Part shown: piece after piece, positions 1-64,000 of the stretch
Position numbering within the stretch: the stretch's first letter is position 1
Layout of the letters: every line of letters starts with the position of its first letter
Origin: a candidate division FCPU426 bacterium
GTDB taxonomy: Bacteria > Oederibacteriota > Muellerivitia > Muellerivitales > Muellerivitaceae
NCBI GenBank assembly: GCA_963719085.1
Contig: CAVRAL010000004.1
Coordinates: 224,001-288,000, forward strand
Length of the DNA: 64,000 bases
Reading direction: 5' to 3'
Notes under the pieces: model-generated
What the model was told of the DNA's origin: nothing
The model's input: the letters and a program-made list of their open reading frames with translations, nothing else
Database searches by the model: none
Position numbers and translations under genes: made by a program

Positions 1-774
1 GATCATCAAGTCCGCCGTGCCCGGCTTCATGCCGCTTTGAAGCATGCCCTTCTTGATGTCATCCAAGGGTGTTTGGACATATTTCAAGTCCGGCTTGCCG
101 ATGGCCGCGCCCAAAGCCTTCGTCACCTCAACCATGCTGTATTCCCTGGGACCGGTGAAGTCAAAAACCTGGTGGCCCTGGAATGAAAGCGAGTCCAAAA
201 ACTCGACAATCTTCCCCGCGATGTCCTTCGTGGCGACCGTAGGCATGGGATAGTCCCCCGGGAAAGCGCCGCCGTTGATTCCATAAGCCTTGATGACTGG
301 AATGCCGAAGAAATTATTTTCCATGAAGGAGGTGGGCCGAAGGTTGACCAAGTTGAGGCTGGTCAGCTTCGCCAAACGCTGTTCCTGCCGGTAGAGGCCC
401 GTAATGGGGCCCGTGCCCGAAGGCTGTTCGGCGCCGACCGAACTAAGGTTCACCGCGTATTTCACGCCCGAATCCGTCAAGGCTTTGAGGGCCGCTTCCC
501 CGGCCCGATCCTGGGCCGCCGAAAGCGACTCATCCTCATAAGAGGGCGGGGTCATCGTGAAAACGCCGTCCACGCCCTTGAAAGCGCCGGTCAAGGCCGC
601 CGCGTCATCGAAAGCCGTTTTGACGATCTCCGCGCCTTTGGCTTTCAGCGCCGCCAGCTTTTTTTCGTTCCGTCCCAGGGCCTTCACCGCGTGGCCCTTC
701 TCCAATAATTGTTCCACCACCACTTTGCCGATATGGCCGGTAGCTCCCATCACCGCGTAAGTCTTCTTGGACAT
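1..774 (-). CDS. NmrA/NAD(P)H-binding SDR-like protein (3' end runs off the window)
   Basis: Translated by hand (absent from the ORF track): MSKKTYAVMGATGHIGKVVVEQLL..., Rossmann GATGxxG, LRPTSFMEN; AGGAGG RBS upstream. Confidence 0.85.
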   Translation of the reverse strand, partial: MSKKTYAVMGATGHIGKVVVEQLLEKGHAVKALGRNEKKLAALKAKGAEIVKTAFDDAAALTGAFKGVDGVFTMTPPSYEDESLSAAQDRAGEAALKALTDSGVKYAVNLSSVGAEQPSGTGPITGLYRQEQRLAKLTSLNLVNLRPTSFMENNFFGIPVIKAYGINGGAFPGDYPMPTVATKDIAGKIVEFLDSLSFQGHQVFDFTGPREYSMVEVTKALGAAIGKPDLKYVQTPLDDIKKGMLQSGMKPGTADLMI

Positions 775-900
775 AACCGCCTCCTGTTTTTAAGTCGGGA
801 CTAATTTGTCGCATTCGGTTTTAGATAGCAAGCCGGGAAGGCGAATGGGGGGTTAATTTGAGGTAACCCAAAAGAAACCAGCCCTTTTTATCAGGGCTTA

Positions 901-1593
901 TCAAGGATTGGACAAAGACTCCGTGTCCTCGTCCACCGCGGTCACCAGACAAGCCGAACTGGCGCCGCCGCTGAAAGCGCCCAAAACAGTTCGTTCGCAG
1001 GAAACCTCAATCTGATAGGAACCCAAAGTCGAAATATCATCCGCCGGAGGGGTCCAGGGCGACGTCAGGTTGGCGAGAAACCGGTAAACCAATTCGGAAT
1101 TTTGTTTCGTGATGACGGCCACATTTAAATTGCCCGGATAATCCCAGGTTATCGGCAAATCGGAAACATGGCCGGGGATCCGAATGCCTCCGGGCGCCGT
1201 CACCGACGCGGAATACTGACCGCCCCCCCAGGCCACTTCAAAAACATAAACTTGGCCGGGATAATAGCTCCAACGGCTGCTATTTTTATCCTCATAAATT
1301 CCACGGCCATCACCCGCCAAAGGGATTCCGGGGACGCCGGGAACCGTCAGGGTGACGGCGGCGTCCGGAACCTCGGTGCCTTGATTAATAACCGTGACCG
1401 ACGCCGAAAGACTATCGAGGACCCCTTTGACGCTCTGGCGGTCAAGCACGGCGGTAATCGCCAGTCCGTTTGATCCCGAACGATCGCTGGAACCGGACGA
1501 GCCTCCCGAACAGCCGGATAAAGCCGGCCCCATCAGCAAAATCCAAATAAAAAATAATGGAAGGGGTTTCAATAAGCACCTCGTTGGAAACAA
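901..1593 (-). CDS. hypothetical lipoprotein
   Basis: Hydrophobic N-terminus with lipobox LSGC, then a Ser/Gly linker and a beta-rich body; start uncertain. Confidence 0.6.
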   Translation of the reverse strand: MFPTRCLLKPLPLFFIWILLMGPALSGCSGGSSGSSDRSGSNGLAITAVLDRQSVKGVLDSLSASVTVINQGTEVPDAAVTLTVPGVPGIPLAGDGRGIYEDKNSSRWSYYPGQVYVFEVAWGGGQYSASVTAPGGIRIPGHVSDLPITWDYPGNLNVAVITKQNSELVYRFLANLTSPWTPPADDISTLGSYQIEVSCERTVLGAFSGGASSACLVTAVDEDTESLSNP

Positions 1594-1647
1594 CGGTTAA
1601 AAGCTGTTTAGGCAGCCCTAAAATAAACCGACCCGGTTCAATTGAAA

Positions 1648-2610
1648 TTATCCCCAGGGTAGCGGAAAAAGGCATAAGGCCAAAGTCGCGAAAGCCGCGG
1701 CCGCGCCTAAAAACCCCTCAACTCCGTACCACCAATTGTAAGATGGGTTTTGAAATTGAACGGGCTTCAACCAAAGGCCCAGAAAAAAGCCGGTCAAAAA
1801 TCCGCCCACATGGGCGATGTTGTTGGCCCCGATAAAAAAACCAAACATCACCGTATAAACCGCCCACTTGACCATTTGATCTCGGACCGCCCGGCCCAAA
1901 CCCGAGCCGTCTTTATGTCCCCAGCCGCCGGCCAAACCGATCAGTCCCATCAGGGCGCCGGAAGCGCCGATGGAAACCACGTTGCCGCCGAAGCATTGGT
2001 ATCCCACATTGGCCAAGACGCCGGTCACCATGAAATAAAAAAGCATGCGCCGTTTCCCGAAAATTTGCTCCACCCAAGGCCCGATCTGAAGCAGGGCCAT
2101 GACGTTGAAGGCGATATGAAAAAGGCCCGCGTGTAGGAAAACCGCGGTGAACAGCCGCCACCACTCACCCTGGGCCACGAAGGGCGGATAATGCGCCCCG
2201 AACCGGACCAGCCCCTCCGCGGTAAAAGAAAGAAGCGTGCCGGTGCCGGGAGTGAGGAGCATGCGGATATAGATAAGAAGAAGGGCGAAGGCGATCAGCG
2301 AACTGGCGGATTCAAAATGAGGGAACCGCAAACCCAACCGCCGCACGATTTCAATCCAACGGGGCGAGAGCGAGCGGCCGCAGGCCACACAGCTGGAGCG
2401 GCCTTGATCTTGGAGCGTGCCGCAATAGGGACAAATTTTATGGGCGTAACGCACGTGTTCCACCGTGGTTTGGGCCTGGTTCTTTTGGCGGCGGGCCGAT
2501 TCCCGCCAAGCCATCAATTTCCAGCGGGTGCGGACCGGGTTCATTCCGATCCAGCCCGAAAGTTTGGCTAATATTTCAATCCAGTCCAAAGGCGTTCGCG
2601 GGTCGGTCAT
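1648..2610 (-). CDS. rhomboid family intramembrane serine protease with N-terminal Zn-ribbon
   Basis: WWRL, HxxxxHxxFN, GASG, AHVGG motifs; CPYC...CVAC near the N-terminus. Confidence 0.9.
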   Translation of the reverse strand: MTDPRTPLDWIEILAKLSGWIGMNPVRTRWKLMAWRESARRQKNQAQTTVEHVRYAHKICPYCGTLQDQGRSSCVACGRSLSPRWIEIVRRLGLRFPHFESASSLIAFALLLIYIRMLLTPGTGTLLSFTAEGLVRFGAHYPPFVAQGEWWRLFTAVFLHAGLFHIAFNVMALLQIGPWVEQIFGKRRMLFYFMVTGVLANVGYQCFGGNVVSIGASGALMGLIGLAGGWGHKDGSGLGRAVRDQMVKWAVYTVMFGFFIGANNIAHVGGFLTGFFLGLWLKPVQFQNPSYNWWYGVEGFLGAAAAFATLALCLFPLPWG

Positions 2611-2704
2611 GGCACCAAGCTAAACGAAAATGGCGGCGTTTTCCACGTTTCCTTGCTTTTAACCCAACCGGGTTTGAAAAAGAAAGAACTTCTTTTTCCG
2701 TCTT

Positions 2705-3172
2705 TCAGCGGGCCTTGCGCCCGATGATTTTCCGGCCTACCAAAATATGCAAAATCAAAAGAAAAGGCAAAGCCAGCCCGATGATCCAATGGGCCAGGCT
2801 GGTGATTTTTCTTAAATTCTCATCGCCGAAATAATAAAGACCCCAGCCGGTCAGAACCAGAAAAAACGCGACGGATAAGAGGCTCAGACCCAGGACCCGG
2901 TTGCGTTTGAGCAATAGTCCCCGGCGCACATGGACCAGAAGCGAACCGAGGAACCACAAAAAGACGAAAGCCAGGGCCCCATGGATTTCCATCAGAATCG
3001 GCGACCACTTTTCACAGGCGTCGCTCGAGGCCGGAGAATCGGAAAAACCCCGGATCATCAGCCACAACAATCCGGAGAACCAAATGAGGAAAACCACGGC
3101 GTAAAAGGCGCGCCGGTGCGGCGTTTCCAAGCGGACCTTCTCGCGGAATTCCAAATGGGACGACCCGCTCAT
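2705..3172 (-). CDS. 4-TM membrane protein with His residues in its helices (possible b-heme-binding partner of ApbE)
   Basis: Likely start MSGSSHL at 3172 overlaps the apbE stop; IHG, VHVRRG, LAHW and LHI within or beside TM helices. Confidence 0.65.
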   Translation of the reverse strand: MSGSSHLEFREKVRLETPHRRAFYAVVFLIWFSGLLWLMIRGFSDSPASSDACEKWSPILMEIHGALAFVFLWFLGSLLVHVRRGLLLKRNRVLGLSLLSVAFFLVLTGWGLYYFGDENLRKITSLAHWIIGLALPFLLILHILVGRKIIGRKAR

Positions 3173-4107
3173 AGGCCCGGCTTGGTCAAACGGGAAAGCG
3201 GCGCGGATAAATTCCCCCCGTTCCAATCCCGGAACCCTTGATCGTCCACCGCCATATAGGCCGCGGCGTTGAAATGGTCCAATGTCTTTTGGGCGACTAT
3301 CGCCGGCCCCAACAGCACCACCTTGGTCAAGGCGTCCGCCAACGCGCATTGGCCGGCCGCCACCGTGACCCCCGGAAAAACTTTCCGCAAGCGGCCGCTT
3401 CCCGGTTTCACGATCGGCGTCGCGGGGCCTTCCTGGGATTCCCGCTGGGCTTCCCGGCCGCCCGAGGAGGCGAAGGCGCCTTCTTTGGATAAGCCCTTGG
3501 GCCAGAAACGGTCCGGTTGAAAAGGATCCCGAAGCCAAATTTCCTGGGGCTTGCGAGTCTTGATCCGAAGATCGCCCCCGGCGTTGATGACCACATCGCT
3601 CACGCCGTCTATTTCAAGCGCCGCTTCCATCGCGCGGTCCACGGCGTAGCCCTTGGCGATTCCGCCCAGGTCCACCCGGCAAGGACGCCTTAGGACCAAT
3701 CGTGAGTCGGGCAAAAGCTCAATATCGGTGTACCGGGCCCGGGTGAAATAACCATCGCCCGAATGAAATCCCGCCGGGGACAAAAATCCTTTTTGGGATA
3801 ATTTTCCGCCGACGGTCACGTCAAAAACGCCGCCCGAAAGCCAGGAAATTTTCTCGCCCAAGCTCAGCACGTCATAAATCCAAGGATCAACCGCCAGGGG
3901 CTGAAAAGCTTCTTGGCGGGCGATGCGCCCCACGTCGCTCGTTGGCTCATGCGCGCTCATCAAACGCTGGACCTTGGCGACGGCCTGAAAAGCCGCGTCA
4001 ATGGCTTGGTTGGAAATCTCCGGCGCCGGGCTTTTCACGGCCACGATCACCCAAGTTCCCAGTAAGGGCTTCGCCCTTTTAAGATAGGCGGTTTTTGATG
4101 GTTTCAT
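3169..4107 (-). CDS. apbE: FAD:protein FMN transferase
   Basis: LGTW, FDVTVG, DLGGIAKGYAVD, INAGGDL, ADALTK motifs. Confidence 0.92.
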   Translation of the reverse strand: MKPSKTAYLKRAKPLLGTWVIVAVKSPAPEISNQAIDAAFQAVAKVQRLMSAHEPTSDVGRIARQEAFQPLAVDPWIYDVLSLGEKISWLSGGVFDVTVGGKLSQKGFLSPAGFHSGDGYFTRARYTDIELLPDSRLVLRRPCRVDLGGIAKGYAVDRAMEAALEIDGVSDVVINAGGDLRIKTRKPQEIWLRDPFQPDRFWPKGLSKEGAFASSGGREAQRESQEGPATPIVKPGSGRLRKVFPGVTVAAGQCALADALTKVVLLGPAIVAQKTLDHFNAAAYMAVDDQGFRDWNGGNLSAPLSRLTKPGL

Positions 4108-4609
4108 AAGTCTCGATCAACCTTTTCACCCCGCGGGTCACGTGGGTGGAGGAGAGGGTCGCCCCGCTGTAATTTTTGATGTCCTTGCCGACCGTCAATG
4201 GATCGCCCGCGCCCTTGCCCGTAAATTGCGCCCGCCAGGACTTTTCCATCACTTGTTTGCCGAAAGTTTCTTTGTATTCCAAAATTTCAACATCTTTGAC
4301 CTTGCCATCCGCCGTCAAACCAAGGGCATAGGTGATGAAATCGTGTTTGCCCACGACTTGATCCACGAACATCCATCCGCCACCGGACAGGCTCCACAGC
4401 CGGAGGTTTTTATCATCCACGGGTTCGCCCGAACCTTTTTGAATCTGGTCCACTTCCCCCTGGGTCAAGGTGACCGGCAAGGCCGCCGCCTTTTCTCCCG
4501 GGAACATCAGCGCCAAAGTCTGGTCGGCCGTCAAATAGACTTCCGCGTGGGCCACTTGGACCGCCGCCGGCGCGCTGAGCGCGGTCAACCAAAGGTATGA
4601 TTTTTTCAT
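4079..4609 (-). CDS. exported FMN-binding domain protein
   Basis: Signal peptide, flavinylation motif SGAT(LSS), adjacent to apbE. Confidence 0.88.
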   Translation of the reverse strand: MKKSYLWLTALSAPAAVQVAHAEVYLTADQTLALMFPGEKAAALPVTLTQGEVDQIQKGSGEPVDDKNLRLWSLSGGGWMFVDQVVGKHDFITYALGLTADGKVKDVEILEYKETFGKQVMEKSWRAQFTGKGAGDPLTVGKDIKNYSGATLSSTHVTRGVKRLIETYETIKNRLS

Positions 4610-4676
4610 TCGAACAACTCCCAAACAAATTAGGCCGCCGGCGCGGTTTTAAGCCGTGCCGGCAAACCATCCAACC

Positions 4677-5636
4677 TTACATCGGAATCCCAAGCTTCAA
4701 TGTGGTGATTAAATCCTCATGCGAGCGTAAAAATTCCCCGTTGCCGATGAACACGCCGCTCTCATCGATTCCATTCGGAACCCCATAAACTTGTTTCAAC
4801 ACGCCCAAGGTCAGCCAAAAGCCTTCCCCGCCATAATGCACATCCGGCCCCACCCAAAAAACAGAATGTTCCAGATGCCAAAAATCGCCGTATTCATTGT
4901 GGTTATGCATTTCCAACCCGGCGAAAAAATCCGGCGCGAAACGATAGCTGATTCCAAAGTCATTATTGAAGTCCAACTCACCCTGCCAGCCTTGCACATC
5001 CGTATCGGGACCCGCTTGATTCCGAGCGATATCCCCGAAGCGAAGGAACTCAAATTCAGCCGTGGCGTTATAAGCCAAGACCAACTTGTCCTCGAGGAAA
5101 TTCTTTTGAATGAGGACTTTATACTCCGTCTCCGACGAAGGGGCGTAAGGAAGCCCGTTGTGCATGTCCGTGAAGTCAATTTCCGGCTCCATATAAAGGG
5201 CCACACCGACGCCGTCCTGGTAAGGGCTGAAAAGACGATAGACCAGCTCAAACGAAAGGCTTTGCAGAAAGGTGGCGTGATTGGTGAAGGTCGGGGTTCC
5301 CGGAACCACGTCCCCGTCGCCGCCCAGGGCGTCGTCATCCAAGGTGTTCACCGCGTCCAGATGCTCGGTATTGATGTAAAAAGCTCCCTGGAAGTTATCC
5401 GTGATGCCGTATTCCAGCTCGGTGCTGAAATCCCAAGCCGAATAACTGCCTGAAGCCCGTCCGTTTCGGTTGCGGATGAGCTGCTCAAACTCAAAATGGC
5501 CCGCCGGGGTGGTGTCCGTGGTGTAGGTATAACTGAACAAACCTTCCCCCGCCGCCGCCGGCAAAACCGATCCCGCTAAAAACAAAACCGCGTACAAAAC
5601 TTTTGAAAACCGTTTCATCCTCATTCCTCGTTTCAT
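4677..5636 (-). CDS. putative outer-membrane beta-barrel protein (DUF6662-like)
   Basis: Signal peptide; FSYTYTTDT, ELEYGITD, GVALYMEPE; paralogous to 6211-6987; start may be 5618. Confidence 0.65.
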   Translation of the reverse strand: MKRGMRMKRFSKVLYAVLFLAGSVLPAAAGEGLFSYTYTTDTTPAGHFEFEQLIRNRNGRASGSYSAWDFSTELEYGITDNFQGAFYINTEHLDAVNTLDDDALGGDGDVVPGTPTFTNHATFLQSLSFELVYRLFSPYQDGVGVALYMEPEIDFTDMHNGLPYAPSSETEYKVLIQKNFLEDKLVLAYNATAEFEFLRFGDIARNQAGPDTDVQGWQGELDFNNDFGISYRFAPDFFAGLEMHNHNEYGDFWHLEHSVFWVGPDVHYGGEGFWLTLGVLKQVYGVPNGIDESGVFIGNGEFLRSHEDLITTLKLGIPM

Positions 5637-5823
5637 CTGAAATTAAAATCGAGGGTTTTAAACGGCCTGAGGACGAAAAGTCCCTGAAGCCTCCCGTCCT
5701 TGGCCCGGGCATGGAAACCATGAACCCGATTCAAAACCGCCCGCTCGCGTCAATGCTTTTAAATTAAATGGGCTGGCTTCCCTAGGGGTGGCTGGCTTTT
5801 ATCCGCATCCATCAAACAAAAAC

Positions 5824-6192
5824 TTAATCGGCCGCGCCGTCCTTTTTAAGGGTCGAGGCCAGCAGATAGTGAAGAATGGAGTCTTTTGTCATGTCATCGA
5901 TCTTGGCTTTTTTTTGCATCTTCACCATGACCTTTTGCCATTCGTCCGGCGAAAGCTCCGAAGCGTCATGCAGATCATGGCAGGCCGCGCAATTTTGGAC
6001 ATAGGCGGTCCGGCCTTGCTGTAAATCAGCCAGGGTCGTCCCGGGCCATTGGCTATCCGCCCGGGAAACCGTCGTTGAGTCCGGAATCGGAACCCCGCCT
6101 CCGGTCGTGGCGCAGCCCAGGGGCAGGGCCCCCAGGGTTAACAGCGCCCCCAGACGCCAAGCCTGGTTGAGTTTTGTCCGGAGATTTTTCAT
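5824..6192 (-). CDS. c-type cytochrome lipoprotein
   Basis: Lipobox PLGC, single CAACH heme-attachment motif, WxxxMxxM. Confidence 0.85.
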   Translation of the reverse strand: MKNLRTKLNQAWRLGALLTLGALPLGCATTGGGVPIPDSTTVSRADSQWPGTTLADLQQGRTAYVQNCAACHDLHDASELSPDEWQKVMVKMQKKAKIDDMTKDSILHYLLASTLKKDGAAD

Positions 6193-6210
6193 CGGGGTTC
6201 CTTTCGTCGT

Positions 6211-6987
6211 CTAGAGGCTGAAGGACGTGGCCACGCGGATCTGATCCTTTTGGCTGTCCGTCAGGTCCAGGCTTGAGCTTCCGAAGCTGGCCAACTGCGG
6301 CAGGAAGGTCAAAGCGACCCACCAGTTGCTGCCCGAGTATTCAACCACAGGCCCCAAGGAGAAGACCGACCGCATGGGGTCCTTGTCGTAAAAGTTCTCA
6401 TCCATGGACTCAATCCCGACGAAGAACTTGTCCGAAAGGAAGTATCCCAATCCAACGGAAGGGCGCAGCAAGAAGGAGCTGTCCGTATCGGCGTAATCAA
6501 AGGCCGGTTCGCCCAAAAGATTGAAGGTGGCTAAAAAGTTGCCCATTTTTTTATCGATGATCACCTTCATCTCAAGCTCGAAATCATCCGGCTCGAATTC
6601 CGGCTCCACATAAAGACCCAGCCCCACGCCGTCCGCCACCGCGTCGGTGAGCTTGAATTTCCACTCATTGGAAATCCCATCCAGCGAGGGTCCGTGATTG
6701 ATCACTCCGTCGCTGGGATCTTGGCCCAACTCCTGGGTGAAGTTTAAATAAAGCGAAGTCTGCACGCCGCCGCCCAATCCCGTCTCAAACTCCAGGTTAT
6801 AGTCCAGGGCCGAATAAAAGCTCGCCTGGCCGAATCGATAGGTGGAATAGGTCTCGATTTCCCGCTCCCCCTCGCCCAACACGCCCGACTCATAGTTATA
6901 AATAAAATGACGGTCGCCGGCCTGGGCCAAGGCGGGCATCCCCAACAACAAGGCTCCCAGCAAAAAACGCTTGAATCGGCTCTTCAT
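6211..6987 (-). CDS. putative outer-membrane beta-barrel protein (DUF6662-like)
   Basis: Signal peptide AQA; FIYNYES, GLGLYVEPE; C-terminal FSL. Confidence 0.65.
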   Translation of the reverse strand: MKSRFKRFLLGALLLGMPALAQAGDRHFIYNYESGVLGEGEREIETYSTYRFGQASFYSALDYNLEFETGLGGGVQTSLYLNFTQELGQDPSDGVINHGPSLDGISNEWKFKLTDAVADGVGLGLYVEPEFEPDDFELEMKVIIDKKMGNFLATFNLLGEPAFDYADTDSSFLLRPSVGLGYFLSDKFFVGIESMDENFYDKDPMRSVFSLGPVVEYSGSNWWVALTFLPQLASFGSSSLDLTDSQKDQIRVATSFSL

Positions 6988-7070
6988 TGAAAATCTCCTT
7001 TAAAGTTTGGTCGCGTCCCAACAACGATCAACGGTTCCTGGCTGGCGACCCAAAGGGGCTGGCTGGAGTC

Positions 7071-7250
7071 CTACTTGGTCAATATCAATTTTCCGCTCTT
7101 GGTGATCCGCAGCCGGTAGTTTTCCGGGCCATGGGCGATCCAAATCTCGGTTTCGCCCGCGGGAAACAAATCCTCACTTTTCAGGGTCCGCGGATGCCGA
7201 GATGACTCTTTTTTCAAAGGCATCCCTTCGGGGGCTTCATCGGCTTTCAC
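7071..7250 (-). CDS. hemP: hemin uptake protein HemP/HmuP family
   Basis: Translated by hand: ...SEDLFPAGETEIWIAHGPENYRLRITKSGKLILTK*, with the typical YRLRITxxGKLILTK end; start is GTG 7250 or ATG 7223. Confidence 0.9.
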   Translation of the reverse strand: MKADEAPEGMPLKKESSRHPRTLKSEDLFPAGETEIWIAHGPENYRLRITKSGKLILTK

Positions 7251-7281
7251 GCGTTTCCTTCCACAAGACCGGAGGCTTTCT

Positions 7282-7306
7282 GATATTGAAAATCATTATC
7301 ATTATC
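7282..7306. promoter_or_regulatory. overlapping Fur boxes
   Basis: GATATTGAAAATCATTATC (7282-7300, 17/19 to GATAATGATAATCATTATC) and GAAAATCATTATCATTATC (7288-7306, 16/19), directly upstream of hemP. Confidence 0.85.
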
Positions 7307-7344
7307 AATTGGAACTTGTCAACCGCTTTTATCCGCCCCGAAAC

Positions 7345-7375
7345 AAAAAAAGCCGCCCCCTTTGGGGACGGCTTT
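7345..7375 (-). terminator. intrinsic terminator after the LysM gene
   Basis: AAAAAAAGCCGCCCCC-TTT-GGGGACGGCTTT hairpin; U-run on the minus strand. Confidence 0.7.
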
Positions 7376-7416
7376 GAAACCTTCTTAAAGGGTCAAATCA
7401 CTGCGCCCCATCCGCC

Positions 7417-7821
7417 TTAAAAGTAATCCAAGGGCAAAGTCGCCCGGGGTTGGCTATGGGATTTAAACTTCGGGGTCTTACTGCTCAAATCACGGGCATG
7501 GGATTTTTCCGAATCCGAAACGCCCTTGTCCACCTTCAAAACTTGCTCCGTCGAGATCAAATCCGGGTCCTGGATCGTATCCCGGTTGGCCTTAAAAAGC
7601 AGGGGCCACTCGTAAGGATCGCCGTAAATTTTCGACATCCCGGAAATCGACCAAAGCGTATCCCCCTTACGGACCGTGTAGCTGTCCGAAGGCACCGGGG
7701 TCGGAGCCGCGGCGGCCGGGGCGTCGGTTCCCTCGATGCGTTTATTGCTCGAGCATCCGACATTGAGACCCACACCGGCGAACAAAGCCAAAAGAATGGC
7801 CGACTTTAAAAAATTTTTCAT
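7417..7821 (-). CDS. LysM peptidoglycan-binding lipoprotein
   Basis: Lipobox NVGC; YTVRKGDTLWSIS...IYGDPYEWPLLFKANR...PDLI. Confidence 0.9.
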   Translation of the reverse strand: MKNFLKSAILLALFAGVGLNVGCSSNKRIEGTDAPAAAAPTPVPSDSYTVRKGDTLWSISGMSKIYGDPYEWPLLFKANRDTIQDPDLISTEQVLKVDKGVSDSEKSHARDLSSKTPKFKSHSQPRATLPLDYF

Positions 7822-7888
7822 TTGTTTTTCCTTTCTAAAATTAAATTTTAAACCTCAAGTGACGCCTTTACCGCGGAGGGAAAAACGC

Positions 7889-8221
7889 TCAGATTCTAAG
7901 AACAGGAGGACGCGATAACCCCGGAGTCTCATTCACCGGTTGATTAAAAGAAGTTCTCAGGCTCGGGCCAAAGGCCGTTTTGGAGATTTCAACCCTCAAA
8001 AGAGCGTCCACGGTCGAATCGGTTTCCATTTTATCCATCCGGGAAGAAGCAGCGGAGGGGCGGACGGGAACCCCCAAGGTCGATGAGGCGGTTTTCGGAT
8101 TGACCAGCGTGGGATGAACCAAGGATTCCATACCGGCAAAACCCATGACCGGTTTCAGGACTAGGGCGAAGGCGATCAGGAGCAAGAACAAAAGGCTGGT
8201 TTTTCCGGAAGATCTCTTCAT
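7889..8221 (-). CDS. hypothetical exported protein
   Basis: Hydrophobic N-terminal segment, C-terminal RPP. Confidence 0.45.
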   Translation of the reverse strand: MKRSSGKTSLLFLLLIAFALVLKPVMGFAGMESLVHPTLVNPKTASSTLGVPVRPSAASSRMDKMETDSTVDALLRVEISKTAFGPSLRTSFNQPVNETPGLSRPPVLRI

Positions 8222-8266
8222 GAGTCTATTCTAATCCGAAAGGCCCCGGGATCAAGCCTTCTAAAC

Positions 8267-8440
8267 TCAAGAATCCCCGTGAGGGTCCATTTGGACCGTC
8301 ACCGGAATCGAGTAAACATGGGCTTTAGGCTCCTGCGCCCTTCCCTGACCCTGCCGGGTTTTGGCCCACTGGGGCCAATAGCCCACGATAAAAAGGAAAA
8401 GATAGATTAAAACCAGCCAGATCAGTTGGTCGCGGCGCAT
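8267..8440 (-). CDS. small hypothetical membrane protein (57 aa)
   Basis: Translated by hand: MRRDQLIWLVLIYLFLFIVGYWPQWAK...; AAGGA upstream. Confidence 0.4.
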   Translation of the reverse strand: MRRDQLIWLVLIYLFLFIVGYWPQWAKTRQGQGRAQEPKAHVYSIPVTVQMDPHGDS

Positions 8441-8841
8441 GGGTTTTCCTTGAAATCATTCGTGAGGGTTTGGACGTTCGAGGAGGGGAAAAGTTTCGGG
8501 GCTTTTCAGGGGCGCCCCTTATCTCACTTCAATGGAAAAGAGTGGTTTCAAAAATAGGCGGATCCATTTCAACCGCGAGACGGCCCCGGGCTTCCACTTC
8601 CCGGGCGATCTCCATCGCCACCGGGTCCAGCAAATCTTCCTGGGAATCCTTGTTCGGCTCCATGGGTGTCTCCAAAGTGGCGTGGATCGGCATTAGCTTC
8701 TATCTATAAGTGTTGAATCGGGGAACTTTATTCCAATAAATCCCAGGAAATAACCCCGCTTGCCCAGGCTTCCCTTCCTTTTTACGGCTCGGTTTCGGAT
8801 AATTCATGCCGATCAAAATCGAAGGTCAAGGAACCAAACAA

Positions 8842-10150
8842 ATGAGCCAAAGACGCGTCGTCGTCACCGGGCTGGGAACCGTCAATCCTTTGGGCCAGGG
8901 TGTGGAACAAACTTGGAAAGCCGCCCTCGCCGGAAAAAGCGGAACCGGAATCATCAGCTTATTTGACGTGAAAGACTGCCCCGTCAAGATCGCCGCTGAG
9001 GTCAAGGACTTTGAGCCGACCCAAACCCTGGCGGCCCCCATTACGGGGATCGCCGGCCGGGACCCCCTCACCCAAGCGGTTCACCCCAAAGACGTGAAAC
9101 GGTTCGGCCGCTTCACCCACCTGGGCGTTCTCGCCGGGCTTCAAGCTTATTTGGACTCGGGATTAGACCAAACCCGGGGGGCCTTCAACGACGAGCTTTT
9201 AGGCGTCAACATCGGCGTGGGCCAGGGCGGCCTGCCCGAAATCCAAGCCGTCCATGACGACTATCTGGCCAAGGGTTTCCGCCGAATCACCCCCTTTTTC
9301 ATCCTTCAATCCATCACCAACATCGTGTCGGGGCAGACTGAGCGTTCTTTTAAGCTTGAAGGGCCCCAACCATTGCAACGTGACGGCCTGCGCTACCAGC
9401 GCCCATTCCATCGGGGAATCCATGCGGGTCATCCAGCGGGGGGAAGCCGATGTCATGTTGGCGGGCGGGGCCGAAGCGGTCATTTGTGAGTTAGGGATCG
9501 GCGGATTTGCCGCCATGAAGGCCTTGTCCGACCGGAACGATTCCCCCGAAAAGGCGTCCCGGCCCTTTGATAAGGACCGCAACGGATTCATCATGGGCGA
9601 AGGCGCCACGGTTTTGGTTTTGGAAGAATACGAAAGGGCCAAATCCCGGGGCGCCAAAATTTACGGGGAATTACTCGGCTACGGGGCCAGCGCCGACGGT
9701 TATCACTTGACCCATCCGCCCGAAGGCGCCGAAGGCGCGGGTCGGGCCATGGTGTCCGCCCTAAAAGAAGCCAAGCTGAATCCCGATCAAATCGATTACG
9801 TGAACGCCCACGCCACCTCGACCCCCGCCGGGGATGTGGAGGAGGCCAAGGCCATCAGCCGCATTTTGAATCCCCACCGCGCCAAGCCGGTTTTTGTTTC
9901 CTCGACCAAATCCATGACGGGCCATATGTTGGGCGCCGCCGGGGCCACCGAGGCCCTGCTTTCGCTCTTGGCCTTGAGGGACAACAAAGTTCCCCCCACG
10001 ATTAACCTGGAAAACCTGGACCCGGCCTGCGTCCACCCCAATTTGAATATCGTGGCCAACGCCACCGTGGAAGCGCCGCTGAAATACGCGCTTTCCAACA
10101 GCTTTGGTTTTGGCGGAACGAATGGCTGCTTGGTTTTCGGAAAAATTTAA
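8842..10150 (+). pseudogene. fabF: beta-ketoacyl-ACP synthase II split by a +1 frameshift at ~9337 (pseudogene or sequence error)
   Basis: RRVVVTGLG in one frame; TACATS, NAHATST, KSMTGH, SNSFGFGG in the next; removing one A from GGGCAG-A-CTGAGC restores SGQLSVLLSLKGPN. Confidence 0.88.
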
Positions 10151-10167
10151 AAAGGCAAAAGAGCAAA

Positions 10168-10273
10168 TTTCACCGCCAAGACGCCAAGTTCGCCAAGGAC
10201 ACCCAAGGCGAAAATGTTTCAAATGAAAATCTTTGATTTTTTTCTTGGTGAACTTGGCGTCTTGGCGGTGAAA
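10168..10273. repeat. long intergenic palindrome (CGCCAAG-repeat family)
   Basis: 32-bp arms 10168-10199 and 10242-10273, 30/32 complementary. Confidence 0.85.
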
Positions 10274-10316
10274 CGGTTTTAGATTTTTACTTAATTAAAC
10301 CAAAGAAAGGCGACCC

Positions 10317-10784
10317 ATGACCGCTGCGGAACAAGTCCGGGAAGAAATGTCGAAACTCGGCGACTTGGCGAAAGCCGCCGGGATGGAACTGGTCCTGCCG
10401 CCGCCGGTCTGGCATGAGCTGGGCTGCGAGTTCATCGTTTTTGAGCCCGAGATAAAACTAACCGCCCGGGTGGCTTTCAATCCGCGTTTCACCAATCCCA
10501 CCGGCGCTTACCAGGGCGGGCTTATCACCGCCGCCATGGACAACGTATGGGGGCCGCTTTCGTATATGAGTTTGAAAGGACCCTGCGTGACGGTGGAACT
10601 GGGGACGACCTTCGTGCGACCCTTTTTAGCCGCCGATGAATCCATGGAAGTGACGGCCTCGGTCACGGCGATGACCCGTAACCTGATTTTTATGGAAGGC
10701 CGGGCCACGAGCGTTCAAAACGGGAAGCTTTTGGCTTTCGGCCGCACCCAGTGTATGCGAGTTCCAGCCCGGCATAAGCCTTGA
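10317..10784 (+). CDS. PaaI family hotdog-fold thioesterase
   Basis: NPTGAYQGG...AMD, TVELGTTFVRP. Confidence 0.85.
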   Translation: MTAAEQVREEMSKLGDLAKAAGMELVLPPPVWHELGCEFIVFEPEIKLTARVAFNPRFTNPTGAYQGGLITAAMDNVWGPLSYMSLKGPCVTVELGTTFVRPFLAADESMEVTASVTAMTRNLIFMEGRATSVQNGKLLAFGRTQCMRVPARHKP

Positions 10785-10788
10785 ATCC

Positions 10789-11172
10789 CTAAAGGTCCTT
10801 GATCGGGAACCCCTTCAACGCGGATATCACCACCCAAATCCCCATGCCGGTGAGAAAAAATCCAAAGCATAGTTTCAGCCAGTGGTCCCCCATTTTATGC
10901 GCGCCCAAAGCCCCCGCCCAAGCGCCGACAAAAAGACCCGTCGCAATCAGTATCCCCGCTTTCCAATCCACGTTTCCGTTGTGCCAATAAGCGAGAACCG
11001 CGGCTAGTCCCACGGGCGGAAGCAAAACCGCCAAGCTTGTCCCGACCGCCCTTTCTTGGGCGAACCCCGCCAATAGGCTCAAAGCCGGAACGATCAAGAC
11101 TCCGCCGCCGACGCCGAACAAACCCGACGCCACCCCGGCGGTTAAACCGATCAATAAAAAAAGAACTGTCAT
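10789..11172 (-). CDS. sulfite exporter TauE/SafE family (half-size)
   Basis: GLFGVGGGVLIVP, AVGTSL. Confidence 0.85.
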   Translation of the reverse strand: MTVLFLLIGLTAGVASGLFGVGGGVLIVPALSLLAGFAQERAVGTSLAVLLPPVGLAAVLAYWHNGNVDWKAGILIATGLFVGAWAGALGAHKMGDHWLKLCFGFFLTGMGIWVVISALKGFPIKDL

Positions 11173-11321
11173 GTTTTCTCCTTAACCAAGCTGACTCAGA
11201 AACCTTGGAATATTAAGAGTCCTTTCCTATTGTAACATTTAGGTTAAAGACACTTCCCGCCCCTCCCAACCACGGACCGAATGGATAAGATGCTTCCCCA
11301 TCGACCCCTCGGGAGAGTCTC

Positions 11322-12263
11322 ATGATCAAAAAAAGCTTCCTCAAAAAATTCCTTGTCCGCCCGGACAAACCGCTTTCATTTAAAAACCTTGATCCCGGTT
11401 GGGCTTCCCACAAGGACCTCTTGGACCGTTTCGGCGAGGAACGGGTCCAAAAAATCGCCAAAAAAATATTGAAGCGTAACCTGTCCAACCTGGCCGAGGC
11501 CCAGAGCCTGCTTTGGGCCAGCGACACTTACGGCGTGCTCATCATTTTGCAGGCCATGGACGCCGCCGGCAAAGACGGCATCATCCGGCACGTCATGTCG
11601 GGCCTCAATCCCCAAGCCTGTCAGGTGCATAATTTTAAAAAACCTACCAACGAGGAACTGGACCACAATTTCCTCTGGCGCTATATGCGGGCCCTGCCCC
11701 AAAGGGGAAAAATCGGCATCTTCAACCGTTCTTATTATGAGGACGTGCTGGTGGTGAAGGTGCACCCCGAGTATCTGGATTTCCAAAAATTGCCCCCGGG
11801 CATCAAGGGCGAGAACATTTGGAAACACCGTTACAGCGACATCAACCATTTCGAGAAGCACCTGACCCGCAACGGCATCATCGTGCTTAAGTTTTATCTG
11901 CACATCTCCAAGGAAGAACAACGCAAACGGCTTTTGGACCGGCTGGATAATCCGGCCAAGCACTGGAAATTTTCCGACAGCGACCTGCCCGAGCGGGCCT
12001 ATTGGGAAGATTACATGCGAGCTTACGAAAACGCCTTGATGGCTACCTCCACCGAATGGGCGCCCTGGTACATCGTGCCCGCCAACCATAAATGGGCGTC
12101 ACGGACCTTGGTGGCGGACATCTTGACCGGGACGATCACTTCATTAGGTTTGGAATATCCCAAGATCACACCCGAGCGTCGCAAGCGTTTAGAACTCGCC
12201 AAAATCCAGTTGGAGAATGAGCCTCCTGACGCGTCAGCGGATGCCGACGGCCTCACAGCCTAA
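11322..12263 (+). CDS. ppk2: polyphosphate kinase 2 family protein
   Basis: QAMDAAGKDG Walker A, FNRSYYEDVL, WKFSDSD. Confidence 0.92.
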   Translation: MIKKSFLKKFLVRPDKPLSFKNLDPGWASHKDLLDRFGEERVQKIAKKILKRNLSNLAEAQSLLWASDTYGVLIILQAMDAAGKDGIIRHVMSGLNPQACQVHNFKKPTNEELDHNFLWRYMRALPQRGKIGIFNRSYYEDVLVVKVHPEYLDFQKLPPGIKGENIWKHRYSDINHFEKHLTRNGIIVLKFYLHISKEEQRKRLLDRLDNPAKHWKFSDSDLPERAYWEDYMRAYENALMATSTEWAPWYIVPANHKWASRTLVADILTGTITSLGLEYPKITPERRKRLELAKIQLENEPPDASADADGLTA

Positions 12264-12279
12264 AGACGGGGACTCCTAA

Positions 12280-13683
12280 TTATCCGGCCGGGATGAGTTT
12301 CGGGCCGCAAATTTCCTCGAACTCCGCCGGAGGGGCTTTTTCCAAGGGCTCCAATAGCGGCGGTTGGCCTTGGGCCGCGCGCTCCGCGTTTTCCCGGTAT
12401 CTTTTTTTGATCCGCTCATCCAAAGCCTGGCGCGCGGGGCTGGCGAGCCCGGTTTTCGCGGAGGTGATCAACGAATTCACCCGGATCCTTCGGAAATAAC
12501 AATAGCGGTCCAGATTGACGACCTTCCCCACCCAAGCAGCCCGTAAAAGAAATTCCATATCGCCGCTGAAACGAAGCCCGGTGGCGTAGCCCCCGACCCG
12601 CTGGACCAGTTCCCGCGACACCAAACTGCTGGGATGAAGCAAGGCATAGGTGGGCGTTTCCCGGAGCGCTTGATGGACATCCAGCGGATACTGGTTGGGA
12701 AAAACGCTTTCCTTCAAATACATCATTTCCTGGCTTCCCACCAGTTCGGCGCCCGACCTTCGCGCTTCATGGAGAAGCCGCTCCAACCGGTCCCGGCTCG
12801 ACCAATCGTCCGCGTCCTGAAAAAGATAAGCGTCGTATTGGGTTTTCTCAATGGCGGATTGAATCAGCCGGTAGGGCCCCCCATTTTCTTTGGACCGCCA
12901 GAGGGTCGCCGTCTTAAACTTTTCCACCAGACTCCGGGGCGGATTCACCGAGCCGTCGTCCAAAACCAAAATCCCATCCGGCGGCCGGGTCTGGCTCACC
13001 AGCGATTCCAAACAACCCTCCAGCCACTCCTCGCATTGAAAATGGGGGATCAGCGCCAAGACCTTGGACTGGCCTGAAATTTTCGGGGACGAAACCAAAG
13101 CGACTTCCGGCTTTCGAACGGAAGCCGCCAGGGCGGGCGCGGAAATATAACCCAGGGGCAGTTCTTCCATCCGGGAAAAAGTTTCCAGATCCCGCAAGGC
13201 CGGAAGCCGCCAGCCGCCCCAGGGGCCCTGAAGCATGGCCGCCCCACCGATCCAACCCGAGACCGGCATTCCCAGCCGGGGTCCTTTTCTTTCCAAGGTC
13301 AAACTCAAGGGGGCCCAAGGTTTTATTTCCCCCGGCCCCAAAGGGGTTTCGTCCCAATCCGGCGGCGCGATCACGGGTTCACGCGCGGGGCAAAAAGCGA
13401 AAAGGCGGGTGGGACTCAAGGCGGTCAAATCGCGGAGCCGGTTGGCCTCCGCGATCTCGAGGGGGGAAATTCCGCGCGAACGCGCGGCCGAAAGAACCGC
13501 GTCTTTTTGTCCGGGCGCGCAAACCAGCACGATCTTTAGACGGGCCGCTCCCGGGCCGTACCAAAAGGCCTCCAACTTCGCGAGAAACGTTTCCAAATCA
13601 TTCCCGGTTTCGAGGAACAAGGTTCCCTTTAAAAAAGAAGGATCGGAGGGCGGCAGGGGCTCTTTCAAGGCGTTCGGGTCCAT
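12280..13683 (-). CDS. glycosyltransferase family 2 with N-terminal extension
   Basis: LDDGS, FQDADD, FSGDMEF. Confidence 0.8.
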   Translation of the reverse strand: MDPNALKEPLPPSDPSFLKGTLFLETGNDLETFLAKLEAFWYGPGAARLKIVLVCAPGQKDAVLSAARSRGISPLEIAEANRLRDLTALSPTRLFAFCPAREPVIAPPDWDETPLGPGEIKPWAPLSLTLERKGPRLGMPVSGWIGGAAMLQGPWGGWRLPALRDLETFSRMEELPLGYISAPALAASVRKPEVALVSSPKISGQSKVLALIPHFQCEEWLEGCLESLVSQTRPPDGILVLDDGSVNPPRSLVEKFKTATLWRSKENGGPYRLIQSAIEKTQYDAYLFQDADDWSSRDRLERLLHEARRSGAELVGSQEMMYLKESVFPNQYPLDVHQALRETPTYALLHPSSLVSRELVQRVGGYATGLRFSGDMEFLLRAAWVGKVVNLDRYCYFRRIRVNSLITSAKTGLASPARQALDERIKKRYRENAERAAQGQPPLLEPLEKAPPAEFEEICGPKLIPAG

Positions 13684-13741
13684 AGTGGGTTCAGACGTCG
13701 CGGACTTGGAAAAAAGGCTTTGGAATCAAACAATCCAAAAT

Positions 13742-13776
13742 AAAAAAGCCCCCGGGAAACCCCCGGGGGCCTTTTA
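13742..13776 (-). terminator. intrinsic terminator after sodB
   Basis: AAAAAAGCCCCCGGG-AAAC-CCCCGGGGGCCTTTT. Confidence 0.75.
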
Positions 13777-13799
13777 AAAACGCTGAATTGACGCCAAAT

Positions 13800-14387
13800 C
13801 TAAACGGTCTCGAAATTCTTTCCCGCGAATTCCCAGTTGAGCACCTTCCAAAAAGCTTCCACGTACTTGGCCCGGGCGTTGCGGTAATCGATATAATAAG
13901 CGTGTTCCCACACGTCGCAGGTAAAAAGCGGCGTGCCCGATCCCGTGTGGGCCGGGGTCTCGGCGTTGCCCGTGGCCTCAATCTTCAGGCTCTTGTCCTT
14001 GGCCGCCACCAGCCAGGCCCAACCCGACCCGAACTGCCCCAAAGCCGCGGCCGTGAATTGTTTCTCAAACTCGGCCTGCGACCCGAAGCTTTTCGTGATG
14101 GCCTCGGCCAAGGCGCCCTTGGGCGATTGGTTTTTCTGCGCGCTCAGGCTGTTCCAGTAAAAAGAATGGTTCCAATGCTGGGCCGCGTTGTTAAAAAGCC
14201 CGCCGGTGGCTTTTTTCACGATTTCTTCCACGCTTTTATTGTCGAACTCCGTACCCGGGACCAATTTGTTCAAATTGTCCACGTAGGTCTGGTGGTGCTT
14301 CCCATAATGAAAATCAAAAGTCTCGGAAGAAAGATAAGGCGCCAAGGCGTCCTTGGCGTAAGGCAACTGCGGCAAAGTAAAAGGCAT
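13800..14387 (-). CDS. sodB: Fe/Mn superoxide dismutase (Fe-type likely)
   Basis: Start MPFTLPQLPY; HYGKHH, FNNAAQHWNH, FGSGWAW, DVWEHAYY. Confidence 0.95.
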   Translation of the reverse strand: MPFTLPQLPYAKDALAPYLSSETFDFHYGKHHQTYVDNLNKLVPGTEFDNKSVEEIVKKATGGLFNNAAQHWNHSFYWNSLSAQKNQSPKGALAEAITKSFGSQAEFEKQFTAAALGQFGSGWAWLVAAKDKSLKIEATGNAETPAHTGSGTPLFTCDVWEHAYYIDYRNARAKYVEAFWKVLNWEFAGKNFETV

Positions 14388-14574
14388 ATGCGCTCCCTTG
14401 ATGTCAATATTTTCGTCTCCGGGCGATTGAACAACGCGGCCCCAAATGAAGTCAAGGCCGTCCTGAAAGTTTTCAGGAAACCAAACCCCTGAACGGGCCC
14501 GGGGAGGGCTTGAATTTCGTCTGAAGGAAGAGGTTACTAGGGGCGTCGATCCATACCTTAAAGCCGGAGGGACC

Positions 14575-15426
14575 ATGCGGGCACGGAAGCTGTTTTTATT
14601 GATTTGGGCCGCCTTAAGCGCAGCCCCGCTTTGGGCGCGCCCCGGCTCCACCGAGGATAACGGCTACAAAGCCTCCTTTTCCGAAACCCTGCCCGGACTG
14701 GACGAGCAAACCTCGCTCCAAGCCCCGCCCACCATCACGGCCACCGTGCTGGATAAATTCCGCTCCACCCAAACGGTTTTCCCGCTCAATTTTTACGCCG
14801 TCCCCCAATTTTTTTTGGAGGAGGACCGGCTCAATTTGATAGGCCGCCTCAACCGGCAAACCGCGCCCGAGGGGCCGCGCTACGCTTTTATCCAAATCAG
14901 CCTTTCCAATCAACCCGACTCCCGGCAGTTTCAACCTTTAAAAAAATACTTTTTTTCCCCCGACAACCAATTTTTGCTCGCGGTGTTCGACGGACAGGAC
15001 AAGCCCGACTCCATCGGTTTTATCCGGCTGAGCGAAGCCCCGGCCCAATTGGGCTGGCTTTTGGCCAATGGCGGGGCCTTGAACCTTTTTCAAGAATCGA
15101 TTCCCAGCCTGGGATCGCCGGTTACCTTGAATGACCCGGTTGGCTGGTCCGCCGACGGGAAAACTTGTGTTTTCATCCTGAGCGCCCCCGACAGCGGCGC
15201 CGTCGTGAAAAATTATTTGGTGAGCGTGGATCTGACCCAAGACCGGGCCAAGCCGGCTGTGGCGCCCTTGGATTTGTCCCCTTATCATTACGGCTCGGGC
15301 GCGGTCATCACCCAAATCGTCACCGACGGCCGAAACGCGGTTTTCACTTTCAACCGCAATGATTCCGCCGACACCGCCCCCGTCACCTTCGCCTTGCCCC
15401 AGCCCCCGGCATCCCCGGCCCCATAA
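14575..15426 (+). CDS. hypothetical exported protein (beta-propeller-like fragments)
   Basis: Signal peptide, FSPDNQFL and WSADGK motifs, GGAGG RBS. Confidence 0.6.
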   Translation: MRARKLFLLIWAALSAAPLWARPGSTEDNGYKASFSETLPGLDEQTSLQAPPTITATVLDKFRSTQTVFPLNFYAVPQFFLEEDRLNLIGRLNRQTAPEGPRYAFIQISLSNQPDSRQFQPLKKYFFSPDNQFLLAVFDGQDKPDSIGFIRLSEAPAQLGWLLANGGALNLFQESIPSLGSPVTLNDPVGWSADGKTCVFILSAPDSGAVVKNYLVSVDLTQDRAKPAVAPLDLSPYHYGSGAVITQIVTDGRNAVFTFNRNDSADTAPVTFALPQPPASPAP

Positions 15427-15505
15427 AAATAAATATAAACATCGACGCAAATTTTCCCGGTCCCTAAAATTCACCGCGTACCTTTATCCCCCTCAAAGGA
15501 CTTCC

Positions 15506-17500
15506 GTGATCCCCATTCACTCCTGGTGGAAAAACCTAGCCGAGGAAGAAACGGAAGAGGCCTCGCTTTTTCAAACCGAGCGGGCCCGCATCATCCGGGC
15601 CTTGCTTCTTTTAGGCGTTTTTATGACGACCTTTTTCATGGTCCTGGCCCTTCTCCAGGGTCAAAAATTTCCCTGGCTCCCCCTGCTGACCACCTCGGAC
15701 CTGCTGGCGCTGGCCTATTGGATTGACCGCAGGCCCCAGGACTACCGCTGGGTCTCGCGCCTGCTTTTTTTCCCTTCCCTGGGGCTAATCTTTTTGGATG
15801 TCTTAAGCTGGCCGCCGGACGTCTTGGCCCCGCCCCTGGTTTTTTTGCCCACCATGGCTTATTTCGCGGTACTTTTGGACGGCCCCCGGGCCGGAATTAT
15901 TTTGACCGCTTTGGAGCTGGGCCTTCTGTGGCTTTACGCTTTTCTTTTTCCCCAAAGCGGCCTCGCCGAATCCATGGCCCTTTCCAATTTGTATTTGGTG
16001 ACTCCGGGATACTTCGTCATCGGCTGGATGGCCTGGCGCCAATTCCGCGATTTGGGCCGGTCGGCGGCCTCCAACGCCGCCGCCTTGAAAAGCCTGACCG
16101 GGGAATGCGATCAAATTCTGGACACGATTTTTCAATCCCTTGAGGAAAAAGTATCCCAAACCCGCCGCCTTTTGCGCGGGGCCAATCCCGTGTCTTTACC
16201 GGCCCTGCGCGCCGAGGTCAACGGCATGGCCGATCGGCTGAAAGAGTTCACTGGCAAATCCCTGGGCATCCATCGGGAAGAATTGCCGGTCCCCGGCCCC
16301 CCGCTCCTGGACCAAGCCCGGCTCAAAATGATCGGCGCCTTCGTCGCCTTCATGCTTTTCTTTTTCACCCTGGGCGCCGTGCGAAACGTCCTCTTTTACC
16401 ACGCCCGAGACTGGTTCGTGCTCCTCGCTCCCCTGTCCTTGATGGCGCTTTTTCAATTGATTCTTTTCCTGCCCCGCTTGACGCCCAAAGCTTTGCCCTG
16501 GATTTTCAACCTGGCCCTTTATCTTTGCTTTCTTCCCGCCTTTTGTTACTGGGGTCGGGAATCCCTGTCGCCGCCGCTATTCGTCATCCCCCTTTTCGTG
16601 GTCGTAGCCTCGCTGACCGGACCCCTGCGGTTGGGCTTGACCGCGCTGGGGCTTTATCTGGCCGTCCTGGGCTGGTTTTTCGCCTCCCCCGTGATTTGGC
16701 TCAAACCCCAGCTTTACATTTTGATCTATCTGGCCCTGCTGGCTCCGGACCTTTTGGCCGCGGGTTGGATTTTTTGGCGGCTTCGCAACCGCCAATTTGA
16801 GCGCCGGGTCGCGCAAACGGAAAGTTACCACCGTTCTTTAAGGATGCGCCGACGCCTTTTAGGAACCCTTTTGCACGACATGCGCAATCCCTTGTCCGTG
16901 TTGTCCGCTTTGGCGCTGGAAAGCCCGTCCCAACGGGAATGGGCGACCATTCGGGATATGGCGGATCGGATGGCGGATATCCTTAAAAGCGGGCGGGATC
17001 TGTTGGACGTGGAAGGCTTGGCCCCCCGCCATTTGTTGAAACCCGTGGCGTGGGAATGGATGGTCGAGGAAATCCAGACGCTCTTTACTTTTCAAATGCG
17101 GGAAAAAGAAATCACTTTGGAAACCGCGGGCGATCCCGGCCTCAAGGCCCTCGCTATGCCGGATCTTTTGGTGAATTCCATCGTGGCCAATTTGGTTTCC
17201 AACGCCCTGAAATTCTCGCCCCGGGGTTCGGTCCTGCGCCTGGAAGCTAAGGAAGAATTGAACGAGCTGGTAATCCGGTTCGTGGACCGGGGCCCGGGTT
17301 TTTCCAAGTCCCAATTGGAAGCCTTTCGGCTGGGACAAAGCCTGGAAAGTTCCCCCGGTACCGAAGGCGAGTCCGGCATGGGGCTGGGGCTTTTTTTATC
17401 CAGGGATTACGCCCGCTTCATGGGGGGGGATTTGGTACTTCGCTTAAGAACCGAGGAGGGCGGCGCCAACGAGGTGATTTTGCGGCTGAAAAAAGCCTGA
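15506..17500 (+). CDS. multi-TM sensor histidine kinase
   Basis: HDMRNPL H-box, NLVSNALKFS, DRGPG, GMGLGL; GTG start after AAGGA. Confidence 0.88.
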   Translation: MIPIHSWWKNLAEEETEEASLFQTERARIIRALLLLGVFMTTFFMVLALLQGQKFPWLPLLTTSDLLALAYWIDRRPQDYRWVSRLLFFPSLGLIFLDVLSWPPDVLAPPLVFLPTMAYFAVLLDGPRAGIILTALELGLLWLYAFLFPQSGLAESMALSNLYLVTPGYFVIGWMAWRQFRDLGRSAASNAAALKSLTGECDQILDTIFQSLEEKVSQTRRLLRGANPVSLPALRAEVNGMADRLKEFTGKSLGIHREELPVPGPPLLDQARLKMIGAFVAFMLFFFTLGAVRNVLFYHARDWFVLLAPLSLMALFQLILFLPRLTPKALPWIFNLALYLCFLPAFCYWGRESLSPPLFVIPLFVVVASLTGPLRLGLTALGLYLAVLGWFFASPVIWLKPQLYILIYLALLAPDLLAAGWIFWRLRNRQFERRVAQTESYHRSLRMRRRLLGTLLHDMRNPLSVLSALALESPSQREWATIRDMADRMADILKSGRDLLDVEGLAPRHLLKPVAWEWMVEEIQTLFTFQMREKEITLETAGDPGLKALAMPDLLVNSIVANLVSNALKFSPRGSVLRLEAKEELNELVIRFVDRGPGFSKSQLEAFRLGQSLESSPGTEGESGMGLGLFLSRDYARFMGGDLVLRLRTEEGGANEVILRLKKA

Positions 17501-17517
17501 TTCCCCCCGCGCCATTC

Positions 17518-17637
17518 AACCAAGACCCACTGCCCACGCAAAGACACTAAGACACAAAGGTAATCAAATCATTTTGTTAAGACTTTCCTCTGATTTTGCC
17601 CTTCTTGGCGTCTTTGCGTGGGCAGTGGGTGTTGGTT
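17518..17637. repeat. MITE-like 120-bp palindromic element related to the GxxExxY flanks
   Basis: 35-bp arms 17518-17552 and 17603-17637, 32/35 complementary, termini AACCAA...TTGGTT. Confidence 0.85.
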
Positions 17638-17671
17638 TTAGCCTTTATCTATAAGCTGTTTTTCCCGCCGC

Positions 17672-18964
17672 TTATTCCAATTGTTTTAAGTGTTTCAAGG
17701 CCGTCTCATTGCCCGGCTCCCATTTCAGCGCGGAGCGATAATCCTTCGCGGCCGCCGTCAAATGCCCCGGGTCCGTGGAATGGTATTGCTCAATGACGCC
17801 CAGCATGGCGAAGGTTTCCGCGTAATAAAAACCCTCAACCGATTTATCCCGGATGGCCGAGGCTTGCCGCAAGAGGGACGCGGAGGCCGCGTAGTCGCCT
17901 TTTTGATAAGCGGCGATGCCCTTTTTATAGGTTTGCCGCATATCTAAAACCGGCGCGGGGGTTGGCGTTGCCGCCGCGGGCTCCGCCGTCGGTGTGGGGC
18001 TCGGGACGGGCGTCGCTTGAACTTCTTTTTTCGGCGGCGGCGACTGCGCCGGAGCCTCCGGTTTTTCATCGCCGAAATCATAGGTCAGCGCCGCCTTATT
18101 CGTCAGTCCCAGGTCCCCGTAAGAAACCAGCGAGTAATCCAATTGAAGTTGTCCCACCTTTAACCCTACGCCGCCCCCGAACCCGGCCTGATCCTGATAT
18201 TGAAAGGACAGGGTCGACCACTCATAGCCAACCCGGATAAAAAGGGTTTGGTCATAAGCCCATTCCAGGCCATGGTGGAATACCGCCGGCCCCGAGGGAA
18301 AGGTCGCGTCGGTGGCCAGGCGGAAGCGGGAATCCCGGGGGCCGAAACCCAGTTCCCCGCCCAAATAAAATTCCGTGGGCAGGCTGTAGCCCGATGCCGA
18401 TCCTAAATTGCGCAGACCCGCCGAAAAGCTCCCCCAGGATTGGCGGTAAAGCGCCCCCGCGTCCAAGCCAAACCCGCTCACGCTGTAACCCGTGTAGGAT
18501 TCGCTTTCGGCTTTGGCCGAAAGTCCCAGCGCCCAAGACCCGAACCGAAAAGAGGAAGCCAAGGCCGCGGCGAAGGCCTGGGGCGTTTGGCTTCCGATGG
18601 GATTTCCGAAAGCGTCCCGGTTTTGGAAGGAGCCGAAATTGACGTAGGAAACCCGGCCGCCCAGCGCGCCCCAGTCGGTGGGGAAAACCGCGTTCACATC
18701 CTGGAAAAAAGTGTCCTGAAACCATTGGTTGTAGGTGGTTTGGATCTCGGAATTTTGGATCCAGGCCAATCCCGCGGGGTTCCAGTAGATCGCGCTGGGA
18801 TCATCCGCCAAAGCCGAAAAGGCCCCGCCCAAAGCCGCGGCTTGGGCCCCCGCCTGGGCGTTCATCGATTGGAGGGCGTCTTGGGCCTGGGAAAGGCTTT
18901 GCCCCTGGATGGTTTTCGCGGAAAAAAAAACCAAAAATAAAATGGCAAAATTTTTAACTTTCAT
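17672..18964 (-). CDS. PorV/PorQ-like (UPF0164) beta-barrel protein with C-terminal TPR
   Basis: ALGGAFSALADDPSAIYWNPAGL, LDYSLVSYGDLG, Pro/Thr linker, TPR-like tail. Confidence 0.8.
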   Translation of the reverse strand: MKVKNFAILFLVFFSAKTIQGQSLSQAQDALQSMNAQAGAQAAALGGAFSALADDPSAIYWNPAGLAWIQNSEIQTTYNQWFQDTFFQDVNAVFPTDWGALGGRVSYVNFGSFQNRDAFGNPIGSQTPQAFAAALASSFRFGSWALGLSAKAESESYTGYSVSGFGLDAGALYRQSWGSFSAGLRNLGSASGYSLPTEFYLGGELGFGPRDSRFRLATDATFPSGPAVFHHGLEWAYDQTLFIRVGYEWSTLSFQYQDQAGFGGGVGLKVGQLQLDYSLVSYGDLGLTNKAALTYDFGDEKPEAPAQSPPPKKEVQATPVPSPTPTAEPAAATPTPAPVLDMRQTYKKGIAAYQKGDYAASASLLRQASAIRDKSVEGFYYAETFAMLGVIEQYHSTDPGHLTAAAKDYRSALKWEPGNETALKHLKQLE

Positions 18965-21207
18965 CGGCGCACCAAAAATTTACCCTTGGCCACCACCTGT
19001 CCGCCCGAGCCGTGGATCACGTAAAAATAAACCCCGGGCGCGAAGCTGTCCGTCGCCAAGGTCGCCAAATTCGTCCCGGAACCCGAGGCGTTCTGGGTAA
19101 GGGAAGCCGCCAATTGCCCCGAGAAGGCGTAGTAATTGATCCGCACCGTTTGGGCGATCGGGCTGAGATAAACCAAGTTCACTTGGTCCGTGGCCGGCTG
19201 GGGATAGACATAAGAGCCATCCGTGGCCGGAACCGTGGGCGTCACCGTCGGCGTGTCCGTAATCGTCGGCGTATGGGTAATGGTGGGAGTGTTCGTGATG
19301 GTCGGGGTATTGGTTATCGTTGGGGTGTCCGTAATCGTCGGGGTATCGGTGATGGTGGGCGTTAAGGTTTTGGTAAAGGTGGGCGTAATGGTCGGCGTGG
19401 AGGTTTTAGTGGGTGTGGGCGTTCGGGTATTGGTGATGGTTGGTGTGGGCGTAATGGTGGCGGTGGGGGTCATGGTCGGCGCGGCCAGGGCCAAGTCCGC
19501 GATCAGGTTGCACTTGGGGCTCCCGAGCCCCGTGGCCAGGTCATAGCCGGAGGCCGCGGGGTAAGTCGAGGAAGTCCCCCAATAATTGTTATTGCCCACG
19601 GTCACGTCGTTGAAATCATTGGCGTAGGTGGCGGCGTTACTGGCCAAATTATAAAGGGATGGATTCACGAAGCCGACCGGACTGCGGCCCAGGGAAACGG
19701 CCTCTTGGTTGGTCAAAGCCATCAGCCCCGCCCAGAGCGGCGCCGCGGCGCTGGTACCGCCAAAAACATCGGTCGCCGGCCGGCTTGGCCCCAGCGTGTG
19801 GTAAAAAACCTCAATGAAATCCGCCGTCAGGGAGACGTCCGGCAGGTTTCGGAAAACCGTTGAGGCACCGACCCCCGCCGCTCCCGAAGCGGCGGGAATC
19901 TGGTAGGTGGGAATCGCCACCGGTGTGGGCCCGTCGCAAATACCGCCGCTGGCCACGGCGTTGGGAGCGGGTGTCTGGGTTTCGATGGGTCCGGGCGAAT
20001 CGTTCCAAACCGTTTCGGTAGTGTAGGTCCCGGCCGAGGTTCCCCCGCTTCCTGACGTGACAAGTTCCGTCCCCCCCACCACCGTCATCAAAGACGTCAA
20101 GTCGATCGGATCAGGAACCGTCTGGATCGGATCGGCCGAAATATAGGCGCCCGAGTCCCCTGCCGCCTCAAAAAAAGAATCCCCTTGCGCGGCGTAGGCG
20201 GCGAAGAAATTCGCGGTATTGGAATCCCCGCCAAAACTCCAGGAACAGCTGATCTGCCGGGCGGCTTTATCGGTCATGATTTTATTGAGCATGCTGTCCG
20301 TCGGTTTGACGCCGTTCTGGTCTTCATAAACGTAAACCGCCGCGCCGGGGGCCATGGCGATGGACATCTCAATATCAAGACACACTTCGCTGTTGTTGTC
20401 GCCCGGAAAAGTCCCGGCGCTGATCGTCACAGGGACCACGGGCGGCTCCGCGATGCCGGCCGCGGCCGTGTACCCCGAGATGTCGGCGGGATAATAGGTG
20501 TCATACTCAATAAGCGCCACCGTCTGTCCCGCCCCGTTGACCGAGGAAGACAGGCATGGCAGATAAATATTTCGAAAATCATTTCCAAAATAACTGTACT
20601 GTCCGGCTGCCCGGATGCCCGTCCCCTCCTGGGGTTTCACCTTGAGTAATCCCGCGGGTTGGGGCACTTTTGAGTTTTCCAGCCCCGCCACGTATTGAAT
20701 CGGCGTATTAAGGTCCACCGAAGGTTCCCGGTCCGGGGCGTGGAACCAGGTGCCGTCCTTGCGTTGGTAGCGCCGCAGGTTCACGTGGAGCGCCTGCTGG
20801 ATATCGCTCACATTTCCTTGGACGTCCACCAACAACCGGTTGGGATAAGTTCCGGTGACCGTCAAGTGATGGGCCTGGGCAAAGGCGACCACCGCGTTGT
20901 AATCGGACACGGACGGGCCAAACTGGGCGTTGAATTGGTCGGCGGTTAAAAACTTCCGAAAGAGGGGGCTATGCGGATCATAAAGGCGGTCCAAGAGCGG
21001 TTGAAGTTGATCCTTGTTTCGCAGAGGAAGGCCGATGGATAAATCGAGGGTTTGGGTCGGGTCCAGAGGGCCCAGATCCGGCGCCACTTTGGCCATCAGG
21101 GGCACATGGCCATGAAGCATTTGGCTTCCCACCCCCTGGGCAAAAAGCGAAACCGGGAAAATGAGGCCCAAACCCAGGCATAGTCGTAAAAGTTGAGTAG
21201 GGGTCAT
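18961..21207 (-). CDS. S53 (sedolisin/kumamolisin) protease with pro-domain, PT linker and T9SS-type C-terminal domain
   Basis: EVCLD, AAGDSG, GGTSAAAPLWAG, YDLATGLGSP; tail VYPQPA...APGVYFY...GKFLVRR; start MTPTQLL. Confidence 0.88.
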   Translation of the reverse strand: MTPTQLLRLCLGLGLIFPVSLFAQGVGSQMLHGHVPLMAKVAPDLGPLDPTQTLDLSIGLPLRNKDQLQPLLDRLYDPHSPLFRKFLTADQFNAQFGPSVSDYNAVVAFAQAHHLTVTGTYPNRLLVDVQGNVSDIQQALHVNLRRYQRKDGTWFHAPDREPSVDLNTPIQYVAGLENSKVPQPAGLLKVKPQEGTGIRAAGQYSYFGNDFRNIYLPCLSSSVNGAGQTVALIEYDTYYPADISGYTAAAGIAEPPVVPVTISAGTFPGDNNSEVCLDIEMSIAMAPGAAVYVYEDQNGVKPTDSMLNKIMTDKAARQISCSWSFGGDSNTANFFAAYAAQGDSFFEAAGDSGAYISADPIQTVPDPIDLTSLMTVVGGTELVTSGSGGTSAGTYTTETVWNDSPGPIETQTPAPNAVASGGICDGPTPVAIPTYQIPAASGAAGVGASTVFRNLPDVSLTADFIEVFYHTLGPSRPATDVFGGTSAAAPLWAGLMALTNQEAVSLGRSPVGFVNPSLYNLASNAATYANDFNDVTVGNNNYWGTSSTYPAASGYDLATGLGSPKCNLIADLALAAPTMTPTATITPTPTITNTRTPTPTKTSTPTITPTFTKTLTPTITDTPTITDTPTITNTPTITNTPTITHTPTITDTPTVTPTVPATDGSYVYPQPATDQVNLVYLSPIAQTVRINYYAFSGQLAASLTQNASGSGTNLATLATDSFAPGVYFYVIHGSGGQVVAKGKFLVRR
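19230..19480 (-). repeat. coding TPTIT(D/N/H) tandem repeats
   Basis: 18-nt periodic Thr-Pro linker inside the S53 gene. Confidence 0.85.
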
Positions 21208-21322
21208 CAAAAGCCTTAGACCGGGATTTGGAGACAAAATCGATCTTAGGCATTTTACCAGCCAAAAACTTTTTGGGCAAAAAGCATATGAGCCGTCTTT
21301 TAAGAAAGGCCTTGGGAAATGG

Positions 21323-23698
21323 CTAAAGCTTGACGGAAGAGCCTGTCCATTGGTCGACGGCGGCCAAAATCTCGTCAAACTTGAAGGGCTTTTCCAGGCA
21401 GGGATTATCCACCGATTTGAAAAAATCACTCGATTCCGCCATCAAGACGCCGCCCGTGATGAAAACGAACCTCTTTTCAAGTCCGGGAAATTTCCGGGCC
21501 ACGTTTTTGAAAAGGCTGATCCCGTTCATATCCGGCATGTTCAGGTCGCTCACGACAACATCCACCTTCCCGCCTTCCCTTTCCAAAATCGCCAAGGCGT
21601 CCAGTCCGGTTAAGGCGGTCAAGACTTCGTGTTTCTTTTTCAATACCCGGTTCAAAACCTCCAGGTTGCCGGGCTCATCGTCCACCACCAGGACGCGGCC
21701 TCTCCCCTGGGCCTCGGATGGACGCGGATCGGCGCCGGGGACTTTCAAACCATTATCCAGAAGCAGGCGCACGGTGAAGGTTGTTCCCTGTCCCACCTGG
21801 CTCTTGACCTCGATGGTTCCTTTATAAAACTTGACGATTTTATCGCAGATGGAAAGGCCCAGTCCCGTCCCCACCCCGACGGGCTTGGTGGTGAAAAAAG
21901 GCTCAAAAATATTGGGAAGGATGTCCGTCGGTATTCCCCGGCCCGTATCCGTGAATTCAGCGAAAAGACTCCCGTTTTCTTGGCCGGTGCGGATATGGAT
22001 TTTATTGTCCTCCGGATTGTTTCCCTCGATGGCGTGGGCGGCGTTGATCAGCAGATTGATGAAAACCTGCTGAAGCTTGCCCACGTTGGCGGTCAAAAGC
22101 GGCAGACGCAGGGCGAAATCTTTTTCGACCCGGGCTTTGTGCTTGAACTCGTGGAAAGTCATGTTGATGGCCGATTCAATGGTTTTGTTCAGGTCCACCA
22201 CCGCCACTTCGTCCTCGTCGGTGCGCACGAAGGACTTGAGTCCCCGCACGATTTCCCGGATCCTTTCGCCGCCCTGCGCGGTCTCGTCGATCTCCTCCAA
22301 TATTTCCTCGAAGAGTTTCGGGTATCCCGCGTCCACATGGCCTTTCTCGTCCATTTGGCGCCTTAAGTCATCCAAATTCTCCTGTAAAAAAACCAGGTTG
22401 GCCAAAACATAGGTGAGGGGATTATTGATCTCGTGGGCGATACCGGCCGCCAGCGTTCCCACGGTGGCCAGCTTTTCATTGTGGCTCGCCTGGTGTTCCA
22501 ATCGATTCTGCATCGTGATGTCCCGCAAAACCATCATGACGGCCGGCTTACCGCCGAACTGGATGGAAATGCTGGAGGACTCAAAATCCACCGGCTCCCC
22601 GCCCTTCCCCAACAGCTTCAAAATTAAAATGGGATTGGCGCCTTCCTGCCCGAGGATGGGCTCAATTCTTTCCCGGACGGCCCGATGGTAATCCGAGTGA
22701 ATCAGATCGAACTTGGGGCAACCCACCAGTTCGTCCGCGGAAGGGTACTTCAAAAACCCGGCCAGGGTTTGATTGGCGAACAAAACCTTTTCGGGGTCGA
22801 CGATCAAGACACCGTTGGGCATCTGCTGGATGATGGCTTGGAAGGTCTCGTCGGACTTGCGCAGGGCTTCCTCGGATTTTTTGCGGGGCGCGGTATCCCG
22901 CAAAACCGCCATGACCGCGGGTTTCCCCTGGTAAATAATGGAAATGCCGGAAGCTTCCACGCTCAACCGGCTCCCGTCCTTTTTGATCCAGGAGGATTCC
23001 AGGAGCGGATCCACGCCTTCCTTGCCGTAAATCCGCGCGATCCGCTTTTGAATGACCGGATGAAAGTCCGGATGCACGAAAGTCAGGGGGGGATGTCCGA
23101 TCAACTCGTCTTCCCTTTCGTAACCCAGCATTTTGACCACGCTTTGGCTCACGAATAAAATACGTTCGGTATTCTCGATAAATATCCCGTCGGGTATCTG
23201 CTGGATGATGGCCCTGAAGTTTTCATCGGCCTCCCGCTGGGCTTTACCCATATTTTCCCGCTCGTCGACTTCCCGCAGAAGGACCATCGCCGCCGGCATA
23301 CCCTGATAAATGACCGAGATGGATTCCGCCTCGACTTGCGTAACACCGCCGTTCTGGGTGATGACTTTCACCTCCGTGACCGGGTTGTAAGGATGTCCCT
23401 CCATAAAGATTTTTTGGATTCGGTTCCGGACCATTTCCAGGGACTCGGGCGACACTAGGGACAGGGGCGATTGGCCGATTAATTCGCTTTCTTTTTGATA
23501 GCCTAACAATCTCACCATCCCCGGGTTGGCGTAAATGATCATACCGGCCCGTTGAATCATCAGGCAAATCGGGAGGAGGTTTACCAGGGTCTTGAACTGC
23601 TCCTCGGAATTCGTCAAAGCCTTCACCAAATCATTTTTGAGGACCACAACGGCGGGAACCGCTAAAGCTTGGACAGTTGAATCGATTTTATCGCTCAT
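21323..23698 (-). CDS. hybrid sensor kinase: three PAS domains, HisKA, HATPase, receiver
   Basis: AHEINNPL, FEPFFTTK, GTGLGL, VVDDE, SDLNMP, EKPF. Confidence 0.92.
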   Translation of the reverse strand: MSDKIDSTVQALAVPAVVVLKNDLVKALTNSEEQFKTLVNLLPICLMIQRAGMIIYANPGMVRLLGYQKESELIGQSPLSLVSPESLEMVRNRIQKIFMEGHPYNPVTEVKVITQNGGVTQVEAESISVIYQGMPAAMVLLREVDERENMGKAQREADENFRAIIQQIPDGIFIENTERILFVSQSVVKMLGYEREDELIGHPPLTFVHPDFHPVIQKRIARIYGKEGVDPLLESSWIKKDGSRLSVEASGISIIYQGKPAVMAVLRDTAPRKKSEEALRKSDETFQAIIQQMPNGVLIVDPEKVLFANQTLAGFLKYPSADELVGCPKFDLIHSDYHRAVRERIEPILGQEGANPILILKLLGKGGEPVDFESSSISIQFGGKPAVMMVLRDITMQNRLEHQASHNEKLATVGTLAAGIAHEINNPLTYVLANLVFLQENLDDLRRQMDEKGHVDAGYPKLFEEILEEIDETAQGGERIREIVRGLKSFVRTDEDEVAVVDLNKTIESAINMTFHEFKHKARVEKDFALRLPLLTANVGKLQQVFINLLINAAHAIEGNNPEDNKIHIRTGQENGSLFAEFTDTGRGIPTDILPNIFEPFFTTKPVGVGTGLGLSICDKIVKFYKGTIEVKSQVGQGTTFTVRLLLDNGLKVPGADPRPSEAQGRGRVLVVDDEPGNLEVLNRVLKKKHEVLTALTGLDALAILEREGGKVDVVVSDLNMPDMNGISLFKNVARKFPGLEKRFVFITGGVLMAESSDFFKSVDNPCLEKPFKFDEILAAVDQWTGSSVKL

Positions 23699-23901
23699 TC
23701 AAAACTCCTTGTCGCGGCAATGAGGAAGGGGAAAAATCGGGGTTCTCGAAGTTCAAAATAAATCGATTGGTCAATTAGACAAAATCCAGGCGGGGCTTGA
23801 TATAAAAAAGTCATTTCGTGTGCAATCAATCGGCGCCGAAATCGGGACGATCATTTTGATAGCACGGCCCGTTTCGGAGGCGTTAACGGGGCAATTGTCC
23901 T

Positions 23902-24327
23902 TTATCGAAGGACTATCAACCGAGGAACGGCGTTTTGTCCGGCAAAGACGATGGCGTTTTGGTGGTACTTTTTCCCGAGGGATTTCGCCTCTTTCAGCCT
24001 CAGTCCCAGCACCAGCAAACTGGCCTCACTCGTCCATTGGCCCTTGGGGTCTTCGCCGACACCGGGGATGAACGAAAATCCCTCCTTGCGGACATCCTTT
24101 ATCAAACGCTTTTGAGCCAAAACGTTCTTCGCCTTGGATGTCTTTTGACCGAGTGGGTTATAAGCGGTGATAAACGCGGCGGTTGAAAAGTTTTCTTGGC
24201 GGTAAAGCGAAGCAAGCCGCGCCGATCGCTTTCCTATGTGAAGCGTCCAAGCTTTGGGCGCGGCCTTCACCCGGTAAAGGGTTCGTTGGTAGGATAAAAG
24301 GGTTTCAGACGGGATTTTGGTTCTCAT
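23902..24327 (-). CDS. DUF3293 family protein
   Basis: FITAYNPLG, WTSEAS, QNAIV. Confidence 0.8.
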   Translation of the reverse strand: MRTKIPSETLLSYQRTLYRVKAAPKAWTLHIGKRSARLASLYRQENFSTAAFITAYNPLGQKTSKAKNVLAQKRLIKDVRKEGFSFIPGVGEDPKGQWTSEASLLVLGLRLKEAKSLGKKYHQNAIVFAGQNAVPRLIVLR

Positions 24328-24417
24328 GGCCGGAAAGGATTTTAACCCATTCTGGACACCCATGACGCATCTTCGGTAATCTAATCCCAGTTTCAATCCT
24401 AAGGCCAAGGAATCCCT

Positions 24418-24975
24418 ATGCCGAAATTATCCATGTTCAACTCCGTCAGCTTAGATGGTTATTTCACCGACTTAAAAAACGACATGAGCTGGGCCCACCA
24501 AAGGGACCCTGAATGGGACGAGTTCGTAGGCGTTAACGCCTCCGGCAAGGGCCGCCTGCTCTTTGGCCGGGTGACCTACCAAATGATGGAGGGCTTTTGG
24601 ACCTCGCCCATGGGCATCCAGATGATGCCGGAAGTCGCTAAGGGAATGGCCGCCAGCCAAAAGGTGGTCTTTTCAAAGACCCTCGATAAAGTCGGCTGGG
24701 ACAACACGGTATTATTGAAGGGCGACCTGGCGACTGAGGTAAAGACGCTAAAGGCCGACTCTGGCCCCAACATGGTGATTTTGGGAAGCGGAAGTATTGT
24801 GGCCCAATTGGCCCAGGAAAACTTGATCGATGAATACCAGGTCATTATTTCGCCCGTGGCTATTGGCGGCGGCCGGACGCTATTTGAGGGCTTGAAGAAG
24901 CATCTGCGAATGAATTTGGTGAAATCTAGGATATTTAAGAATGGGAGCGTCTTTTTGGTTTATCACCCGGCCTAA
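24418..24975 (+). CDS. dihydrofolate reductase/RibD C-terminal family protein
   Basis: SLDGY, LFGRVTY, GSGSIV, LIDEY, PVAIGGG. Confidence 0.9.
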   Translation: MPKLSMFNSVSLDGYFTDLKNDMSWAHQRDPEWDEFVGVNASGKGRLLFGRVTYQMMEGFWTSPMGIQMMPEVAKGMAASQKVVFSKTLDKVGWDNTVLLKGDLATEVKTLKADSGPNMVILGSGSIVAQLAQENLIDEYQVIISPVAIGGGRTLFEGLKKHLRMNLVKSRIFKNGSVFLVYHPA

Positions 24976-25144
24976 TCAGATTTATCAATTGTCCGGCCTG
25001 ACCTATTTACTTGTTTCATCATGGAAACATTTTAAGCTTTATCCCCAAAACAGAATCGATTTTCAGTTTTTCTTTGGGGGCCTGTTGGTTCCCCTGGCGC
25101 CCGGGACTTAGAATAGTCCCGCTTTTTCATTTTCAGGAGGCCCC

Positions 25145-27862
25145 ATGCCGCCCGTTAAACCCCTCGGTGACCCGTCCCAAGATTTTTTACGCACCCAGTC
25201 TGATCCCCTACAGGCTTTCTTCCGCCCCAAAAGTGTGGCCGTGGTGGGCGCCACGGAAAAAGAAGGCACGGTGGGCCGCACTCTCTTTAAAAATCTTTTG
25301 GCGACGCCTTTCGGCGGGACCGTCTTCCCCGTGAACCCCAATCGGTCCAGCGTCTTGGGCGTGAAGGCCTACCCGAAACTTTCGGCCATTCCGGACCCGC
25401 TGGACCTCGCGATTTTAGTGACACCCGCTTCCACCGTGCCGGATCTGGTGAGTGAATGCGTGGCGCTGGGCGTGAAGGCCGCCATCATTATTTCAGCGGG
25501 TTTTAAGGAAGTCGGCCCGGTGGGAGCCGAACTGGAACGGCAGGTGCTGGAAAGGGCCAAGTCCGGCAACCTTCGCATCATCGGCCCCAACTGCTTGGGG
25601 ATTATGAATCCTTTGGCGGGCATCAACGCCACTTTCGCCAACGCCATGGCCAAACCCGGTAACGTGGCCTTCATCAGCCAAAGCGGCGCCTTGTTGACGG
25701 CGGTCTTGGATTGGAGCTTTCAGGAAAATGTGGGCTTTAGTTCCATCGTATCGCTGGGCTCCATGCTGGATATTGGCTGGGGTGACATGATCGACTACTT
25801 GGGCAACGACCCCCACACCCAAAGCATTGTGATCTATATGGAGACCATCGGGGACGCCCGCGCCTTTTTATCGGCGGCCCGCGAAGTGGCTTTGACAAAA
25901 CCTATTTTGGTCATCAAGGCCGGCCGCACGGAGGCCGCCGCCAAAGCGGCGGCTTCCCATACGGGATCGCTGGCCGGAAGCCAGGAAGTGCTGGAAGCGG
26001 CCTTTCGCCGTTGCGGCGTTTTATCCGTGGACCACATCTCCCATCTCTTTTACATGGCGGATATTTTGTCCAAACAGCCACGGCCCAAGGGACCACGGCT
26101 TTGCCTGGTGACCAATGCGGGAGGGCCCGGTGTTTTAGCCACCGACGCTTTAATCGGCGGCGGAGGTAAATTATCCGACCTCTCAGCCCAAACAAAAGAC
26201 GCGCTGTCGGCCTTTTTGCCCGCCGCCTGGAGCCATGGAAACCCGGTGGACGTTTTGGGCGACGCGGACCCGGAACGATTCGCCAAGGCCTTGGAAGACG
26301 TGACGAAGGACTCGGAAAACGATGGCGTCATGGTCATCCTGACGCCTCAAGCCATGACCGACCCCACCGAAACCGCCCGCCGCGTCGCGCCATTCGCCAA
26401 GCTCAAGGACCGCCCTATCCTGGCCAGTTGGATGGGCGGAGCCGCCATGGAAGAAGGCCGGTCCATCCTCAACCAAGCCGGACTTCCTTGTTTTCCTTTT
26501 CCCGACACAGCCGCGCGGCTTTTTAATTACATGTGGCGCTACAGTTCGAACCTGAAGTCCTTGTATGAAACACCCAGCCTGCCCGAGGGGGCCGCACCCC
26601 CCGACCGGCAAAAGGCCGCGGAGCTCCTCAACCAGGCCCGCCAAGCGGGGCGGGATCTTTTAAGCGAGTACGAATCCAAGTCATTGCTCGCGGCCTATGG
26701 TATCCCCACGGTGGAAACCCGCCTGGCCCAAAGCGCCGACGAGGCCGCTCAAATGGCCGAGTCCCTGGGTTATCCGGTGGTTTTGAAACTTCATTCCTTC
26801 ACGGTAACCCATAAGACTGACGTGGGCGGGGTCAAACTGAACCTCACCCAAGCCCAGGATGTGCGAAAAGCTTTTTCGGAGATTCAAGAATCCGTCACCC
26901 GCCTCAAGGGCGAAGGCCATTTCCAGGGCGTGACCGTGCAGAAACAAGTGAAGTGGGAAGGTTACGAACTGATCCTGGGAAGTTCGCTGGATCCGCAAGT
27001 CGGCCCGGTTCTGCTGTTTGGCTCCGGCGGCCAACTCGTGGAGATTTATAAAGACCACGCCTTGGGCCTTCCGCCCTTGAACACCACTCTGGCCCGGCGG
27101 TTAATGGAGCGGACCAAAATTTATGAGGCGCTGAAGGGCGTCCGGGGACGGGCCCCGGTGGACCTTTCGGCATTGGAACAGCTGTTGGTTCGATTCAGCT
27201 GGCTCATCGCCGAACAGCCTTTCGTGAAGGAAATGGACATCAATCCCCTCTTAGCCTCGCCCGAGGGCCTGGTAGCGCTGGACGCCCGCGTGGTCCTGCA
27301 TCCGAAGGAGACACCGGACGCCGAATTATCCCATACCGCCATCCGCCCCTACCCGTCCCAATACATCACGCCGCTCATTCTTAAGGACGGAACCCAGGCA
27401 ACGCTTCGCCCCATCCGGCCCGAGGACGAGCCGGCCATGGTGAGTTTTCACGAGACCCTCTCGGCCCAAAGCGTGTACCTGCGTTACTTTCAGGAAATGA
27501 AGTTGGACACCCGGACCACCCACGAGCGGCTGATCCGCACCTGCTTCGTGGACTATGGCCGGGAGATGGTGTTGGTGGCCCTCAAGGACGATAAAATTTT
27601 GGGCGTCACCCGCTTCAGCCGGGTCAGGAAAAGGGACGAAGCCGAGTTCTCGATGATCCTCAGCGACTCGTTTCAAAACCAGGGGCTGGGCGGCCAGATG
27701 CTCAAAGGGCTTTTAGCTGTCGGGAAAGCGGAAAAGCTTAAACGCGTGACCGGCTATATCCTGCCCGAGAACTCGCGTATGCAGGCCCTCTGCGCCAAGC
27801 TGGGCTTTACCTTGGAGCGCCGGGAAGCCGAAGGCCTGGTCATCGCCACCGTCAATCTTTAG
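25145..27862 (+). CDS. ADP-forming acyl-CoA synthetase family/GNAT acetyltransferase fusion (Pat-like)
   Basis: [40 protein letters not shown]. Confidence 0.92.
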
Positions 27863-27894
27863 CCGAAAATAAACAAGTCCGGGGACGGGCTTGT

Positions 27895-28317
27895 TTATTT
27901 CTTTCCCGAGAAATGGTCTTCCATCTTCCCTAGAAACTGGTTCCAGCCGTTGGTATGCGATCGCCCGTCTTTATCGTTGGGAAGACCGGTGTGGCGCAGG
28001 GTCATCAGGGTTCCGGCTGTGTGCTTTTTGAAATGAACGGTCACGGTGGTTTCCAGCCCGTGGGTATAGGGCGACATCCAAGTGAATTGGACCCGCTTGC
28101 CCTTGGCCAGCTTCAAGACGCGGCCAAAGATATAGCCGACGCCTCCCACCACCACACAGTAGAGACTGCCCGCCCTTTTTTCAAAACCCAGCGTCTTTCC
28201 CACACTCCAGGGATTGCGGGATTTCTTGGGATTCAGCCAGGCCTCAAAGACCTTGGCGGGAGGACCGGCGATCACGCGCTTGAGGTTCAGGGTCAAGGTT
28301 TTGGGGGATTTGGCCAT
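27895..28317 (-). CDS. SRPBCC/AHSA1 domain protein
   Basis: KVFEAWLNP, TLMTLRHTGLP, HTNGWNQFL. Confidence 0.85.
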   Translation of the reverse strand: MAKSPKTLTLNLKRVIAGPPAKVFEAWLNPKKSRNPWSVGKTLGFEKRAGSLYCVVVGGVGYIFGRVLKLAKGKRVQFTWMSPYTHGLETTVTVHFKKHTAGTLMTLRHTGLPNDKDGRSHTNGWNQFLGKMEDHFSGKK

Positions 28318-28330
28318 GGCTTGCGCCTCC

Positions 28331-28714
28331 TTACGAAATTACGAAAAATGTATCCAATTCCTCTTTGATTTTCTCGTTCCCATCCAGTGAATAGAGACAA
28401 GACCTGGCCAAGGTGACCATCGCGCCGTCAGGACCCAGGCCTATTTTCAAAGTTATAAGGACCAGGGCGCATCGTTCATCCCCAATGGTCGAGAGTATTT
28501 GAACGCTTCCGGGCTCGACAAGCCGCGCGGCTTTTATCTTGGGCTCCATATAATTGTCGATGCCGGTTAATTCAACCACTCTAAAATCAGGCTGGGTTGT
28601 CCCCACGGAAGCGCGTATGTTTGGCGCCAACATTTCTTTTGTCTTATCCCAATCCTGATGACTCCAGGCGTCGATATGCGCGAGCGCTATTTTAACGGCC
28701 GGCGAGTCTGGCAT
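28331..28714 (-). CDS. SnoaL/NTF2-like protein
   Basis: HIDAWSHQDWD...LAPNI; start MPDSPAV after GGAG. Confidence 0.65.
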   Translation of the reverse strand: MPDSPAVKIALAHIDAWSHQDWDKTKEMLAPNIRASVGTTQPDFRVVELTGIDNYMEPKIKAARLVEPGSVQILSTIGDERCALVLITLKIGLGPDGAMVTLARSCLYSLDGNEKIKEELDTFFVIS

Positions 28715-28787
28715 TTTTATCTCCCAAGATTCGGATGCAGATCCGGCCTTGCGACGGCCAAGACCCACGCTTTCATAACGGTTTATT

Positions 28788-29255
28788 TCAGCTTTTCGTC
28801 ACGGGCGGATGAGCGTCTTCCCACCGGTATTCTTTACGCGAGCCATTTCCAAATTGCTCGCCGAAAATTCCCAAAAAGTAATTCCACCCCTTCTCATGCC
28901 CCTTGGCCGGCTCGCAATCCGGCAGGTCCGAGTGCACGAGGGTCATCAAGGTTTCGTCCCCTTGCTTCTTAAAAGTCACCGTCACCTTTGATTCTTGCCC
29001 CAAGGTATTGGGCGAAACCCAAGTGTGCTGAATAAGCCCCGGCCGCTCCACCCGGGTAAAGCGCCCGTAATGGGCCGTGCCCTTGAGTGTCCAGTAAAAG
29101 AGCCCGCCCACTTTTGCGTCCAAGGTAAACTTTTCAGCCACGTTCCAGGGATTACCCGGAACTTTAGGATTCAGCCATCCGTCGAACACCTCGTCCACGG
29201 GGGCCGGGATAGTCCGTTCGATCTTGAATCCAAGAGTTTTCGTGGAATCTTTCAT
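28788..29255 (-). CDS. SRPBCC/AHSA1 domain protein
   Basis: EVFDGWLNP, TLVHSDLP, HEKGWNYFL. Confidence 0.85.
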   Translation of the reverse strand: MKDSTKTLGFKIERTIPAPVDEVFDGWLNPKVPGNPWNVAEKFTLDAKVGGLFYWTLKGTAHYGRFTRVERPGLIQHTWVSPNTLGQESKVTVTFKKQGDETLMTLVHSDLPDCEPAKGHEKGWNYFLGIFGEQFGNGSRKEYRWEDAHPPVTKS

Positions 29256-29288
29256 CGCTTTTGCTCCTTTACTTTGGCCGGCCCGCGC

Positions 29289-29741
29289 CTAGCGCCATCC
29301 CTTGGGTTTTTTCACGCCCTTCGGTGACCCGCCTGAAAAGGTTTTGACCAATTTATCCAGGAAATAATTCCACCCGTCTTTATGGGCCTTCGATAATTCA
29401 TTTTGAGGAAGGCCTGAATGCACCAGCGTCATCAAGGTTTCATCGTCTTTTTCCTTAAAGGTCACCGTGACCATCGATTCTTCACCGGAGGTGTAGCGGG
29501 ACATCCAAGTGTTCTGGATTCGGCTCGGCCGCTCGATTTTCGTGAATCGTCCGTAGTGCGTAGTGCCGTCGATGAGCCAGTAAAAAAATCCACCCAATTT
29601 GGGCTGGAGGATCAACTTATCATTCTCGTTCCAAGGCGTGCCCGGGGTTTTGGGATTAAGCCACCCATCAAACACTTCCCTTGGTGGGGCCGGGATCATC
29701 CGCTCAAATTTCAACTCCATCGTCTTCTTGGACTTTTTCAT
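29289..29741 (-). CDS. SRPBCC/AHSA1 domain protein
   Basis: EVFDGWLNP, TLVHSGLP, HKDGWNYFL; start MKKSKK overlaps the arsR stop. Confidence 0.85.
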   Translation of the reverse strand: MKKSKKTMELKFERMIPAPPREVFDGWLNPKTPGTPWNENDKLILQPKLGGFFYWLIDGTTHYGRFTKIERPSRIQNTWMSRYTSGEESMVTVTFKEKDDETLMTLVHSGLPQNELSKAHKDGWNYFLDKLVKTFSGGSPKGVKKPKGWR

Positions 29742-30073
29742 TTTTTCTTCTCCCTTTTCGCTTTTTTGTCCCTGAAATGCTCCTGGAACTTGTCGAGGTT
29801 TTGGTTCCAAAACCGTTCGTACTCGTGCGTCCACTCCGCCACCTTTTGGAGCGGTTCGGCCCGAAAGGAGATATAAACCTCCCGACCCCGCTTTTCCCGC
29901 TCAATAAGCCCGGCCCTTTCGAGCAGTTTCAGGTGTTTGGTCACCGAATTCAGCGCCGTATCAAAAGGCTCCGCCACCTCCAAAAACCGGGCCGGTCCCT
30001 TCGAGAGCCGCTCAATGATCGCCCGCCGAGTCGGGTGAGAGACCGCCGCCAGCACATCCGTCAGTTGATTCAT
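29738..30073 (-). CDS. ArsR/SmtB family transcriptional regulator
   Basis: SHPTRRAII, TKHLKLLERAGLI, KRGRE. Confidence 0.9.
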   Translation of the reverse strand: MNQLTDVLAAVSHPTRRAIIERLSKGPARFLEVAEPFDTALNSVTKHLKLLERAGLIEREKRGREVYISFRAEPLQKVAEWTHEYERFWNQNLDKFQEHFRDKKAKREKKK

Positions 30074-30079
30074 ATATTC

Positions 30080-30108
30080 ATTACACCATAAGGTGTAATA
30101 TTAGGCAA
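30080..30108 (-). promoter_or_regulatory. sigma70 promoter with overlapping palindromic operator (probably leaderless arsR mRNA)
   Basis: TTGCCT-N17-TGTAAT-N6-ATG on the minus strand; perfect ATTACACC-N4-GGTGTAAT at 30080-30099. Confidence 0.7.
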
Positions 30109-30249
30109 GACGTTTTTAAAATTTATCCTTCTTTAATTTTACCGATTTTTGAACTGGATCAGAGTGGCCGGCCACAAGGGAACCCTGTGGCGCATCGAGA
30201 CTTCGTCTCGATACTACCGTTTTGAAATTAAATTTTTTAAGGAGAAAAA

Positions 30250-30294
30250 TGGTGGGGCATCCTGGATTTGAACCAGGGACCAAGGCATTATGAG
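30250..30294 (-). pseudogene. 3' half of the host CAU tRNA, intron-less, at the left island junction
   Basis: Reverse complement CTCATAATGCCTTGGTCCCTGGTTCAAATCCAGGATGCCCCACCA; tRNA similarity stops at the anticodon loop. Confidence 0.92.
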
Positions 30295-30361
30295 GACCTA
30301 GCTCATGAAATAAAAAAGGCCCGTGTCATACGTAAAACCCTTTCACCGAAAGGAGTTTACC

Positions 30362-31552
30362 TTAAGCAGTGACCTGCTCGTTCTTCTTTTTAGCGGCACC
30401 TGTCATATTCCTGTCATTGAAATCAGTCGCCTTGCGCAAAGCCGCGCGGCGGTCTTCCCTATCCACACGGTCATACTTCCGAAACACCGCATGGGTCTTA
30501 TGGCCTGAAATCGACATAATGACCGAGTCGCTCACTCCCGCTTTTCTCAAGTTCGTAATCGCGCAATGCCTGAGATCGTGAAACTTAAAATTCTCAATCC
30601 CAGCGTTGCGGCACGCCCTTCTAAAAGCGGTCTTCACACTTTCCATACTTTGACCGCGCCAAGTGAAAACACAGGGATTGACCAGCCGTTTTTCCCTATC
30701 CGTTAAATCAGAATACGGCTTGCCCAGTTCCCCATTTGGATATTTTTCAATATCAAAACAGGGTAGCGTCTGGGGAATCTGCTTCAGGAGTTCCTGCATC
30801 TCCTCCATCAGCGGTATTTCCCGTCGTTCCTGCGTCTTGGTGTCCTCCGCTTCGAGGACAATCACCCCATTCTTGAAGTCCACCTGATCCCAACGCAACT
30901 TCAAGATTTCACCACACCGCATGGCCGTCAAATAAGCCAGCCTTACAATGGGCTTCAAATGCCCCGAACAGTTTTCCAAGAGCTTTTGATACTCTTCCGG
31001 GTCCAACGTCCGGTTCCTAAAAAAGGGTTTGAATTTCTTCACCCCCTGAATTGGGTCCCATTCGATCATCCGGTTCAAAACCGCCCGATGCATCAGGGCT
31101 TTCAAAATGGCGATATCTAGGTTCAGCGTGGCGTCTGAAACCACTTTATCAGGCCGGTTTCGGTGTCCCTTTTCCCTTCGGCGGACCAAATAAGCTTCCA
31201 CCAAATCCGAACTAAAACTGTCCAAGGGACGATCACCAAAAAACTCCTTGAACCATTTCATCCGGTAGGTATCCCGAAGGTAGCTTTTCTTTCTGGCCTT
31301 TGAATAAGCCAAATAGGAATCCACCGCCGCGAAAAAACCAACCTTCGGTTTATCCGGAGCCAAATACTTCTGCTCCGCCATATCCCCCATGTTCTGGGCC
31401 AAAATCTTCTTGGCTTGCGACAAAGGAATCTGTCCCAACCGAACCCTTTTTCTTTTCTTCAGTCCCTTTTCCTGGACGAAATAATCCAGAAAATAACCCG
31501 CCTCATCCTTTCTCAGATGTTGCGGCAATCCATGAACATTAGGCTTAGCCAT
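30362..31552 (-). CDS. tyrosine recombinase/integrase (island integrase)
   Basis: AMRCGEI, KTQERR, FHDLRH, SGHKT...KY catalytic set; 3' end 68 bp from the att core. Confidence 0.93.
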   Translation of the reverse strand: MAKPNVHGLPQHLRKDEAGYFLDYFVQEKGLKKRKRVRLGQIPLSQAKKILAQNMGDMAEQKYLAPDKPKVGFFAAVDSYLAYSKARKKSYLRDTYRMKWFKEFFGDRPLDSFSSDLVEAYLVRRREKGHRNRPDKVVSDATLNLDIAILKALMHRAVLNRMIEWDPIQGVKKFKPFFRNRTLDPEEYQKLLENCSGHLKPIVRLAYLTAMRCGEILKLRWDQVDFKNGVIVLEAEDTKTQERREIPLMEEMQELLKQIPQTLPCFDIEKYPNGELGKPYSDLTDREKRLVNPCVFTWRGQSMESVKTAFRRACRNAGIENFKFHDLRHCAITNLRKAGVSDSVIMSISGHKTHAVFRKYDRVDREDRRAALRKATDFNDRNMTGAAKKKNEQVTA

Positions 31553-31955
31553 ACTTCCCCCTAATGTCCCCAGCGAAAACATTCTAGCAGGGGAACATTG
31601 CTTTTGCGAAAGCTATCAAAATTCCGATTTCTACAACACGGGTGTTAATCACCGTGTTAAAAATCAAACAAACTCCCTGGAGTGATTAAAACTACTCGGG
31701 CAAGCCATAAACAAAAACAGCAATTTTTGCGGTATTGTCGGACGAGGGAGAGAAGAAAAAAACGTGCTTATCTACCCGTATTATTTGAAATAGATTTTGA
31801 CGATGGATTGGTGAATTTAACTTGTTGCGGTAGGTAAGACTGCGGAACAGATTGCCAGCACACTCTTTCGTATTTATGCATCCGGTCTGATAGATCAGAG
31901 TGCGCTGGCTCTTAATTTAAAAAGTAATCAAAATATAAAACACAAATCGTTCTAA

Positions 31956-32750
31956 TTAATCAAAATTTGATGAGTCACGTTCCTCTTCAAAGACCCAAAG
32001 TAAAGAAAGCGCCGAAGTAGAATCACCTAATCTAATTGCTTGTTCAGATACCGACACGCTCAACTTATCCGGAAGCTCAGAAAACCAATTATCATAAAAT
32101 ATCTTTTGCATCGATGTTTCTTGCAAGTTATTTTTAATGCAGTTAAAAGCCATCGTCTTCTGTTTTAATTCCCATTGACGTTCTATAAATAATTTAGACT
32201 TATTCTTTTTCCACCAAACAACTTTCAAATCTTTTGAATATACGAGAAAACAATTTTCCTTAGTTGCATCAATAAACCTGAGAGCCGTGGCAGTAAACGA
32301 AGTATCAAAAACACTGGACAACTTTTTGATAGATGCAATTCCCGGTTCTAAAGAACGACATATGGGAAAAAATAGATTTCTTGGCATAAGTACTTCGGCA
32401 GCAAAAATATTCGCTTCCGTTTCAATCGAATCTTCTTCATTAACCGCCATCATATCTTTGTCATTGCAGATACTTGAAAATTTACTATCACGGTGCATTT
32501 TCCAATGACCAAGTTCATGGGCTACGGCGAAACGTTTTCTTCGAGGATCATCATTGGCGTTTATAGTAACAATTCCATTTTCGCCATTTTGAACTAACCT
32601 AGCATCAGCACCTCTAATAACTCCTTCTCGAACAATCAATCCTTGGTCCATTGCGATGTCTTCGATTCTTATATCTTCTGGCGTTTCAAATGAATACCGA
32701 TCAATAAACTTAGATGCTTCAATATGAGCCCGAGTTATATCAGCCTTCAT
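31956..32750 (-). CDS. ImmA/IrrE family metallopeptidase
   Basis: RKRFAVAHELGH (HExxH), ETEANIFAAEVLMP, FDTSFTA. Confidence 0.9.
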   Translation of the reverse strand: MKADITRAHIEASKFIDRYSFETPEDIRIEDIAMDQGLIVREGVIRGADARLVQNGENGIVTINANDDPRRKRFAVAHELGHWKMHRDSKFSSICNDKDMMAVNEEDSIETEANIFAAEVLMPRNLFFPICRSLEPGIASIKKLSSVFDTSFTATALRFIDATKENCFLVYSKDLKVVWWKKNKSKLFIERQWELKQKTMAFNCIKNNLQETSMQKIFYDNWFSELPDKLSVSVSEQAIRLGDSTSALSLLWVFEEERDSSNFD

Positions 32751-33192
32751 TGCTTCGCATCTTTCTTTGATGAATTTCTTCTAATAGCTTTAAATCTTTA
32801 AGAAGAGTAATCAAATCTTCATCGGCAAGATTTTCAAAATTTCTATAGTGCGCAGTTAGTAATTGGCGTCTGTCAGGCGAAATCGTCGAAACAAAATCGA
32901 TAAGCGCTTGTTTTACATTTGAAATATTTATTTCCAGATTCGATTCATTAGAAATAAACGTACTTTCGATTTCTTTTCTTTTGGCTTTTGCGGAATCCAA
33001 TTTTATTCTCGTGCAAATAACGTCGAATTGCCTACGCGCAATTTCCAAACGCGAATCAATATTAAAACCGTCTTCAACAAGCTCTTTACGAACTTCTTTA
33101 ATTGGCATCGATATTATTTCTTCAGGTTTTAGTTGAACAAAATCAAAAATGGATTGAAGCGTTTCTGTGTAATTTCTTTTTGTGTCGCTCAT
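32740..33192 (-). CDS. hypothetical helical protein between the sigma-like and ImmA genes
   Basis: Tightly coupled ORF with GAGGTG RBS; no recognised motif. Confidence 0.7.
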   Translation of the reverse strand: MSDTKRNYTETLQSIFDFVQLKPEEIISMPIKEVRKELVEDGFNIDSRLEIARRQFDVICTRIKLDSAKAKRKEIESTFISNESNLEINISNVKQALIDFVSTISPDRRQLLTAHYRNFENLADEDLITLLKDLKLLEEIHQRKMRSNEG

Positions 33193-33195
33193 GTT

Positions 33196-33822
33196 TCACC
33201 TCTCCGTTTCATTGGCTATAACGTTCAAATAATTTTCATCAATGATTTTCTGAAGTCGGCGATCAATCTGCTTTTTAAAGGCGGCGATTTGCTTATCACT
33301 TTTGCTCATTTGGTTAGCAATTTCAGCCGGTTTCAAATCATCTAAATATAATTCCAAAAACTTTATTAAATCGGCGTCATTTTCAATCACGACAAATAGT
33401 TTTGTCAGAATATCGCCACTAATTTTTTCAATTTCTTGTCGTTGGGTGTCAGTTAGCGGATTTGAAGAAATCTGTTCGAATACGTCTTCAACCTTTGAAT
33501 GAACTTCGCCTTCTTCATCATAAAAAGGTTTTTTAATATGGTTGTTATCTTCGTCTACCTGCAAGTTCCAAACTTCGCTTTTGACCATTTTGAATAAGAC
33601 TGGCAATAAATCAGGATACTTTTCTTGATTCCAATTTCTATCTCCACTACTAACTTTTGCAAAAACGCGAACAACTATATCCTCGCCCTCTTCCCCGTTA
33701 GCGGGTATTCCACCGTACTTCCCTTGCCAAAACCTACGTCTAAGTAAACCGTTGGCATACTTGGATAGCCTGAGATACCAATCCTCGAAATTCGTTTGAA
33801 TTAGATCCATTGGATTAGGCAT
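33196..33822 (-). CDS. ECF sigma factor-like protein
   Basis: Region-2-like EDIVVRVFAKV...LFKMVKSEVWN; C-terminal HTH LKPAEIANQMSKSDKQI. Confidence 0.65.
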   Translation of the reverse strand: MPNPMDLIQTNFEDWYLRLSKYANGLLRRRFWQGKYGGIPANGEEGEDIVVRVFAKVSSGDRNWNQEKYPDLLPVLFKMVKSEVWNLQVDEDNNHIKKPFYDEEGEVHSKVEDVFEQISSNPLTDTQRQEIEKISGDILTKLFVVIENDADLIKFLELYLDDLKPAEIANQMSKSDKQIAAFKKQIDRRLQKIIDENYLNVIANETER

Positions 33823-34228
33823 TTTTGGCCAAAGTTCCCGTTGATTTGTTCATCCCATCATCCTCTCACACTACCTATATGCTAATTATTCGAACATTAT
33901 GCCGAAATAATCATTCGATTTATTTTCGGCATGTTTGGAAATTTCTTAGCAGTATATAGATAAGGGGATAAATCCCCAAAAATGGCTAAAACGATTAAAA
34001 GGAATCGCCAGTTTGAGCGAAAACATCTGAGTCGATACTGTATCGACGAATCGAACATCTCAACAAGAATATCGGCTTAAAACCTATATTTAGACTTTAT
34101 ATGTTCCCCTCCGATGACTTTCATTCTAACTTACCCGCCGCCCCTAGGCGGTTAATCATTCGGTTCCTAGATTGTTACGCCCACTCCGTGAAAACGTAGT
34201 GAAATTTCAGTTAATGGAGGTTTTGATT

Positions 34229-34342
34229 ATGAAAGTTGGAAATATTATTTTATTTGCCCTTGGAGTATTTCTTTTTGGTGCGCTTACCGGCGGAGCCTTT
34301 GTTCTCAAAACTATGCAACCTAAACAAAATCTGCTGAATTAA
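34229..34342 (+). CDS. 37-aa single-TM peptide
   Basis: Translated by hand: MKVGNIILFALGVFLFGALTGGAFVLKTMQPKQNLLN; GGAGG 8 nt upstream; stop adjoins the next gene's RBS. Confidence 0.6.
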   Translation: MKVGNIILFALGVFLFGALTGGAFVLKTMQPKQNLLN

Positions 34343-34352
34343 GGATATAAAA

Positions 34353-34787
34353 ATGGGATTTTTCGAATACGATTCAGATGATATCGCCCAAACAATTGAA
34401 CAATGGCAGGCCACAGGAACAACAGAAGAAGAATGCGAAGAATCACTGGGTAAATACCTAAACCAAAAATTTGAAAAACCAGTTTTTCACAGACAGTTCA
34501 CAATTGGAAAATCAAGAGCGGACATATACGTCCGATTCCCCGGTGGTGCCTCTGTCGCAATTGAACTAAAAAGCAATTTAACAGAACGGACAGAGTTTCA
34601 ACGTTTGATCGGTCAAATGTATGAATACTTAAATGTCAGCGATGTGGAACTAGTAGTTGTACTGTGCGGGGATGGCAATCCCGCTCTCGAAAAGATGGTT
34701 CGAGACGCAGTTGCTTTTTTTAACGAACATCACGAAAAGAAAGTTCGTTACGTTAAAAAGGGCGTCACCGCCTTATCAGTTAATTAA
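34353..34787 (+). CDS. PD-(D/E)XK restriction-endonuclease-fold protein
   Basis: E...RADIY...VAIELK...LIGQMYEY. Confidence 0.7.
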   Translation: MGFFEYDSDDIAQTIEQWQATGTTEEECEESLGKYLNQKFEKPVFHRQFTIGKSRADIYVRFPGGASVAIELKSNLTERTEFQRLIGQMYEYLNVSDVELVVVLCGDGNPALEKMVRDAVAFFNEHHEKKVRYVKKGVTALSVN

Positions 34788-34794
34788 TCCCGGG

Positions 34795-34828
34795 GAGCAA
34801 AACTTTGAATAAAAGTTTTGCTCTTCTT
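34795..34828 (+). terminator. hairpin/terminator upstream of the MBL operon
   Basis: GAGCAAAACTTT-GAATA-AAAGTTTTGCTC followed by TTCTT. Confidence 0.5.
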
Positions 34829-34896
34829 ACTCACCAAAAAATCAACTTATCTAAAAATGATTTATTGATTATTTAAAAAATAAGCGAGGTTATAAA

Positions 34897-36063
34897 ATGG
34901 ATTTTTCTAGAATTGGGCGCGGAGTAATTTATTGGCCTGTTGGTAGCGGTGACTCTTCCACAATCATCGTTGACGAAAACACTATCATACAAGTGGATAT
35001 TAACAAGCGAGCTGACTCAGAAGAAGAAAATACCCTTTATACAAATATTGTTGAAAAGCTTAGAACTTCATTGCGAAAAAAGGATGCAAAGCCCTATCTC
35101 GATGTGTTCGTATTAACTCATCCAGACCAAGATCATTGTAAAGGATTCGAAGAACTTCTTAAAAATGTGACCATAGGAGAGTTATGGTTCACACCGCGAG
35201 TTTTCAAAGAATTCAAAACCGATTTATGCGATGACGCAAAAGCGTTTCACACAGAAGCAGAACGTCGAATCAAAAAAATCATCCAAGAAAATGGCAACGT
35301 CACTTCAGGTAACCGCGTTAAATTATTTGGTTATGACGAGATAATTGGTAAAGGTGGTGATTACGAAGGTTTTCCAAAAGAGCTTTTGATCATACCTGGA
35401 ACATCTTTTAACTCGGTCGATGGGGTTTATCGAACTGAAGTTGACTTTTTTGCGCATAGCCCATTCAAAGATGATATGGACGGAGAACGAAATCACACCA
35501 GCCTTTCATTTCAAACCGTACTTAAAAAAGCCAATAAAGAACTAAAATTACTTCACTTCGGCGATTTGGCACACTTGCAATTAAAAAAGATTTTTGAAAA
35601 AACGAGCGATTCAGACAATCTTGGGTGGCACGTTTTGCTTGCTCCCCACCATTGTTCAAAATCAGCTATGTATCACTCCGAAGACGCGGATAGCGAAGAA
35701 ACTCTTCAAGCCGATTTCATTACCGGAATAACTAGCACCAAAGAGAAAGTTGCTTATATTGTTTCAAGTAGTGAAATTATCCCAGCAGACAATGACAAAG
35801 GCGATAATCCACCTCATGCCAAAGCGAAAAATCGTTATGTAGAAGTTGTAAACGAAAATTTCTTTTGCACTCATGAACACCCTGATGAAAAAAATCCAGA
35901 GCCAATAATCTTCAGATTGAACGATGACGGGAACATCGTTCCACCACAGCCGACAAAAAAAGAAAAAAAGGACCAAGGAAAATCTTTGGGAGCGAGTATC
36001 TTGACCGCCAGAGGGACAACTAATCAACCTCCCAAAAACCCAAGGCAATTTGGTCATGCTTGA
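34897..36063 (+). CDS. ComEC-like metallo-beta-lactamase-fold hydrolase with low-complexity tail
   Basis: PVGSGDS, LTHPDQDHCKG, HFGD, APHHCS; tail ...PPKNPRQFGHA. Confidence 0.85.
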   Translation: MDFSRIGRGVIYWPVGSGDSSTIIVDENTIIQVDINKRADSEEENTLYTNIVEKLRTSLRKKDAKPYLDVFVLTHPDQDHCKGFEELLKNVTIGELWFTPRVFKEFKTDLCDDAKAFHTEAERRIKKIIQENGNVTSGNRVKLFGYDEIIGKGGDYEGFPKELLIIPGTSFNSVDGVYRTEVDFFAHSPFKDDMDGERNHTSLSFQTVLKKANKELKLLHFGDLAHLQLKKIFEKTSDSDNLGWHVLLAPHHCSKSAMYHSEDADSEETLQADFITGITSTKEKVAYIVSSSEIIPADNDKGDNPPHAKAKNRYVEVVNENFFCTHEHPDEKNPEPIIFRLNDDGNIVPPQPTKKEKKDQGKSLGASILTARGTTNQPPKNPRQFGHA

Positions 36064-38266
36064 AAAACAACAGACAGCAGTTCAAGAACTAAGAGATATA
36101 GAATCAACATCTAATAATGGCATTGAGCTAGTAACATCGCCGCATTTCGATGTATCGACACAAACAACAGTTATGGAAATCTCTATCGATTGTTCAAGCT
36201 TTGAGATGCGCGGCAATAATCATTTGTCACTTTCTCAACGTGAACGAGTAGTGATATTTTTAGACAAGAATTATCCCTTTTCCATACCGATTGTTGCAGT
36301 TTTTCATAATAGATTCATTACTTCCGCACACGTTCAGTGGATGCGGGAATTTGAAAAATATAAGGCTGTACTACCCACAATTTGCCTATATCAATCACCA
36401 TCCAATGATTGGGAGCCAAGTGAAGGGATGTTTGGGCTTATGGATAGATTAGTAAAATGGTTTGCTCGCGGTGCCGTGGCAGAGCTTGATCTTCCCGGAG
36501 ACCCGATTCATGCTCCCCTTGCCTATTACAGTCAATCCAATCCTATTCGTATAGTTCTGAGCAAAAACGCTCCAACGGTTGGTAGAGAAAGTTGGATTGG
36601 ATATTTTAAATATAAACGCATTAAAGAAAACATTTACGAAGTCGTTGATTTCATTCAAGACACTGATATTGATGACAGTTGTGGCTTAGGTTGTGCTTTT
36701 TTATTACCTCACGAAACATTTTTTGAATTCCCCAATCAATTAGACCATTTAATAAAGCTCATAACAAACCACGGAAACATTAATCAATCCACGATTGCTT
36801 CTAATATGGCAAAAGTCCAAAATCGCATTGGAAAAAATTTTCCTTTATTTGTTATGGTAGGCTCACCGATGCGAGGAATTGCGGGCGAAGCAGAAAGAAA
36901 ACTGCATCTAGCCATCGGTGATATAAGTGCACAGGCCATAACAGACAAAACTGACTTAAACAGTATTAATTGGTGCAAATCTTACGAAAACCGTGAAGAA
37001 ATAATTATCAAAAGAGATAACTACTCAAATATCACTTCATTAAGAGATAAAAATATTTTACTTATCGGGGTTGGAGGTCTGGGAGGATATGCTGCCGAAT
37101 CAATCGTTCGTAGTGGAGCTAAAAAAATAACGGTAGTAGATTTCGGCGAAGTGCATCCAGGACTGTTATCAAGACAAAATTACACTCACGAAGATATTGG
37201 AAAACCAAAAGTCGAAGCAATCCGCGATAGAATTACCAAAGTAAATCCAAACTGCGAAGTAACAATTATCAATAACGATTTTCTGACGGTTGCCGATTCC
37301 ATTAAATTTGAAGATTTTGATTTCATCATTAATCTAAGCGCCTCAAATCCAATTAATCTATATTTTGAACAACTTTCGAAAACTAAAAGATTTCCAACTG
37401 TTGCAGTGGGACTTATAAGTGCCGATGCCAAAGTTTTGCTTGGAACAATATCCGACAAAACTTATATCGGCGGTCAAAAGCAATTACTTCGTAACTTTCA
37501 TATTCGAATGCTTTCTGATAGAGAATTAGAAGAAGTTACCAAGAAAATATGGCCTGAACCAGGCAATGAAAATAACTTTCAGCCAGAACCCGGTTGCTCT
37601 GAACCGACTTTTACCGGTTCTGCAACCGACATGCAATTCCTTTCGTCGTTTTTCATTAATCAAATTTCAGAATACTTCGGACAACAAAACACCACATCGG
37701 GCCGCTTATTTGGCATACATCAACCAACCAACGGAATTACAAAGACATGGAGTTTTTTCCCCGAATGTTATCAACAATTCGATATATCCGACAACGATGC
37801 TAAAGTTAGAATTTCATCAAAATCATTAGCACAATTAAAAAGCCATGTCGCAAAAGCACAAAAGTTACGTGGTTCATCTTGTGAAACAGGCGGCTTAATG
37901 TACGGAAGAGTTGAAAATGCTATCGATTTAATTTGGGTTGACGAATGTACCGATGCGCCAAGTAATAGTGAATTTTCCGCAAGTGGTTTTCATTGCGGGA
38001 CAAATGGAGTCGAAGAATTATCAAAAAAAATATCTAAAGCCACTAATGGAGAGAGTTGTTTCATTGGATATTGGCATACACATCCTAACGGGCCAACAAA
38101 GCCCAGTTTTACAGATTTACTTGCGGCATTTGAAACAGTTTCGACTTCCGGAGAAAATCTAAGACAAGTATTATTCATGATTATTAATCCGGACAATTTT
38201 TCATTTGATTTTTATTTCTTCGATCACGTTAACGGTCAATTAAGGATAGTCATTGTCAGAGAATAA
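36056..38266 (+). CDS. E2-E1(ThiF)-JAB fusion (Cap2-Cap3-like)
   Basis: E2 YPFSIP...AHV...ICLY; E1 GVGGLGG, VVDFG, SRQ, GKPKV, PEPGCSEPTF; JAB ETGG...WHTHPNGPTKPSFTD; ATG at 36056 overlaps the MBL stop. Confidence 0.88.
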   Translation: MLEKQQTAVQELRDIESTSNNGIELVTSPHFDVSTQTTVMEISIDCSSFEMRGNNHLSLSQRERVVIFLDKNYPFSIPIVAVFHNRFITSAHVQWMREFEKYKAVLPTICLYQSPSNDWEPSEGMFGLMDRLVKWFARGAVAELDLPGDPIHAPLAYYSQSNPIRIVLSKNAPTVGRESWIGYFKYKRIKENIYEVVDFIQDTDIDDSCGLGCAFLLPHETFFEFPNQLDHLIKLITNHGNINQSTIASNMAKVQNRIGKNFPLFVMVGSPMRGIAGEAERKLHLAIGDISAQAITDKTDLNSINWCKSYENREEIIIKRDNYSNITSLRDKNILLIGVGGLGGYAAESIVRSGAKKITVVDFGEVHPGLLSRQNYTHEDIGKPKVEAIRDRITKVNPNCEVTIINNDFLTVADSIKFEDFDFIINLSASNPINLYFEQLSKTKRFPTVAVGLISADAKVLLGTISDKTYIGGQKQLLRNFHIRMLSDRELEEVTKKIWPEPGNENNFQPEPGCSEPTFTGSATDMQFLSSFFINQISEYFGQQNTTSGRLFGIHQPTNGITKTWSFFPECYQQFDISDNDAKVRISSKSLAQLKSHVAKAQKLRGSSCETGGLMYGRVENAIDLIWVDECTDAPSNSEFSASGFHCGTNGVEELSKKISKATNGESCFIGYWHTHPNGPTKPSFTDLLAAFETVSTSGENLRQVLFMIINPDNFSFDFYFFDHVNGQLRIVIVRE

Positions 38267-39365
38267 AAGAATCGGACTATGTCTTTCCGGTGGCGGCTTT
38301 CGAGCGGTTGCTTTTCATTTGGGGTGCCTCCAAGGCCTTAATAACCTTGGATTGCTTAAACACATTCGATCAATATCCTGTGTTTCTGGCGGCTCAATCA
38401 TAGGCACGCTCTACACTCTGTACGGTCAAACAGACTTTTCAGAATTTGAAAAAAGAACCAAAAGAATGTTACAAACTAGGCTTGATCTTAAAATTGCCTA
38501 TAAACATATTTCTTCAGGGCGATTCTTATTCGATCTTTGTCAGTTGGGCACGTGTCTTCCAATACGATTTATTTCTCAAAAACTAAACTTCAATTTTGAA
38601 TTTCAAAGAAAATATAGTCTGACCGAATCACTCGTTAAGATATTTGATAAAGAATTTGATAAAAAACTTCTATCAAATCTTCAAAACTCTCCCATTGAAC
38701 TTATTATTAACGGGATTGAATTAAGAACATTTAGTGCAATTCGTTTCGGAGCTAAAAAAGCTGTTTGTTGGAGATTCGGCGAGATCGACCCTTCTCTAAT
38801 TTCGTTGGGAGAAGCCGTTGCTGTTAGTGCGGCTTATCCCCTGCTTTTACCTGCCTTAGAGCGAAAATACAGTTTTTCAAAAAAGGGAATAACCTACAAG
38901 GAAACTGTTTCTTTATCTGATGGCGGAACATATGACAATCTTGGACTCACACCATTTATAAGCACAAATGACTTCGCAGATAGTTATCCCCGACCCGAAT
39001 TAGACTACATTATTGCATGCGACGCCGCTCACGGACAGCTTCATCCACAAACATTGCCACACACACCCATTTCAAGATTACACGCCGCATTCAAATCGTT
39101 GATGAGTCGTTCTAGGCACTCTAACTTTAAAACTCTTCATAAGCTTAAAGAAGATGGTGACATAAAAGGTTTTTCATTAGCTTATTTAGGTCAACAAGAT
39201 GAAAGAATCCCAATTCCACCTATCGATTTAGTTCAGAAAAATCGTGTGGACTCATATCCAACAGATTTTAAAAAAATGAGTGACGACAATTTTGAAGTTC
39301 TAACTAAACGCGGCAGACAACTCACCGAATCTTTAACTACGCACTATTTACCAGAATTATTTTGA
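38253..39365 (+). CDS. patatin-like phospholipase
   Basis: LSGGGFRA, VSGGS nucleophile, SAAYP, DGGTYDN. Confidence 0.9.
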   Translation: MSENKRIGLCLSGGGFRAVAFHLGCLQGLNNLGLLKHIRSISCVSGGSIIGTLYTLYGQTDFSEFEKRTKRMLQTRLDLKIAYKHISSGRFLFDLCQLGTCLPIRFISQKLNFNFEFQRKYSLTESLVKIFDKEFDKKLLSNLQNSPIELIINGIELRTFSAIRFGAKKAVCWRFGEIDPSLISLGEAVAVSAAYPLLLPALERKYSFSKKGITYKETVSLSDGGTYDNLGLTPFISTNDFADSYPRPELDYIIACDAAHGQLHPQTLPHTPISRLHAAFKSLMSRSRHSNFKTLHKLKEDGDIKGFSLAYLGQQDERIPIPPIDLVQKNRVDSYPTDFKKMSDDNFEVLTKRGRQLTESLTTHYLPELF

Positions 39366-39379
39366 ACAATAAAAAATTG

Positions 39380-42300
39380 TTATCTTTTATTCTCATTTAA
39401 TGGTGGCAAGCCATTAACAATCTTCATGGTTTCGAGACTAACCGTCACAATGCGCTTTACCAAGTTAAGAATATATTGGGGATCATCGGACCAGTCGTTA
39501 GGATCATTGGTTATCTGGCTGTCTGATTCTATTGAGACTTGATATCGTTCCATAATCCATTCCAGTGCCGGACGACCATTAACTACATAATCATAAGCCC
39601 TCAGCGGAATGTCTTTTAGCGTAATGTGACTGTTATACACAATTGTTGTTTTATCCACTTGTCCATCGAGCTTGCCAAATATCATCTTACGAACCTTATA
39701 AAATTCTTTTGAATTAAGGTCAAACTGATCTTTGCTTACTTCTAGGGGATAGGGGTCAATATCTTCATAGTGGAGATGCCATTTTGCTAAATCTCTGCCA
39801 GCTTTACTGAAAATCCAAAAATCCTGAGCAAAAGGAATTCTAGGAATCATCTTACCGAGATCTGAAGAGAACCGAGTTTTGTATTCAAAAGAATGAAGAA
39901 TGCCATAAACATAATAAAAAATATCTTCTTCCCCAATCTTTTTGTCCGAATATTTCTCCCTAAATAACTTTACCGAAATGTCAGAAATCGCTTTCGATAT
40001 TCCATTCTCTTCATGAAATTGAAACCCCAAATTTTCGGAATTTTCCAGTGATTCAGATTTTTTATTGTATCTCAGCGGAAAACATTGTCCTTTCGAGATC
40101 ATTTCAAGATCAGGCAAAGCGTTAGAAATTAAAGCTGAAAACTCTTTAGTCGCACCTCGCCCCGTTACACAGATCACAAGGTTTTCAGTATTTATATCAG
40201 GAAAATATTTCGGCATTTGATAAACAGTGTTATTAAAACTTCTATTGAAATAAATCCATTGTTTGCAAAATGGTCTATAAAGACTTTTTACGATCGATTC
40301 TTTTTGAAATTTATGTACAATTCCTTTTTCAACGTCCCACTTGAGTTCTCTTGTCCAACTAATTTTTTTCGGATCATTTTCCACAAATCCTTCAATAGAA
40401 ATGTTTTTGCTTTTTGTGGCCGTTTTATAGTCTTCTGTTTGTTCGTTGTAAAATCGAATCATTCGCTTAACGTTAGCGATCAATTCATTTTTATTAAAAT
40501 TATAAACCCACGCATCTCGATTAGTTTTCACTCCCATGGAGTAACTATTAAAAATCGAAATGTTTTTCTCGTCGTCTTTATCACCTAAAGGAATAAATTT
40601 TTCAAAAGTTGGGTCGCGGTGATTTATCCAATCATGACTCGAATTTGGGACAATCTTAGTCCAAGGAATTGCTTTCGAGCTTTCAAACTCGTTAATGATT
40701 TTCAGTTTTTGTTCGCGAGTTAAGTAATCACCAATATCGTGATAAAAAAGTTGGCAAGTTCCCTTTTTTTCAGGATTCTTTATAAGCAAAGTAATTGCTA
40801 TCGAAGTTCGCGTCCCTTCACCAAAGACACTTCCCTTTTCTTTACGTCTCTGCTCACCAGAAGTACGAGCATTCCCTCGAAGGTTAAAACAATAAATAGA
40901 TGTAAAATCGTCCGTTAGACACTTACGGAATCCATCCATAGCATTCCCATCAATAAAAGAACCATTACTGACATAACAGATAACACCCTTTTCACCAATA
41001 CGGTCACCAGCCCAACGAAAAGCTCGAATGTAGGAATCGTAAAGACTATTTTTGAGAGTGGCCGTAGAAAAAGCAGCGTAAGTTTGTCGAATTTTTTCAT
41101 CTAAGCTTGGATATTTTAAATTTTTGTTCCCATCATTTTCGCTCGCTTGTAAAGCTGAGTAAGGTGGATTTCCAACAATAACTCGAATATCTTTTTTCTT
41201 TTGACGCGTAACACGTTCGTTATTTTCAGGAAAATACTTTTCATCCCAAGGACTCTTCGGTTCCGACATTTGAAATGTATCAGTCAGAACAATCCCATCA
41301 AAAGGTTCATACTTTCCACCAGCAAGCCCGTGATAAGCCTCTTCAACATTGATCGCCGCAATGTAATAGGCCAAAAGGACAATTTCATTAGCATGTAGTT
41401 CTTCTTTAAATTTGCGTTTAAGGTCTTCGGGTTTAATCAAACCATTTTGAAGAAGACGAACTATGAAAGTTCCGGTGCCAGTAAACGGATCAAGAATGTT
41501 TACCCCTTTATCAGTGAGCCCAACACCAAATTCTTGCTTTAAAGCCTCGTCCGCGCTTTTGACAATAAAATCAACTACTTCAACTGGTGTATAGACAATT
41601 CCCAAGCGTTCAGCCATCCGAGGGAAAGCAGACCTAAAAAACTTGTCGTATAGCTCCACAATAATCCGCTGTCTACCTTTTGCGTTATCAACACCACTCG
41701 CTCTCTCTTTGACACTTTCATAAAACTTTTCCAATTTTGCAGTTTCCTTCTCTAAACTTGCACCTTCCAAAAGATCAAGCATCTTCTGCATAGCTATAGA
41801 AACGGGGTTTTGTTGGGTAAATTTATAGTTTTCAAAAAGAGCGTCAAAGACTGGTTTAGTAATTAGATGTTGAGAAAGCATTTCAACAGCTTCCTCTTTA
41901 TCAATACTTGGATTGAGATTGTCTTGAAGGCCTTTTAAGAATTCATCAAAAGCGGCTTTATGCTTAGGTTTCGCACCCTTTAACAAACCCTCAATGCGAG
42001 TTTTGTGTCTTTCGGCTATTTCAGCCACATCTTTAGCCCAGCTCTCCCAATAGCGACGGTCACCGCATTTAAGAACAATTTTGGCATAGATGGCATTTCG
42101 CCATTCTTCTATATCTGGAAACTTGAATGCGCTTTGCCCGTATGGGGCCTGCGTTTCATGCGCGCCTGAAGTTTGACCCTCCTCTGCCTTATCACTACCG
42201 CCTACCCCTATTACTTGAATCTGGTCAGGACGGGATTTGTTTAATTCGATTTGATTAACTGTGGCGTTAAAACGGTCGTCATGAGCGCGAAGGGCCTGCA

Positions 42301-44164
42301 AAACCTGCCAAACAACTTTATATTTTTTATTATCTTTTAACGCTTCTTCTGGCGGTGTGTTGGCAGGAACACCTATCGGAAGAATGATGTAACCATACTT
42401 TTTACCTTCGGCTTTTCTCATAACCCGTCCGACAGATTGGACTACGTCCACAACCGAATTACGGGGATTGAGAAACATAACTGCATCAAGAGCTGGAACA
42501 TCTACCCCTTCGGCCAGACAACGAGCATTACTAAGAATACGACAAACATCACCTTCCGAAGCTGTATCAGCTTTAAGCCAATCGAGTCTTTCATTGCGTT
42601 TCAGAGCATTAAAAGTGCCGTCAACGTGCTCAACCTGACAGGCTAGGAAATTGTCATCGTCTTCATGCTGTTTACGATATTGGTCAACAATATCGCCAAA
42701 GAGATTTGTAATTCTTTGAGAATCTTTAATTGATCGACAAAAAGCAACTGCCCGATGCATGTGACCAAGGTCATTGGCGATACCATCTATTTCAGAACCT
42801 TTAACAAAACGCTTACTCAAACCATTCCAGCAACCGGTTATCTTTACGGCATCTTCAAGATTAAGTTCGCTATTACTATCAGCCAACATTTTTTGCAAAG
42901 AATTATTAACGTAACTCTCATCAACAGCCAGAACCATGACTTTGTAATCCGAAAGCAAGTCTTTACGAACAGCTTCAGAAAAATCCAAACGATAAAACTC
43001 TTTCCCATAAAGCGATTCGTCATCCATTGAACAGATTTCCGCATTTGCCTCTTCGGCCTTGGTTCTTGATTCATCACTGTAAATACGCGGAGTGGCCGTC
43101 ATATAAAGGCGTTTACCGCCTTTTATGAATTTCGGATCGTGAACTTTAACGAAATGGGATTCATCATCCCCTTCCAAAGTTACGCCTGTCGTTCTATGCG
43201 CTTCGTCGCAAATAATTAGATCAAAATCAGGCGCGCCTAACTTTTGGGCCTCTGAAATAACTTTAATAGATTGGTAGGTACTGAAAATAACCGTTAATTG
43301 CTTTTTACCGCCAAAAGCTTTTAATTGTGCCGCAAGTTTCTTTGCGTTAGTTGTTGCTGGTAATGGAAGATCGTGAGCTTGTATATCTTCACTCTCATTT
43401 TTCCTACCCACCTTAACATCTGAGCAAACCGCAAAATTATGAAGGGAAGCTTCTGCTTCCGCAGTCCACTCTCTTAGCGTTTGAGAAACAAGTGAGATTG
43501 AAGGCGCCAAAAAAAGAATAAATCCTTTCTCTCCCGCCATCTTTTCAGCGATTTTAAGAGAAGTGAAAGTTTTGCCCGTTCCACAAGCCATGATTAGTTT
43601 GCCGCGATCAGCTTTTTTAAATCCTTCAAGTGCATTGGAAAGAGCTTCTTTTTGATGATCTCTAAGTCTCTTTTTCTCTTTTAGTTTTATATTTTGAGGG
43701 CGGCTAAGGCTGAATTGGTTCCAATCAATCGGACTGTTAGCGAGGTCTTGAACCCTTAAGCGGGTAACCGGTGTCCGTTGGTTTTCCAAAGCTTCTTCAG
43801 CATGATTACTCCACTTGTCAGTAGTGGAAACGATCATTCGAGTGGTAAACGGCTCTTTACCTGAAGTAGTAAAAAATGAATCTATATCAGCTTTTTGGAG
43901 ATTGTAGTTAGGGTCATAAAATTTGCACTGAATGGCGCAAAATTCACCCGTATAGCGATCTTTAGCTACAAGGTCGATGCCAGTATCAGGCTTCTTTCCA
44001 CGGCCAGGCCATTCCGACCAAAGCCAAACGTCACTAAATTGATCTTTGTATATTGGGTCAGTGACAAGATAGTTGGCAATTAAACGTTCAAACTTATCAC
44101 CCAAGTCACGATTAGAGGTTGCCGCTTGTCTGAATTCTTCCAGCAACGTATGTATTGTTGTCAT
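39380..44164 (-). CDS. type ISP restriction-modification enzyme (LlaGI/LlaBIII-like)
   Basis: Mrr-like GIDLV...AIQCK; helicase MACGTGKT, DEAHR, QSVGRVMRK; methyltransferase DPFTGTG and NPPY; C-terminal TRD with YRPF. Confidence 0.93.
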   Translation of the reverse strand: MTTIHTLLEEFRQAATSNRDLGDKFERLIANYLVTDPIYKDQFSDVWLWSEWPGRGKKPDTGIDLVAKDRYTGEFCAIQCKFYDPNYNLQKADIDSFFTTSGKEPFTTRMIVSTTDKWSNHAEEALENQRTPVTRLRVQDLANSPIDWNQFSLSRPQNIKLKEKKRLRDHQKEALSNALEGFKKADRGKLIMACGTGKTFTSLKIAEKMAGEKGFILFLAPSISLVSQTLREWTAEAEASLHNFAVCSDVKVGRKNESEDIQAHDLPLPATTNAKKLAAQLKAFGGKKQLTVIFSTYQSIKVISEAQKLGAPDFDLIICDEAHRTTGVTLEGDDESHFVKVHDPKFIKGGKRLYMTATPRIYSDESRTKAEEANAEICSMDDESLYGKEFYRLDFSEAVRKDLLSDYKVMVLAVDESYVNNSLQKMLADSNSELNLEDAVKITGCWNGLSKRFVKGSEIDGIANDLGHMHRAVAFCRSIKDSQRITNLFGDIVDQYRKQHEDDDNFLACQVEHVDGTFNALKRNERLDWLKADTASEGDVCRILSNARCLAEGVDVPALDAVMFLNPRNSVVDVVQSVGRVMRKAEGKKYGYIILPIGVPANTPPEEALKDNKKYKVVWQVLQALRAHDDRFNATVNQIELNKSRPDQIQVIGVGGSDKAEEGQTSGAHETQAPYGQSAFKFPDIEEWRNAIYAKIVLKCGDRRYWESWAKDVAEIAERHKTRIEGLLKGAKPKHKAAFDEFLKGLQDNLNPSIDKEEAVEMLSQHLITKPVFDALFENYKFTQQNPVSIAMQKMLDLLEGASLEKETAKLEKFYESVKERASGVDNAKGRQRIIVELYDKFFRSAFPRMAERLGIVYTPVEVVDFIVKSADEALKQEFGVGLTDKGVNILDPFTGTGTFIVRLLQNGLIKPEDLKRKFKEELHANEIVLLAYYIAAINVEEAYHGLAGGKYEPFDGIVLTDTFQMSEPKSPWDEKYFPENNERVTRQKKKDIRVIVGNPPYSALQASENDGNKNLKYPSLDEKIRQTYAAFSTATLKNSLYDSYIRAFRWAGDRIGEKGVICYVSNGSFIDGNAMDGFRKCLTDDFTSIYCFNLRGNARTSGEQRRKEKGSVFGEGTRTSIAITLLIKNPEKKGTCQLFYHDIGDYLTREQKLKIINEFESSKAIPWTKIVPNSSHDWINHRDPTFEKFIPLGDKDDEKNISIFNSYSMGVKTNRDAWVYNFNKNELIANVKRMIRFYNEQTEDYKTATKSKNISIEGFVENDPKKISWTRELKWDVEKGIVHKFQKESIVKSLYRPFCKQWIYFNRSFNNTVYQMPKYFPDINTENLVICVTGRGATKEFSALISNALPDLEMISKGQCFPLRYNKKSESLENSENLGFQFHEENGISKAISDISVKLFREKYSDKKIGEEDIFYYVYGILHSFEYKTRFSSDLGKMIPRIPFAQDFWIFSKAGRDLAKWHLHYEDIDPYPLEVSKDQFDLNSKEFYKVRKMIFGKLDGQVDKTTIVYNSHITLKDIPLRAYDYVVNGRPALEWIMERYQVSIESDSQITNDPNDWSDDPQYILNLVKRIVTVSLETMKIVNGLPPLNENKR

Positions 44165-44290
44165 AGCCCCAACTTATTCAAAATTAATACAAATGATCTT
44201 GTTTAATATGGTCTCTCTCGAAAAACCCGTCTGATTCTACGCTTCCACGCCAAAGTTTTCTCAACTTTATTTGGATGGCTCAAACAGCTG

Positions 44291-46003
44291 TTATTTTTCG
44301 TTCCCCTTCAAAAACTCCCCATCCCATAACCTGTTTTGATCTATTTCCTTCTGATCCGCGAGATGTTCTTTTATGAAATTTTGAACCCGAGGAATACCTG
44401 CCGAATCGAGCAACGCCCGTTTAAGCCATTCAGTAAATGCTTCTTTTGAGCCTTCTCGTAAATAAACATTTCCAATTTCAAGGAAAATTCGAATTTCAAG
44501 AATCTGCGGCAAATTGACACTTGATACTCGATATCTACTCTTCAAATAACTTTCAAAAACAGAAACTATGTCCGCAATATTCCACGGGAATTTTTGTTTG
44601 GTAATAACATAATATGCAATAGTTTCAATTGAACATTTATCAAATAACGCCACATGCTTTTCAGCAACTTTTTCCCATTCGGGACGTTTTAATTCCGTTT
44701 TGATAACTCGATTATATAAGACATATTCCACAAGCATTCTTCGCCGATTATCTTCGTCCACCTGGCCGAATTGTTGTTCAAAGACTTTAAATAATTCATC
44801 CAGAGAAGTCAGGCCGTTTTTATCACCTATCAAAGCACTTTGAAATTCTTGAAAAAATCCGGTTAAATATTCACCGCATCTTTGAGATGTAAACCCCGCA
44901 TGATTTCCAATCCAATACTCAGGAGCCAATCTCATTTTGAACATTCCCGGTAAATCGGAATACCAGTCATACTGTTCTTTTTCAAGATGTTCCCCACGGG
45001 CAATAAATTGTTCAATAACATGGTTCGCCAATCGAAACATGCCCCTATACGATAAATAAGGTGAGTTCTCCCAAACAAACGCATCGGCACGGGCAATCAC
45101 AGGTACTTTCAATTGATCGAGAATCGGTTTGAGAACATGAGCAAATTCTGAGCGGAATTTATAAGCTTCTGAAAGCGCCTTACGAAGTTCGCTTTTTCGA
45201 ATAGGTCTTTGAATGTCGGTTATTTCTTGAATAAAGTAATCATCCGTAACATGAGAAAGAATAAATTCGACAAATTGAAATTGCGATTTAACGTGTGCTG
45301 ATTCCAATAAAACTTTTCTAATTTCCTGTATCTTTTCAATGCTTAATTCAACTTCTACAGTTTCAAGTTTTCTTTTTACATCTTCGTGGTAATCATCCCA
45401 AGTTGCAGTAAAACCGCTATGTCCTATGGACAGGGATTCCAATGCAAAAACAAGAAGTGTGTAAGCCAGATCAATGTTGTAGTTCAGAACAACCAAAGAA
45501 TTTTCAATTGTCTCAAGACATCGAATAACAGCTTTATACTTCGCGCGCGGCAAACCTATTACCTTTTTAACGAACTTCTCAAAATCATCTACAGTTTTAG
45601 GACTACCAAGTACTTGTTTACTACAATAACCAGACACAAAAGCCGCAGGAACGTAAACATCTCCTTTAGTTATCTGCTCTCTTCGGCACTGGTAAATAAT
45701 GTCTTGTTCGTTTTTGGCAAAAAAAGATTTAAAACCAAACATAGCCAAAAGCCTAAACTGGACCCTTATTTCTTCATCATCGGCTAAAACCACCACACCA
45801 GCTTTCTGCGGCGCTTTCTCCAGTTGATTAACAAAATTAAAAACATAAGAATTAACTAACGAATATCGATCAACCCCATCAAGGTCACCGACACATGTCT
45901 TTATTGCACCTATCCAAGCAAAGTTTGAGTAATAGATGGCTTTTTCATTACTTGTATTTCGTTCTTCGGAATTAAAAAACTTCCCAGAAATTATCTGTAA
46001 CAA
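44291..46003 (-). CDS. hypothetical protein, possible HEPN (ApeA-like) RNase
   Basis: LVFALESL helix followed by an Rx4H motif (FRSEFAH). Confidence 0.5.
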   Translation of the reverse strand: MLQIISGKFFNSEERNTSNEKAIYYSNFAWIGAIKTCVGDLDGVDRYSLVNSYVFNFVNQLEKAPQKAGVVVLADDEEIRVQFRLLAMFGFKSFFAKNEQDIIYQCRREQITKGDVYVPAAFVSGYCSKQVLGSPKTVDDFEKFVKKVIGLPRAKYKAVIRCLETIENSLVVLNYNIDLAYTLLVFALESLSIGHSGFTATWDDYHEDVKRKLETVEVELSIEKIQEIRKVLLESAHVKSQFQFVEFILSHVTDDYFIQEITDIQRPIRKSELRKALSEAYKFRSEFAHVLKPILDQLKVPVIARADAFVWENSPYLSYRGMFRLANHVIEQFIARGEHLEKEQYDWYSDLPGMFKMRLAPEYWIGNHAGFTSQRCGEYLTGFFQEFQSALIGDKNGLTSLDELFKVFEQQFGQVDEDNRRRMLVEYVLYNRVIKTELKRPEWEKVAEKHVALFDKCSIETIAYYVITKQKFPWNIADIVSVFESYLKSRYRVSSVNLPQILEIRIFLEIGNVYLREGSKEAFTEWLKRALLDSAGIPRVQNFIKEHLADQKEIDQNRLWDGEFLKGNEK

Positions 46004-46097
46004 AATTACGCCTCTTTATCCGCTGTTCTTCCATAACACATCGCTTTAATCATATCTCTGAATAACGATCTGTATCACCACAAACCGCTTTTCAGAT

Positions 46098-46568
46098 TCA
46101 ATTGTCTAAAGACCCTTCGTGTTCGGTGTATTCCTCCGTCGTCCATTTATGCCCGCAAAGCGGGTCTTTACATTCCCAAAAGTGGCAGATCGTTTCATTA
46201 ACCATTTTGACCTGCTCCAATCGACTGACTTCATACCCCTGATTTGGGGTAAAAATTTCATTGGAATAGAGAACCCCATGGTCAATCCGCTCCACCGTTT
46301 CGAGATTTTCCCATTGTTCGATAACCTCGCCTTTAACGAATTGCCTTTTCCAGAACCGCTTGCACTGAGGACATCGGCTTTGGAATGCTTTCACCAAGCA
46401 CCAAACCGCCGGCTTTAAGGTGATGCAGTACAGCGGATAAAAAACAAACCAGAAGGCCTTTAGGACAAAACAGACCGCGCCTAAAGCCATCATCAGAAGA
46501 AACACGGCCAATACCACGGCGAGCCCAAATAAAAACAGATAAGCCAAAAAGCTAAATAAGGTATGCAT
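46098..46568 (-). CDS. membrane protein with split Zn-ribbon
   Basis: Hydrophobic N-terminus; CPQC...CKDPLC. Confidence 0.6.
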   Translation of the reverse strand: MHTLFSFLAYLFLFGLAVVLAVFLLMMALGAVCFVLKAFWFVFYPLYCITLKPAVWCLVKAFQSRCPQCKRFWKRQFVKGEVIEQWENLETVERIDHGVLYSNEIFTPNQGYEVSRLEQVKMVNETICHFWECKDPLCGHKWTTEEYTEHEGSLDN

Positions 46569-46717
46569 AGTTCCCCCTTTGCCGGGCTAATAACATGCTG
46601 AAAAAATCCCCCGAACGGATTTTTTCAGCCGACAACATCTACGGTAACCCCACGATTCCTGCTGAATCTTTGGGGTGACAGGCTGCTTTGTAGCTCTATT
46701 ACTTTTTTAGCAACCTG

Positions 46718-47194
46718 CTAAAGCAGCCCGGCTTGTCTAAAAGAAAAGTGACCTTCATGAGTAACGATTAAATGGTCATGAACCGCTATGCCCAAAGCCC
46801 TTGAGGCGGTCACGATCTGACGGGTTAACTGCTTATCGCCTTCACTGGGTTCCAAGCTTCCGGCGGGGTGGTTGTGGGAAAATATCAGCCCCGTGGCGTT
46901 TAATTCCAAAGCCAATTTCAAAATCTCTCTGGGATAAACCGCCGTATGGTCTACCGTGCCTTCGGTATTCAAAACCACATCCAAAACATGATTACGATGG
47001 TCTAGGTACATGGTCAAAAAAGCTTCCTTGGCCCTGCCGCCAATGTACTTACGGAAATATTCGGCGGCGTTTTGGGGCTCGCTAACGACGGGGCCTCTTT
47101 TGTAATCCATTCGTGCTTCGGCCCATGAGGTAACGGGAATGGTCGGCGGGGGAAGGGCATCCACACTCAATTTCAGTTCAAGTTGCTTTTTCAT
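46718..47194 (-). CDS. RadC-like JAB/MPN domain protein
   Basis: GTVDHTAVYPRE, HNHPAG...PSEGD, VHDHLIV; start MKKQLEL after GGAGG. Confidence 0.9.
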   Translation of the reverse strand: MKKQLELKLSVDALPPPTIPVTSWAEARMDYKRGPVVSEPQNAAEYFRKYIGGRAKEAFLTMYLDHRNHVLDVVLNTEGTVDHTAVYPREILKLALELNATGLIFSHNHPAGSLEPSEGDKQLTRQIVTASRALGIAVHDHLIVTHEGHFSFRQAGLL

Positions 47195-47901
47195 ATAACG
47201 GCCTCCTTTTTTCATCTGGTTTTTCTGAAGGTTTTTTGCCTTTGAAAAACCGCCTTCCGCCTCCCCCCTTGCCCAAAAGAGGGGGGAGGAAGAAGGCCAT
47301 AGAGGAGGTTTGAGCGTTCGCGCTGACAGGACCAAAAACGAATGGGATACCAAACGAAGGGAGGCCATCCCTTAACTTTTGTGACAGCCGCCCTTTGGCT
47401 GGCGCAAAAGTTGCCTTGCAAGGGTGGCCGTGAAGGGATAAACAGGGTCTAGGGGCAGGGCGAACGATCAAAACTTTCCATCGTTCTAAGCCCTAAAACG
47501 GATGACCATCTACGGGGTTTGACTTGAGTTGGGCTTAATACAGCTGTGGGGACATCTACTTGGTGGTTAATGACTGATCACCTTAACCACTGATACTTTG
47601 AACTTCTCTTGAACCGACTTAAAACGACTGACTATTCACAAGCTTCACAATCTAAGATTCCTTCATCTTTAACTTCTCTTATACCTAATCACCTTCTTTC
47701 CTCAGGCTTATCAATTCGGCTTTCTTCACCTCCCAGTTCTTTTTCTTCTCTTCTTCATCCTTCCACTTCCCCGCTAATTGCCCAGCCTACCTCTTACCTC
47801 ACCACCCACTACTTCTTTACCCATCCCCCATATCCTTCTCTATGCCTTTGTGTTCCATGATTCTTCTCATCTCGTCTTTGAGGGTTTTTCCATGCGGAGA
47901 G

Positions 47902-47950
47902 GGCGACCCCCCCTATCGACTTTCTTGATGCATAGATAGGGGGGGTCGCC
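47902..47950. repeat. perfect 16-bp inverted repeat
   Basis: GGCGACCCCCCCTATC-N17-GATAGGGGGGGTCGCC. Confidence 0.85.
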
Positions 47951-48162
47951 ATCGGAGTGTGGAAAAACCCGCCTTAAAAAGCCAAAAACGCCAAAATCAT
48001 AGTTCCATGGCACGGAACTACTTGTGGCACAACTTGGTTCGGTATGAGGGGGATGGGAAACATGGTTTGAGGTGTTTTGCGAAGGCGCTTCGATGCTATT
48101 TTCGACATTGCTTCCCCGGACTTATCGGGTTCTGGGTATCAACATCTTCGGAGGACAAACAA

Positions 48163-48450
48163 ATGGACGACAAGCTCTTTAAGCTTCCCTATCACGGCAA
48201 TAAGGTATTCAAACGGTCTGATCTATTCCCGGATAACCTGCCGGAATTCATGACCCTGAAAGCCATCGAAAAGGTCTATTCCATCAAACCCCAAACCATG
48301 CGCGATCTCTTAAGCCGACACCGGACAACCGGCATCCCCGCCCCGTTCATTTACCTACCCGGCTGTAAGCCCCTGCTGATTAAGCGGACTTCCTTTGAGG
48401 ACTGGCTATTGGCCCAAAGCAATGTGATTAAGGTTAAAAAGGAGGGCTGA
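48163..48450 (+). CDS. excisionase/MerR-type HTH small DNA-binding protein
   Basis: FMTLKAIEKVYSIKPQTMRD...GIPAP...LLIKRTSFEDWL; GGAGG RBS; directly upstream of an integrase. Confidence 0.6.
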   Translation: MDDKLFKLPYHGNKVFKRSDLFPDNLPEFMTLKAIEKVYSIKPQTMRDLLSRHRTTGIPAPFIYLPGCKPLLIKRTSFEDWLLAQSNVIKVKKEG

Positions 48451-48484
48451 CCTGGGATATTCAAAAATAAGGAGTGTTTAACTA

Positions 48485-49663
48485 ATGGCTTTTTTAAAGA
48501 TGAAGGTCAAACAATGCGAGGATAACCGTGAAGAGCTGAGAGCCTATGCCTACGATTCTTACGTGCTGAATGGGCAACAAAAGCAATTTTCTGTCCATAG
48601 ATTCGGCTTATGTCGCGATAAAGCCGATGCGAATGAACGTTTCAAAAAATGGCTAAAAACTTACAAAGAAGCCAAAGCCCAAAAGCGGCTATTACCTAAG
48701 ACCCCAACTTTGCAGGAATTCGCACCTTTATACCTTGAACGAAATGAACAGTTAACCGGCAACAAACACCAAAGCAAAGCCTCGTTGAAACACCTCATTA
48801 GACACCTTGGGAAACGCCCTTTAGATCAAATCACAAGGCTGGTCGTTTTGAACTATCGGGATTCCAGGACAAGTGAACCCATTAAAACAAAAGGCAAAAA
48901 TAAGGGAAAATTTCCGAGCCCCAAAACCATTAACCACGAACTTTCAACCCTATCCAGCTTGGTACGAAAAGCTCTCGAACTTGAACAGATCAAAGAACAT
49001 CCCTTTTTAAAATACGGCATCAGCCTTAAACGAAACTTCTTCTTAAAAGTAGTTCAAACCCCAAAACCCGCCCTAACCCGCCAAGAGTTTATGTCCCTCA
49101 TGGAAAGCACTACTGAAGAACGTTCGAAGGTAATTACCTTGCTCTATGCCGTAACGGGAATGCGCCAAGGCGAACTGATAAACTTACGGTTGACCGACAT
49201 TGATTTAGACCAAAACCGAATTACCTTTAGAGCACCGAAGACAGGTGACTTTAGGACGTTGGCAATCCCTAGCGTCTTAAAACCCCTCTTTGAAAAGCTT
49301 CTCACTCACCTGCCCTTAAGAACAGGCTGGCAGAAACGGAAACCCTATCAACGAGAACATATCCTTTGTAACCAAAAGGGTGAACAACAGAAGACGCCGG
49401 GGAAGGATTTTATGACTCAAGCCGCTCAAAGGGCCGGTATTAAAAAGCACGTCACGCCCCACATTTTAAGACATTCGTTTTGCTCCCATGCGGCCAACCA
49501 TGTCAATATTTGGGAGCTTAAAGAACTAATGGGACATAAAAACATCACCACCACGGAGATTTACGTTAAAACCTTCAAAACGCCTGATGTAGAGACAGCC
49601 AACAAAATTACAGGAAGTTTGGGGATTGATGCCAACTTTTTAAACTCGGTCTTATCGAATTAG
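48485..49663 (+). CDS. second tyrosine recombinase/integrase
   Basis: TGMRQGEL, PKTG, PHILRHSF, MGHKNITTTEIY. Confidence 0.92.
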   Translation: MAFLKMKVKQCEDNREELRAYAYDSYVLNGQQKQFSVHRFGLCRDKADANERFKKWLKTYKEAKAQKRLLPKTPTLQEFAPLYLERNEQLTGNKHQSKASLKHLIRHLGKRPLDQITRLVVLNYRDSRTSEPIKTKGKNKGKFPSPKTINHELSTLSSLVRKALELEQIKEHPFLKYGISLKRNFFLKVVQTPKPALTRQEFMSLMESTTEERSKVITLLYAVTGMRQGELINLRLTDIDLDQNRITFRAPKTGDFRTLAIPSVLKPLFEKLLTHLPLRTGWQKRKPYQREHILCNQKGEQQKTPGKDFMTQAAQRAGIKKHVTPHILRHSFCSHAANHVNIWELKELMGHKNITTTEIYVKTFKTPDVETANKITGSLGIDANFLNSVLSN

Positions 49664-49689
49664 GGAAACCCGATAAAGAGACAAGCCTT

Positions 49690-49899
49690 TCATTGGAGCT
49701 TTCTTCTTTCCCTTGCATGAAGCTTCGCATGTTCACTTCTGCTCATATTGACGAGATTGCTTTCTCTGAAGTTTTTTGGATTCCCATCTATATGATGCGT
49801 GACTTGACCTTTTTTGGGTTGGGCTACAGTTCTATGAACCAATTTTCCGCTATCATTCCAGACAGGATAACCTTTTGGATTGTAATGAAACCTTCCCAT
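49690..49899 (-). CDS. small HNH endonuclease domain protein
   Basis: VHRTVA...HHIDGNPKNFRESNL...SEHAKLH. Confidence 0.8.
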   Translation of the reverse strand: MGRFHYNPKGYPVWNDSGKLVHRTVAQPKKGQVTHHIDGNPKNFRESNLVNMSRSEHAKLHARERRKLQ

Positions 49900-49927
49900 A
49901 GCTTACTCCTTTCAATGTGAACTTCGC

Positions 49928-50275
49928 TTACGCGCTCAACCTTACGTGAAAAAGCCAGACATCGACGATCATGTGAAACTCATATTCTTCCAGAGGCATC
50001 CCGTGTCTGAGTTTGGTGGCGATTCGACGGCCAAAATCGGCTTGCTCTCCCTTTGCCTCCGGTGAGGGCTCAACTATCTCGAGGGCAAATTTCAACAAAT
50101 CCCCGGTCAACCGTTCATTACTAATCAGCTTCCTCTTGATTTGGCCACAGCGCCAGTTTCGGAGTTTGCGGGCCTCCTCTTTTTCAGGATTCCGGAACGC
50201 GCGGGCGAAACAATCTTCCATGAACAAATCTTCCGGCCAAACCAATTCAAACGGCTTCTTTGGCTCTTTTTTCAT
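49928..50275 (-). CDS. hypothetical protein
   Basis: ORF with GGGGGAG RBS; no recognised motif. Confidence 0.55.
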   Translation of the reverse strand: MKKEPKKPFELVWPEDLFMEDCFARAFRNPEKEEARKLRNWRCGQIKRKLISNERLTGDLLKFALEIVEPSPEAKGEQADFGRRIATKLRHGMPLEEYEFHMIVDVWLFHVRLSA

Positions 50276-50725
50276 AGGCTCCCCCTTTCAGGTTTTAAGA
50301 ATATTTAAACCCCAGAGACGAAAAGGACAAGAAAAGTATTGGTTTGAAGTTATCAATAATGCGCTGAGTGACACAAAACGAGGTTTTGTTTACATGACCG
50401 TAACATTAGGGGTTATGCCGAAGATCGCCCAAGATTGCCGAGGCCAGGTGAAGGCTTTCCTAAAGAAAAATTTATTTTTCTGACGCTTTTTTAGCGCCCT
50501 GAAATAAAAGAAGCTCGAGTTTCTTTTTACGCCTTTCTAAATCTTCTGGGGGCAAAGGAATAACCCGAACCTCAACTGGGAGTTTTTCTAATTCTTTCTT
50601 TTTCAAAACGACCTTTTCTTATTCGCAGCTTATCTTGAGAATTCCCATCTACTATTCCGTCTATATTAGATTATATGAGTTTGTATAAGATTAAAGATGA
50701 GGCAGGATGAGCCTCAAGGGGGAAA

Positions 50726-51061
50726 CTATTTTATTTCCCTTTGAAAATTCACGGTTGGAATTACATCGACTATGGTTTCTTCAGGAAGAAGTCCGTTTTT
50801 TAGAACACCTGAACTTTCCAAATAGGCATTTTTGTTGGGGCCATCATCGGGAATATCTAAACCGGCTTCAGAAGCCGCATAGGCAATAACAGCTTTAAGA
50901 TGTTCCGCCGTTAATTCAGGATAAGTTTTAAGAATGTTTTCGATGTTATCGCCCAAAGCCAGATGACCCAAAACAGATTTTAGAGTTACTTGGGTTCCTT
51001 TTATAACAGGAACGCCGTTTCGTATTTTCGTGTCACGGATAACGTAATCTTTAAAGTTCAT
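50726..51061 (-). CDS. DUF433 domain protein
   Basis: IRNGVPVIKGTQV...ILKTYPELT...AVIAYA. Confidence 0.85.
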   Translation of the reverse strand: MNFKDYVIRDTKIRNGVPVIKGTQVTLKSVLGHLALGDNIENILKTYPELTAEHLKAVIAYAASEAGLDIPDDGPNKNAYLESSGVLKNGLLPEETIVDVIPTVNFQREIK

Positions 51062-51214
51062 ATTTAATTCCAAGTATCAAACATCGGTTTTTTTGTGTTG
51101 ATATTAGCGTAGCGTCTTTGTACATTTGGGTTGGAGGCTTTGCGGAGTGAAGTTTACTCTGCATTGCCTTTTTTATTTTCAGGCTATTTTGAAACTTAAA
51201 TTCTATTAAAAGAA

Positions 51215-51583
51215 TTACAAAATATTTTTAAAATCTTTTTTTAAGAAGGGCGATGCTTTTCCGCCACGTCTTAGCTTTTCTAACAATGCGTCAGAAATAT
51301 CATCTTCCTGCGTCGCTATATGCATTTGAATAGCTTCTTCAATTTTTTGGATATCCGAAAGTATGGCTTCCCTATAGTTAACCGCAGATTCTTTCCTGAT
51401 AAAAGGATGCTCACCGGAACGTAATACACACGAATGATCTCTGTCTTCGTCATTCTCTGTGATGTTTACAAGCAAAACCTTGCCGTTATCGTCGGGTTCG
51501 GTAATTGCAAAATACAAGTGAGGTGGATTTTGCGGCCAACTTGGGTTTTTAAGGAGAACAGCGCTTTTGATTTGAATTGGCAT
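51215..51583 (-). CDS. putative toxin (PemK/MazF-like fold) paired with a Panacea antitoxin
   Basis: PHLYF...LLVNIT...GEHPFIRKESAVNY; starts 12 bp after the DUF4065 gene. Confidence 0.6.
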   Translation of the reverse strand: MPIQIKSAVLLKNPSWPQNPPHLYFAITEPDDNGKVLLVNITENDEDRDHSCVLRSGEHPFIRKESAVNYREAILSDIQKIEEAIQMHIATQEDDISDALLEKLRRGGKASPFLKKDFKNIL

Positions 51584-51595
51584 GGTGAATGCCGT

Positions 51596-52141
51596 TTATG
51601 AGCCGAAAACTGTACTGGCAAAATGAAAGTCCGAAGTCTCTTGCGCAATCTTTTTAATCTCTTTCGGAGCTTTCCCAATAGTTGTCAATAATGCTTCAAA
51701 CGCAATAGGAAACGAAGAGCCGTTCGGGTCTTCCCATTCTTTTGTGTGAGTATGGCAATAGTCGATCATTTGCCCGAAGGAATGCTTTTTAAACTTTTTA
51801 TCGATTTCATTCAAAATCTTTTCTTCGGCTTCGGAAAGTTCGCCGTCGCCTGGGTCTTGTATCAAAGCCACTTCGAAGCCCTGTTTCTTGATGGAAATCA
51901 TCCAATATTTATTCTCGGATTTCCCTTTCAGCCAGTCATAAACTTCGCTCAAAACAGGACCGTTATCCATCGATACATAACTTCCACCAATAATGGGACG
52001 ATTCCATTTCTTTAAAGCTTCACGATCAGAAAGATACATAAGCTTAATCATTTTTGTGTAATTAAGACGCTTGCCATTACTTTTAATAAAGTAGGCTGCC
52101 ACCTGCGTGGCTTTGAGTGGATTTAATTGAAAAGCGATCAT
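51596..52141 (-). CDS. Panacea (DUF4065/SocA-like) antitoxin
   Basis: KMIKLMYLSDR, MDNGPVLSEVYD, YCH...EW. Confidence 0.88.
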   Translation of the reverse strand: MIAFQLNPLKATQVAAYFIKSNGKRLNYTKMIKLMYLSDREALKKWNRPIIGGSYVSMDNGPVLSEVYDWLKGKSENKYWMISIKKQGFEVALIQDPGDGELSEAEEKILNEIDKKFKKHSFGQMIDYCHTHTKEWEDPNGSSFPIAFEALLTTIGKAPKEIKKIAQETSDFHFASTVFGS

Positions 52142-52243
52142 GGGTTACTCCTGCGACTTAGTATATCTATCTCTAACGATAGACACTTAAATTTTCAATA
52201 GGACAGCCGAATTACGGTTATTTTTAACTAAAAAATCAAATAG

Positions 52244-52540
52244 TGGTGGGGCATCCTGGATTCGAACCAGGGACCAAGGCATTCAGGTTTGTGTCGTTTA
52301 CACGACTCCCCGGACTATCTCTTCACCCAAACATCAGGGTGTGGGACGCTTCTTCGCGGTCATTAAGGGGTCTTAACCCCTCCGCTAGTCTCTGCACCTT
52401 CCTCCGGTGTACCGGAAGCTTGGCTCAGGATTGCCTCTGTGAGGTTTCCCTGACTTCATCCCAATTCATCCAACAGCTTTCGCCATTGGTGCACAGCTTT
52501 TGCTATGAGTGCCCTGCTCTAACCGCTGAGCTAATGCCCC
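52244..52540 (-). tRNA. CAU tRNA, probably tRNA-Ile2, intron-containing (exons 52540-52505 and 52283-52244)
   Basis: Spliced 76 nt: GGGGCATTAGCTCAGCGGTTAGAGCAGGGCACTCAT^AATGCCTTGGTCCCTGGTTCGAATCCAGGATGCCCCACCA; full cloverleaf, no initiator features, resembles E. coli ileX; elongator Met not strictly excluded. Confidence 0.92.
52284..52504 (-). ncRNA. group I self-splicing intron (221 nt, no ORF)
   Basis: P1 CAU|AGC-AAAA-GCU-GUG with U.G at the 5' splice site; P4 UCAGG/CCUGA; P7 GAGACUA/AUAGUC; P3 UGGGAUG/CGUCCCA; P9 GUCGU-GUAA-ACGAC; terminal G. Confidence 0.92.
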
Positions 52541-52552
52541 TCTAAATCGTCC

Positions 52553-52567
52553 GTCATTTTACGTTAG
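52553..52567 (-). promoter_or_regulatory. -10 region of the island tRNA promoter
   Basis: CTAACGTAAAATGAC, identical to 53083-53097. Confidence 0.7.
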
Positions 52568-52898
52568 ATTCACCAAAACACAACAAATCAACGAATGACA
52601 TGGATATGACACTAACCCATTTTTTGATCGTGGCACTTTTGATGGTCTGCTCTCAAATCCAAGTTTTTCCTTAGATCAGGGCAGTAAAAGTGTCCTGCTC
52701 TCGCCGTGTCTTATTCGTGTCATTCGTAGTGCTGTTTTACCGCCCTTTACCGCCACTGACTGTCTTTGACCATGCTTTCAAAAAAAGACCCTTGCCCGCA
52801 ACCTCTCTAAAAGCGTTACGGGCAAAGGCATTCAAAACGTGCTGGGGACAGTTAAATTTTTACTGCACGGACTTTCCGACTCCAAAAAGCCTTGAAAA

Positions 52899-52938
52899 CA
52901 TTATGAGTGCCCTGCTCTAACCGCTGAGCTAATGCCCC
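52899..52938 (-). pseudogene. 5' half of the host CAU tRNA, intron-less, at the right island junction
   Basis: GGGGCATTAGCTCAGCGGTTAGAGCAGGGCACTCATAATG followed by non-tRNA sequence with no T-arm or acceptor. Confidence 0.92.
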
Positions 52939-53082
52939 GAGGGTCAACAAAAAATCTAATAGAGACCTCGGGGTAATCCCCGAATGGGATGCCCCGATTT
53001 ACTTTACGCTTTTGGGGTAATCCCCTCTTAGGAGGGTGCCCCGGTTTTATTGGGTTCCCCACATGGGGTCGCCCCAAAGACG

Positions 53083-53115
53083 GTCATTTTACGTTAGCCC
53101 GGGGATACCGTCCAA
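53083..53115 (-). promoter_or_regulatory. host tRNA promoter
   Basis: TTGGAC-N18-TAAAAT just downstream of the sulP stop. Confidence 0.6.
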
Positions 53116-53121
53116 CCTTAA

Positions 53122-54357
53122 CTATCTTACGAGCTTCTTCACCCAGGCGATCAATGCCGCCAACGCACAACCCGAAGCCACGGCCACGGTCAGGTTTACA
53201 AACAAGGTCAGCAAAAGAGTAGTCAAAAGAACCAATGCGTTTACGCGGCTGCCCTTGAGTTCTTTCCAAACCGTTTCCCATTCGAACATGTGAAAACACA
53301 CAACCACCAAGATTCCCGCGAGAACCGCCAAGGGCACACGCGCCGCCAATGGACCGGCCGCCAAAAGCACCAATAAAACAACCAAGGCATGAATCATTCC
53401 CGCCACGGGCGTCCTTCCACCATTGCGGACATTGGTGGCGGTCCGGGCAATGGCACCGGTGGAAGGTATGCCGCCGAACAACGCCGAGGCCGTGTTCGAC
53501 AGGCCTTGGGCGACCAATTCTAAGTTCGACTTATGGTGCCCATCAATGAGGTGGTCCGCCACCACCGCGCAGAGCAAGGATTCAATGGCGCCCAAGGCCG
53601 CGATCAAAAAAGCCGAAGGCAAAAGTTGGAGCGCTTGCGCGCCGGTCAGGGCCAGCCAATGAAAGGGGGGAAATCCGCCCGGAATCCCGCCAAAACGGGA
53701 ACCAATCGTTTCCACGGGAAATTGTCCCACGCCCGCCGCGAGGGACGCCGCCACCAGCGCCATCAAGGACCCGGGCACCTTCCATCCGCGGGGCCAAACC
53801 AAAAGGCAAACCGAGGTGAATAAACCAATGCCCAAGGCATAGGGATTCAGGTTAGGAATTGACTTCATGCAGGCGACCCACCTGGAAAGAAAATCCGCCG
53901 GCAAGGAATTAATCGGGAGCCCCAGCCAATCTTTGATTTGGGTGCTGAAGATGACGACGGCGATGCCGGCGGTGAACCCGGTGACAACCGCGGGCGGGAT
54001 GGATTTCACGAATCCGCCCAACCGCGAAAGACCCAAAACGATCAGGATGATCCCCGCCATGGCTGTGGCCAAGGCCAGTCCCTCGTAGCCATAGCGGGTT
54101 ACCACACCGGCGACGATAACGATGAAAGCGCCCGTGGGACCGCCGATCGTGACCCGGCTGCCGCTCAAGGCGGACAAAAGAAACCCCGCGACGACCGCCG
54201 TATAGAGGCCCCGCTCCGGCGGAAGGCCGCAGGCGATGGAAAAGGCCATGGCCAACGGAATCGCCACCAACCCCACGACCAGTCCGGCGCCTGCGTCAGC
54301 GTGGAATTGTTTCCAGGAATAATCCCTCAAACAAACTACCGACTTCGGCACGAACAT
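53122..54357 (-). CDS. SulP/SLC26 anion transporter, no STAS domain
   Basis: AIPLAMAFSIA, IGGPTGAF, IESLLCAVVAD, TGAIARTATN. Confidence 0.9.
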   Translation of the reverse strand: MFVPKSVVCLRDYSWKQFHADAGAGLVVGLVAIPLAMAFSIACGLPPERGLYTAVVAGFLLSALSGSRVTIGGPTGAFIVIVAGVVTRYGYEGLALATAMAGIILIVLGLSRLGGFVKSIPPAVVTGFTAGIAVVIFSTQIKDWLGLPINSLPADFLSRWVACMKSIPNLNPYALGIGLFTSVCLLVWPRGWKVPGSLMALVAASLAAGVGQFPVETIGSRFGGIPGGFPPFHWLALTGAQALQLLPSAFLIAALGAIESLLCAVVADHLIDGHHKSNLELVAQGLSNTASALFGGIPSTGAIARTATNVRNGGRTPVAGMIHALVVLLVLLAAGPLAARVPLAVLAGILVVVCFHMFEWETVWKELKGSRVNALVLLTTLLLTLFVNLTVAVASGCALAALIAWVKKLVR

Positions 54358-54387
54358 AGCGCGTCCTTATCCATTCACCTTGGGGGG

Positions 54388-54990
54388 TTAGAGACCGTCG
54401 GGTAATTCCCTGATTTTTTCCCGTAGGATTCCCAAAGTAAACCCCTGCGCTTCCCGGAAAACCGGATCTTCCGACCTTAAGAGCATAGCCTTCCGCCGCT
54501 TTAAATCCTTCGATTCGCCCTCTAAATCTTGGGCATATCCGAAATCAGCGCCGACAAAAGCATCCCAGAGGGTTTCTTTGAGCGCGGCGGCCTGCCCATG
54601 CTTACGGGAGAAATCAAGGAATGTCTGGAGAGCTTCTAAAAAAACTCCGGGATGGTCGACCATCGCGTCCCCCAAAGCCCGCAAGACGTCTTGTTCCGTC
54701 CCGCCTTTTAAGAGTGGGATCAAACGAAATCCTATCTCCACGGCTTCTTCGTTTCCCGCTTCAACCCCGCGAAAAAACCTGGGAGATACTTCCGGTTGTG
54801 AAGGCTGGATATCTGTTTTTGAGGGCTGGTCCGACAGAAAGGTCAAATCCCTTTGCTCCAATTCCTGAAGACAGGCGGCGCCCATGGGCTTTCCCGCCAT
54901 CCAAAGCGCGCAAGAATCCTCTGCGGCCCCGAGAAAACCGGCTTGCGCGAAGATCAGGAGACTCAAAAATAACCGGGCGGAAAGAACCAT
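54388..54990 (-). CDS. hypothetical exported helical protein
   Basis: Signal-peptide-like N-terminus; in operon between arsR and sulP. Confidence 0.6.
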   Translation of the reverse strand: MVLSARLFLSLLIFAQAGFLGAAEDSCALWMAGKPMGAACLQELEQRDLTFLSDQPSKTDIQPSQPEVSPRFFRGVEAGNEEAVEIGFRLIPLLKGGTEQDVLRALGDAMVDHPGVFLEALQTFLDFSRKHGQAAALKETLWDAFVGADFGYAQDLEGESKDLKRRKAMLLRSEDPVFREAQGFTLGILREKIRELPDGL

Positions 54991-54999
54991 GGGGATGCC

Positions 55000-55332
55000 T
55001 CAACCCTCACCCAAGTGGCTGAGAACTTCCTGGCTTTCTTTCAATTTCTTCTTCAAAAACAGGGAGATCGGCCTTAACACGTCGAAAATGCCTTTGTCGC
55101 GGATGGAGTAATAAACGGTGACCTTCACTTGGCGCGAGTTCAGGATGCCCGCTTGTTTGAGGATGGCTAGGTGTTTGGAAAGACTGGATTGCTCCACTTC
55201 CAATGATTTGACCATCTTCCCCACCGAATCCTCGCGGGACTTCAAATGCTCAATGATCTTAAGCCGCGCGGGATGAGAAAGGGCCCGAAGAAAATCAGCT
55301 TTAATCTTAAAAACAAAATCCAGCTCAACCAT
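55000..55332 (-). CDS. ArsR/SmtB family transcriptional regulator
   Basis: ALSHPARLKII, QSSLSKHLAILKQAGI. Confidence 0.9.
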   Translation of the reverse strand: MVELDFVFKIKADFLRALSHPARLKIIEHLKSREDSVGKMVKSLEVEQSSLSKHLAILKQAGILNSRQVKVTVYYSIRDKGIFDVLRPISLFLKKKLKESQEVLSHLGEG

Positions 55333-55353
55333 GCGCCACCCCTTTGAGCTTTA

Positions 55354-55379
55354 ACTATATTCCAATATGTTCATATAGT
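55354..55379. promoter_or_regulatory. candidate ArsR operator
   Basis: ACTATAT-N12-ATATAGT inverted repeat upstream of arsR. Confidence 0.45.
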
Positions 55380-55473
55380 AAACAATCTTACTCGACTTAA
55401 ATTAATCGGCCAGGATAGCTTTTTGAGATTTCCGACGGGAGGGTTTTCGCGTCTGGTTTCGCGGCGGGATTTC

Positions 55474-55977
55474 TTACTTCTTTTTGCCGAACCAAGTGGC
55501 TTTGGGCTTGGTCAAATAACCCATCACTTTCACCAAATTCCGCTTCAAAGCCTCGGGGCTTTTGAGATGGTTCAAATAGCGGTTCAATTCTTTTTGGTGC
55601 GAGGGACTGAACCGCCCGAAAGCGGCCTTGGCCTTGGGGGATTTTTTTAATGCCTTCGCCAAAGCCGGATTCATCGGCTCCACGCGGGGCGCCTTATCCA
55701 CCGCCAATACCACCTTCACCCGATCGCCCAAATCCTTCCCGATCGTCTTTCGCATGACTCCATGTAAATAAAGCCGGTGATGGGTACCGGGCTTGGCTTG
55801 GGTCCGTTTCGGACCCAGCGGCATGAGGTTGGCTTTGAAAGACTTGCCTTCCAAAAGAATCCGGACCGGCACGACCCCGCCGGTAGATCCCAACGTTTGG
55901 GCGGCACCCAAAGGCGGATCGACGTAAGGATTGATTCCTTCTTTTTTGATGATTGACTGAAACGAAACTTTTTTCAC
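55474..55977 (-). CDS. DUF1905/YdeI-OmpD-associated family protein
   Basis: VPVR...FKANLMP...GDRVKV; FGRFSPSHQKE. Confidence 0.8.
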   Translation of the reverse strand: MKKVSFQSIIKKEGINPYVDPPLGAAQTLGSTGGVVPVRILLEGKSFKANLMPLGPKRTQAKPGTHHRLYLHGVMRKTIGKDLGDRVKVVLAVDKAPRVEPMNPALAKALKKSPKAKAAFGRFSPSHQKELNRYLNHLKSPEALKRNLVKVMGYLTKPKATWFGKKK

Positions 55978-55992
55978 GCGTATTCCTTAAAC

Positions 55993-56021
55993 AAAAAAAG
56001 CCGGCCCGAAGGCCGGCTTTT
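55993..56021 (-). terminator. intrinsic terminator after rpoD
   Basis: AAAAAAAGCCGGCC-CGAA-GGCCGGCTTTT. Confidence 0.85.
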
Positions 56022-56032
56022 GGTTTTACGAC

Positions 56033-57841
56033 CTAATCTAAATAGCCCTTCAGCTTGCGGCTCCTGGAGGGGTGCCGTAATTTACGCAAAGCCTTCGCCT
56101 CAATCTGCCGGACGCGCTCACGGGTGACCTTGAAGGTGTTACCGACTTCTTCCAAGGTATGCGGGTAGCCGTCGTTCAAACCGAAGCGCAGACGCAGGAC
56201 TTCCGCTTCCCGGTCCTTGAGGCTTCCCAGGACCTTGGAAATCTGCTCCTGCAAAAGAACAAAGGCCGCTGCGTTGGCGGGGCTGACGACATCCTTATCC
56301 TCGATGAAGTCGCCCAAGTGGCTGTCTTTTTCCTCGCCGATCGGGGTCTCAAGCGAAATGGGTTCTTGCGCGATTTTCAAAATGGCGCGCACCTTCTCCA
56401 CCGGCATTTCCAAACGCTCGGCGATTTCATCGGCCAAAGGTTCCCGACCCAATTCCTGGACCAAATCCCTCGACACCTTAATTGACTTATTAATGGTCTC
56501 AATCATATGCACGGGAATACGGATGGTGCGGGCCTGGTCGGCGATCGCGCGGGTGATGGCTTGGCGGATCCACCAGGTGGCATAGGTGGAGAACTTATAA
56601 CCCCGGCGGTACTCGAACTTCTCCACCGCGCGCATCAAACCAATGTTTCCTTCCTGGATCAAATCCAGGAACGGCAGGCCGCGGTTGGTGTATTTCTTGG
56701 CGATGGAAATGACCAAACGGAGGTTGGCTTCCACCAATTCCATGCGGGCGTAATAGGCTTCGCGCTCGCCCACCCGGATGCTTTTCATCATGACCTTCAT
56801 CTGGTCACGGGTGGCCATACCGTCTTTTTCCAGCTTTTTGATGTTGCGGCGGGCGTCTTCCCAGTGGGCGCAGATTTTGTGGAATTCATCGCCCTTAAGC
56901 GCGCTTTTCTTTTCCAATTGCTTCAAATCCGCCGGGGTGGCGTGTTTGAGGAGGCTGGGCAATTTAATATAGGCTTCCGGGGTAAGCTTCATCAGCTTTT
57001 CCTGCACGTGCATGGCGTGTTCCTGCTCCTCAATCTTCTCGCCATGTTCCCGCAGGCTTTCAATGAGCCGTTCCTTGACCTTCTTTTGGAACTGGCAATC
57101 CTTCACCAGCCAAATGAGGTCGATCAGTTTGACGTCCAGCGCCTCGATTAAAGGCTTTTTCTTTTCCAGGCTCATCGACTTGAGGGCCACCTTGTGCTGG
57201 AGCGCCTTGATATGGCGTTCCATGACCTTGAGCTTGGCGTGGTTTTTGCGGATCTTGGCGTAGATGGCTTTTTCCGGAACCCCGCCCGGCAAATCGGCGT
57301 AGGGGTCCAGGTCGATGGTTTCTTGGAGGGTTTTCTTTTTCTTGATCACGTTGGTGAAAAGCTCGTGCAGGTTCTGGAAGCCCAGCGCGGATCCGAGGAC
57401 GGCCTTTTCCACCTTAAACTCGCCCGCCTCAATGCGTTTGGCGATCGAAATTTCTTCCTCGCGGGTCAAAAGCGAGATGCGGCCCATCTCGTGCAGATAC
57501 ATCTTGACCGGGTCGCCCATGCGGGTCTCGACGCCGGAGGTCTCGAAGGGCTTGTCGAATTCCTCGTCATCGTCATCATCGTCGTCTTTGGAGCCGGCGG
57601 CGGCGCCCACTTCTTTATCGTCGTCGGGAATCGCGGCGGCCTTTTCGTCCTGGTCCACGATCTTGATGTCGTTCTCGCCCAGCATCAAAAGGATATCGTC
57701 GATTTCTTCGGAGGAAACCACTTCGTCGGGCAGGATGTCATTGACCTGTTTGTAGGTGATGTATCCTTTTTCCTTACCGACTTCCAGGATCTTATTGACG
57801 TGATCGGACTTAGGTTTTCCCGCCGCTGGCTTCATGGCCAT
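56033..57841 (-). CDS. rpoD: RNA polymerase primary sigma factor
   Basis: [41 protein letters not shown]. Confidence 0.97.
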
Positions 57842-57852
57842 TTGTTCCTCTT

Positions 57853-59694
57853 TTAAGAGAATTGTTTTTTTAGCTCGCTCATTTGCCGAGCGAGAAGCAG
57901 CGCTTCTTCCTGTTGCCCCGCCTTCTCCGCCTCACCCTGCTTTTGCTTTAAAGTGTCCATCTCCCGCTTGAAATAGCGTTTTTTAACCTCGCCCGCGAAC
58001 TCCAGGATCATGGCTTCCCGTATCTGCCGCTCCTTCAGGTTGACCTCGTCCTCGCTCTTGTTTTTCCACAGGGCGGCGTCCTGCTTGCGCTTTTCCGCCC
58101 GGGCCTCGATGCGTATAAAAGACGATTCCAACTCGGGAACCGCGTTAAGCTCCGCGGGCTTTAGGTCGCCCGAACTGAGCTTCTCAAACAGATCCCGGAA
58201 CTTCGCGTTCGCGAAATGCTGGGGCGACAGTTCATTGGCCGCCCAGGGCACAAATTCCCCCCGCTCTTCCGTGAGCAGGGCCAAAAAGTCGCTTTCCACC
58301 TCGTCGCTTCCATCCGTCTTCTCTTTAGACGGAGCCGCCGGCTTATCCGGGTTCGGGGCCTGGGACCCTTCGGCCGTGAACCGGCGGGGGCCGCCCTTTT
58401 TACGGGCCGTATTCACCAGGGTCAGCAAGTCCCGGTTGTCCAGGGACAACTCGGACTCGATGGCCGCGCAAGCCGCCTGCACCGCCGCCTCATCCTCCAA
58501 TCCCGCCAGGACGGGGACAAATTCCTGGAGCGCGCGTATCAACTCTTCTTTTCGCGCTTCCGGCATCTTGGCTCTCAACGAAGACGCCCACCACCTGAAA
58601 AAGTCAGGGGCCTTCTCAATCAGCGCCGTCAGGTCTTCTTTTGGGTGCTTCTGTAAATACTCGTCCGGATCCTTGGCATCCGGAATGAGCAAAACCTTCA
58701 CTTGAAGGCCAGCCTGCATCAGGGGCTCGAAACCCCGCAAAACCGCCGCCTGCCCCGCCGCGTCCGCGTCGTAGGAAAAAACCACTTCTTTCGTGTAGCG
58801 TTTCAACAAGGGGCCGTGTTGGGTGGTTAAGGCCGTCCCCAAGGTCGCCACCGCGTTGTCAAAACCAAAAAGATGCAGGGCCAAAGCGTCGAAATAACCC
58901 TCAACGACTAGCACGAATCCCGCGCGGCGAATTCCTTCCCGGGCGGCGTTCAACAAATAAAGCGTCTCACCTTTTTTAAAGAGAAGGGTTTCTGGCGAAT
59001 TGAGGTACTTAGGACCGGGATCCTCACCCAAAGTCCTGCCGCCGAAGGCGATGATATTATCATAATTGTTAAAGACGGGAAAGATGAGGCGGTTCCGAAA
59101 TTTATCGTAATAAGTGTTTTTTTCCTCGTTATGAACCAGCAGTCCCGCCGCCAATAGTTCCTCTTGGGAGAACCCCTCTTTTTGAGCCGCGTTTTTTAAG
59201 AAATCCCAGCCCGGAGGGGCGAAACCAATCTTAAATTTTACGGCCATTTCCTTGGTAAAACCCCGGGCCTTGTAATAGTCCCGCGCGCTCTGGCCTTCGG
59301 CCGACAACAGTTTTTCGTGATAAAGCTTTCCGGCCAATTCATTCAAAGCGATCATGCGCTCGCGCTGGCGATCCCGGGCCAAATCCTGCGCGCTGTCCTG
59401 TTGGGTCGGCAAAGGGATTCCCGCTTTGCCCGCCAAATGCCGCAGGGCTTCGGGAAAGGGCATCTTTTCCATTTCCATGACGAAGGTGATGACATTGCCG
59501 CCCTTGCCGCAGCCGAAACAATGGAAGGTGTGCCGGGAGGGAGACACGATAAAGCTGGGCGACTTTTCGCTGTGGAAGGGGCAGAGGCCCTTGTAGCTGG
59601 ACCCGGCTTTTTTAAGGGACACGTATTCGCTTACTACGGACACAATGTCCGAGGAATCGCGCACACGCTGAATGATGTCGTCCGAATATTTCAT
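57853..59694 (-). CDS. dnaG: DNA primase
   Basis: [11 protein letters not shown]...[30 protein letters not shown]. Confidence 0.97.
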
Positions 59695-59716
59695 GAAACC
59701 CTTTTAGAAAAAACTG

Positions 59717-60343
59717 AACCAATACAAACAGCTCACGCAAAGACGCTAAGACGCCAAGGAAGCCTCAACCTCTTAGATAAATCGACAACAATCACCCATA
59801 AAAACTAGGCCTTCTTAGTAAAAACAATTCGTTGAATACCGTCTTTGATAACCGGAACATTGAAATTGATCAAAAGACCCAATTCGTGACTGGATAATTT
59901 CAAATATGTCCGCAATTGAGCCTGATGAACTTTTGTAATGATTTCCACGGCTTTCAACTCAACCACCACCCTATCCTCAACCAACAAATCCAGTCTCAAT
60001 CCTCCGTCCAGGGTCAGTCCTTCAAAGCTGATCGGCAATAATACCTGTTTATCCACTTTAAGACCGCGAAGCTTCAATTCGTGAATAAGGAACGATTCAT
60101 AAACACTCTCCAATAAGCCCGGTCCCAAGGTTGAGTGAAGTTTGAAGGCCGCGTCCACTACTTCGGAAGCAATCCGATTCGTTTCTGGATCTATTTCCAG
60201 TCTTGGATTTTTGTTTTCCTCACTCATGTCTACCTTCGCAGCTTTTCGTTAGATTTTGGCAGTTTTCGCTAAATCCTTCAAACAACAAAGCTTTTGCCTA
60301 CCTTGGCGGCTTAGCGTCTTTGCGTTGGCTTTTTGTGTTGGTT
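59717..60343. mobile_element. GxxExxY cassette bounded by 43-bp imperfect inverted repeats
   Basis: Arms 59717-59759 and 60301-60343, 38/43 complementary; mobility is inferred only. Confidence 0.6.
59805..60227 (-). CDS. GxxExxY family protein (PD-(D/E)XK fold)
   Basis: LGPGLLESVYE, RLDLLVE, VVELKAV, AQLRTYLK, GLLINF. Confidence 0.93.
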   Translation of the reverse strand: MSEENKNPRLEIDPETNRIASEVVDAAFKLHSTLGPGLLESVYESFLIHELKLRGLKVDKQVLLPISFEGLTLDGGLRLDLLVEDRVVVELKAVEIITKVHQAQLRTYLKLSSHELGLLINFNVPVIKDGIQRIVFTKKA

Positions 60344-60348
60344 GTCCT

Positions 60349-62739
60349 TTACTTCTTAAACTTAATCACCGTCACCCCGGCGCCGCCCTGGGACGGTTCG
60401 GCCATGGAAAACTCCACGTTCGGATGTTGGACGGGCAGGTGTTTGTGAATGGCTTCCTTCAAGGCGCCCGTCCCTTTCCCATGGATGATACGCACAAAAG
60501 GCAAGTCCACCAAGAGCGCGTCATCGATGAATTTATCAAGTATCAGCAAAGCCTGGTCCACCATTTTGCCCCGCAGATCCAGCTCCAACTGGCCCTTATT
60601 CTCACGGGCCGTTTGAAGCGCGTTCGGCTGGGATCGCACCGGTGGTTTTGCCGTCACAGGCCCCGCCAATCCCAAATCGGAATATTTGCAGGAAAGCTTC
60701 AGTCCCCCGTCCAAAAGGATGACCGCTTCTTGTTTCTCATCGTCCGCGTTCAGGACTTTGGCTTTGGAATTGCCGGGTTTAAAAAAGATCGCTTGGCCTT
60801 CTTTTAATTCCCGCACTTCCAGCAAACGCCTCTCGTTGATTTGGGGGATATTTTTAAGTTTGAGTCCCACTTCCCTTTGGGCTTGGCGCGCCTTGTCCCG
60901 GTTCAACTCGCCGGCAGGGGCCACGCCCTGGATGAGATGATCCATCTGGCGCCGGGTGTTTTTCACGATGCCTTCGGCCTCGATCTGGGCCTGCCGTTTG
61001 ACGCGCCGGGCCTCTTCCTTCATTTGGCGCCGGGCGGCTAAAAGTTCTTCCTCTATTTTCTTGGCCCGGTCCCGGGCCTTTTCAGCTTCCAGACGCGCTT
61101 CCTGCGCCTGTTGTTTCTCGGCCCCCAGTTTGGCCAGAAGCTCCGAAAGGTCGGCTTCGCCTTGGGGCAGGTGCGCCTTGGCTTTTTCCAAAACCACCGG
61201 ATCAAATCCCAATTGGGTGGCCAGGGTCAAGGCGTAAGATCTTCCCGGTACGCCCACCACCAGCTTAAAGGTGGGCTTGCCGGTGGCCTCGTCAAAAAGC
61301 ATGGCGGCGTTGGCCATTCCTTTTTCTTCCTGGGTTAAAAGTTTCAAAAGCGGTTGATGAGTATTGGCGAACACGAGCGATTGCCTCTCCCGGAAAGCCT
61401 CAAGACACGCGAGCCCCAAAGCGCCGCCCTCCCGAGGGTCGGTTCCCGAACCCAGTTCATCCAAAAGTAAAAGCGTTTCCCCATCGGCCCGGTCCAGCAT
61501 GCGTTTCAAGGCCGTCAGCTTGGCCGCGTAAGTGCTGAGGTGATCCTCAAGATTTTGGGCGTCGGTGAGGTCAGTGTCAAAATGGGACAACCAGGGAAAG
61601 GAGCTGTTGCTGGAGGCTAAAACCGGAAGCCCGGTCTGAGCCATCACGCAGGAAAGTCCCATGGTCTTCAGCGCCACGGTTTTTCCCCCGGCGTTGGGAC
61701 CGGATAAAAGAATGACCCGCACCTGGGTCTCAAATTCCAAATTCAGGGGGATAACCTTGTCCCTGTATTTTTCACCTGCTTCCAAAACCAGCAAAGGATG
61801 GCGGGCCTCGGTCAGCCGGAAGGCCGTTTCTTTTTGAGGCGCCAAAAATTGTCCGTCAAAGCGGGAGGCGAAAAGCGCCAAGGCCCCATGGGCATCAATC
61901 TCGGCGCAGGCCGCTAAGGTGATGGACAGTTCTTGTGCCACACCCTTCACCGCTTCCGTGCACTCCCGCAAGACCTTGCGGATTTCCTCGTCCTCTTGGA
62001 GCCGGGTTTCCCGGACCTGGTTGTTGCGCTCAACGATTTCCTGGGGCTCAATGAAAACCGTCGAGCCCGAGGCCGAAAGGCCGTGGATAAACCCGGGAAC
62101 CTGCGATTGATGGTCCCGCTTGACCGGCACGACCAGGCGGCCTTCCCGCTCGGTCACAATCTTTTCTTGAAGCGCGTCCGCGTGGTTCGCGGTCTGAAGA
62201 AACTGCCGGTAATAATCCTGGACTTCGGCTTGAAGGGATTTGAGCCGGTCCCGGACGCTTTTAAGCTGGGGGGAAGCGGAGTCAAAAACCCCGCCTTGGT
62301 CCGAGATTTTGCGGCCCAAAAACTCGCGCAAGGCCGGAAGCGGCTGTAAGCGCGAAAGCCAGTCAACGAAAGCCGAGGCTTGTTTTTCATCCATCGAAAG
62401 CGCCTTCCGCAGCTTCACCACCTGGGCCAGAAAACGGGCCAAGGCCGCCAGTTCCAAAGCCGAAAGCACTTTGCCCGAGACCCGGGAATCCTCAAAAGAA
62501 TCTTGAAATTCCTCCGCTCTCGGGATGGACGGGGCGGAATACCGGATCAGGTGTTTTTCGAGCTGTTCGGTTCGGGCTAAGCGGCCCCGTAAGGTCTTTT
62601 CATCCCCCAAGGGCCTCAATTGAAAAAGCACGTTCCGGCCGGCGGGAGTCTGGCAATCCTTCGCCAAGCTCTCGAGCAGTCTGGGAAATTCCACGGCTTT
62701 TAAAAAGTTCTCAAGGCTCACGTCGTTCATAAAATCCAT
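60349..62739 (-). CDS. mutS2: MutS2 with C-terminal Smr domain
   Basis: SASGSTVFIEP, GPNAGGKT, DELGSGTDP, LDLRG, IIHGKGTG. Confidence 0.93.
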   Translation of the reverse strand: MDFMNDVSLENFLKAVEFPRLLESLAKDCQTPAGRNVLFQLRPLGDEKTLRGRLARTEQLEKHLIRYSAPSIPRAEEFQDSFEDSRVSGKVLSALELAALARFLAQVVKLRKALSMDEKQASAFVDWLSRLQPLPALREFLGRKISDQGGVFDSASPQLKSVRDRLKSLQAEVQDYYRQFLQTANHADALQEKIVTEREGRLVVPVKRDHQSQVPGFIHGLSASGSTVFIEPQEIVERNNQVRETRLQEDEEIRKVLRECTEAVKGVAQELSITLAACAEIDAHGALALFASRFDGQFLAPQKETAFRLTEARHPLLVLEAGEKYRDKVIPLNLEFETQVRVILLSGPNAGGKTVALKTMGLSCVMAQTGLPVLASSNSSFPWLSHFDTDLTDAQNLEDHLSTYAAKLTALKRMLDRADGETLLLLDELGSGTDPREGGALGLACLEAFRERQSLVFANTHQPLLKLLTQEEKGMANAAMLFDEATGKPTFKLVVGVPGRSYALTLATQLGFDPVVLEKAKAHLPQGEADLSELLAKLGAEKQQAQEARLEAEKARDRAKKIEEELLAARRQMKEEARRVKRQAQIEAEGIVKNTRRQMDHLIQGVAPAGELNRDKARQAQREVGLKLKNIPQINERRLLEVRELKEGQAIFFKPGNSKAKVLNADDEKQEAVILLDGGLKLSCKYSDLGLAGPVTAKPPVRSQPNALQTARENKGQLELDLRGKMVDQALLILDKFIDDALLVDLPFVRIIHGKGTGALKEAIHKHLPVQHPNVEFSMAEPSQGGAGVTVIKFKK

Positions 62740-62795
62740 TCATCACTAGTTCCCGCTCCCTTGATGGGAGAGGGTTCAAAAAAATAAAGCCACAA

Positions 62796-63428
62796 TCAAC
62801 GAATTCCAAGGGCTTTTTTTCTTCCCGGCGAGGGGCGGTCTTTACCCGGCCCTACCGAAAGATAGGGACTTCCCTTTAAATAAAACCGAAGCGGCAATCC
62901 CCAACCCTCCGTAATGCCGATGCGGGTGGTTACCCCCACTTCCCTCGGACGGCTGGAGGCGGCGCGGATGTAAAGGGGCTTGGCGGTTACTTTTTGCCGG
63001 TTTTGCGCCGGACCCAGGTCCAGCGCTTGCGTCAATTTACCCGGCCCATTGGTTAAAGTCTTTTTAGGTTCCTGTCCTTTTTTTCTTCGGCGCGCCATCA
63101 GGTCCAAGCCTTCCACCGGTTCCAACGCCCGGATCAAAACCGCCCCCGGCAGTCCCGGCTTTTCCGTGACCACGTTGAAAAGAAAATGGTTTCCGTAGCA
63201 AAAATAAACATAAGCGAAACCCGCGGGGCCGAACATGATGGCGTTGCGGGGCGTTTGGCCCCGGGCCGCGTGGGAACCCGGGTCATTTTGGGGAAGGTAG
63301 GCTTCCACTTCCACAATCCGGCCTGAGGCAACGCCCCGAGGCGTCTCATGAACAAGGATTTGCCCGATCAAATCACGGGCGACCCGGGTGGTCGGACGGG
63401 AATAAAAGGCGGAAGGAAGGATCATCAC
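62796..63428 (-). CDS. DNA-3-methyladenine glycosylase (MPG/AAG type)
   Basis: GRIVEVEAY, AYVYFCYG, AVLIRALEP, NGPGKL, RIGI. Confidence 0.92.
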   Translation of the reverse strand: MMILPSAFYSRPTTRVARDLIGQILVHETPRGVASGRIVEVEAYLPQNDPGSHAARGQTPRNAIMFGPAGFAYVYFCYGNHFLFNVVTEKPGLPGAVLIRALEPVEGLDLMARRRKKGQEPKKTLTNGPGKLTQALDLGPAQNRQKVTAKPLYIRAASSRPREVGVTTRIGITEGWGLPLRFYLKGSPYLSVGPGKDRPSPGRKKALGIR

Positions 63429-63497
63429 ATCACCGAATAAAGTGTGAGGTTGGAAGTCCGAAGTTAGAAGTTAATTCAACCGCTCCAAACTTCAAAC

Positions 63498-63950
63498 TCA
63501 CCCGAGTTTCGCCTTGACCACTGAAGAAAGCTTTCCCATGTCGGTCTTGCCCTTGACCTTAGGCGTCAGCCAACCCATGACCTTTCCCATTTCTTTCGGA
63601 CCGGCGGCGCCGGTGGCCTTCACGGCCTCTTCCACGAGTTTGGAAAGTTCCTCGTCGCTTAAACCCGCGGGTAAGAATTTTTCGATCAAGGCCAATTCGG
63701 CCTTTTCGCTGGCGGCGCTTTCGGGGCGGCCGCCCTTTTCAAAACCCTCGATGGATTCCCGGCGTTGTTTGGCCTGCTTGGTCAAAACGTCGATGACGTC
63801 CTCGTCCGTGATCTCGCGCTTCAAATCCACTTCTTTATATTTGATGGCGGACTTCAACATGCGAAGGGCCGACAGGGCCGCCTCGTCTTTCGCCTTCATG
63901 GCGGTGATGATATCGGCGTTGATTCGGTCGAATAGGGGGGATGCGCTCAT
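63498..63950 (-). CDS. GatB/YqeY domain protein
   Basis: AMKAKD, KQRRESI, MGKVMG; start MSASPL after GGAGG. Confidence 0.92.
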   Translation of the reverse strand: MSASPLFDRINADIITAMKAKDEAALSALRMLKSAIKYKEVDLKREITDEDVIDVLTKQAKQRRESIEGFEKGGRPESAASEKAELALIEKFLPAGLSDEELSKLVEEAVKATGAAGPKEMGKVMGWLTPKVKGKTDMGKLSSVVKAKLG

Positions 63951-64000
63951 GGTGCCTCCAGGGCTCATAAAAAAAAGCCCGTCCCCCTGAAGGGAACGGG

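Follow-up and report, generated by a model that had tools for sequence, protein, structure and literature searches.

A candidate mobile defence island that splits a host tRNA-Ile(CAU) gene and carries a probable, intron-interrupted replacement

Canonical tRNA-targeting islands and prophages reportedly use an anticodon-centred attP (Williams, NAR, 2002). Among the islands in the Islander collection, 2083 of 3919 are anticodon-centred according to the available part of that source (PMC4383910). A hypothesis of Randau and Soll, as cited in the accessible portion of PMC4390854, holds that disrupted tRNA genes protect against integration. In the archaeon Caldiarchaeum subterraneum, Sugahara et al. 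(2012) described a tRNA-Thr(GGU) locus in which a 5' fragment is followed by an inserted recombinase-bearing segment and then by a tRNA with an extra intron; in the available text, the authors suggest that the intron arrived with a mobile element and may benefit it by blocking further invasion (PMC3293823).

Here we analyse a related arrangement in a bacterium, found in a 64-kb stretch of DNA (the window). Our results favour, at a probability of roughly two in three, a model in which the locus represents a family of integrative defence islands whose integrase acts at the anticodon loop, whose attP holds the core only, and whose intron-hidden spare gene replaces the tRNA-Ile(CAU) gene that is broken. 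For comparison, an exact-match scan of species-representative genomes returned eight loci (L001 to L008), none of them from the window's own genome. Five of these, from five other species, share the window's layout, so that six elements could be aligned.

The split gene and the island-borne copy

The host tRNA-Ile(CAU) gene is present in the window as two halves (Table 1) that overlap by exactly 9 nt, CTCATAATG in the tRNA sense, and that form a 76-nt cloverleaf tRNA(CAT) with CCA when joined by their coordinates in a script. This core occurs only twice in the 64-kb window, at 30286 and 52899, with about 0.5 occurrences expected by chance over both strands. At both junctions the DNA past the core is unrelated to the missing tRNA half, and no tRNA was found at either one: ARAGORN in default mode reports none in the window, and neither does Rfam. 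With introns allowed, ARAGORN detects a complete second copy interrupted at position 36/37 (CTCAT-intron-AATGC), whose exons match the joined halves except for a single T-loop base (TTCGAAT in the exons, TTCAAAT in the halves). The preliminary description had proposed two core-sharing halves that make a complete tRNA, no rebuilding of the gene at the junctions, and a complete second copy with an intron inside its core and a single T-loop difference; these proposals all held, the intron being placed by ARAGORN and matched by Rfam.

Table 1. Coordinates of the island, its junctions and its predicted genes in the window
Feature	Position	Strand	Remarks
3' half of host tRNA-Ile(CAU), anticodon loop to CCA	30250-30294	-	core copy 30286-30294; attR-type junction
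Left arm, core to integrase stop	30295-30361	.	terminator-like hairpin 30338-30354; CGTGTCAT at 30322-30329
int1, tyrosine integrase	30362-31582	-	Pfam Phage_integrase 3.4e-28, profile positions 2-169 of 172
CapP-like M78 peptidase	31956-32750	-	PADLOC capP 2.9e-56; with adjacent 150-aa ORF spans 31956-33192
Anti-phage 6A-MBL system	34897-39365	+	three genes
MBL-fold protein, 6A-MBL system	34897-36063	+	
E2/E1/JAB cap2_3 fusion, 6A-MBL system	36050-38266	+	
Patatin-like phospholipase, 6A-MBL system	38253-39365	+	
Type ISP restriction-modification enzyme	39380-44164	-	cargo
156-aa ORF and RadC	46098-47368	-	backbone common to L005 island, 64% and 81% aa identity
int2, second tyrosine integrase	48485-49663	+	within 47959-49899 with flanking small ORFs including HNH fragment
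122-aa ORF and SocA/Panacea-domain protein beside tRNA copy	51215-52141	-	also in L005, 74% and 81% aa
Island tRNA-Ile(CAU) gene	52244-52540	-	5' exon 52505-52540; intron 52284-52504; 3' exon 52244-52283
15-mer with TAAAAT -10-like hexamer	52553-52567	-	13 nt upstream of island tRNA; putative promoter role
Conserved right arm, adjoining core	52690-52898	-	terminator-like stem and T-run 52780-52829; GACACG/GGTAA-type repeats
5' half of host tRNA-Ile(CAU)	52899-52938	-	core copy 52899-52907; attL-type junction

Base composition changes exactly at both cores, from 52-59% GC in the flanks to 35-49% across 30295-52898. In all six elements tRNA identity at the junctions stops after 7-9 nt, at CTCATAATG, CTCATAAT or CTCATAA, where the T-rich start of the arm, itself conserved, takes over; the exchange thus maps inside the anticodon loop. 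The right arm of about 205 nt has 70% mean column identity and long invariant blocks across the six aligned elements, and its stem, followed by the T-run, is preserved in each of them. The 8-mer CGTGTCAT is found once in the left arm, at a distance of 28 nt from the left junction, and without variation in the right arm of every element, and may be an integrase arm site; CGTGTCWT lies in the right arm at 52705 and 52716. This remnant-side arm is kept in all six, but on the downstream side of the spare tRNA only the window and L005 have conserved DNA in common, so that the att-like conservation sits at the remnant junction. The 15-mer that precedes the island tRNA recurs without a mismatch at 53083-53097, upstream of the host remnant (two matches, 0.09 expected), and a promoter-like site is predicted at 53114-53086, likewise upstream of the remnant.

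The joined halves and the intron-bearing copy alike show a CAU anticodon in a standard cloverleaf with ARAGORN, which calls any CAT anticodon Met, and three intact intron-less genes score 71.5-71.7 bits with the Rfam tRNA model. The closest E. coli matches are 76-nt genes annotated as tRNA-Ile with a CAT anticodon (83-84% over 70 nt); those listed next are tRNA-Lys (76%), and no tRNA-Met gene is among the best eight E. coli matches listed. It is therefore plausible, judging from sequence, that the split and carried tRNA is tRNA-Ile2, the species whose CAU anticodon is read as isoleucine after lysidine modification by TilS.

The intron is 221 nt long, too small for an endonuclease gene, and matches Rfam Intron_gpI (RF00028) at 68.2 bits (cut-off 50; E = 3.5e-15; model positions 1-253); the five homologous introns score 67.6-84.9 bits with the same model. 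In group I introns, U closes the 5' exon and G is the last intron base. The splice borders, CTCAT / AGC...CCTG / AATGC, are the same in all six copies, with a 5' exon ending in U and an intron ending in G. Compensatory change is seen in 9 of 64 predicted intron pairs while the core blocks are invariant, which, with six sequences only, is modest evidence that the intron structure is conserved or under constraint across elements.

The integrase gene int1, a full-length ORF ending 67 nt from the left core, presumably encodes the cognate recombinase of the island; its true start is probably further in, because its relatives are 365-396 aa long. There are 302 relatives at E <= 0.001, the best at 96, 83 and 73% identity, whereas phage and plasmid collections yielded none above 31%. 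Proteins of the int1 family, 54-56% identical to int1, are listed for two contigs whose lengths, 331,478 and 273,567 nt, equal those of the contigs holding L007 and L005. The int2 region, 47959-49899, probably entered the island as a small insertion of its own; at the matching spot L005 has three tandem integrase genes, an unrelated trio. No excisionase was recognised among the island proteins. The 6A-MBL system matches profiles NF058524 (4.2e-90) and NF058523 (8.4e-84, under its curated cut-off), and the predicted cargo consists of anti-phage defence genes, making 30295-52898 a candidate mobile defence island of 22.6 kb. Four of 18 proteins are common to another island, solely that of L005, and cargo is otherwise almost wholly different at each locus.

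Empty sites and the histories of host and element

Three of the eight loci (L002, L004 and L008) contain an intact intron-less tRNA gene, the 5' part of which is 100% identical to the window's 5' half in each case. In L004, the uninterrupted gene is bordered on one side by a homologue of 30198-30249, with 87.9% identity to the window's left flank over 99 nt including the tRNA 3' half, and on the other by OmdA, rpoD and dnaG; in L008 it stands beside AHSA1 genes. Because L004 and L008 carry the uninterrupted gene in matching flanks, the comparison supports the interpretation that the 22.6 kb entered a tRNA gene that was intron-less and otherwise intact. None of the eight loci has an intron in a tRNA gene at an unbroken site. 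The expectation that island-free relatives would carry an intact intron-less tRNA was thus borne out in three of eight loci, with L004 an empty site, but sulP, which had been expected beside it, adjoins the tRNA in none of the eight, the conserved neighbour being rpoD-dnaG.

The remaining five loci (L001, L003, L005, L006 and L007) have the 5' remnant, the arm of about 205 nt and the intron-bearing tRNA. That these three components recur together in five of eight loci supports the assignment of the intron-bearing copy to the inserted DNA, and the supply of a replacement tRNA by the island is well supported. In L001 and L007 the spare differs from the remnant of the same genome at one D-loop base, and so is not a local copy. 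The left junction, in which the integrase adjoins the 3' half, is seen in the window only: no 3' remnant and no homologue of int1 or int2 was found on the island side of L003, L005, L006 or L007 (about 8-10 kb in L005-L007; less than 2 kb in L003, to the contig end). Past the spare tRNA of L007 lie 8 kb with a host-like GC content of 0.50-0.56 and sugar-metabolism genes; the element there may have decayed, or remnant and spare may persist without an island. The preliminary description, which tied the intron tRNA and the remnant to an island and named their occurrence without one as a refuting case, is therefore upheld in part: five of eight loci share the layout, but beyond the spare L007 resembles that case.

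The trees of host and element differ. In the host tree (rpoD plus dnaG), L005 groups with L007 at 100/100, and the empty-site L004 groups with the island-bearing L006 with moderate support (82/81). In the element tree (arm plus tRNA), L005 groups with L006 at 99/98, with the window as their sister at 100/99. AU tests, for clades chosen after the identity matrices had been seen, reject L005+L006 on the host data (p = 7e-7) and L005+L007 on the element data (p = 4.6e-4). L005 and L006 share 97% identity in their intron tRNAs, compared with 79% in rpoD. The conflict between the two trees argues that the module moved between lineages and, indirectly, suggests that the element is mobile.

Proposed mechanism and alternatives

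In our preferred model, a tyrosine integrase would recombine the host tRNA-Ile(CAU) gene within its 7-nt anticodon loop, using an attP that carries the core alone and no tRNA half, so that integration would split the gene into two non-functional halves. The element would bring, about 360 bp in from its right end, a complete tRNA-Ile(CAU) gene with its own -10-like element and, between positions 36 and 37, the predicted self-splicing group I intron of 221 nt; splicing would restore a normal tRNA in place of the broken one. We infer that splicing and use of the spare yield a working tRNA, and that the spare is the cell's sole tRNA-Ile2. Because 221 bp of intron lie between the two sides of the anticodon stem-loop, the carried gene could not serve as attB. 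An uninterrupted copy in direct orientation about 360 bp from attP would allow the integrase to split the free circle, and given this risk of self-cutting the intron would be at least a precondition for carrying a spare. After integration no usable attB would remain in the cell for rival elements, an imprecise deletion taking the spare would be lethal, and the intron would spread as a passenger. That the intron may be maintained for its disruption of the attB core is logically sound, with the qualification that the six introns are of one origin, so that their presence in six of six elements counts as one observation, not six.

One alternative is a fixed ancient replacement, in which remnant, arm and intron tRNA are an old scar in the chromosomes of this clade, from an element that has lost its mobility, and the DNA between the halves is a later mosaic built by int2, recombinase trios and ordinary recombination. 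Such a scar would accommodate the locus-specific cargo, with its shared proteins (4 of 18) confined to L005, the lack of an int1 or int2 relative in the island-side DNA of the four longer loci and the unrelated integrase trio of L005, the host-like far side of L007, and the second integrase inside the window's island. It is unlikely, however, given that element and host trees conflict, with AU rejection in both directions, that L005 and L006 are so much closer in their intron tRNAs than in rpoD, that an empty site groups with an island-bearing locus (L004 with L006), and that the window retains perfect 9-nt cores, a full-length int1 at the junction and the arm motif at both ends. We regard as very improbable the possibility that repeats were mis-joined during metagenome assembly: the compared loci are metagenome-assembled genomes and repeats of 37-45 nt are present, but the junction of remnant, arm and intron tRNA appears in five independent assemblies of different species, the GC shift coincides with both cores, and the left half continues into host flank homologous to the L004 empty site.

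The role of the spare itself can be read differently, as a neutral passenger: the host would have another tRNA-Ile(CAU), and the spare would be dispensable cargo from an intron-bearing donor, its intron without a role in recombination. An Azoarcus chromosomal tRNA-Ile, as described in the available part of PMC13168695, also has an anticodon-loop intron and a 40-nt 3' exon. Moreover, an intron anywhere in the anticodon loop must lie inside an anticodon-loop core, so that the coincidence of the two is automatic. We nonetheless find a mere passenger quite unlikely. In the five island-bearing relatives the 5' half is found only in remnant and spare (a weak test, by exact matches in incomplete MAGs), spare and intron have been retained in six of six elements while almost all the rest of the cargo has changed, and intron pairs have been kept through compensatory change. 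By the established mechanics of tyrosine recombinases, an intact attB in direct orientation, some 360 bp away from attP, would expose the element to self-deletion.

A stronger form of our preferred model is a "break and replace" family that destroys an essential single-copy tRNA-Ile2 and substitutes an intron-hidden copy restored at the RNA level; this is tentative, and the odds lean somewhat against it. If true, the element would be immune to its own integrase, the site would be denied to competitors, and the host would be held hostage against imprecise loss. A decayed element, as L007 may be, would leave the intron-bearing tRNA as the host's only copy, and there would be a route for scattering endonuclease-free group I introns, such as that of Azoarcus tRNA-Ile, among bacterial tRNA genes. 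To our knowledge, the Azoarcus intron has not been reported in an island context.

Comparison with described systems

The arrangement had been put forward as undescribed. For bacteria this stands, in that we found no description of such an arrangement in the literature, although the idea has an archaeal precedent in the available text of PMC3293823. The Caldiarchaeum locus resembles ours in its order of a 5' fragment of an intron-poorer tRNA, an insert and an intron-richer tRNA. It differs in its archaeal host, in the removal of its intron by a protein endonuclease and in its insert of 1.8 kb. Furthermore, its intron lies in attP, recombination between element and host assembles the working tRNA from pieces of both, and neither a separate complete spare gene nor a recurrent element family is in evidence in the portion of the paper available (PMC3293823).

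The Azoarcus intron, by its description in the accessible part of PMC13168695, interrupts the same tRNA species in the anticodon loop with a 40-nt 3' exon, and is likewise small (205 nt versus 221 nt), endonuclease-free and of the same Rfam family; this is a likeness by description, and unlike here the gene is presented as chromosomal. The mechanism of Randau and Soll, as relayed in the available text of PMC4390854, shares the principle that a tRNA gene can no longer act as attB once an intron lies in its recombination site. There, archaeal host genes defend themselves, whereas here the protected copy would be the element's and the host gene is destroyed.

With Islander-type islands, as the available portion of PMC4383910 describes them, our locus shares a tyrosine integrase at one end, a tRNA target with anticodon-loop crossover, direct repeats at both ends, foreign base composition and defence cargo. 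In the canonical case attP brings a tRNA fragment that makes the gene whole again at one junction (PMC4383910); here no more than 7-9 nt are shared, there is no gene at either junction, and a separate complete gene inside the element would supply the function. Finally, islands with dusA-specific integrases also enter a functional gene and compensate for the damage, but according to the available part of PMC4482086 they restore the gene at the junction, whereas here an independent intron-bearing paralogue would compensate.

Breakage of a host tRNA gene and the island-borne spare

Our results support a model in which the island breaks a host tRNA-Ile(CAU) gene and brings a spare. The GC content is 35–49% between the two 9-nt cores that bound the island, compared with 52–59% outside them. 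Each core (CTCATAATG, found in the window at these two places only) belongs to half of a tRNA, and the halves, which overlap by the core, yield a 76-nt cloverleaf with a CAT anticodon when joined by coordinates with a script, as the preliminary description had proposed. In E. coli, the best matches to the intact gene have 83–84% identity and are tRNA-Ile genes of 76 nt whose anticodon is CAT. Neither island junction is itself a gene; the earlier claim that no tRNA is rebuilt there agrees with ARAGORN in default mode and with Rfam, both of which reported no tRNA in the 64-kb window. When introns were allowed, ARAGORN recovered a matching tRNA within the right end of the island, with a 221-nt insert at position 36/37 and exons that differ from the joined halves by one T-loop base. 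The insert matches the Rfam group I intron across the whole model at 68.2 bits (cut-off 50), which bears out the description of a second complete copy with a group I intron inside its core. U is the last base of the 5' exon and G that of the intron, and an intron of only this length has no space for a homing endonuclease gene.

Upstream of the island tRNA, at a distance of 13 nt, is a 15-mer containing a TAAAAT hexamer. It recurs without change 145 nt upstream of the host 5' half (the remnant), with 0.09 matches expected, and a promoter scan reported a site at that second place. Between this promoter-like 15-mer and the remnant (52939–53082) are palindromic, GC-rich repeats with the motif GGGGATTACCCC / GGGGCAYCCC, part of which is the reverse complement of the tRNA 3' acceptor strand. 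Similar motifs precede the intact tRNA in two of the related loci described below, L002 (~400–488; labelled as a different phylum) and L008 (~7706–7790).

The island also carries defense and recombination genes, and its flanks are ordinary chromosome, with genes for an acyl-CoA synthetase/GNAT fusion and for three proteins of the AHSA1 type on the left and sulP, arsR, rpoD and dnaG on the right. No excisionase-like domain was found among the 14 small or unassigned island ORFs. A search with the left-end integrase, int1, returned 302 relatives, the best at 96 (on a contig of 21.7 kb), 83, 73, 70, 69 and 68% identity and the remainder at or below 60%; none in the phage and plasmid collections exceeded 31%. 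The tRNA-plus-arm region (the arm being conserved DNA beside the right core) had no match in the plasmid collection and just three weak intron-core matches among phages, all in crAss-like phages.

Features of the island and of the tRNA halves that bound it (window coordinates)
Feature	Position	Strand	Remarks
Host tRNA 3' half	30250–30294	-	final 45 nt, anticodon loop to CCA
Tyrosine integrase int1	30362–31582	-	stop 67 nt from left core; terminator-like hairpin after gene
CapP-like M78 peptidase	31956–32750	-	small partner ORF beside it (to 33192); divergent to 6A-MBL genes
6A-MBL-type anti-phage system	34897–39365	+	MBL-fold protein, E2/E1/JAB cap2_3 fusion (cap2_3 match 282 bits, under the NCBIfam cut-off of 320), patatin-like phospholipase
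Type ISP restriction-modification enzyme	39380–44164	-	single chain, 1594 aa; Mrr-like nuclease, helicase, coupler, methylase and specificity domains
RadC	46718–47368	-	
Second integrase int2	48485–49663	+	
DUF433 protein	50726–51073	-	
SocA/Panacea protein	51596–52141	-	
Intron-bearing tRNA-Ile(CAU)	52244–52540	-	
Host tRNA 5' half (remnant)	52899–52938	-	initial 40 nt, acceptor stem to anticodon loop

Recurrence of the arrangement in related loci

When species-representative genomes were scanned once for the 36-nt 5' half, eight loci emerged (L001–L008), which exclude the window's own genome; the closest rpoD to that of the window is 83% identical. ARAGORN with introns allowed found one CAT tRNA in each. 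Three loci (L002, L004 and L008) have an intact intron-less gene, as anticipated for island-free relatives, and L004 is an empty site, in which the tRNA is preceded by an OmdA, rpoD and dnaG neighborhood and followed by a homologue of 30198–30249 (L004 9907–10005 is 87.9% identical to window 30198–30294). L008 is also an empty-site genome, in which ~2.6 kb separates the intact gene from homologues of the AHSA1 genes in the window; the intervening DNA (5035–7629) is of low GC content (0.39–0.49) with small unassigned ORFs and may have been left by other elements that visited the site. In none of the eight loci does an unbroken site carry the intron.

The other five loci (L001, L003, L005, L006 and L007) repeat the right end of the window: a 5' remnant ending in the anticodon loop, the conserved arm and an intron tRNA, with an intron of 220–223 nt that scores above the Rfam threshold in every case (67.6–84.9 bits). 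Across all six introns the catalytic core is invariant, and compensatory change is seen in 9 of 64 predicted pairs, chiefly in peripheral hairpins. The observation is confirmed, and it now covers a whole family of elements. The intron tRNA lies 450–480 nt downstream of the remnant except in L007, where the distance is 1.7 kb; the spacer there (8332–10000; ~0.4 kb elsewhere) contains three small ORFs, one of them HTH_3.

Beyond this module the elements share little. L005 has 4 of the 18 island proteins (a 156-aa ORF, RadC, a 122-aa ORF and SocA); not one is present in the other loci. The 9.7 kb in L006 is of lower GC content, and its genes are mixed. Past the tRNA in L007 come sugar-metabolism genes and a GC content like that of the host, so that this element is either far larger than the stretch examined or decayed to a remnant and intron tRNA. 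The integrase end was seen in the window only: the island-side DNA of L005–L007 (8–10 kb) and of L003 (<2 kb) contains neither a 3' remnant nor a homologue of int1 or int2. Circumstantially, int1 relatives at 56% and 54% identity are on contigs of 331,478 and 273,567 nt, sizes that match those of the L007 and L005 contigs. Between RadC and SocA, the window has int2 with an adjoining 69-aa HNH fragment (47959–49920), and the equivalent place in L005 (3064–6360) has three tandem tyrosine recombinase genes; this spot looks like a secondary insertion hot spot within the island.

Over the ~205 nt of arm beside the core, column identity averages 70% across the six elements, and there are long blocks that do not vary at all. 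Each element retains a stem that leads into seven consecutive T, which may be a terminator that halts transcripts from the orphaned host promoter. One invariant block, AATGACACG, has a second copy of like orientation 28 nt inside the window's left junction, and CGTGTCAT occurs on the plus strand at 30322, 52705-type and 52716 positions, a repetition that would fit arm-type sites for one integrase at both ends. Just inside the left junction, 7 nt separate the core from an imperfect inverted repeat of its own sequence (CTCATG...; 30286–30311).

Comparison of trees indicates that the module has its own history. The host tree (rpoD and dnaG; 3582 columns) groups L005 with L007 (100/100) and L004 with L006 (82/81), whereas in the element tree (510 columns of tRNA plus arm) L005 pairs with L006 (99/98) and the window is sister to that pair (100/99), the other group being L001, L003 and L007. 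For clades picked after the identity matrices had been seen, AU tests rejected L005+L006 on host data (p = 7e-7) and L005+L007 on element data (p = 4.6e-4). Between L005 and L006, identity is 97% for the intron tRNA, compared with 79% for rpoD. In addition, the spare differs from the remnant of the same genome at a D-loop base in L001 and L007, so it is not a local duplicate. Therefore, the module has either entered one site in different lineages more than once or moved between lineages.

Alternative readings and the proposed role of the intron

In all six elements, the T-rich arm starts directly after the remnant end, which is CTCATAATG in the window, L005 and L006, CTCATAAT in L001 and L003, and CTCATAA in L007; these ends place strand exchange within the 7-nt anticodon loop. 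Could this instead be an ordinary island, in which the intron tRNA is the regenerated target, 30250–30294 a displaced 3' fragment and the 5' remnant an older relic? We reject this reading because CTCAT runs straight into AATG in the 3' fragment, which thus derives from an intron-less gene, and because the att-like arm lies beside the 5' remnant in six of six elements, whereas, on the downstream side of the intron tRNA, only the window and L005 have conserved DNA in common. Moreover, the older event would require the very left junction that is seen, so this model collapses into a single insertion.

An archaeal-style model, with the intron carried in attP, is likewise rejected, since identity at the remnant junction stops 1–4 nt past the intron position, too short for an overlap 3' of the intron. 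A 9-bp transposon target duplication is not favored, given junctions of 7–9 nt, a constant anticodon-loop site and a tyrosine integrase that abuts the end. It is also unlikely that int2 is the cognate integrase: it has no homologue in the related loci, and L005 has a different recombinase trio in its place. Of the earlier interpretation, breakage with a spare is supported, given its recurrence in five loci and the empty site in L004, and a putative role of the intron in recombination control is plausible.

Tyrosine recombinases need two inverted core sites flanking a 6–8 bp overlap. Because the intron sets 221 bp between the halves of the anticodon stem-loop, the spare would be unable to act as an attB. 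An intron-less spare and attP would be direct-repeat partners ~360 bp apart on the free circle, and the integrase would split the element; the intron would thus be at least a filter on the tRNA copies that such an element can carry. Selected benefits might include hiding of attB, exclusion of rivals and lethality of imprecise loss.

Implications and comparison with known systems

Textbook tRNA-targeting islands mend the gene that they enter. A broken gene with a spare would change the relationship between host and island: only precise excision would free the host from its need for the island, rival elements would no longer find an attachment site, and tandem arrays would be impossible. If the model is correct, a self-splicing intron gains a concrete job for a mobile element, the hiding of a recombination site in DNA, and the puzzlingly patchy distribution of group I introns that lack an endonuclease among the tRNA genes of bacteria gains a possible explanation that can be tested. 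There are also practical consequences. Software that detects islands by matching a tRNA to its displaced fragment would put the right boundary of islands like this one in the wrong place or overlook it, and default tRNA finders miss what is presumably the sole working gene for tRNA-Ile2 (the CAU tRNA read as isoleucine), with none found in this window.

According to the preliminary description, the arrangement is not known to have been described before, and full-text searches of freely available papers returned no bacterial case; in a 2014 review on group I introns of bacteria, the words island, integrase and prophage do not occur (PMC3984707). There is, however, an archaeal precedent. Canonical islands restore the target gene through attP, a test of restoration that the window element fails; their anticodon-centered att sites likewise place exchange in the anticodon loop (PMC4383910). 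In Azoarcus, the anticodon loop of pre-tRNA-Ile is interrupted by a group I intron of 205 nt, and the 3' exon is 40 nt, equal in length to that of the spare (PMC13168695). The nearest precedent is the tRNA-Thr locus of the archaeon Caldiarchaeum, where an additional intron interrupts the tRNA-Thr and a 5' fragment and a 1.8-kb insert with a recombinase gene are also present; the layout was attributed to an integrated element that had carried the intron in its attP, and the authors suggested that the intron could aid the element by blocking further invasion (PMC3293823), and the host-protection form of this idea is credited to Randau and Soll (PMC4390854). The window element combines known kinds, a tRNA-targeting island and a tRNA group I intron, in a logic that is unusual and testable.

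Follow-up and report, generated by a model that had tools for sequence, protein, structure and literature searches.

The locus raises two questions: how a host tolerates an element that cuts its only tRNA-Ile2(CAU) gene in two, and what a group I intron does in the complete copy of that gene that the element carries. The stretch of DNA that was analysed, called the window below, comprises 64,000 nt of a candidate division FCPU426 bacterium (GCA_963719085.1, contig CAVRAL010000004.1, positions 224,001–288,000, forward strand), whose genome consists of five contigs and is 99% complete. The evidence leans towards a tRNA-dependent, non-phage defence island in which the intron serves as a helpful, leaky shield, neither required by the element nor excluding later arrivals.

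Split Host Gene and att Sites

The sole tRNA-Ile2(CAU) gene of the host is cut at its 7-nt anticodon loop by a 22.6-kb island (Table 1), and the two halves, which overlap by 9 nt and whose cores lie 22,613 bp apart, join into a 76-nt cloverleaf. The missing half was rebuilt at neither of the two window junctions, and no further copy of either half was found in the whole five-contig genome. The coordinates, the overlap, the cloverleaf and the intron score given below bear out the preliminary description of a gene in two halves with a complete, intron-bearing copy inside the island; its 9-nt att core holds for the overlap in the window, but the core common to nine attL and five attR junctions of relatives and the window's own two is just the 7-nt anticodon loop CTCATAA. 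The GC content of the island is 0.406, against 0.546 and 0.543 in the flanking 10 kb on each side. Misassembly, which had been named as a possible flaw, is countered by an independent contig (run X1) that spans attL without any difference, and the island-free relatives that had been called for were found: the intact tRNA gene of the same-genus genome G001 is intron-less and has the ArsR-AHSA1 block likewise downstream, and an intact intron-less gene follows sulP in a run X2 contig and in locus L388, the X2 contig joining 339 identical nt of upstream DNA to that gene. In the contigs of runs X1–X4, compared with one island end at a time, no circle junction of the island was seen. The left boundary of such an element would be set wrongly by island finders that look for an intact gene with a long duplicate of its 3' end.

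Table 1. Features of the island and its flanks, in window coordinates.
Feature	Position	Strand	Details
Host ArsR-type regulator, AHSA1 genes beyond; flank downstream of the split tRNA	29738-30073	-	Pfam HTH_20/HTH_5
attR, host 3' half, tRNA-Ile2 positions 32-76	30250-30294	-	core 30286-30294, anticodon loop 30288-30294
P arm	30295-30420	-	short TGACA-type repeats also in P' arm; shared 7-8-mers
Cognate tyrosine integrase, 396 aa	30362-31552	-	PF00589, phrog_1
CapP/IrrE-like peptidase, CapH-like ORF and ECF-sigma-like ORF (cargo regulators)	31956-33822	-	PADLOC, NCBIfam
Defence cargo, 6A-MBL-like: MBL-fold enzyme, E2-E1-JAB fusion, patatin	34897-39365	+	NCBIfam, Pfam
Type ISP restriction-modification enzyme (cargo)	39380-44164	-	Pfam Type_ISP_C, ISP_coupler
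Backbone pair: 156-aa membrane ORF and RadC-like JAB protein	46098-47368	-	64% / 81% identical in G018 element
Passenger block: second tyrosine recombinase (48485-49663, +) and 69-aa HNH ORF	47959-50275		outside the conserved backbone
SocA/Panacea antitoxin and adjacent 122-aa ORF	51215-52141	-	PF13274; directly downstream of replacement tRNA
Replacement tRNA-Ile2(CAU)	52244-52540	-	exon 1 52505-52540 (36 nt), exon 2 52244-52283 (40 nt); ARAGORN, introns allowed
Group I intron, 221 nt, class Ile2.5Ug	52284-52504	-	after tRNA position 36
Candidate own promoter of replacement	52553-52567	-	-10 box 52556-52561
P' arm	52541-52898	-	terminator-like hairpin and U-run near 52779-52829
attL, orphan host 5' half, tRNA-Ile2 positions 1-40	52899-52938	-	core 52899-52907
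Host tRNA promoter-like site	53083-53114	-	sigma-70-type match at 9/12 positions; shuffles give 1.5 such sites
Host sulP, upstream flank	53122-54357	-	PF00916

Integrase and Cargo of the Island

Judged by its gene content, the island is a non-phage integrative defence island: the 19 island ORFs gave no match to capsid, terminase, tail or lysis families in PHROGs or Pfam, and the same scans of the island revealed no virion, packaging or transfer genes. Homologues of the integrase (64–73%) lie beside the tRNA 3' half in G018, G020, G004, G028 and G022, and together they form a clade with support of 100/100 whose members always adjoin the tRNA-Ile2 3' half, suggesting that the enzyme may be specific for tRNA-Ile2; the TGACA-type repeats of the two arms are candidate arm-type integrase sites. 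Canonical sibling islands at tRNA-Asn and tRNA-Asp in the same genome share with it the integrase family (53–57% identity), the crossover in the anticodon loop, the position of the integrase beside attR and a related P' arm, but at the siblings the gene stays intact and a duplicate of 45 bp is left behind, whereas the window's island restores the gene at neither junction. A second Ile2-targeting integrase clade (48%) leaves the whole gene on the integrase side, as seen in L387 with L409, and is likewise unlike the window's clade, which leaves neither whole gene nor duplicate.

Among the cargo genes, PADLOC matched capP with an E value of 3e-56 and capH weakly, the NCBIfam match to sigma70-ECF was weak, and the 6A-MBL-like cargo scored 302 bits against NF058524 (above its cut-off of 220) and 282 bits against NF058523 (below its cut-off of 320). 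The SocA/Panacea antitoxin and the adjacent 122-aa ORF have counterparts of 81% and 74% identity in the G018 element, where the passenger block is unmatched; a related element from run X4 skips 48095-50723. Since related elements lack both the second tyrosine recombinase and the 69-aa HNH ORF, the former was discarded as the cognate enzyme and the latter as a conserved homing partner.

Replacement tRNA, Its Intron and Expression Signals

The replacement tRNA differs from the joined host halves solely at T-loop position 57, its exons being identical at 75 of 76 positions, and among E. coli sequences it best matches a tRNA annotated as tRNA-Ile with a CAT anticodon. The intron is inserted after the fifth base of the 7-nt crossover core, is too short to encode an endonuclease gene, and matches the group I catalytic core of Rfam RF00028 with 68.2 bits (cut-off 50), the only match to that family in the genome. 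The U-G pair formed in P1 by the U at -1, a terminal G and the insertion after loop position 5 place it in class Ile2.5Ug; this pair is invariant in 11 of the 11 introns compared, the structure is conserved through compensatory changes, with two-sided changes in 19 of its 72 pairs, and the intron is predicted to be self-splicing. The prototype of bacterial tRNA-Ile2 group I introns is that of Azoarcus BH72. The tRNA-Ile2 introns of class Ile2.5Ug have been described as lying after the fifth loop base, with a wobble-paired U at -1 in P1 and a length of about 220 nt (Williams 2020, doi 10.1101/2020.01.27.920355), and the island intron shares the insertion point, the U wobble, the terminal G and the length. 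In the text of that study, however, these introns are not placed on mobile elements or in replacement genes, whereas the intron-bearing gene is here mostly element-borne and the host alleles are without intron. Genomes of this kind seem to lack tRNA-Ile2 when they are annotated with standard tRNA callers.

The 15-mer at the candidate promoter of the replacement is identical to that of the host tRNA promoter and occurs twice genome-wide, at 52553 and 53083, although a promoter consensus scan flags the host copy only. The terminator-like hairpin in the P' arm (-28.4 kcal/mol, z -4.35) would halt read-through from the host promoter. In G018, G020, G008 and G004 the P' arm follows the orphan half with 75–87% conservation, and a related P' arm occurs in the sibling island at tRNA-Asp, indicating that the DNA between the orphan half and the intron copy is an arm of the element.

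Probable Complementation of the Broken Gene

Three CAU tRNAs were found genome-wide, namely one of initiator type, one other and the island copy, with the island copy scoring 62 in alignment to annotated Ile2 against 46 and 48 for the others; comparison of the other elongator-type CAU tRNA with E. coli was uninformative, a tRNA-Trp being its best match, and no tRNA with a UAU anticodon was called in the whole genome. The count of other CAU tRNAs that had been suggested as a check thus gave two, neither of them a second tRNA-Ile2. The genome contains tilS, and AUA is in use, with ATA present in 579 of the 962 long ORFs. Moreover, three genomes that are 98–99% complete (G002, G005 and G019) have lost the 3' half and kept the intron copy as their sole tRNA-Ile2 gene. 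The proposal that the element complements the gene it breaks is well supported by the lack of another tRNA-Ile2, the presence of tilS, the use of AUA and the retention of the copy in decayed elements, and the island tRNA is probably essential for integrants. The spare tRNA would make partial deletion of the island lethal and clean excision harmless.

Complementation is not new in itself, since complementation by a whole tRNA has been published for actinobacteriophages as tRNA-dependent lysogeny (Guerrero-Bustamante and Hatfull 2024, PMC10865867), including Gordonia phages OneUp and Mollymur, which are tRNA-dependent at tRNA-Ile2-CAT with cores of 10 and 9 bp. According to the accessible text of that article, the two systems share a tyrosine integrase, a short core in a tRNA gene (about 10 bp there and 9 nt in the window), a complete element-borne tRNA of matching isotype and junctions at which no tRNA is rebuilt. 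They differ in that the island is not a temperate phage, its exons match the host at 75 of 76 positions, whereas the tRNA of phage Fionnbharth is not close to that of its host (PMC10865867), and the island copy adjoins attP and bears a group I intron; within the same accessible text, the word intron occurs in a reference title only. With these findings, tRNA-dependent integration, described for actinobacteriophages, reaches non-phage defence islands of two phyla.

Recurrence of the Layout and Possible Spread of the Intron

A search of integrase homologues for the same layout had been suggested, and the layout does recur: an orphan 5' half with an intron copy was observed in 9 of the 32 genomes of the order, with the full layout on one contig in G018, and an intact intron-less tRNA-Ile2 gene in 15 of the 32. 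G022 contains attR with the integrase only, G006 has two unlinked tRNA-Ile2 halves, and no tRNA-Ile2 match was found in G011, G015, G021 and G029; these six genomes were left unclassified. In the window's family the intron is present in each copy behind a P' arm (9/9 genomes), and the eight metagenome contigs with both P' arm and copy are all intron-bearing, some of them representing the same DNA as the genomes. No intron-bearing attR was found in the 32 genomes, and the window's integrase clade showed neither an intron-less internal copy among the copies found nor a stacked full attL in the genomes and metagenome contigs. The complete association with the intron in this family could also reflect one inherited capture.

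The intron-bearing gene of G014 sits behind host-type upstream DNA, and its intron nests among element-borne introns with support of 98/98, a placement that fits spread of the intron by the element without a homing endonuclease, as first proposed. G031 likewise has an intron-bearing tRNA-Ile2 gene at the host locus; no element features were found for the intron-bearing genes of G031 and G050, so hosts could have been the source of the intron. A pattern scan of GTDB revealed that host-locus tRNA-Ile2 introns are common, at least 121 loci, with a full orphan 5' half at 6 of the 80 long-flank loci among the matches listed. Viral contigs gave 25 matches to the intron/exon pattern, mostly tRNA clusters and none with a second 5' half copy or integrase homologue, and 0 matches to the short attL/attP motif; related introns are borne by phage tRNA clusters, one of which adjoins the Polynucleobacter group in the tree. 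The stretch from attL to the tRNA had no match in PLSDB plasmids and just three partial intron-core matches in INPHARED phages.

Proposed Role of the Intron and a Convergent System in Polynucleobacter

In the proposed mechanism, the tyrosine integrase would cross over within the 7-nt anticodon loop of the single tRNA-Ile2 gene and leave two dead halves, while a whole tRNA-Ile2 gene under its own promoter, about 360 bp inside attL, would allow the integrant to go on reading AUA. As the exons are near-identical to those of the host, an intron-less copy would offer the integrase a further attB at a distance of about 400 bp from the attP core of the element itself; the intron alters the seventh core base and substitutes the right-hand flank, which would make the copy a poorer, still usable target, and self-splicing would regenerate the tRNA. 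The intron would travel between hosts on the element and could be left at the host locus by decay of the element or by collapse of the orphan half and exon 1 across their 36-nt repeats. Archaeal tRNA introns have been proposed as a shield that masks attB against viral integration (Randau and Soll, as summarised in PMC4090602); there, too, an intron near the anticodon breaks attB, but according to that summary it is spliced by protein and protects the host, whereas the island intron would be self-splicing, lies in the element's own copy and appears leaky. The arrangement had been thought undescribed: the replacement layout is known and the archaeal masking has been proposed, while no description of an intron paired with a replacement tRNA was found in the largely open-access literature searched.

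Polynucleobacter shows this design as well, with an integrase unrelated to that of the island (E value of 1.8 at best); there, an intron-bearing replacement is present in 58 of 241 genomes, an intron-less replacement in 8, and G203 represents an empty site. Intron-less replacements occur on full-length elements, as in G120, where a replacement without intron is accompanied by attL, an integrase of 96% identity and, 38 kb away, attR. In G100, G101 and G223, element DNA is joined to core-intron-exon 2, i.e., the intron copy was split by a second element, and G100 also carries two stacked orphan halves; three more genomes with a split intron copy share one degenerate event. Tandem arrays were found in 26 genomes and contain 33 rebuilt attP junctions, which could be products of homologous recombination between the arm and intron sequences that the elements share. 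For later arrivals, 33 junctions bypass the intron copy and 3–6 split it, a pattern that fits a partial shield, although the comparison of the two routes is not significant (p 0.11–0.18); split rates are alike for intron-less (1/9) and intron-bearing copies (3/63; Fisher p 0.42). An intron copy follows 24 of the 30 tandem junctions that were inspected, and an intron-less copy follows none of them.

The intron may be a partial shield, and it is conceivable, at slightly less than even confidence, that unrelated elements repeatedly recruited it as DNA-level camouflage of a spare tRNA, lowering self-targeting of a near-perfect internal attB, and spread endonuclease-free introns between genera and into host chromosomes. 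What keeps group I introns that lack an endonuclease in bacterial tRNA genes, and why their distribution there is patchy, has long been asked. If the proposal is true, it accounts for a benefit of bacterial tRNA group I introns and for the way in which they spread; the elements offer a concrete vehicle, and the benefit is testable. The shield question can be put to a direct test in Polynucleobacter, which offers cultured strains as well as nearly identical elements that naturally have or lack the intron.

It is possible, though rather unlikely, that complementation is real and the intron is a neutral passenger, captured with a tRNA-Ile2 gene from a host or phage and irrelevant to recombination. 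The abundance of host-locus introns and the few orphan halves among them, the related introns of phage tRNA clusters, the genes of G031 and G050, the persistence of intron-less elements and the similar split rates all agree with this. However, two unrelated integrase families acquired intron copies although many host genes are intron-less (15/32; G203), and 24 of the 30 tandem junctions lead to intron copies and none to intron-less ones.

A strict lock is improbable, that is, an intron that keeps the replacement from serving as attB at all, is indispensable against self-integration or internal deletion and bars competitors, much as the preliminary description had it. The position of the intron inside the 7-nt core, the usually strongly deleterious effect of overlap mismatches according to the accessible part of PMC10865867, and the lack of intron-less internal copies, intron-bearing attR and stacked full attL in the window's family speak for it. 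Nevertheless, the same source has mismatches tolerated at secondary sites, and for the Polynucleobacter integrase the lock is contradicted by the split copies in G100, G101 and G223, the stacked halves in G100 and the eight genomes with intron-less replacements; the arrays in 26 genomes and the split copies also mean that competitors are not excluded. All these counter-examples belong to the Polynucleobacter integrase family, and none was seen in the window's integrase clade, where a block may yet apply.

That the intron gene is the host's own, the island an ordinary tRNA-restoring one and the 5' half a stray duplicate or assembly error, to which the host-locus genes of G014 and G031 lend some colour, is scarcely credible and is refuted by recurrence and empty alleles, the 3' half bearing an intron-less junction, the orphan half leading to the intron copy through a conserved element arm found also at tRNA-Asp, and the X1, X2 and G001 sequences agreeing. 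Equally far-fetched is a tRNA kept mainly for decoding AUA in AT-rich cargo: ATA accounts for 14.9 of every 1000 codons in 15 island genes and for 2.0 in 10 host genes, yet the copy persists in decayed elements, and integration destroys the host copy, so that the number of tRNA-Ile2 genes stays at one.

Organization of the Split tRNA-Ile2 Gene

The host CAU tRNA was observed as two halves overlapping by 9 nt, with 22,613 bp between their cores, and a complete second copy containing an intron lies inside the island, so that the sequence matches the arrangement claimed in the preliminary description. This internal copy differs from the host halves by a single T-loop base, and its insert proved to be a group I intron (68.2 bits, against a cut-off of 50) of the class Ile2.5Ug (Williams 2020, doi 10.1101/2020.01.27.920355), the sole one in the genome. 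The GC content is 0.406 between the halves and 0.54–0.55 outside. Across the relatives, the common part of the junctions is just CTCATAA, which is the anticodon loop, and the intron is inserted after the fifth base of this loop. The intron has been kept in shape: P1 including its U-G pair is invariant in all 11 introns compared, and 19 of the 72 predicted pairs exhibit two-sided changes.

Coordinates of the features of the island and its flanks in the window
Feature	Position	Strand	Remark
5' half of CAU tRNA, 40 nt	52938-52899	-	sequence comparison
3' half of CAU tRNA, 45 nt	30294-30250	-	sequence comparison
Complete second CAU tRNA copy	52540-52244	-	36-nt and 40-nt exons; 221-nt insert 3' of the anticodon
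Tyrosine integrase	31552-30362	-	end 68 bp from the tRNA 3' half
6A-MBL-like anti-phage operon	34897-39365		MBL, E2-E1-JAB, patatin
570-aa ORF	44291-46003	-	matchless in Pfam, PADLOC, NCBIfam and PHROGs
36-nt inverted repeat	47882-47970		kept in the element of relative G018
43-bp stretch	50652-50694		98% identity to DNA following tRNA-Ile2 3' ends in G018 (L021:2776-2818, 1599-1638)
REP-like GGGG/CCCC hairpins	52960-53075		interval from host promoter to tRNA

Repeats similar to these REP-like hairpins were also observed 5' of the gene in four relatives (G005, G008, G014 and G028).

Integrase, Arm and Cargo of the Island

Integrase homologues (64–73% identity) occupy the equivalent position in G018, G020, G004, G028 and G022, and five full-length integrases form one clade (support 100/100) in a tree of 27 family members. 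The sibling integrases mostly lie next to Arg, Thr, Leu, Ser, Asn and Asp genes, and the two sibling islands in the window's genome follow the canonical plan, in which the tRNA gene stays intact and a 45-bp duplicate is present. The orphan 5' half is separated from the replacement by a conserved arm of 358 bp, which contains a terminator-like hairpin (z -4.35) and a -10-like box within a 15-mer found elsewhere in the genome only at the host tRNA promoter. The cargo is defence, comprising the 6A-MBL-like operon, a type ISP enzyme and a SocA-type pair, and no virion or transfer families were detected in the 19 island ORFs scanned (Pfam, PHROGs).

CapP/CapH-like regulators lie upstream of the 6A-MBL-like operon on the opposite strand, and the scan of the island ORFs revealed no CD-NTase. 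The second recombinase is a passenger: the G018 element lacks it, and a related element in the public sequencing run X4 skips it. The 43-bp stretch is possibly the arm of a 3'-end-targeting element tied to this recombinase, and the 36-nt inverted repeat is a candidate cis-acting mobilisation site.

Recurrence in the Host Order and Metagenomes

The feature is real and recurrent. Among 32 genomes of the order, the orphan 5' half followed by the intron copy was observed in nine (the window's genome G000, G002, G004, G005, G008, G018, G019, G020 and G028), an intact intron-less gene in 15, and in two (G014 and G031) the host locus holds the intron-bearing gene and lacks an orphan half; six genomes were left unclassified. 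Integrase homologues in relatives lie beside the 3' half, and both island ends are on a single contig in G018. In G002, G005 and G019 (98–99% complete), no intron-less junction is left and the arm and intron copy are retained, which a need for the copy would predict. The intact intron-less tRNA predicted after sulP in an island-free relative was recovered in a contig of run X2, in which 339 nt identical to window positions 52899-53237 (end of sulP included) are joined to the intact gene, with downstream DNA unlike that of the window; a contig of run X1, which may be the source sample, spans the orphan-half junction unchanged. Among the 54 loci of the metagenome scan, intact genes number 33, and orphan halves and intron copies 15 each (one contig counted twice); orphan half and intron copy occur together on eight contigs, some of them the same DNA as the genomes, and none of the 33 intact genes has a window-type arm upstream.

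Contigs end at or near the core in some relatives, such as G028:C236/C290, G003:C53/C72 and G006:C222/C192, those of G028 and G003 at 55 bases from the divergence point, as if empty and occupied alleles had branched in the assembly graph. Beside the 3' half of G028 (L030), G022 (L045) and G004 (L027), the element DNA next to the core partly resembles tRNA positions 22–31 and may be what is left of a 5' half or serve as a core-type binding site. Metagenome loci L409 and L387 (one contig), L383 and L404 represent a second integrase clade (48% identity) that targets Ile2; here one end has an orphan 5' half, and a complete intron-less tRNA lies 9.5 kb away on the side of the integrase; its arm type precedes the intron copy in L376 and G005.

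Identity of the tRNA and Probable Complementation

A count of CAU tRNAs in the window's genome (99% complete, 5 contigs) revealed two others, both on contig C1 and both scoring lower in global alignment to the E. coli tRNA-Ile(CAT) gene (46 and 48, versus 62 for the intact orthologue of the split gene in G001). In one of them the first position is unpaired and three G-C pairs are present, which we take to be initiator features. The intact orthologue in G001, of the same genus, has an annotated E. coli tRNA-Ile with CAT anticodon as its best match (84%). The island copy is the sole candidate AUA reader, because it is the closest to Ile2, tilS was found, no UAU-anticodon tRNA was called in this 99%-complete genome and ATA is present in 579 of 962 ORFs of at least 350 aa; tRNA-Ile2 would accordingly be counted as essential to the host. 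The proposal that the island tRNA complements the gene broken by integration is very probably correct, given this sole candidate and the retained copies in G002, G005 and G019. The other elongator-type CAU tRNA (G000:C1:57699-57775) has tilS immediately downstream; were this one Ile2, the split gene would instead encode the only elongator tRNA-Met, and the complementation argument would be unaffected.

The preliminary description knew of no account of this arrangement, which stands for the intron pairing only: in tRNA-dependent lysogeny, a complete tRNA of the same isotype is known to complement the disrupted gene, with cores of about 10 bp and with tRNA-Ile2-CAT among the targets; the phage tRNA tested in that work has diverged and, in the available portion of the article, no intron is mentioned (PMC10865867). 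Our literature search found no paper linking tRNA-complementing integration with an intron-interrupted replacement. The island is a non-phage one with tRNA-dependent integration, and its spare gene is interrupted in the crossover core.

Possible Spread of the Intron

The host-locus intron of G014 groups with the element-borne introns of G004, G008, L376 and L400 (98/98), host-type hairpin DNA lies upstream of its gene, and a degenerate 3' half was observed elsewhere in this genome, which is just 63% complete. In the simplest reading, a collapse between the orphan half and exon 1 would have given the host gene its intron. The introns of G031 and of genome G050 are more distant than that of G014, and their intron-bearing genes could be sources rather than recipients of the intron.

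Locus L133, an Akkermansia-labelled contig with hrcA-, NAD kinase- and recN-like genes (read from translations), has its tRNA and intron nearest to Limnohabitans (99/93) and is probably mislabelled or mis-binned. In viral contigs L089, L095, L103 and L108, phage tRNA genes are interrupted by long introns that have HNH matches within or alongside; these introns are possible endonuclease-bearing relatives of the tRNA-Ile2 introns.

A Convergent System in Polynucleobacter and the Possible Role of the Intron

The GTDB scan for intron-bearing CAU tRNAs gave at least 121 loci, 80 of these with long flanks; among the matches listed, 6 of the 80 are preceded by a complete orphan 5' half (three Polynucleobacter, two other Burkholderiales-type contigs and G028). 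The empty Polynucleobacter site (G203) has rpoD followed by the intron-less gene, and G122 displays the orphan half, arm and intron copy, with an intron-less 3' half 32 kb off. The spare-tRNA-with-intron design arose at least twice, because the Polynucleobacter recombinase-like gene has no significant similarity to the window integrase and the introns form a separate branch of the intron tree.

Orphan half and intron copy occur in 58 of 241 Polynucleobacter genomes. A partial shield is favoured by the later arrivals, 33 at rebuilt attP junctions versus 3–6 in the intron copy; of the 30 junctions inspected, 24 are followed by an intron copy and none by a copy lacking the intron, and six are cut off or without a copy. 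Counting against a shield are the split rates (1 of 9 intron-less versus 3 of 63 intron copies, the latter being 60 intact matches plus 3 split; p 0.42), the route comparison of later arrivals (p 0.11–0.18) and homologous recombination via the shared arm, another possible source of the rebuilt junctions. The lack of an intron-bearing attR among the 32 genomes of the window's order bears on a block neither way. On balance, the intron more probably serves as a useful, if leaky, mask than as a pure hitchhiker, by a modest margin.

The stricter claims, that the intron blocks the replacement as attB and shuts out competitors, akin to introns blocking viral integration as proposed for archaeal hosts (PMC4090602), were not borne out in Polynucleobacter. 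The intron is not required, since eight of the 241 genomes have an orphan half and an intron-less copy with a closely similar arm, and G120 has a full-length intron-less element (recombinase 96% identical, attR 38 kb away). The intron copy can serve as a target, since element DNA is directly joined to core-intron-exon 2 in three of the 241, three further genomes hold one common degenerate example of a split intron copy, and G100 has two orphan halves stacked. Competitors are not excluded, given the 33 rebuilt attP junctions within tandem arrays of 26 genomes; a strict lock with competitor exclusion is unlikely. The expected circle junction was corroborated in part, as the predicted junction exists in these arrays.

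Some Polynucleobacter cassettes (for example L310:18840, L309:5882, L307:7562 and L306:8200) end in the intron 3' part and exon 2 without the 5' part, as if the intron copy there anchored either another class of insertions or homologous exchange. The intron-bearing attR of Polynucleobacter sp. AP-Kaivos-20-H2 (L277:14305) carries the attP base at position 7 of the core and G100 has the intron base, which would fit an overlap of 7 bp in which a mismatch is tolerated and can be resolved to either base.

Follow-up and report, generated by a model that had tools for sequence, protein, structure and literature searches.

A three-gene locus with a patatin as a putative variant of the 6A-MBL anti-phage system

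In the present study, we describe a three-gene locus in a stretch of DNA of 64,000 nucleotides (the window), which we read as a form of the 6A-MBL anti-phage system with an additional patatin. The locus encodes, in this order, an MBL-fold hydrolase, an E2-E1-JAB ligase and a patatin, all on the plus strand and with overlaps of at most 14 nt at the MBL/ligase and ligase/patatin junctions (Table 1). The open reading frames lie exactly where an earlier note on this DNA had placed three overlapping genes, and the frames are intact with all catalytic residues present. Since the database copy of the ligase (P0001) has 736 aa, its start in that record is the ATG at 36056. Operon type 6a is described in a passage of Iyer, Burroughs and Aravind (2006, PMC1779556) as an E2-E1-JAB protein with a specialised MBL, "usually two genes". 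In two papers 6A-MBL is cited as active against phages, in one case within a list of anti-jumbo-phage defences, and it was validated in Pseudomonas aeruginosa according to citing papers (van den Berg et al. 2024). The present copy would be expected to act against phages as well. Taken as a whole, the reading of the locus as a patatin-bearing 6A-MBL variant that works by the conjugation mechanism outlined below, with no cyclic nucleotide, is held with moderate confidence.

The MBL passed the curated model of its family (NCBIfam NF058524, 6A-MBL_enzyme; 4.2e-90, 302.4 bits, cutoff 220), and Pfam gave a weak Lactamase_B_2 match alone (0.004). Its AlphaFold (AF2) model had a pLDDT of 88.7, and Foldseek with this model placed 9ic4, the MBL domain of ComEC, at the top (2.6e-12). 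The NCBIfam match, the AlphaFold model and Foldseek settle the fold, and the product is of the ComEC-like MBL phosphodiesterase type. All metal-site residues (H75, D77, D79, H80, H187, D223, H251 and H252) are invariant in 73 sequences. The Foldseek neighbours include esterases and phosphodiesterases, and the enzyme could make or destroy a small-molecule signal instead of being a nuclease.

The MBL gene stands directly upstream of a single E2-E1-JAB protein, as in 6A-MBL. Pfam recognised Prok-E2_A, ThiF and Prok-JAB in the ligase, and PADLOC recognised its E1-E2 part (PDLC00857, 6.8e-66) and its JAB part (PDLC00890); the best NCBIfam match was the second 6A-MBL model, NF058523 (6A-MBL_cap2_3; 8.4e-84), whose 282.3 bits fall short of the cutoff of 320. 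The catalytic motifs named in the earlier note proved real and conserved. The residues invariant in 73 ligase sequences are H86, H94 and C112 (in ICLYQS) in the E2 domain; the GxGxxG loop (G340/G342/G345), R354, D364, K387 and the catalytic C516 (in PEPGCS) in the E1 domain; and E612, H676-x-H678, S686 and D689 in the JAB domain. In the ligase tree, the branch of the present protein is very long (2.1 changes per column), with an identity of at most 31%; functional drift is possible for this protein, which lies below the curated cutoff and on such a branch. Judged by their sequences, the MBL and ligase genes make up the known 6A-MBL pair, which bears out what the earlier note had said of an MBL with a Cap2-3 fusion. 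The differences from the described pair are the sub-cutoff score of the ligase and a third, translationally coupled gene for the patatin, for which NCBIfam, with two 6A-MBL models only, has no model.

Table 1. Features of the operon and of the island that carries it (positions in the window)
Feature	Position	Strand	Details
MBL-fold hydrolase gene	34897-36063	+	388 aa, ORF call
Disordered MBL C-terminal tail, aa 351-388	35947..36060	+	pLDDT ~50-60 from residue 351
E2-E1-JAB gene	36050-38266	+	738 aa counted from TTG, ORF call
E2 (UBC-like) domain, aa 14-159, catalytic C112	36089..36526	+	Pfam Prok-E2_A 7.5e-15
E1 adenylation domain, aa ~304-571	36959..37762	+	PADLOC best stretch 304-571; ThiF 7.5e-24
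JAB/JAMM metallopeptidase domain, aa ~578-725	37781..38224	+	PADLOC JAB 9.8e-21; Prok-JAB 3.8e-9
Patatin gene	38253-39365	+	370 aa, ORF call
Left 45-nt direct repeat (att), copy of tRNA 3' exon	30245..30289	.	93% identical to 52239-52283
Integrase	30362-31582		Pfam
CapP-like M78 metallopeptidase	31956..32750	-	PADLOC capP 2.9e-56; Pfam Peptidase_M78 7.1e-16
CapH-like partner of CapP, 150 aa	32740..33192	-	PADLOC capH 5.7e-4, C-terminal part only
Sigma-70/ECF-like protein, 208 aa	33196..33822	-	NCBIfam sigma70-ECF 3.7e-4, sub-cutoff
Right 45-nt direct repeat, 3' exon of resident tRNA(CAU) gene	52239..52283	.	Repeat search

The disordered tail of the MBL consists of a short helix, a conserved ARG-x3-PP, F385-G386 and a two-residue extension, HA. 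In 72 of the 73 MBL homologues, [FY]G occurs in the last 12 residues and is followed by 0-6 residues, and G386 is invariant in the 73-sequence alignment. The same motif closes the MBL of the two-gene Clostridium plasmid form, which ends in ...TYGK. The end of the tail resembles that of a ubiquitin-like precursor, and we propose it as the site of trimming and of activation by the E1, with the MBL as the probable conjugated moiety. According to a passage of Ye et al. (2024, PMC11601596), MBL pathways employ the fused E2-E1 to attach their own enzyme to targets that are unknown, while cleavage of conjugates and/or pre-proteins falls to the JAB peptidases. In the Bil/Bub ubiquitination-like pathways, as the same source describes them, E1, E2 and peptidase likewise act on a C-terminal glycine and the peptidase removes a precursor tail; a defence-island context is also common to both. 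They have a dedicated small ubiquitin-like protein, whereas no beta-grasp protein is encoded here, an enzyme of 388 aa would be what is conjugated, and the E1 and E2 are fused and of Cap2/Atg7-like type.

Binding between the two proteins was also predicted. When the E2-E1 part of the ligase (residues 1-575) was modelled together with the MBL, the complex scored 0.63 and the best control 0.00; part of this score may reflect likeness to Cap2 complexes with another substrate, which are already solved. Among solved complexes 116 of 157 attain this mark, and among mismatched pairs 2 of 215, figures that hold only roughly here because the analysis used its own alignments. At least 80% of the contacts agreed between runs, and the partner had a pLDDT of at least 85. 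The predicted interface with the E2 domain includes MBL tail residues 363-387; the tail thus lies on the E2 domain and away from the E1 adenylation pocket, which counts against the E1-activation reading. Overall, the model supports binding of the MBL by the ligase, as a prediction of structure.

The third gene encodes a patatin (Pfam Patatin 6.6e-17; AF2 pLDDT 93.3), the Foldseek matches of which are patatin, PlpD, CapE and CapV. Its dyad, S45/D223, is intact, and all of 56 sequences share S45-G46-G47 and D223-G224-G225, so that the serine motif named earlier is equally real. In the neighbourhood survey, which covered the best 80 of 442 confirmed relatives, the patatin was a C-terminal fusion to the ligase in 41 loci, the directly downstream gene in 27, nearby in 6 and absent in 5; the remaining locus had no room for it. 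The patatin, fused or adjacent in 68 of the 80, is therefore co-conserved with the other two genes among what are the query's nearer kin. Fusion was also found in 37 of the 149 best cluster representatives, and all seven best plasmid matches for the MBL (H1-H7) were in the patatin match list too. Fused and split forms interleave in the ligase tree, the supported branches of which force at least four changes of the fused state and two of the split state. By these comparisons, the gene at 38253-39365 corresponds to the patatin domain that relatives carry on their ligase and is not incidental to the locus, and the coupling of a phospholipase to conjugation machinery without a cyclase, as the earlier note had envisaged it, is supported.

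We propose the following mechanism, in which the order of reactions and the trigger are conjectural. The operon would probably be switched on by a CapP/CapH-type regulator that answers DNA damage. The MBL, which is a metal-dependent phosphodiesterase of ComEC-like type and probably acts as a nuclease, would take the role of the ubiquitin-like protein or CD-NTase of related pathways. The JAB domain would trim the tail extension (HA in the present copy) and would also reverse conjugates, whereby the system is kept off. The E1 domain would adenylate Gly386, and the MBL would be passed via Cys516 of the E1 and then Cys112 of the E2 onto lysines of a target. The patatin would be a membrane-directed effector that stays with the ligase, through the covalent link where the two are fused and presumably through complex formation here, and would degrade phospholipids after infection triggers conjugation. 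No cyclic-nucleotide second messenger would take part.

The patatin is read here as an effector rather than a conjugation target, and fusion to the ligase is equally compatible with a conjugation target, a localiser or a sensor. If it were the target, or were activated by conjugation, the ligase would attach the MBL to a lysine of the tethered patatin; this attachment, or its removal by JAB, would switch the lipase on, and the MBL would be sensor and activator rather than effector. The repeated fusion and tight adjacency, which place the patatin beside the E2 active site, and the conserved tail motif of the MBL speak for this, and a passage of PMC11601596 calls the conjugation targets of type II CBASS unknown, which makes a target in cis conceivable. 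However, the tail motif is retained, with no patatin, both in two-gene systems and where a membrane protein takes the third place; this means that the patatin cannot be the core target, and we regard this explanation as unlikely. In four of the five patatin-less loci (L010, L012, L034 and L077), the product of the following gene has 3-4 hydrophobic segments; with multi-pass membrane proteins in these loci, the third position looks like an exchangeable effector slot. Two-gene Clostridium plasmid records numbered 31 in the MBL search, 28 in the ligase search and 0 in the patatin search, and since such forms exist the patatin is not essential to the core system. In a Rhizobium plasmid copy the patatin is frameshifted, and locus L023 carries an IS110 insertion.

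It is rather improbable, but conceivable, that, as in two-gene systems, the true effector is the MBL nuclease and that the patatin is a second arm, which would open lipid barriers around phage DNA (the early jumbo-phage vesicle, for example, or virions that contain a membrane) so that the conjugated nuclease gains access. The closest fold of the MBL is the nuclease domain of ComEC, two-gene forms work without a patatin by the definition of the family, and 6A-MBL is listed among jumbo-phage defences in a passage of bioRxiv 10.1101/2025.09.30.679545, beside one directed at the early phage vesicle. As regards the present locus this is conjecture, and the alternative third genes, which encode small membrane proteins, fit generic membrane-disrupting abortive infection better than an attack on the vesicle.

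The earlier note had called the locus CBASS-like; this holds for the ligase, which is homologous to Cap2 and Cap3 (PDB 7to3, Cap2, 3.3e-24), and fails for the patatin, which by sequence is not of the CapV/CapE type. As in type II CBASS, a Cap2-like E2-E1 and a Cap3-like JAB occur with a putative substrate that has a C-terminal Gly-type tail, a patatin-fold lipase lies inside the operon, as in the type II systems with a patatin effector, and CapP/CapH-type regulators adjoin it. In contrast to type II CBASS, Cap2 and Cap3 are fused here, an MBL-fold enzyme stands in the place of the cyclase, and the patatin had no match to any PADLOC or NCBIfam model, reached only 1.3e-3 with the profile of the CBASS lipase CapE, and in related loci is often covalently fused to the ligase. 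Neither PADLOC among 57 ORFs of the window nor Pfam among 27 of them found a CD-NTase, which agrees with the earlier claim that the island holds no nucleotidyltransferase; a cyclic-nucleotide step would therefore be missing relative to type II CBASS. The sole large unannotated ORF of the island (570 aa, 44291-46003) gave no Pfam, PADLOC or NCBIfam match and matched just "hypothetical" Atlas clusters.

The genes around the 80 loci were surveyed likewise, by clustering 766 flanking ORFs and searching Pfam with representatives of the 20 clusters present in at least three loci. No flanking cluster occurred in more than 6 of the 80 loci, and thus no fourth partner was found among these ORFs. The recurrent clusters were restriction-modification enzymes, helicases, integrases, transposases and HTH/M78 regulators, with several that had no Pfam family, and Pfam found no cyclase among them. 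A degenerate or trans-acting CBASS, in which a remote CD-NTase is the substrate of the Cap2-like ligase, its nucleotide activates the patatin and the MBL degrades the signal, is very improbable. The homology of the ligase, the patatins common as CBASS effectors (PMC13276650), the report of CapP/CapH regulators as first found with CBASS (bioRxiv 10.1101/2022.04.27.489752) and the scope of the search, which covered 64 kb while the contig measures at least 1.29 Mb, are in its favour; but no CD-NTase occurred in the window or among the recurrent flank families, the patatin is distant in sequence from the CBASS lipases, a patatin in covalent fusion can do without a diffusible signal, and the conserved Gly tail sits on the MBL.

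The operon lies on a 22-kb integrative, low-GC island within a tRNA gene, and GC between the repeats is 0.36-0.42, down from ~0.55. That the trio is not for defence, being cargo of the mobile element (for its maintenance or for lipid/cell-envelope remodelling) or a decaying remnant, is likewise hardly credible, since the divergence of the ligase and the decay found in the family (the Rhizobium frameshift and the IS110 insertion) are outweighed by three intact reading frames with every catalytic residue conserved, by an MBL that clears the equivalog cutoff curated for an anti-phage family and by neighbours typical of defence islands, here and in related loci. The other island genes include a Type ISP restriction-modification enzyme, RadC and SocA, which with the CapP/CapH-like genes make a defence context.

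The CapP-like M78 peptidase, which is divergent from the operon, is a likely regulator, and 7 of the 80 related loci have M78/CapP-like genes upstream in divergent orientation. The strong capP match, the small adjacent partner and the divergence from an immune operon are shared with the DNA-damage-responsive CapH+CapP regulators, and the adjoining sigma-70-family gene is shared with 24 CBASS systems for which capH+capP with such a factor was reported in a passage of bioRxiv 10.1101/2022.04.27.489752. Unlike CapH, the present CapH-like protein corresponds to the C-terminal part of the capH model only, and no Pfam family or HTH domain was detected in it; its target may be the adjacent sigma-like protein and not DNA. 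In locus L064, a CapH-like homologue occupies the same position, and a homologue of the sigma-like protein adjoins CapH/CapP.

Three overlapping, co-directional open reading frames, encoding an MBL-fold protein, an E2-E1-JAB ligase and a patatin, were recovered at exactly the coordinates proposed in the earlier note (see the table of features). The motifs named there were all present and proved invariant among the homologues compared (ligase, n=73; MBL, n=73; patatin, n=56). The MBL and ligase genes are adjacent on the same strand and overlap by 14 nt. The database protein P0001, which is identical to the window ligase, has 736 aa, and thus the ligase start is placed at ATG 36056. In a scan of positions 33500-39700, promoter-like sites numbered 7 where 16.6 were expected, and terminator-like sites 7 where 5.0 were; these counts are uninformative.

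Features of the trio, of its island and of related loci (positions are those of the window unless a locus is named; L plus a number denotes a related locus)
Feature	Position	Strand	Remarks
MBL-fold gene	34897-36063	+	388 aa
E2-E1-JAB ligase gene	36050-38266	+	738 aa counted from TTG
Patatin gene	38253-39365	+	370 aa
CapP-like M78 peptidase, CapH-like protein and sigma-70/ECF-like protein	31956-33822	-	divergent from operon
Hydrophobic ORF	34230-34343		37 aa
ORF	34353-34787		144 aa
Perfect hairpin	~34798-34822		after the 144-aa ORF
Type ISP R-M enzyme	39380-44164	-	PADLOC 2297.9 bits
ORF	44291-46003	-	570 aa; adjoins R-M gene; no Pfam, PADLOC or NCBIfam family
Right island part	46098-52141
RadC	46718-47368
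Second tyrosine integrase	48485-49663
Direct repeats, 45 nt	30245-30289 and 52239-52283		93% identical
tRNA(CAU) gene	52540 to 52244	-	3' exon is the right repeat
Group I intron in anticodon loop of tRNA(CAU)	52291-52514		Rfam RF00028, 68.2 bits
Second copy of tRNA 5' half	52902-52938		exact, 37 nt
Candidate membrane protein after ligase	L010 12326-13018
Candidate membrane protein after ligase	L012 4047-4535
Candidate membrane protein after ligase	L034 8917-9717
Candidate membrane protein after ligase	L077 11838-12692
IS110 transposase	L023 12379-13791		parts patatin from ligase
Four-gene variant	L015 5253-7247		Dehalococcoidia
Four-gene variant	L035 12616-14419		Dehalococcoidia
Three regulator genes before the system	L064 6293-8138		Desulfobacteraceae MAG
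Frameshifted patatin	L081 9382-10570		Rhizobium leguminosarum plasmid

In the ligase, the Pfam domains Prok-E2_A (residues 14-159, 7.5e-15), ThiF (328-462, 7.5e-24) and Prok-JAB (604-713, 3.8e-9) follow in this order. Residue C112 (ICLYQS), the GxGxxG loop, C516 (PEPGCS) and the JAMM motif (E612, H676, H678, S686 and D689) are invariant in 73 sequences. By far the best match was the NCBIfam model NF058523 (6A-MBL_cap2_3, 8.4e-84), at 282.3 bits and so below its curated equivalog cutoff of 320. PADLOC assigned E1-E2 (6.8e-66) and JAB (9.8e-21) to the same protein, and NCBIfam Cap3 was matched below its cutoff (2.6e-5). For the MBL, Pfam gave only a sub-threshold Lactamase_B_2 match (0.004) and alone would miss the fold. 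The protein scored 302.4 bits with the equivalog model NF058524 (6A-MBL_enzyme; cutoff 220; E 4.2e-90), covering the full profile, positions 1-346. PADLOC v2.0.0 holds no 6A-MBL model, so the MBL was named from NCBIfam; the PADLOC MBL accessory models RTasMBL, PDC-M48B and LmuA gave unrelated, weak matches (1e-7 to 1e-9) and were set aside. Since the MBL lies above its curated cutoff and cap2_3 is the best match of the ligase, the first two genes are a divergent 6A-MBL pair, which agrees with the naming of this gene pair in the earlier note.

The AlphaFold2 model of the MBL was built with 73 homologues as input and reached a mean pLDDT of 88.7. In Foldseek the MBL domain of ComEC was closest (9ic4, 2.6e-12), followed by phosphorylcholine esterase Pce, PhnP and RNase J/Z, and 9ic4 also ranked first in the PDB profile search (1.4e-4). 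The metal-site residues H75, D77, D79, H80, H187, D223, H251 and H252 are invariant in 73 sequences, and the modelled fold suggests a nuclease or phosphodiesterase activity. The third protein matched Pfam PF01734 with 62.8 bits (6.6e-17; cutoff 27.7). It carries SGGGFR at residues 12-17, and its S45-G-G and D223-G-G motifs are invariant in 56 sequences; in the window copy, Cys replaces the first Gly of GxSxG (CVSGG). Its AlphaFold2 model (pLDDT 93.3) shows a generic patatin fold, matching patatin and PlpD in Foldseek (TM 0.50-0.56). A hydrophobic stretch within the helical insertion at about residues 67-135 is found in many patatin homologues and not in the window copy.

The association of the patatin with the ligase was examined in several ways. 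A word-based search retrieved only 14 ligase relatives (27-30% identity), in six of which ligase and patatin domains share one polypeptide chain. The fused patatin joins the ligase C-terminus after the JAB domain and is collinear, by alignment, with the separate patatin of the window to the last residues. A genome scan with one genome per species gave at least 600 pattern matches, including at least 442 confirmed relatives; the best 80 loci were kept, their ORFs were called, and these were searched with the window proteins. Among these best 80 of at least 442, the patatin is fused to the ligase in 41 loci and is a separate gene directly downstream in 27. The fused-or-adjacent figure of 68 of 80 describes only the nearer kin of the query, because the loci are the best of at least 442. 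The coupling of a phospholipase to conjugation machinery, put forward in the earlier note, is borne out by these two counts, and the neighbourhood survey for the three-gene form is answered by the latter; PADLOC gave no patatin match. Elsewhere in the best 80 of at least 442, the patatin lies nearby in six loci (L015, L023, L029, L035, L058 and L060), is absent from five (L010, L011, L012, L034 and L077) and has no room on the contig of one (L004). In L023 an IS110 transposase separates it from the ligase, L029 carries a second system, and in L058 and L060 it lies upstream on the opposite strand. The MBL gene stands directly upstream of the ligase in 73 of the best 80 of at least 442 loci by an automatic rule; L004 and L062, whose ligase ORF is split, have it there in addition. 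The MBL is missing in L003 and L014, is a fragment in L023 and has no room in L011 and L020.

Fused and split forms are intermingled on a maximum-likelihood tree built from the ligase portion. Its well-supported branches require a minimum of four transitions for the fused state and a minimum of two for the split state. The branching does not mirror taxonomy, and the window protein is unplaced, on a long branch of 2.1 changes per column. This repeated fusion and fission points to a lasting, functional and probably physical link between patatin and ligase. When 1.84 billion cluster representatives were searched exhaustively with HMMER, 268 proteins matched at E<=1e-30 and 879 at <=1e-10, and a fused patatin was present in 37 of the 149 best representatives. 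The seven best plasmid matches of the MBL (H1-H7, in Rhizobium, Rhodococcus, Pseudarthrobacter and Streptomyces records) were all matched by the patatin too. Clostridium plasmids have the two-gene form, with 31 records for the MBL, 28 for the ligase and none for the patatin. Altogether 282 plasmid records match the MBL (Klebsiella 125, Escherichia 25, others), most of them without a match in the ligase search at 1e-5 (56 records), and MBL-only records were not counted as 6A-MBL. Taken together, the locus counts, the HMMER search and the plasmid results indicate that the patatin-bearing architecture is a large and widely distributed branch of the family, not a universal one.

The flanks were compared by clustering 766 ORFs within 5 kb of the systems in the 80 loci (best of at least 442). 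No flanking cluster occurred in more than six of these best 80, which gives no fourth partner. A Pfam scan of the 20 clusters present in at least three loci found R-M enzymes, helicases, integrases, transposases and HTH/M78 regulators, several clusters being without a family. Directly after the ligase, four of the five loci without a patatin encode a small protein that has three or four strongly hydrophobic segments and matches no Pfam family; those of L010 and L034 are homologous (1e-8). These proteins appear to be alternative membrane effectors. The third position of the system thus behaves like the exchangeable effector position of CBASS operons, taking either a phospholipase or a membrane protein, and it is mainly for this likeness that the patatin is read as an effector.

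Other arrangements were also observed. In L015 and L035 a second, smaller MBL-fold gene (Lactamase_B 1.9e-7) follows the ligase and is itself followed by a more distant patatin (~1e-19 to the window patatin), making a four-gene variant. Five loci (L017, L031, L032, L062 and L067) have, at about 5.5-8.8 kb of the locus, a second co-directional gene set directly upstream of the MBL on the same strand, encoding a Phd/YefM-like protein, a ThiF protein (8.2e-27), a JAB-like protein and a 276-aa protein without known family; this set may represent a further ubiquitin-like conjugation system placed before the first. In the plasmid copy L081 the patatin is frameshifted and annotated as two hypothetical proteins, and this frameshift, like the IS110 insertion of L023, is decay within the family.

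The last ~38 residues of the MBL are predicted by AlphaFold2 to be disordered and lie outside the NCBIfam model, which ends at residue 345. They follow a pattern of a short helix, ARG-x3-PP and then [FY]G. The [FY]G falls within the final 12 residues in 72 of 73 MBL homologues, the exception being L064, which ends in IGQG. The number of residues after it is 0 (10 sequences), 1 (5), 2 (27), 3 (14), 4 (14) or 6 (2). The tail glycine is invariant, and in the window copy it is G386, followed by HA. Ubiquitin-like precursors are typified by just such an end, a conserved terminal glycine and then a few variable residues. These tail statistics give direct sequence support for conjugation of the MBL, and the conserved [FY]G with its extension marks the MBL as the probable conjugated moiety. 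A passage of Ye et al. (PMC11601596) indicates that the field already takes the MBL to be conjugated. It is unlikely that the patatin is the conjugation target instead; for this reading stands the repeated fusion or adjacency of patatin and ligase, and against it the tail motif of the MBL, which is kept in the two-gene Clostridium plasmid form (...TYGK) and in the patatin-less loci.

Furthermore, the complex of the MBL with the E2-E1 part of the ligase (residues 1-575) was predicted. The score was 0.63 (runs 0.63, 0.57 and 0.65) and the best control gave 0.00. Of the solved complexes, 116 of 157 came up to this mark, as did 2 of 215 mismatched pairs; these counts hold only roughly, as our own alignments were used. 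The runs share at least 80% of their contacts, with a partner pLDDT of at least 85. The modelled interface sets MBL residues 267-270, 297-320 and the tail 363-387 against residues 13-66 and 116-136 of the E2 domain, near C112, and stays clear of the E1 pocket. For Cap2, structures bound to another substrate are available, and therefore the score may owe something to this likeness. The prediction supports, and does not show, binding of the MBL by the E2-E1 part.

From the gene anatomy, the intact active sites, the MBL family, the patatin's co-conservation and fusion, and the tail motif, we infer the following course. The JAB domain would trim the MBL tail; the E1 domain would adenylate G386, and the MBL would pass through C516 and then C112 to lysines on a target. 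In uninfected cells the JAB domain would reverse the conjugation. Once the pathway fires, the patatin, held on the ligase, would degrade membrane lipid, and no cyclic nucleotide would be used. It is improbable that the MBL is the main effector, with the patatin serving to open lipid-enclosed phage compartments; in favour of it are the nuclease-like fold of the MBL and a passage of one preprint (10.1101/2025.09.30.679545) that names 6A-MBL among jumbo-phage defences. A bolder and comparably doubtful version of the lipase model can be put forward. Here conjugation would be wired straight to a lipase with no second messenger, and the ligase would carry its own phospholipase and conjugate an MBL nuclease. 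This two-pronged weapon would open lipid-enclosed phage compartments (jumbo-phage early vesicles, internal-membrane virions) and then degrade the exposed nucleic acid, the third position being a swappable membrane-attack slot for a patatin or a small membrane protein. If true, such a logic of defence would differ from CBASS signalling as well as from Bil-type virion tagging.

The description of the trio as CBASS-like held in part. The likeness to type II CBASS lies in homology to Cap2 (E1-E2) and Cap3 (JAB), here one fused protein, whose closest solved relative is CBASS Cap2 (PDB 7to3, 3.3e-24). What did not hold is the rest of that system. Type II CBASS has a CD-NTase in the operon, whereas none was detected within the 64-kb window, either by PADLOC in 57 ORFs or by Pfam in 27, so the reported lack of a nucleotidyltransferase in the island stands. 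Likewise, no nucleotidyltransferase was among the clusters recurring in at least three of the best 80 of at least 442 loci. The CBASS patatins CapV and CapE are activated by nucleotide; in contrast, the window patatin is not of CapV/CapE type by sequence and matches no PADLOC family at E<=0.01, and in a profile search CapE (1.3e-3) came behind PlpD, ExoU and VipD. The 570-aa ORF of the island was considered as a hidden cyclase and rejected, having no family match and falling only in 'hypothetical' clusters of the ESM Atlas. From the window and the flanks compared, it is very improbable that a trans-acting cyclase drives the system. With 6A-MBL, on the other hand, the trio shares the MBL family, the E2-E1-JAB order and adjacent genes in an operon; it differs in that 6A-MBL is described with two genes, and here a third, overlapping patatin gene is present.

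The 6A-MBL core is known. It corresponds to operon type '6a' of Iyer, Burroughs and Aravind 2006 (PMC1779556), described as 'usually two genes', an E2-E1-JAB triple module and a specialised metallo-beta-lactamase; the word patatin is absent from that paper. A passage of a review (PMC13276650) credits the anti-phage role to van den Berg et al. 2024. The open-access and bioRxiv full texts searched speak of the 6A-MBL targets as unknown and offer no mechanism. They contain no description of a patatin-bearing form, fused or as a third gene, though a prior description is possible. NCBIfam r20 and PADLOC v2 have no model of it, and defence-finding pipelines probably call just two of the three parts. 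The form was found in Myxococcota, Acidobacteriota, Actinomycetota, Chloroflexota, Gemmatimonadota, Planctomycetota, Verrucomicrobiota, Spirochaetota and several proteobacterial classes. In the HMMER search, the only close relative of the window ligase was P0016, a 344-aa fragment 64% identical over residues 396-738, all others having at most 35% identity; thus its lineage is barely sampled. The patatin form offers a handle on the 6A-MBL mechanism, as lipase activity can serve as a concrete readout and conjugation is physically tied to an effector, and the conserved tail points to simple mutants. The form also shows that the Cap2/Cap3 machinery has been paired anew with two or more kinds of 'payload' enzyme and with effectors that can be exchanged, a finding relevant to the diversification of ubiquitin-like conjugation in immunity.

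The trio is carried by an island with a GC content of 0.36-0.42, against ~0.55 outside. The two 45-nt direct repeats bound this island, and an integrase adjoins the left one. The tRNA(CAU) gene is the attachment site. ARAGORN reported no tRNA, because a group I intron interrupts the anticodon loop, and the gene was found only through the direct repeats and the Rfam match of the intron. The second copy of the tRNA 5' half, 398 nt away, lacks a matching 3' half and may have been left behind by an earlier integration. To the right, the island has RadC, the second tyrosine integrase, DUF433 and SocA/Panacea antitoxin-like genes, an arrangement that suggests two elements joined at one tRNA site. 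The Type ISP gene converges on the patatin gene across a 14-bp gap and is complete, with Mrr_cat_2, helicase, coupler, N6 methylase and specificity domains. The 570-aa ORF beside it belongs to conserved 'hypothetical protein' clusters (ESM Atlas, score 0.99) and is a candidate for an unknown defence gene. With such neighbours around an operon whose core has a credited anti-phage role, we give very little weight to a function of the trio other than defence.

Between the regulators and the operon lie the 37-aa hydrophobic ORF and the 144-aa ORF, the latter with a weak sce7726-family match (8.4e-7, below cutoff). The 144-aa ORF was rejected as a fourth gene of the system, as it has its own hairpin and no homologue in the best 80 of at least 442 loci. 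Neither ORF has a counterpart in these 80 loci, and therefore both look like an inserted, separate unit.

In the divergent regulator cluster, the CapP-like protein was matched by PADLOC capP (2.9e-56 over residues 8-253 of 264 aa) and by Pfam Peptidase_M78 (7.1e-16). The CapH-like protein gave a weak PADLOC capH match in its C-terminal part only (5.7e-4) and no HTH family by Pfam, PADLOC or NCBIfam, and the third protein had a sigma-70/ECF-like match (3.7e-4, NCBIfam). M78/CapP-like genes precede the system in seven of the best 80 of at least 442 loci, and in L064 the same three regulator genes stand before it. In a passage of one paper (PMC13373217), CapH and CapP switch on adjacent immune operons upon DNA damage, and part of a preprint (10.1101/2022.04.27.489752) notes a sigma-70-family gene beside CapH and CapP in 24 CBASS systems. 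Instead of a DNA-binding repressor, the CapH-like protein could be an anti-sigma factor that CapP cleaves.

Follow-up and report, generated by a model that had tools for sequence, protein, structure and literature searches.

Insertion sequence (IS) elements with MITE derivatives carry a transposase gene within inverted arms and also occur as short, gene-less versions, and the intervening sequences of 23S rRNA can bear open reading frames (ORFs) that are looped out by paired arms. A third arrangement is that of the REPIN-RAYT, REPtron and TIRtron systems, in which a low-copy, long-resident gene lies inside inverted copies of an abundant repeat, as described in the accessible text of the reports (PMC5581495, PMC3733652, 10.1101/2024.07.17.603846). 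Homing endonucleases with a PD-(D/E)XK fold also exist, such as I-Ssp6803I (PMC3384342, accessible text). PF13366, the Pfam family matched by the GxxExxY protein considered here, is listed with the function "Unknown" and with multiple transfers across prokaryotes in the accessible part of one paper (PMC3424549), and a GxxExxY gene adjoining a reverse transcriptase is mentioned in passing in that of another (10.1101/2021.01.26.428298). Our literature search, which covered mostly the body text of open-access papers, found no account of a pairing between GxxExxY genes and repeats.

The DNA analyzed here, a stretch of 64,000 nt (the window), contains a GxxExxY gene enclosed by inverted repeats between mutS2 and dnaG. 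A sequence-only reading had proposed this unit as a candidate autonomous element. We describe the locus, its protein, the related repeats in the source genome (G000; 3.04 Mb, 99% complete) and GxxExxY loci elsewhere. New here are the history of the mutS2-dnaG junction over 27 genomes, the matching of genes and arms at the level of arm versions, and a tandem subfamily of the protein with a dead domain.

Organization of the Locus

The inverted arms around an A+T-richer gene, as described in the sequence-only reading, were confirmed (Table 1), and a repeat finder lengthened both arms to 55 nt at 82% match. The internal repeat of ACGCnAAG type noted earlier is present as three 8-nt units per arm, with the first base altered in one unit. 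The upstream arm starts 5 nt past the mutS2 stop codon, and the whole arm-gene-arm unit of 627 nt fills the junction from that stop to the dnaG start. All three genes share the minus strand. The G+C content of the GxxExxY gene is 0.42, compared to 0.57 and 0.56 for its neighbors.

Table 1. Features of the GxxExxY cassette, its boundaries and two gene-less arm pairs in the window.
Feature	Position	Strand	Description
Upstream arm (transcript direction)	60301..60343	-	A/C-rich leader and three 8-nt CGC-N-AAG units
GxxExxY gene, 140 aa, PD-(D/E)XK fold	59805..60227	-	From profile and model; predicted catalytic E40, D80, E90, K92 and Q104 all present
Downstream arm, inverted copy	59717..59759	+	Reverse-complement match to the upstream arm at 38 of 43 positions; stops 22 nt ahead of the dnaG start codon
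mutS2, upstream host gene	60349..62739	-	TIGR01069; site boundary, outside the element
dnaG, downstream host gene	57853..59694	-	TIGR01391; site boundary, outside the element
Gene-less inward-facing pair, cassette's own arm subfamily	17518..17637	.	52 nt between core matches
Gene-less inward-facing pair, sister arm subfamily	10174..10267	.	64 nt between core matches

No target duplication was found at the cassette, whose empty alleles are too diverged for comparison. No promoter-like site was found within positions 59650-60450, and an Rfam search returned one sub-threshold row and nothing at the gathering level. A single arm folds at -0.3 to -1.7 kcal/mol (z -0.09 to 1.29), as a tandem array with no hairpin of its own. 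The predicted fold of the cassette pairs its two arms around the gene (z -4.84, 20 shuffles). Four sets of DNA contigs from sequencing runs contained neither a joint across the cassette nor a piece spanning it.

The GxxExxY Protein

The 140-aa ORF matched TIGR04256 (GxxExxY; 137.6 bits against a cut-off of 35, E 2.2e-40) and PF13366 (PDDEXK_3; 133.4 bits against a cut-off of 22, E 6.2e-39). The Pfam search returned PF13366 only, plus a sub-threshold Cas4 row, and no transposase domain. Solved structures gave no sequence match to the protein, and an Atlas search without PF13366 yielded nothing usable. Folding from the single sequence reached a pLDDT of only 40.9; a model built from 36 aligned rows, out of the 80 loci plus the query, reached 90.7 and contained the PD-(D/E)XK core. 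E40, D80, E90 and Q104 are invariant in these 36 rows, and K92 is nearly so. Folds of Cas4 and of restriction enzymes headed the structural matches of the model. The best Foldseek row was Cas4 SSO0001 (E 2.6e-3, 22% identity, Z 7.7), BpuSI (Z 8.0) was also among the best rows, and Hjc had a Z of 6.6. Z values of 8 or less speak to the fold only, and may reflect just a common arrangement. By its modeled fold and its conserved acidic and lysine residues the protein fits the PD-(D/E)XK nucleases, and we predict that it is a nuclease.

Tandem double domains were present in 75 of the best 120 long homologs (P0001-P0075), the two domains being about 35% identical. (A first metagenome scan for tandem forms found none.) In 70 of the 75, E40, D80, E90 and K92 are kept in domain 1 and lost from domain 2; with Q104 included, the full set is retained by 71 first domains, and all five residues are missing from 60 second domains. 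Both domains retain the GxxExxY glycines, N121, F122 and R133. Since these five residues are kept in one domain and lost from the other, they are likely to be the catalytic ones; all five are present in 73 of 74 single-domain proteins. The dead active site suggests that the protein may work as a dimer that needs just one active site, i.e., as a nicking enzyme. The 75 tandem proteins belong mostly to one subfamily, and none of three tandem-domain loci (L245-L247) has inverted arms (arm-like units lie nearby), making this a clue to a nicking dimer rather than proof.

No transposase family was listed among the domains precomputed for the best 120 long homologs. About 20 RNase H-GxxExxY fusions of some 300 aa occur among P0076-P0109, as do single fusions with sigma70, QueC, glucokinase, dUTPase and others. 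Such fusions are likely to be read-through products after insertion at a gene end.

Dispersed Arms in the Source Genome

A two-unit core pattern found 186 arms in G000, compared to 2 in a 600-kb order-3 Markov control; the window alone has 8 matches, with 0.09 expected. Inward-facing pairs account for 146 of the 186 arms (73 pairs), and 68 of these pairs enclose only 34-126 nt. The remaining 40 arms are unpaired under the strict pattern. Neighboring arms face outward in three cases and never have the same orientation within 1 kb. A second arm family, with units ending in GAT, adds 35 more pairs. All four GxxExxY genes of G000, one of them with a stop, sit within arm pairs. An ORF of more than 100 codons is present in 5 of the 109 inward pairs shorter than 2 kb, and in 4 of these 5 it is GxxExxY. 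The 627-nt unit belongs to a family of inward-facing repeat pairs, as a member with a gene inside.

Both arms belong to the same subfamily in 61 of the 73 pairs, compared to 26.8 after shuffling. Outside the core, arms within one pair resemble each other no more than arms of different pairs, which ruled out a fold-back origin of the pairs. The ends of 16 pairs of the cassette's subfamily have no target duplication, extending what the sequence-only reading had reported for the locus itself. The spacers of the short pairs are nearly all unrelated, with 2 of 2278 comparisons scoring at least 30. When 69 of these spacers were compared with gene bodies, the mean score was 25.4 (23.9 for shuffled sequences) and the maximum 33 (34 for shuffled). 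Gene deletion was therefore rejected as a general source of short pairs, being undetectable in these spacers and seen in one case, in the relative G005.

Among 68 G000 elements there is one clear pair of near-identical whole copies, L234 and L235 (G000:C1:245516 and C1:690251). Their similarity spans the arms, the spacer and about 25-40 nt beyond, and a similar spacer occurs in the congener G001 (L223), where one arm family is nested in another's spacer. Near positions 1180050 and 363950 of G000:C4 (matches to L201 and L216), one stretch of about 75 nt interrupts an arm of two GAT-family pairs. A pair of the cassette's own subfamily (L231:1363-2038; G000:C4:1219863-1220538) surrounds an unrelated 154-aa ORF that has no Pfam match. 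Its look-alikes in the Atlas are unnamed clusters, one of which is mostly viral, judging from few records.

Arms occupy 207 of 2393 G000 gene junctions (about 9%, by crude gene calls). Among gaps of at least 100 nt, and with the same crude calls, arms were found in 165 of 829 co-directional, 34 of 103 convergent and 8 of 197 divergent junctions. In a cluster of cell-wall and division genes (G000:C1:213703-226654), most junctions hold arm pairs. Five families of mobile-element enzymes were searched for in G000: there was no match to Y1_Tnp/RAYT (PF01797), DDE_3, DDE_Tnp_1 or IS110, and one match to the rve integrase.

Arms at Other GxxExxY Loci

Eighty GxxExxY loci were sampled from species genomes that span more than 10 phyla and include one archaeon. 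With an inverted-repeat score of at least 28 as the criterion, 40 of the 72 scorable loci had arms, compared to 0 of 662 control positions. From metagenomes another 80 loci were sampled and 77 scored, of which 58 passed (controls, 0 of 180), as did 82 of 92 loci of relatives. No clear inverted repeat was present at 32 of the 72 and 19 of the 77 loci. Across loci, the arms are variants of CRC-N-RAG or CRC-N-RAT units at a spacing of 8-10 nt. A perfect 106-nt inverted repeat at L105 was set aside as a possible assembly artefact, since it runs to the contig end. At L085, L087, L089, L097, L100, L106 and L107, the outer end of the arm lies against, or shares bases with, the stop codon of the host gene upstream.

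Three pairs of related cassettes (L107/L146, L165/L166 and L158/L175) occupy different sites. Within each pair, DNA identity is 75-79% and similarity stops at the arms, so that only arms and gene are common, which implies that the gene does move, slowly. The gene matched 7 records in a set of 72,556 from plasmids and none in a set of 50,697 from phages. Broken copies are frequent among the loci of relatives.

All shared flank clusters except one are co-oriented with the GxxExxY gene; a test of gene orientation by ORF length (82 of 85, compared to 68 of 88 in the control) was uninformative. This orientation bears on the alternative that the arms act in RNA, by pairing in the operon transcript, looping out the insert and signaling its processing or stability, with the protein or RNase III cutting the stem. 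We regard this as improbable. It is favored by the predicted pairing of the cassette's arms, by the co-orientation of gene and operon and by the avoidance of divergent junctions (again by crude gene calls), and G-U pairs favor the transcribed strand by 64:35 in the family cassettes (p 0.005). However, this bias is absent from three other sets (80:74, 31:29 and 68:58), and none of the five mismatches of the mutS2-dnaG cassette is G-U on the mRNA. Furthermore, the likeness of arms beyond the core is no greater within pairs than between them, avoidance of promoter regions is equally expected from selection, and the spread of new arm versions is left unexplained. The loop-out in mRNA suggested by the sequence-only reading is physically possible, but a G-U bias toward the transcribed strand was present in only one of four sets.

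Covariation of Gene and Arm

A quick tree was calculated from 79 proteins and 128 columns, after dropping 13 of the 92 relatives' loci as broken or partial; in five, a stop was read as X. On this tree, arm type changes 15 times, compared to 41.5 after shuffling, a signal that is inflated by same-site orthologs, with some automatic arm labels wrong and kin not independent. The four G000 paralogs take four places on the tree, the others being 43-62% identical to the mutS2-dnaG cassette protein.

Arm versions were then counted by genome. The cassette's own version occurs 31 times in G000, 5 times in G001, once in G050 and not at all in the other 58 genomes. The sister version, carried by the same-site genes of relatives, occurs 85, 59 and 52 times in G010, G030 and G006, which have an intact sister gene, 27 times in G005 (a remnant), 11 times in G014 (a broken gene) and 0 times in G000; it also occurs 33 times in G026, where no gene was found. 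For the AAT family, each of the four genomes bearing that gene clade has 18-26 matches, and G024, G025 and G004, in which no such gene was found, have 20, 13 and 7. The GAG family fits worse: it is abundant in several genomes without a GAG-armed gene, and G021 has such a gene and only 3 GAG matches. G001, G028 and G042 have 23-76 AAG matches and no GxxExxY gene was found in them; G042, with 23, is 100% complete. Over 61 genomes, tabulating gene presence against at least 20 AAG matches gave 25, 8, 3 and 25, a result confounded with lineage. Repeat abundance and version thus track the gene, but with exceptions (G026, G024, G025, G004, G001, G028, G042 and G021).

A cross-phylum test used the genomes of 50 of the 80 species-genome loci, 26 of them with other arm types. 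Extra CAC-N-AAG matches had a median of 16.5 in 16 same-arm genomes, compared to 0 in 8 other-arm genomes (p 0.008). The reverse test was weaker (13 compared to 2, p 0.07).

We considered whether GxxExxY might be a passenger, with the pairs being moved by some other enzyme or by host repair alone. The G000 pair around the 154-aa gene, a G001 pair around about 440 nt of other DNA and the repeats in genomes without a found gene all fit such an account. Against it, four of the five gene-bearing pairs of G000 hold GxxExxY, the link between gene and arm spans many phyla, the predicted catalytic residues are retained, and four transposase families are unmatched in G000 (five families searched). We consider a passenger role very unlikely.

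The mutS2-dnaG Junction in Relatives

The junction could be read in 27 of 31 family genomes; G011 (contig edge), G015 and G021 (no dnaG match) and G026 (mutS2 not upstream) were left out. A GxxExxY gene is present in five of the 27, intact in G000, G006, G010 and G030 and broken in G014. In G005 the junction is a deletion remnant in which the first codons of the gene are fused to the far arm (mutS2 is off the contig). Gene-less pairs occupy five junctions; in G029 the pair belongs to the sister family of the cassette, and in the other four it comes from different arm families. Three junctions retain small hairpin residues. Empty sites do exist: 11 of the 27 junctions are short and armless (13-45 nt where measured), including that of the congener G001 at 16 nt. 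The remaining two fit no clear class.

Other arrangements were also seen at this junction. A gene-less pair of the same family directly follows the cassette in G030 (L180), a second arm family is nested within the sister-family pair in G029 (L238), and in G028 and G022 (L243, L244) there is a different kind of short, heptamer-like repeat.

The proteins of the four intact site genes group in a single clade (SH-aLRT 99), with pN of 0.11-0.21 and pS of 0.67-0.89, so that synonymous sites are saturated; these values point to purifying selection on the gene. Occupancy is scattered over the host DnaG tree (26 rows), with 5 changes, and 500 of 500 shuffles gave values as low. Given a single saturated clade with scattered occupancy, the cassette is either old at mutS2-dnaG with many losses, or re-entered long ago. 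"Autonomous", in the IS sense of the sequence-only reading, is therefore an overstatement for a gene that is old and under purifying selection: the paralogs are only 43-62% identical to the cassette protein, synonymous sites are saturated in the one clade that fills the site in five genomes, and plasmids and phages almost never carry the gene.

The same site could be explained by homing, in which the nuclease cuts empty or older junction alleles and gene conversion copies the cassette in, the short pairs being decayed cassettes. In its favor, the five genomes in which one clade occupies the junction are scattered over the host tree, alleles that are broken (G014), internally deleted (G005), without the gene or empty occur alongside one another, and endonucleases of this fold with a homing function are known. 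Saturation of pS between genera, however, means that no recent transfer is seen. Related cassettes are found at unrelated sites, protein clades follow arm type, and the short-pair spacers match gene bodies no better than shuffled sequences do; about 200 occupied junctions in one genome are also many for one-site homing. On balance, site-directed homing is unlikely.

Comparison of 21 G001 sites with G000 gave the same arm family at 7, a different family or subfamily at 6, no arms at 3 and no clear assignment at 5. The six differing sites indicate that sites are overwritten. At L225 (G001:C210:2466-2923), an arm pair surrounds about 440 nt of A+T-rich, non-GxxExxY DNA, at a site that in G000 is occupied by a short GAT pair.

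Long residence and purifying selection, together with near-absence from plasmids and phages as for RAYTs (PMC5581495, accessible text), might instead indicate a domesticated host function, with the arms as binding sites for nucleoid organization, repair loading or marking of self-DNA and their spread secondary. However, broken copies are frequent, the gene is gone from most genomes at mutS2-dnaG, and arm families differ at the 6 of 21 sites in two congeners. We give little credence to such a role.

Discussion

None of the three refuting outcomes named by the sequence-only reading was observed: arms flank GxxExxY genes in general, there are empty mutS2-dnaG sites, and the repeats track the gene, with exceptions. 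The REP/RAYT analogy offered by that reading is therefore the better one: the GxxExxY gene behaves like a master gene of RAYT type, by analogy, with an unrelated PD-(D/E)XK enzyme. We hold with moderate confidence that the predicted nuclease recognizes its own version of the arm and drives the spread of gene-less pairs, the gene itself moving rarely. The protein would act as a dimer that binds the tandem 8-9-nt units of its own arm, and would make its nicks in the arms or next to them, perhaps once these have paired as a hairpin or cruciform. An enzyme without strand-transfer chemistry of its own would rely on host repair, which would copy arm pairs into A+T-rich junctions just past stop codons. 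New pairs would often land on older ones and would leave no target duplication. Expression of the gene seems to depend on the transcript of the host operon.

Several observations run against this preferred reading. The unrelated spacers are not explained by simple copy-and-paste, repeats are abundant in genomes without a found cognate gene, one G000 pair encloses an unrelated gene, and G000 has one rve match.

The arm versions represent the predicted substrate of each GxxExxY protein clade, so that short oligonucleotides, with controls from other clades, allow a direct test of the family's function. If our preferred reading is correct, the REPIN-RAYT design arose a second time, independently, around a nuclease unable to join DNA itself, and the enzyme would account for the arms at about 9% of G000 gene junctions. 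Natural variation in specificity would also make such a 140-aa nuclease interesting as a tool. More tentatively, and with somewhat less confidence than doubt, we propose that GxxExxY proteins are the mobilizing enzymes of prokaryote-wide selfish repeats that use no DDE, HUH, tyrosine or serine recombinase and no reverse transcriptase. In this proposal, a 140-aa PD-(D/E)XK dimer, specific in each clade for tandem 8-10-nt units, nicks the arms, host repair writes pairs behind stop codons, and families compete and overwrite each other's sites.

As in IS/MITE systems, a gene lies between inverted arms, short versions lack the gene, and there is one derivative by internal deletion (G005). Unlike those systems, the cassette has no transposase domain, no target duplication and no near-identical gene copies, and its short versions have no common internal sequence. 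Like the homing endonucleases of I-Ssp6803I type (PMC3384342, accessible text), GxxExxY is a small stand-alone PD-(D/E)XK nuclease by prediction, in a patchy insert with broken and empty alleles, but the cassette lies outside any intron or intein and in dozens of unrelated junctions, and its arms covary with the protein. The core fold and the E...D...ExK...QxxxY layout are those of Cas4/RecB-like nucleases and Hjc, whereas GxxExxY has only 140 aa and has housekeeping genes alongside here. As in ORF-bearing intervening sequences of 23S rRNA, the ORF could be looped out by arms that pair in RNA; in contrast, the cassette sits between protein-coding genes, with a G-U bias in one of four sets and no Rfam match at the gathering level.

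The REPIN-RAYT systems differ in their enzyme, which is of the HUH/Y1 type (PF01797 had no match in G000), and in their repeat, a short palindrome with its own hairpin rather than a tandem array without one; the spacers of the present family are also almost all unique. As in the accessible accounts of those systems (PMC5581495, PMC3733652, 10.1101/2024.07.17.603846), a low-copy, long-resident gene lies inside inverted copies of an abundant repeat, many further copies of that repeat form doublets of about 100 bp with no gene, a genome may have several gene-repeat families, these are rare on plasmids, and the repeats are found chiefly in co-directional and convergent junctions.
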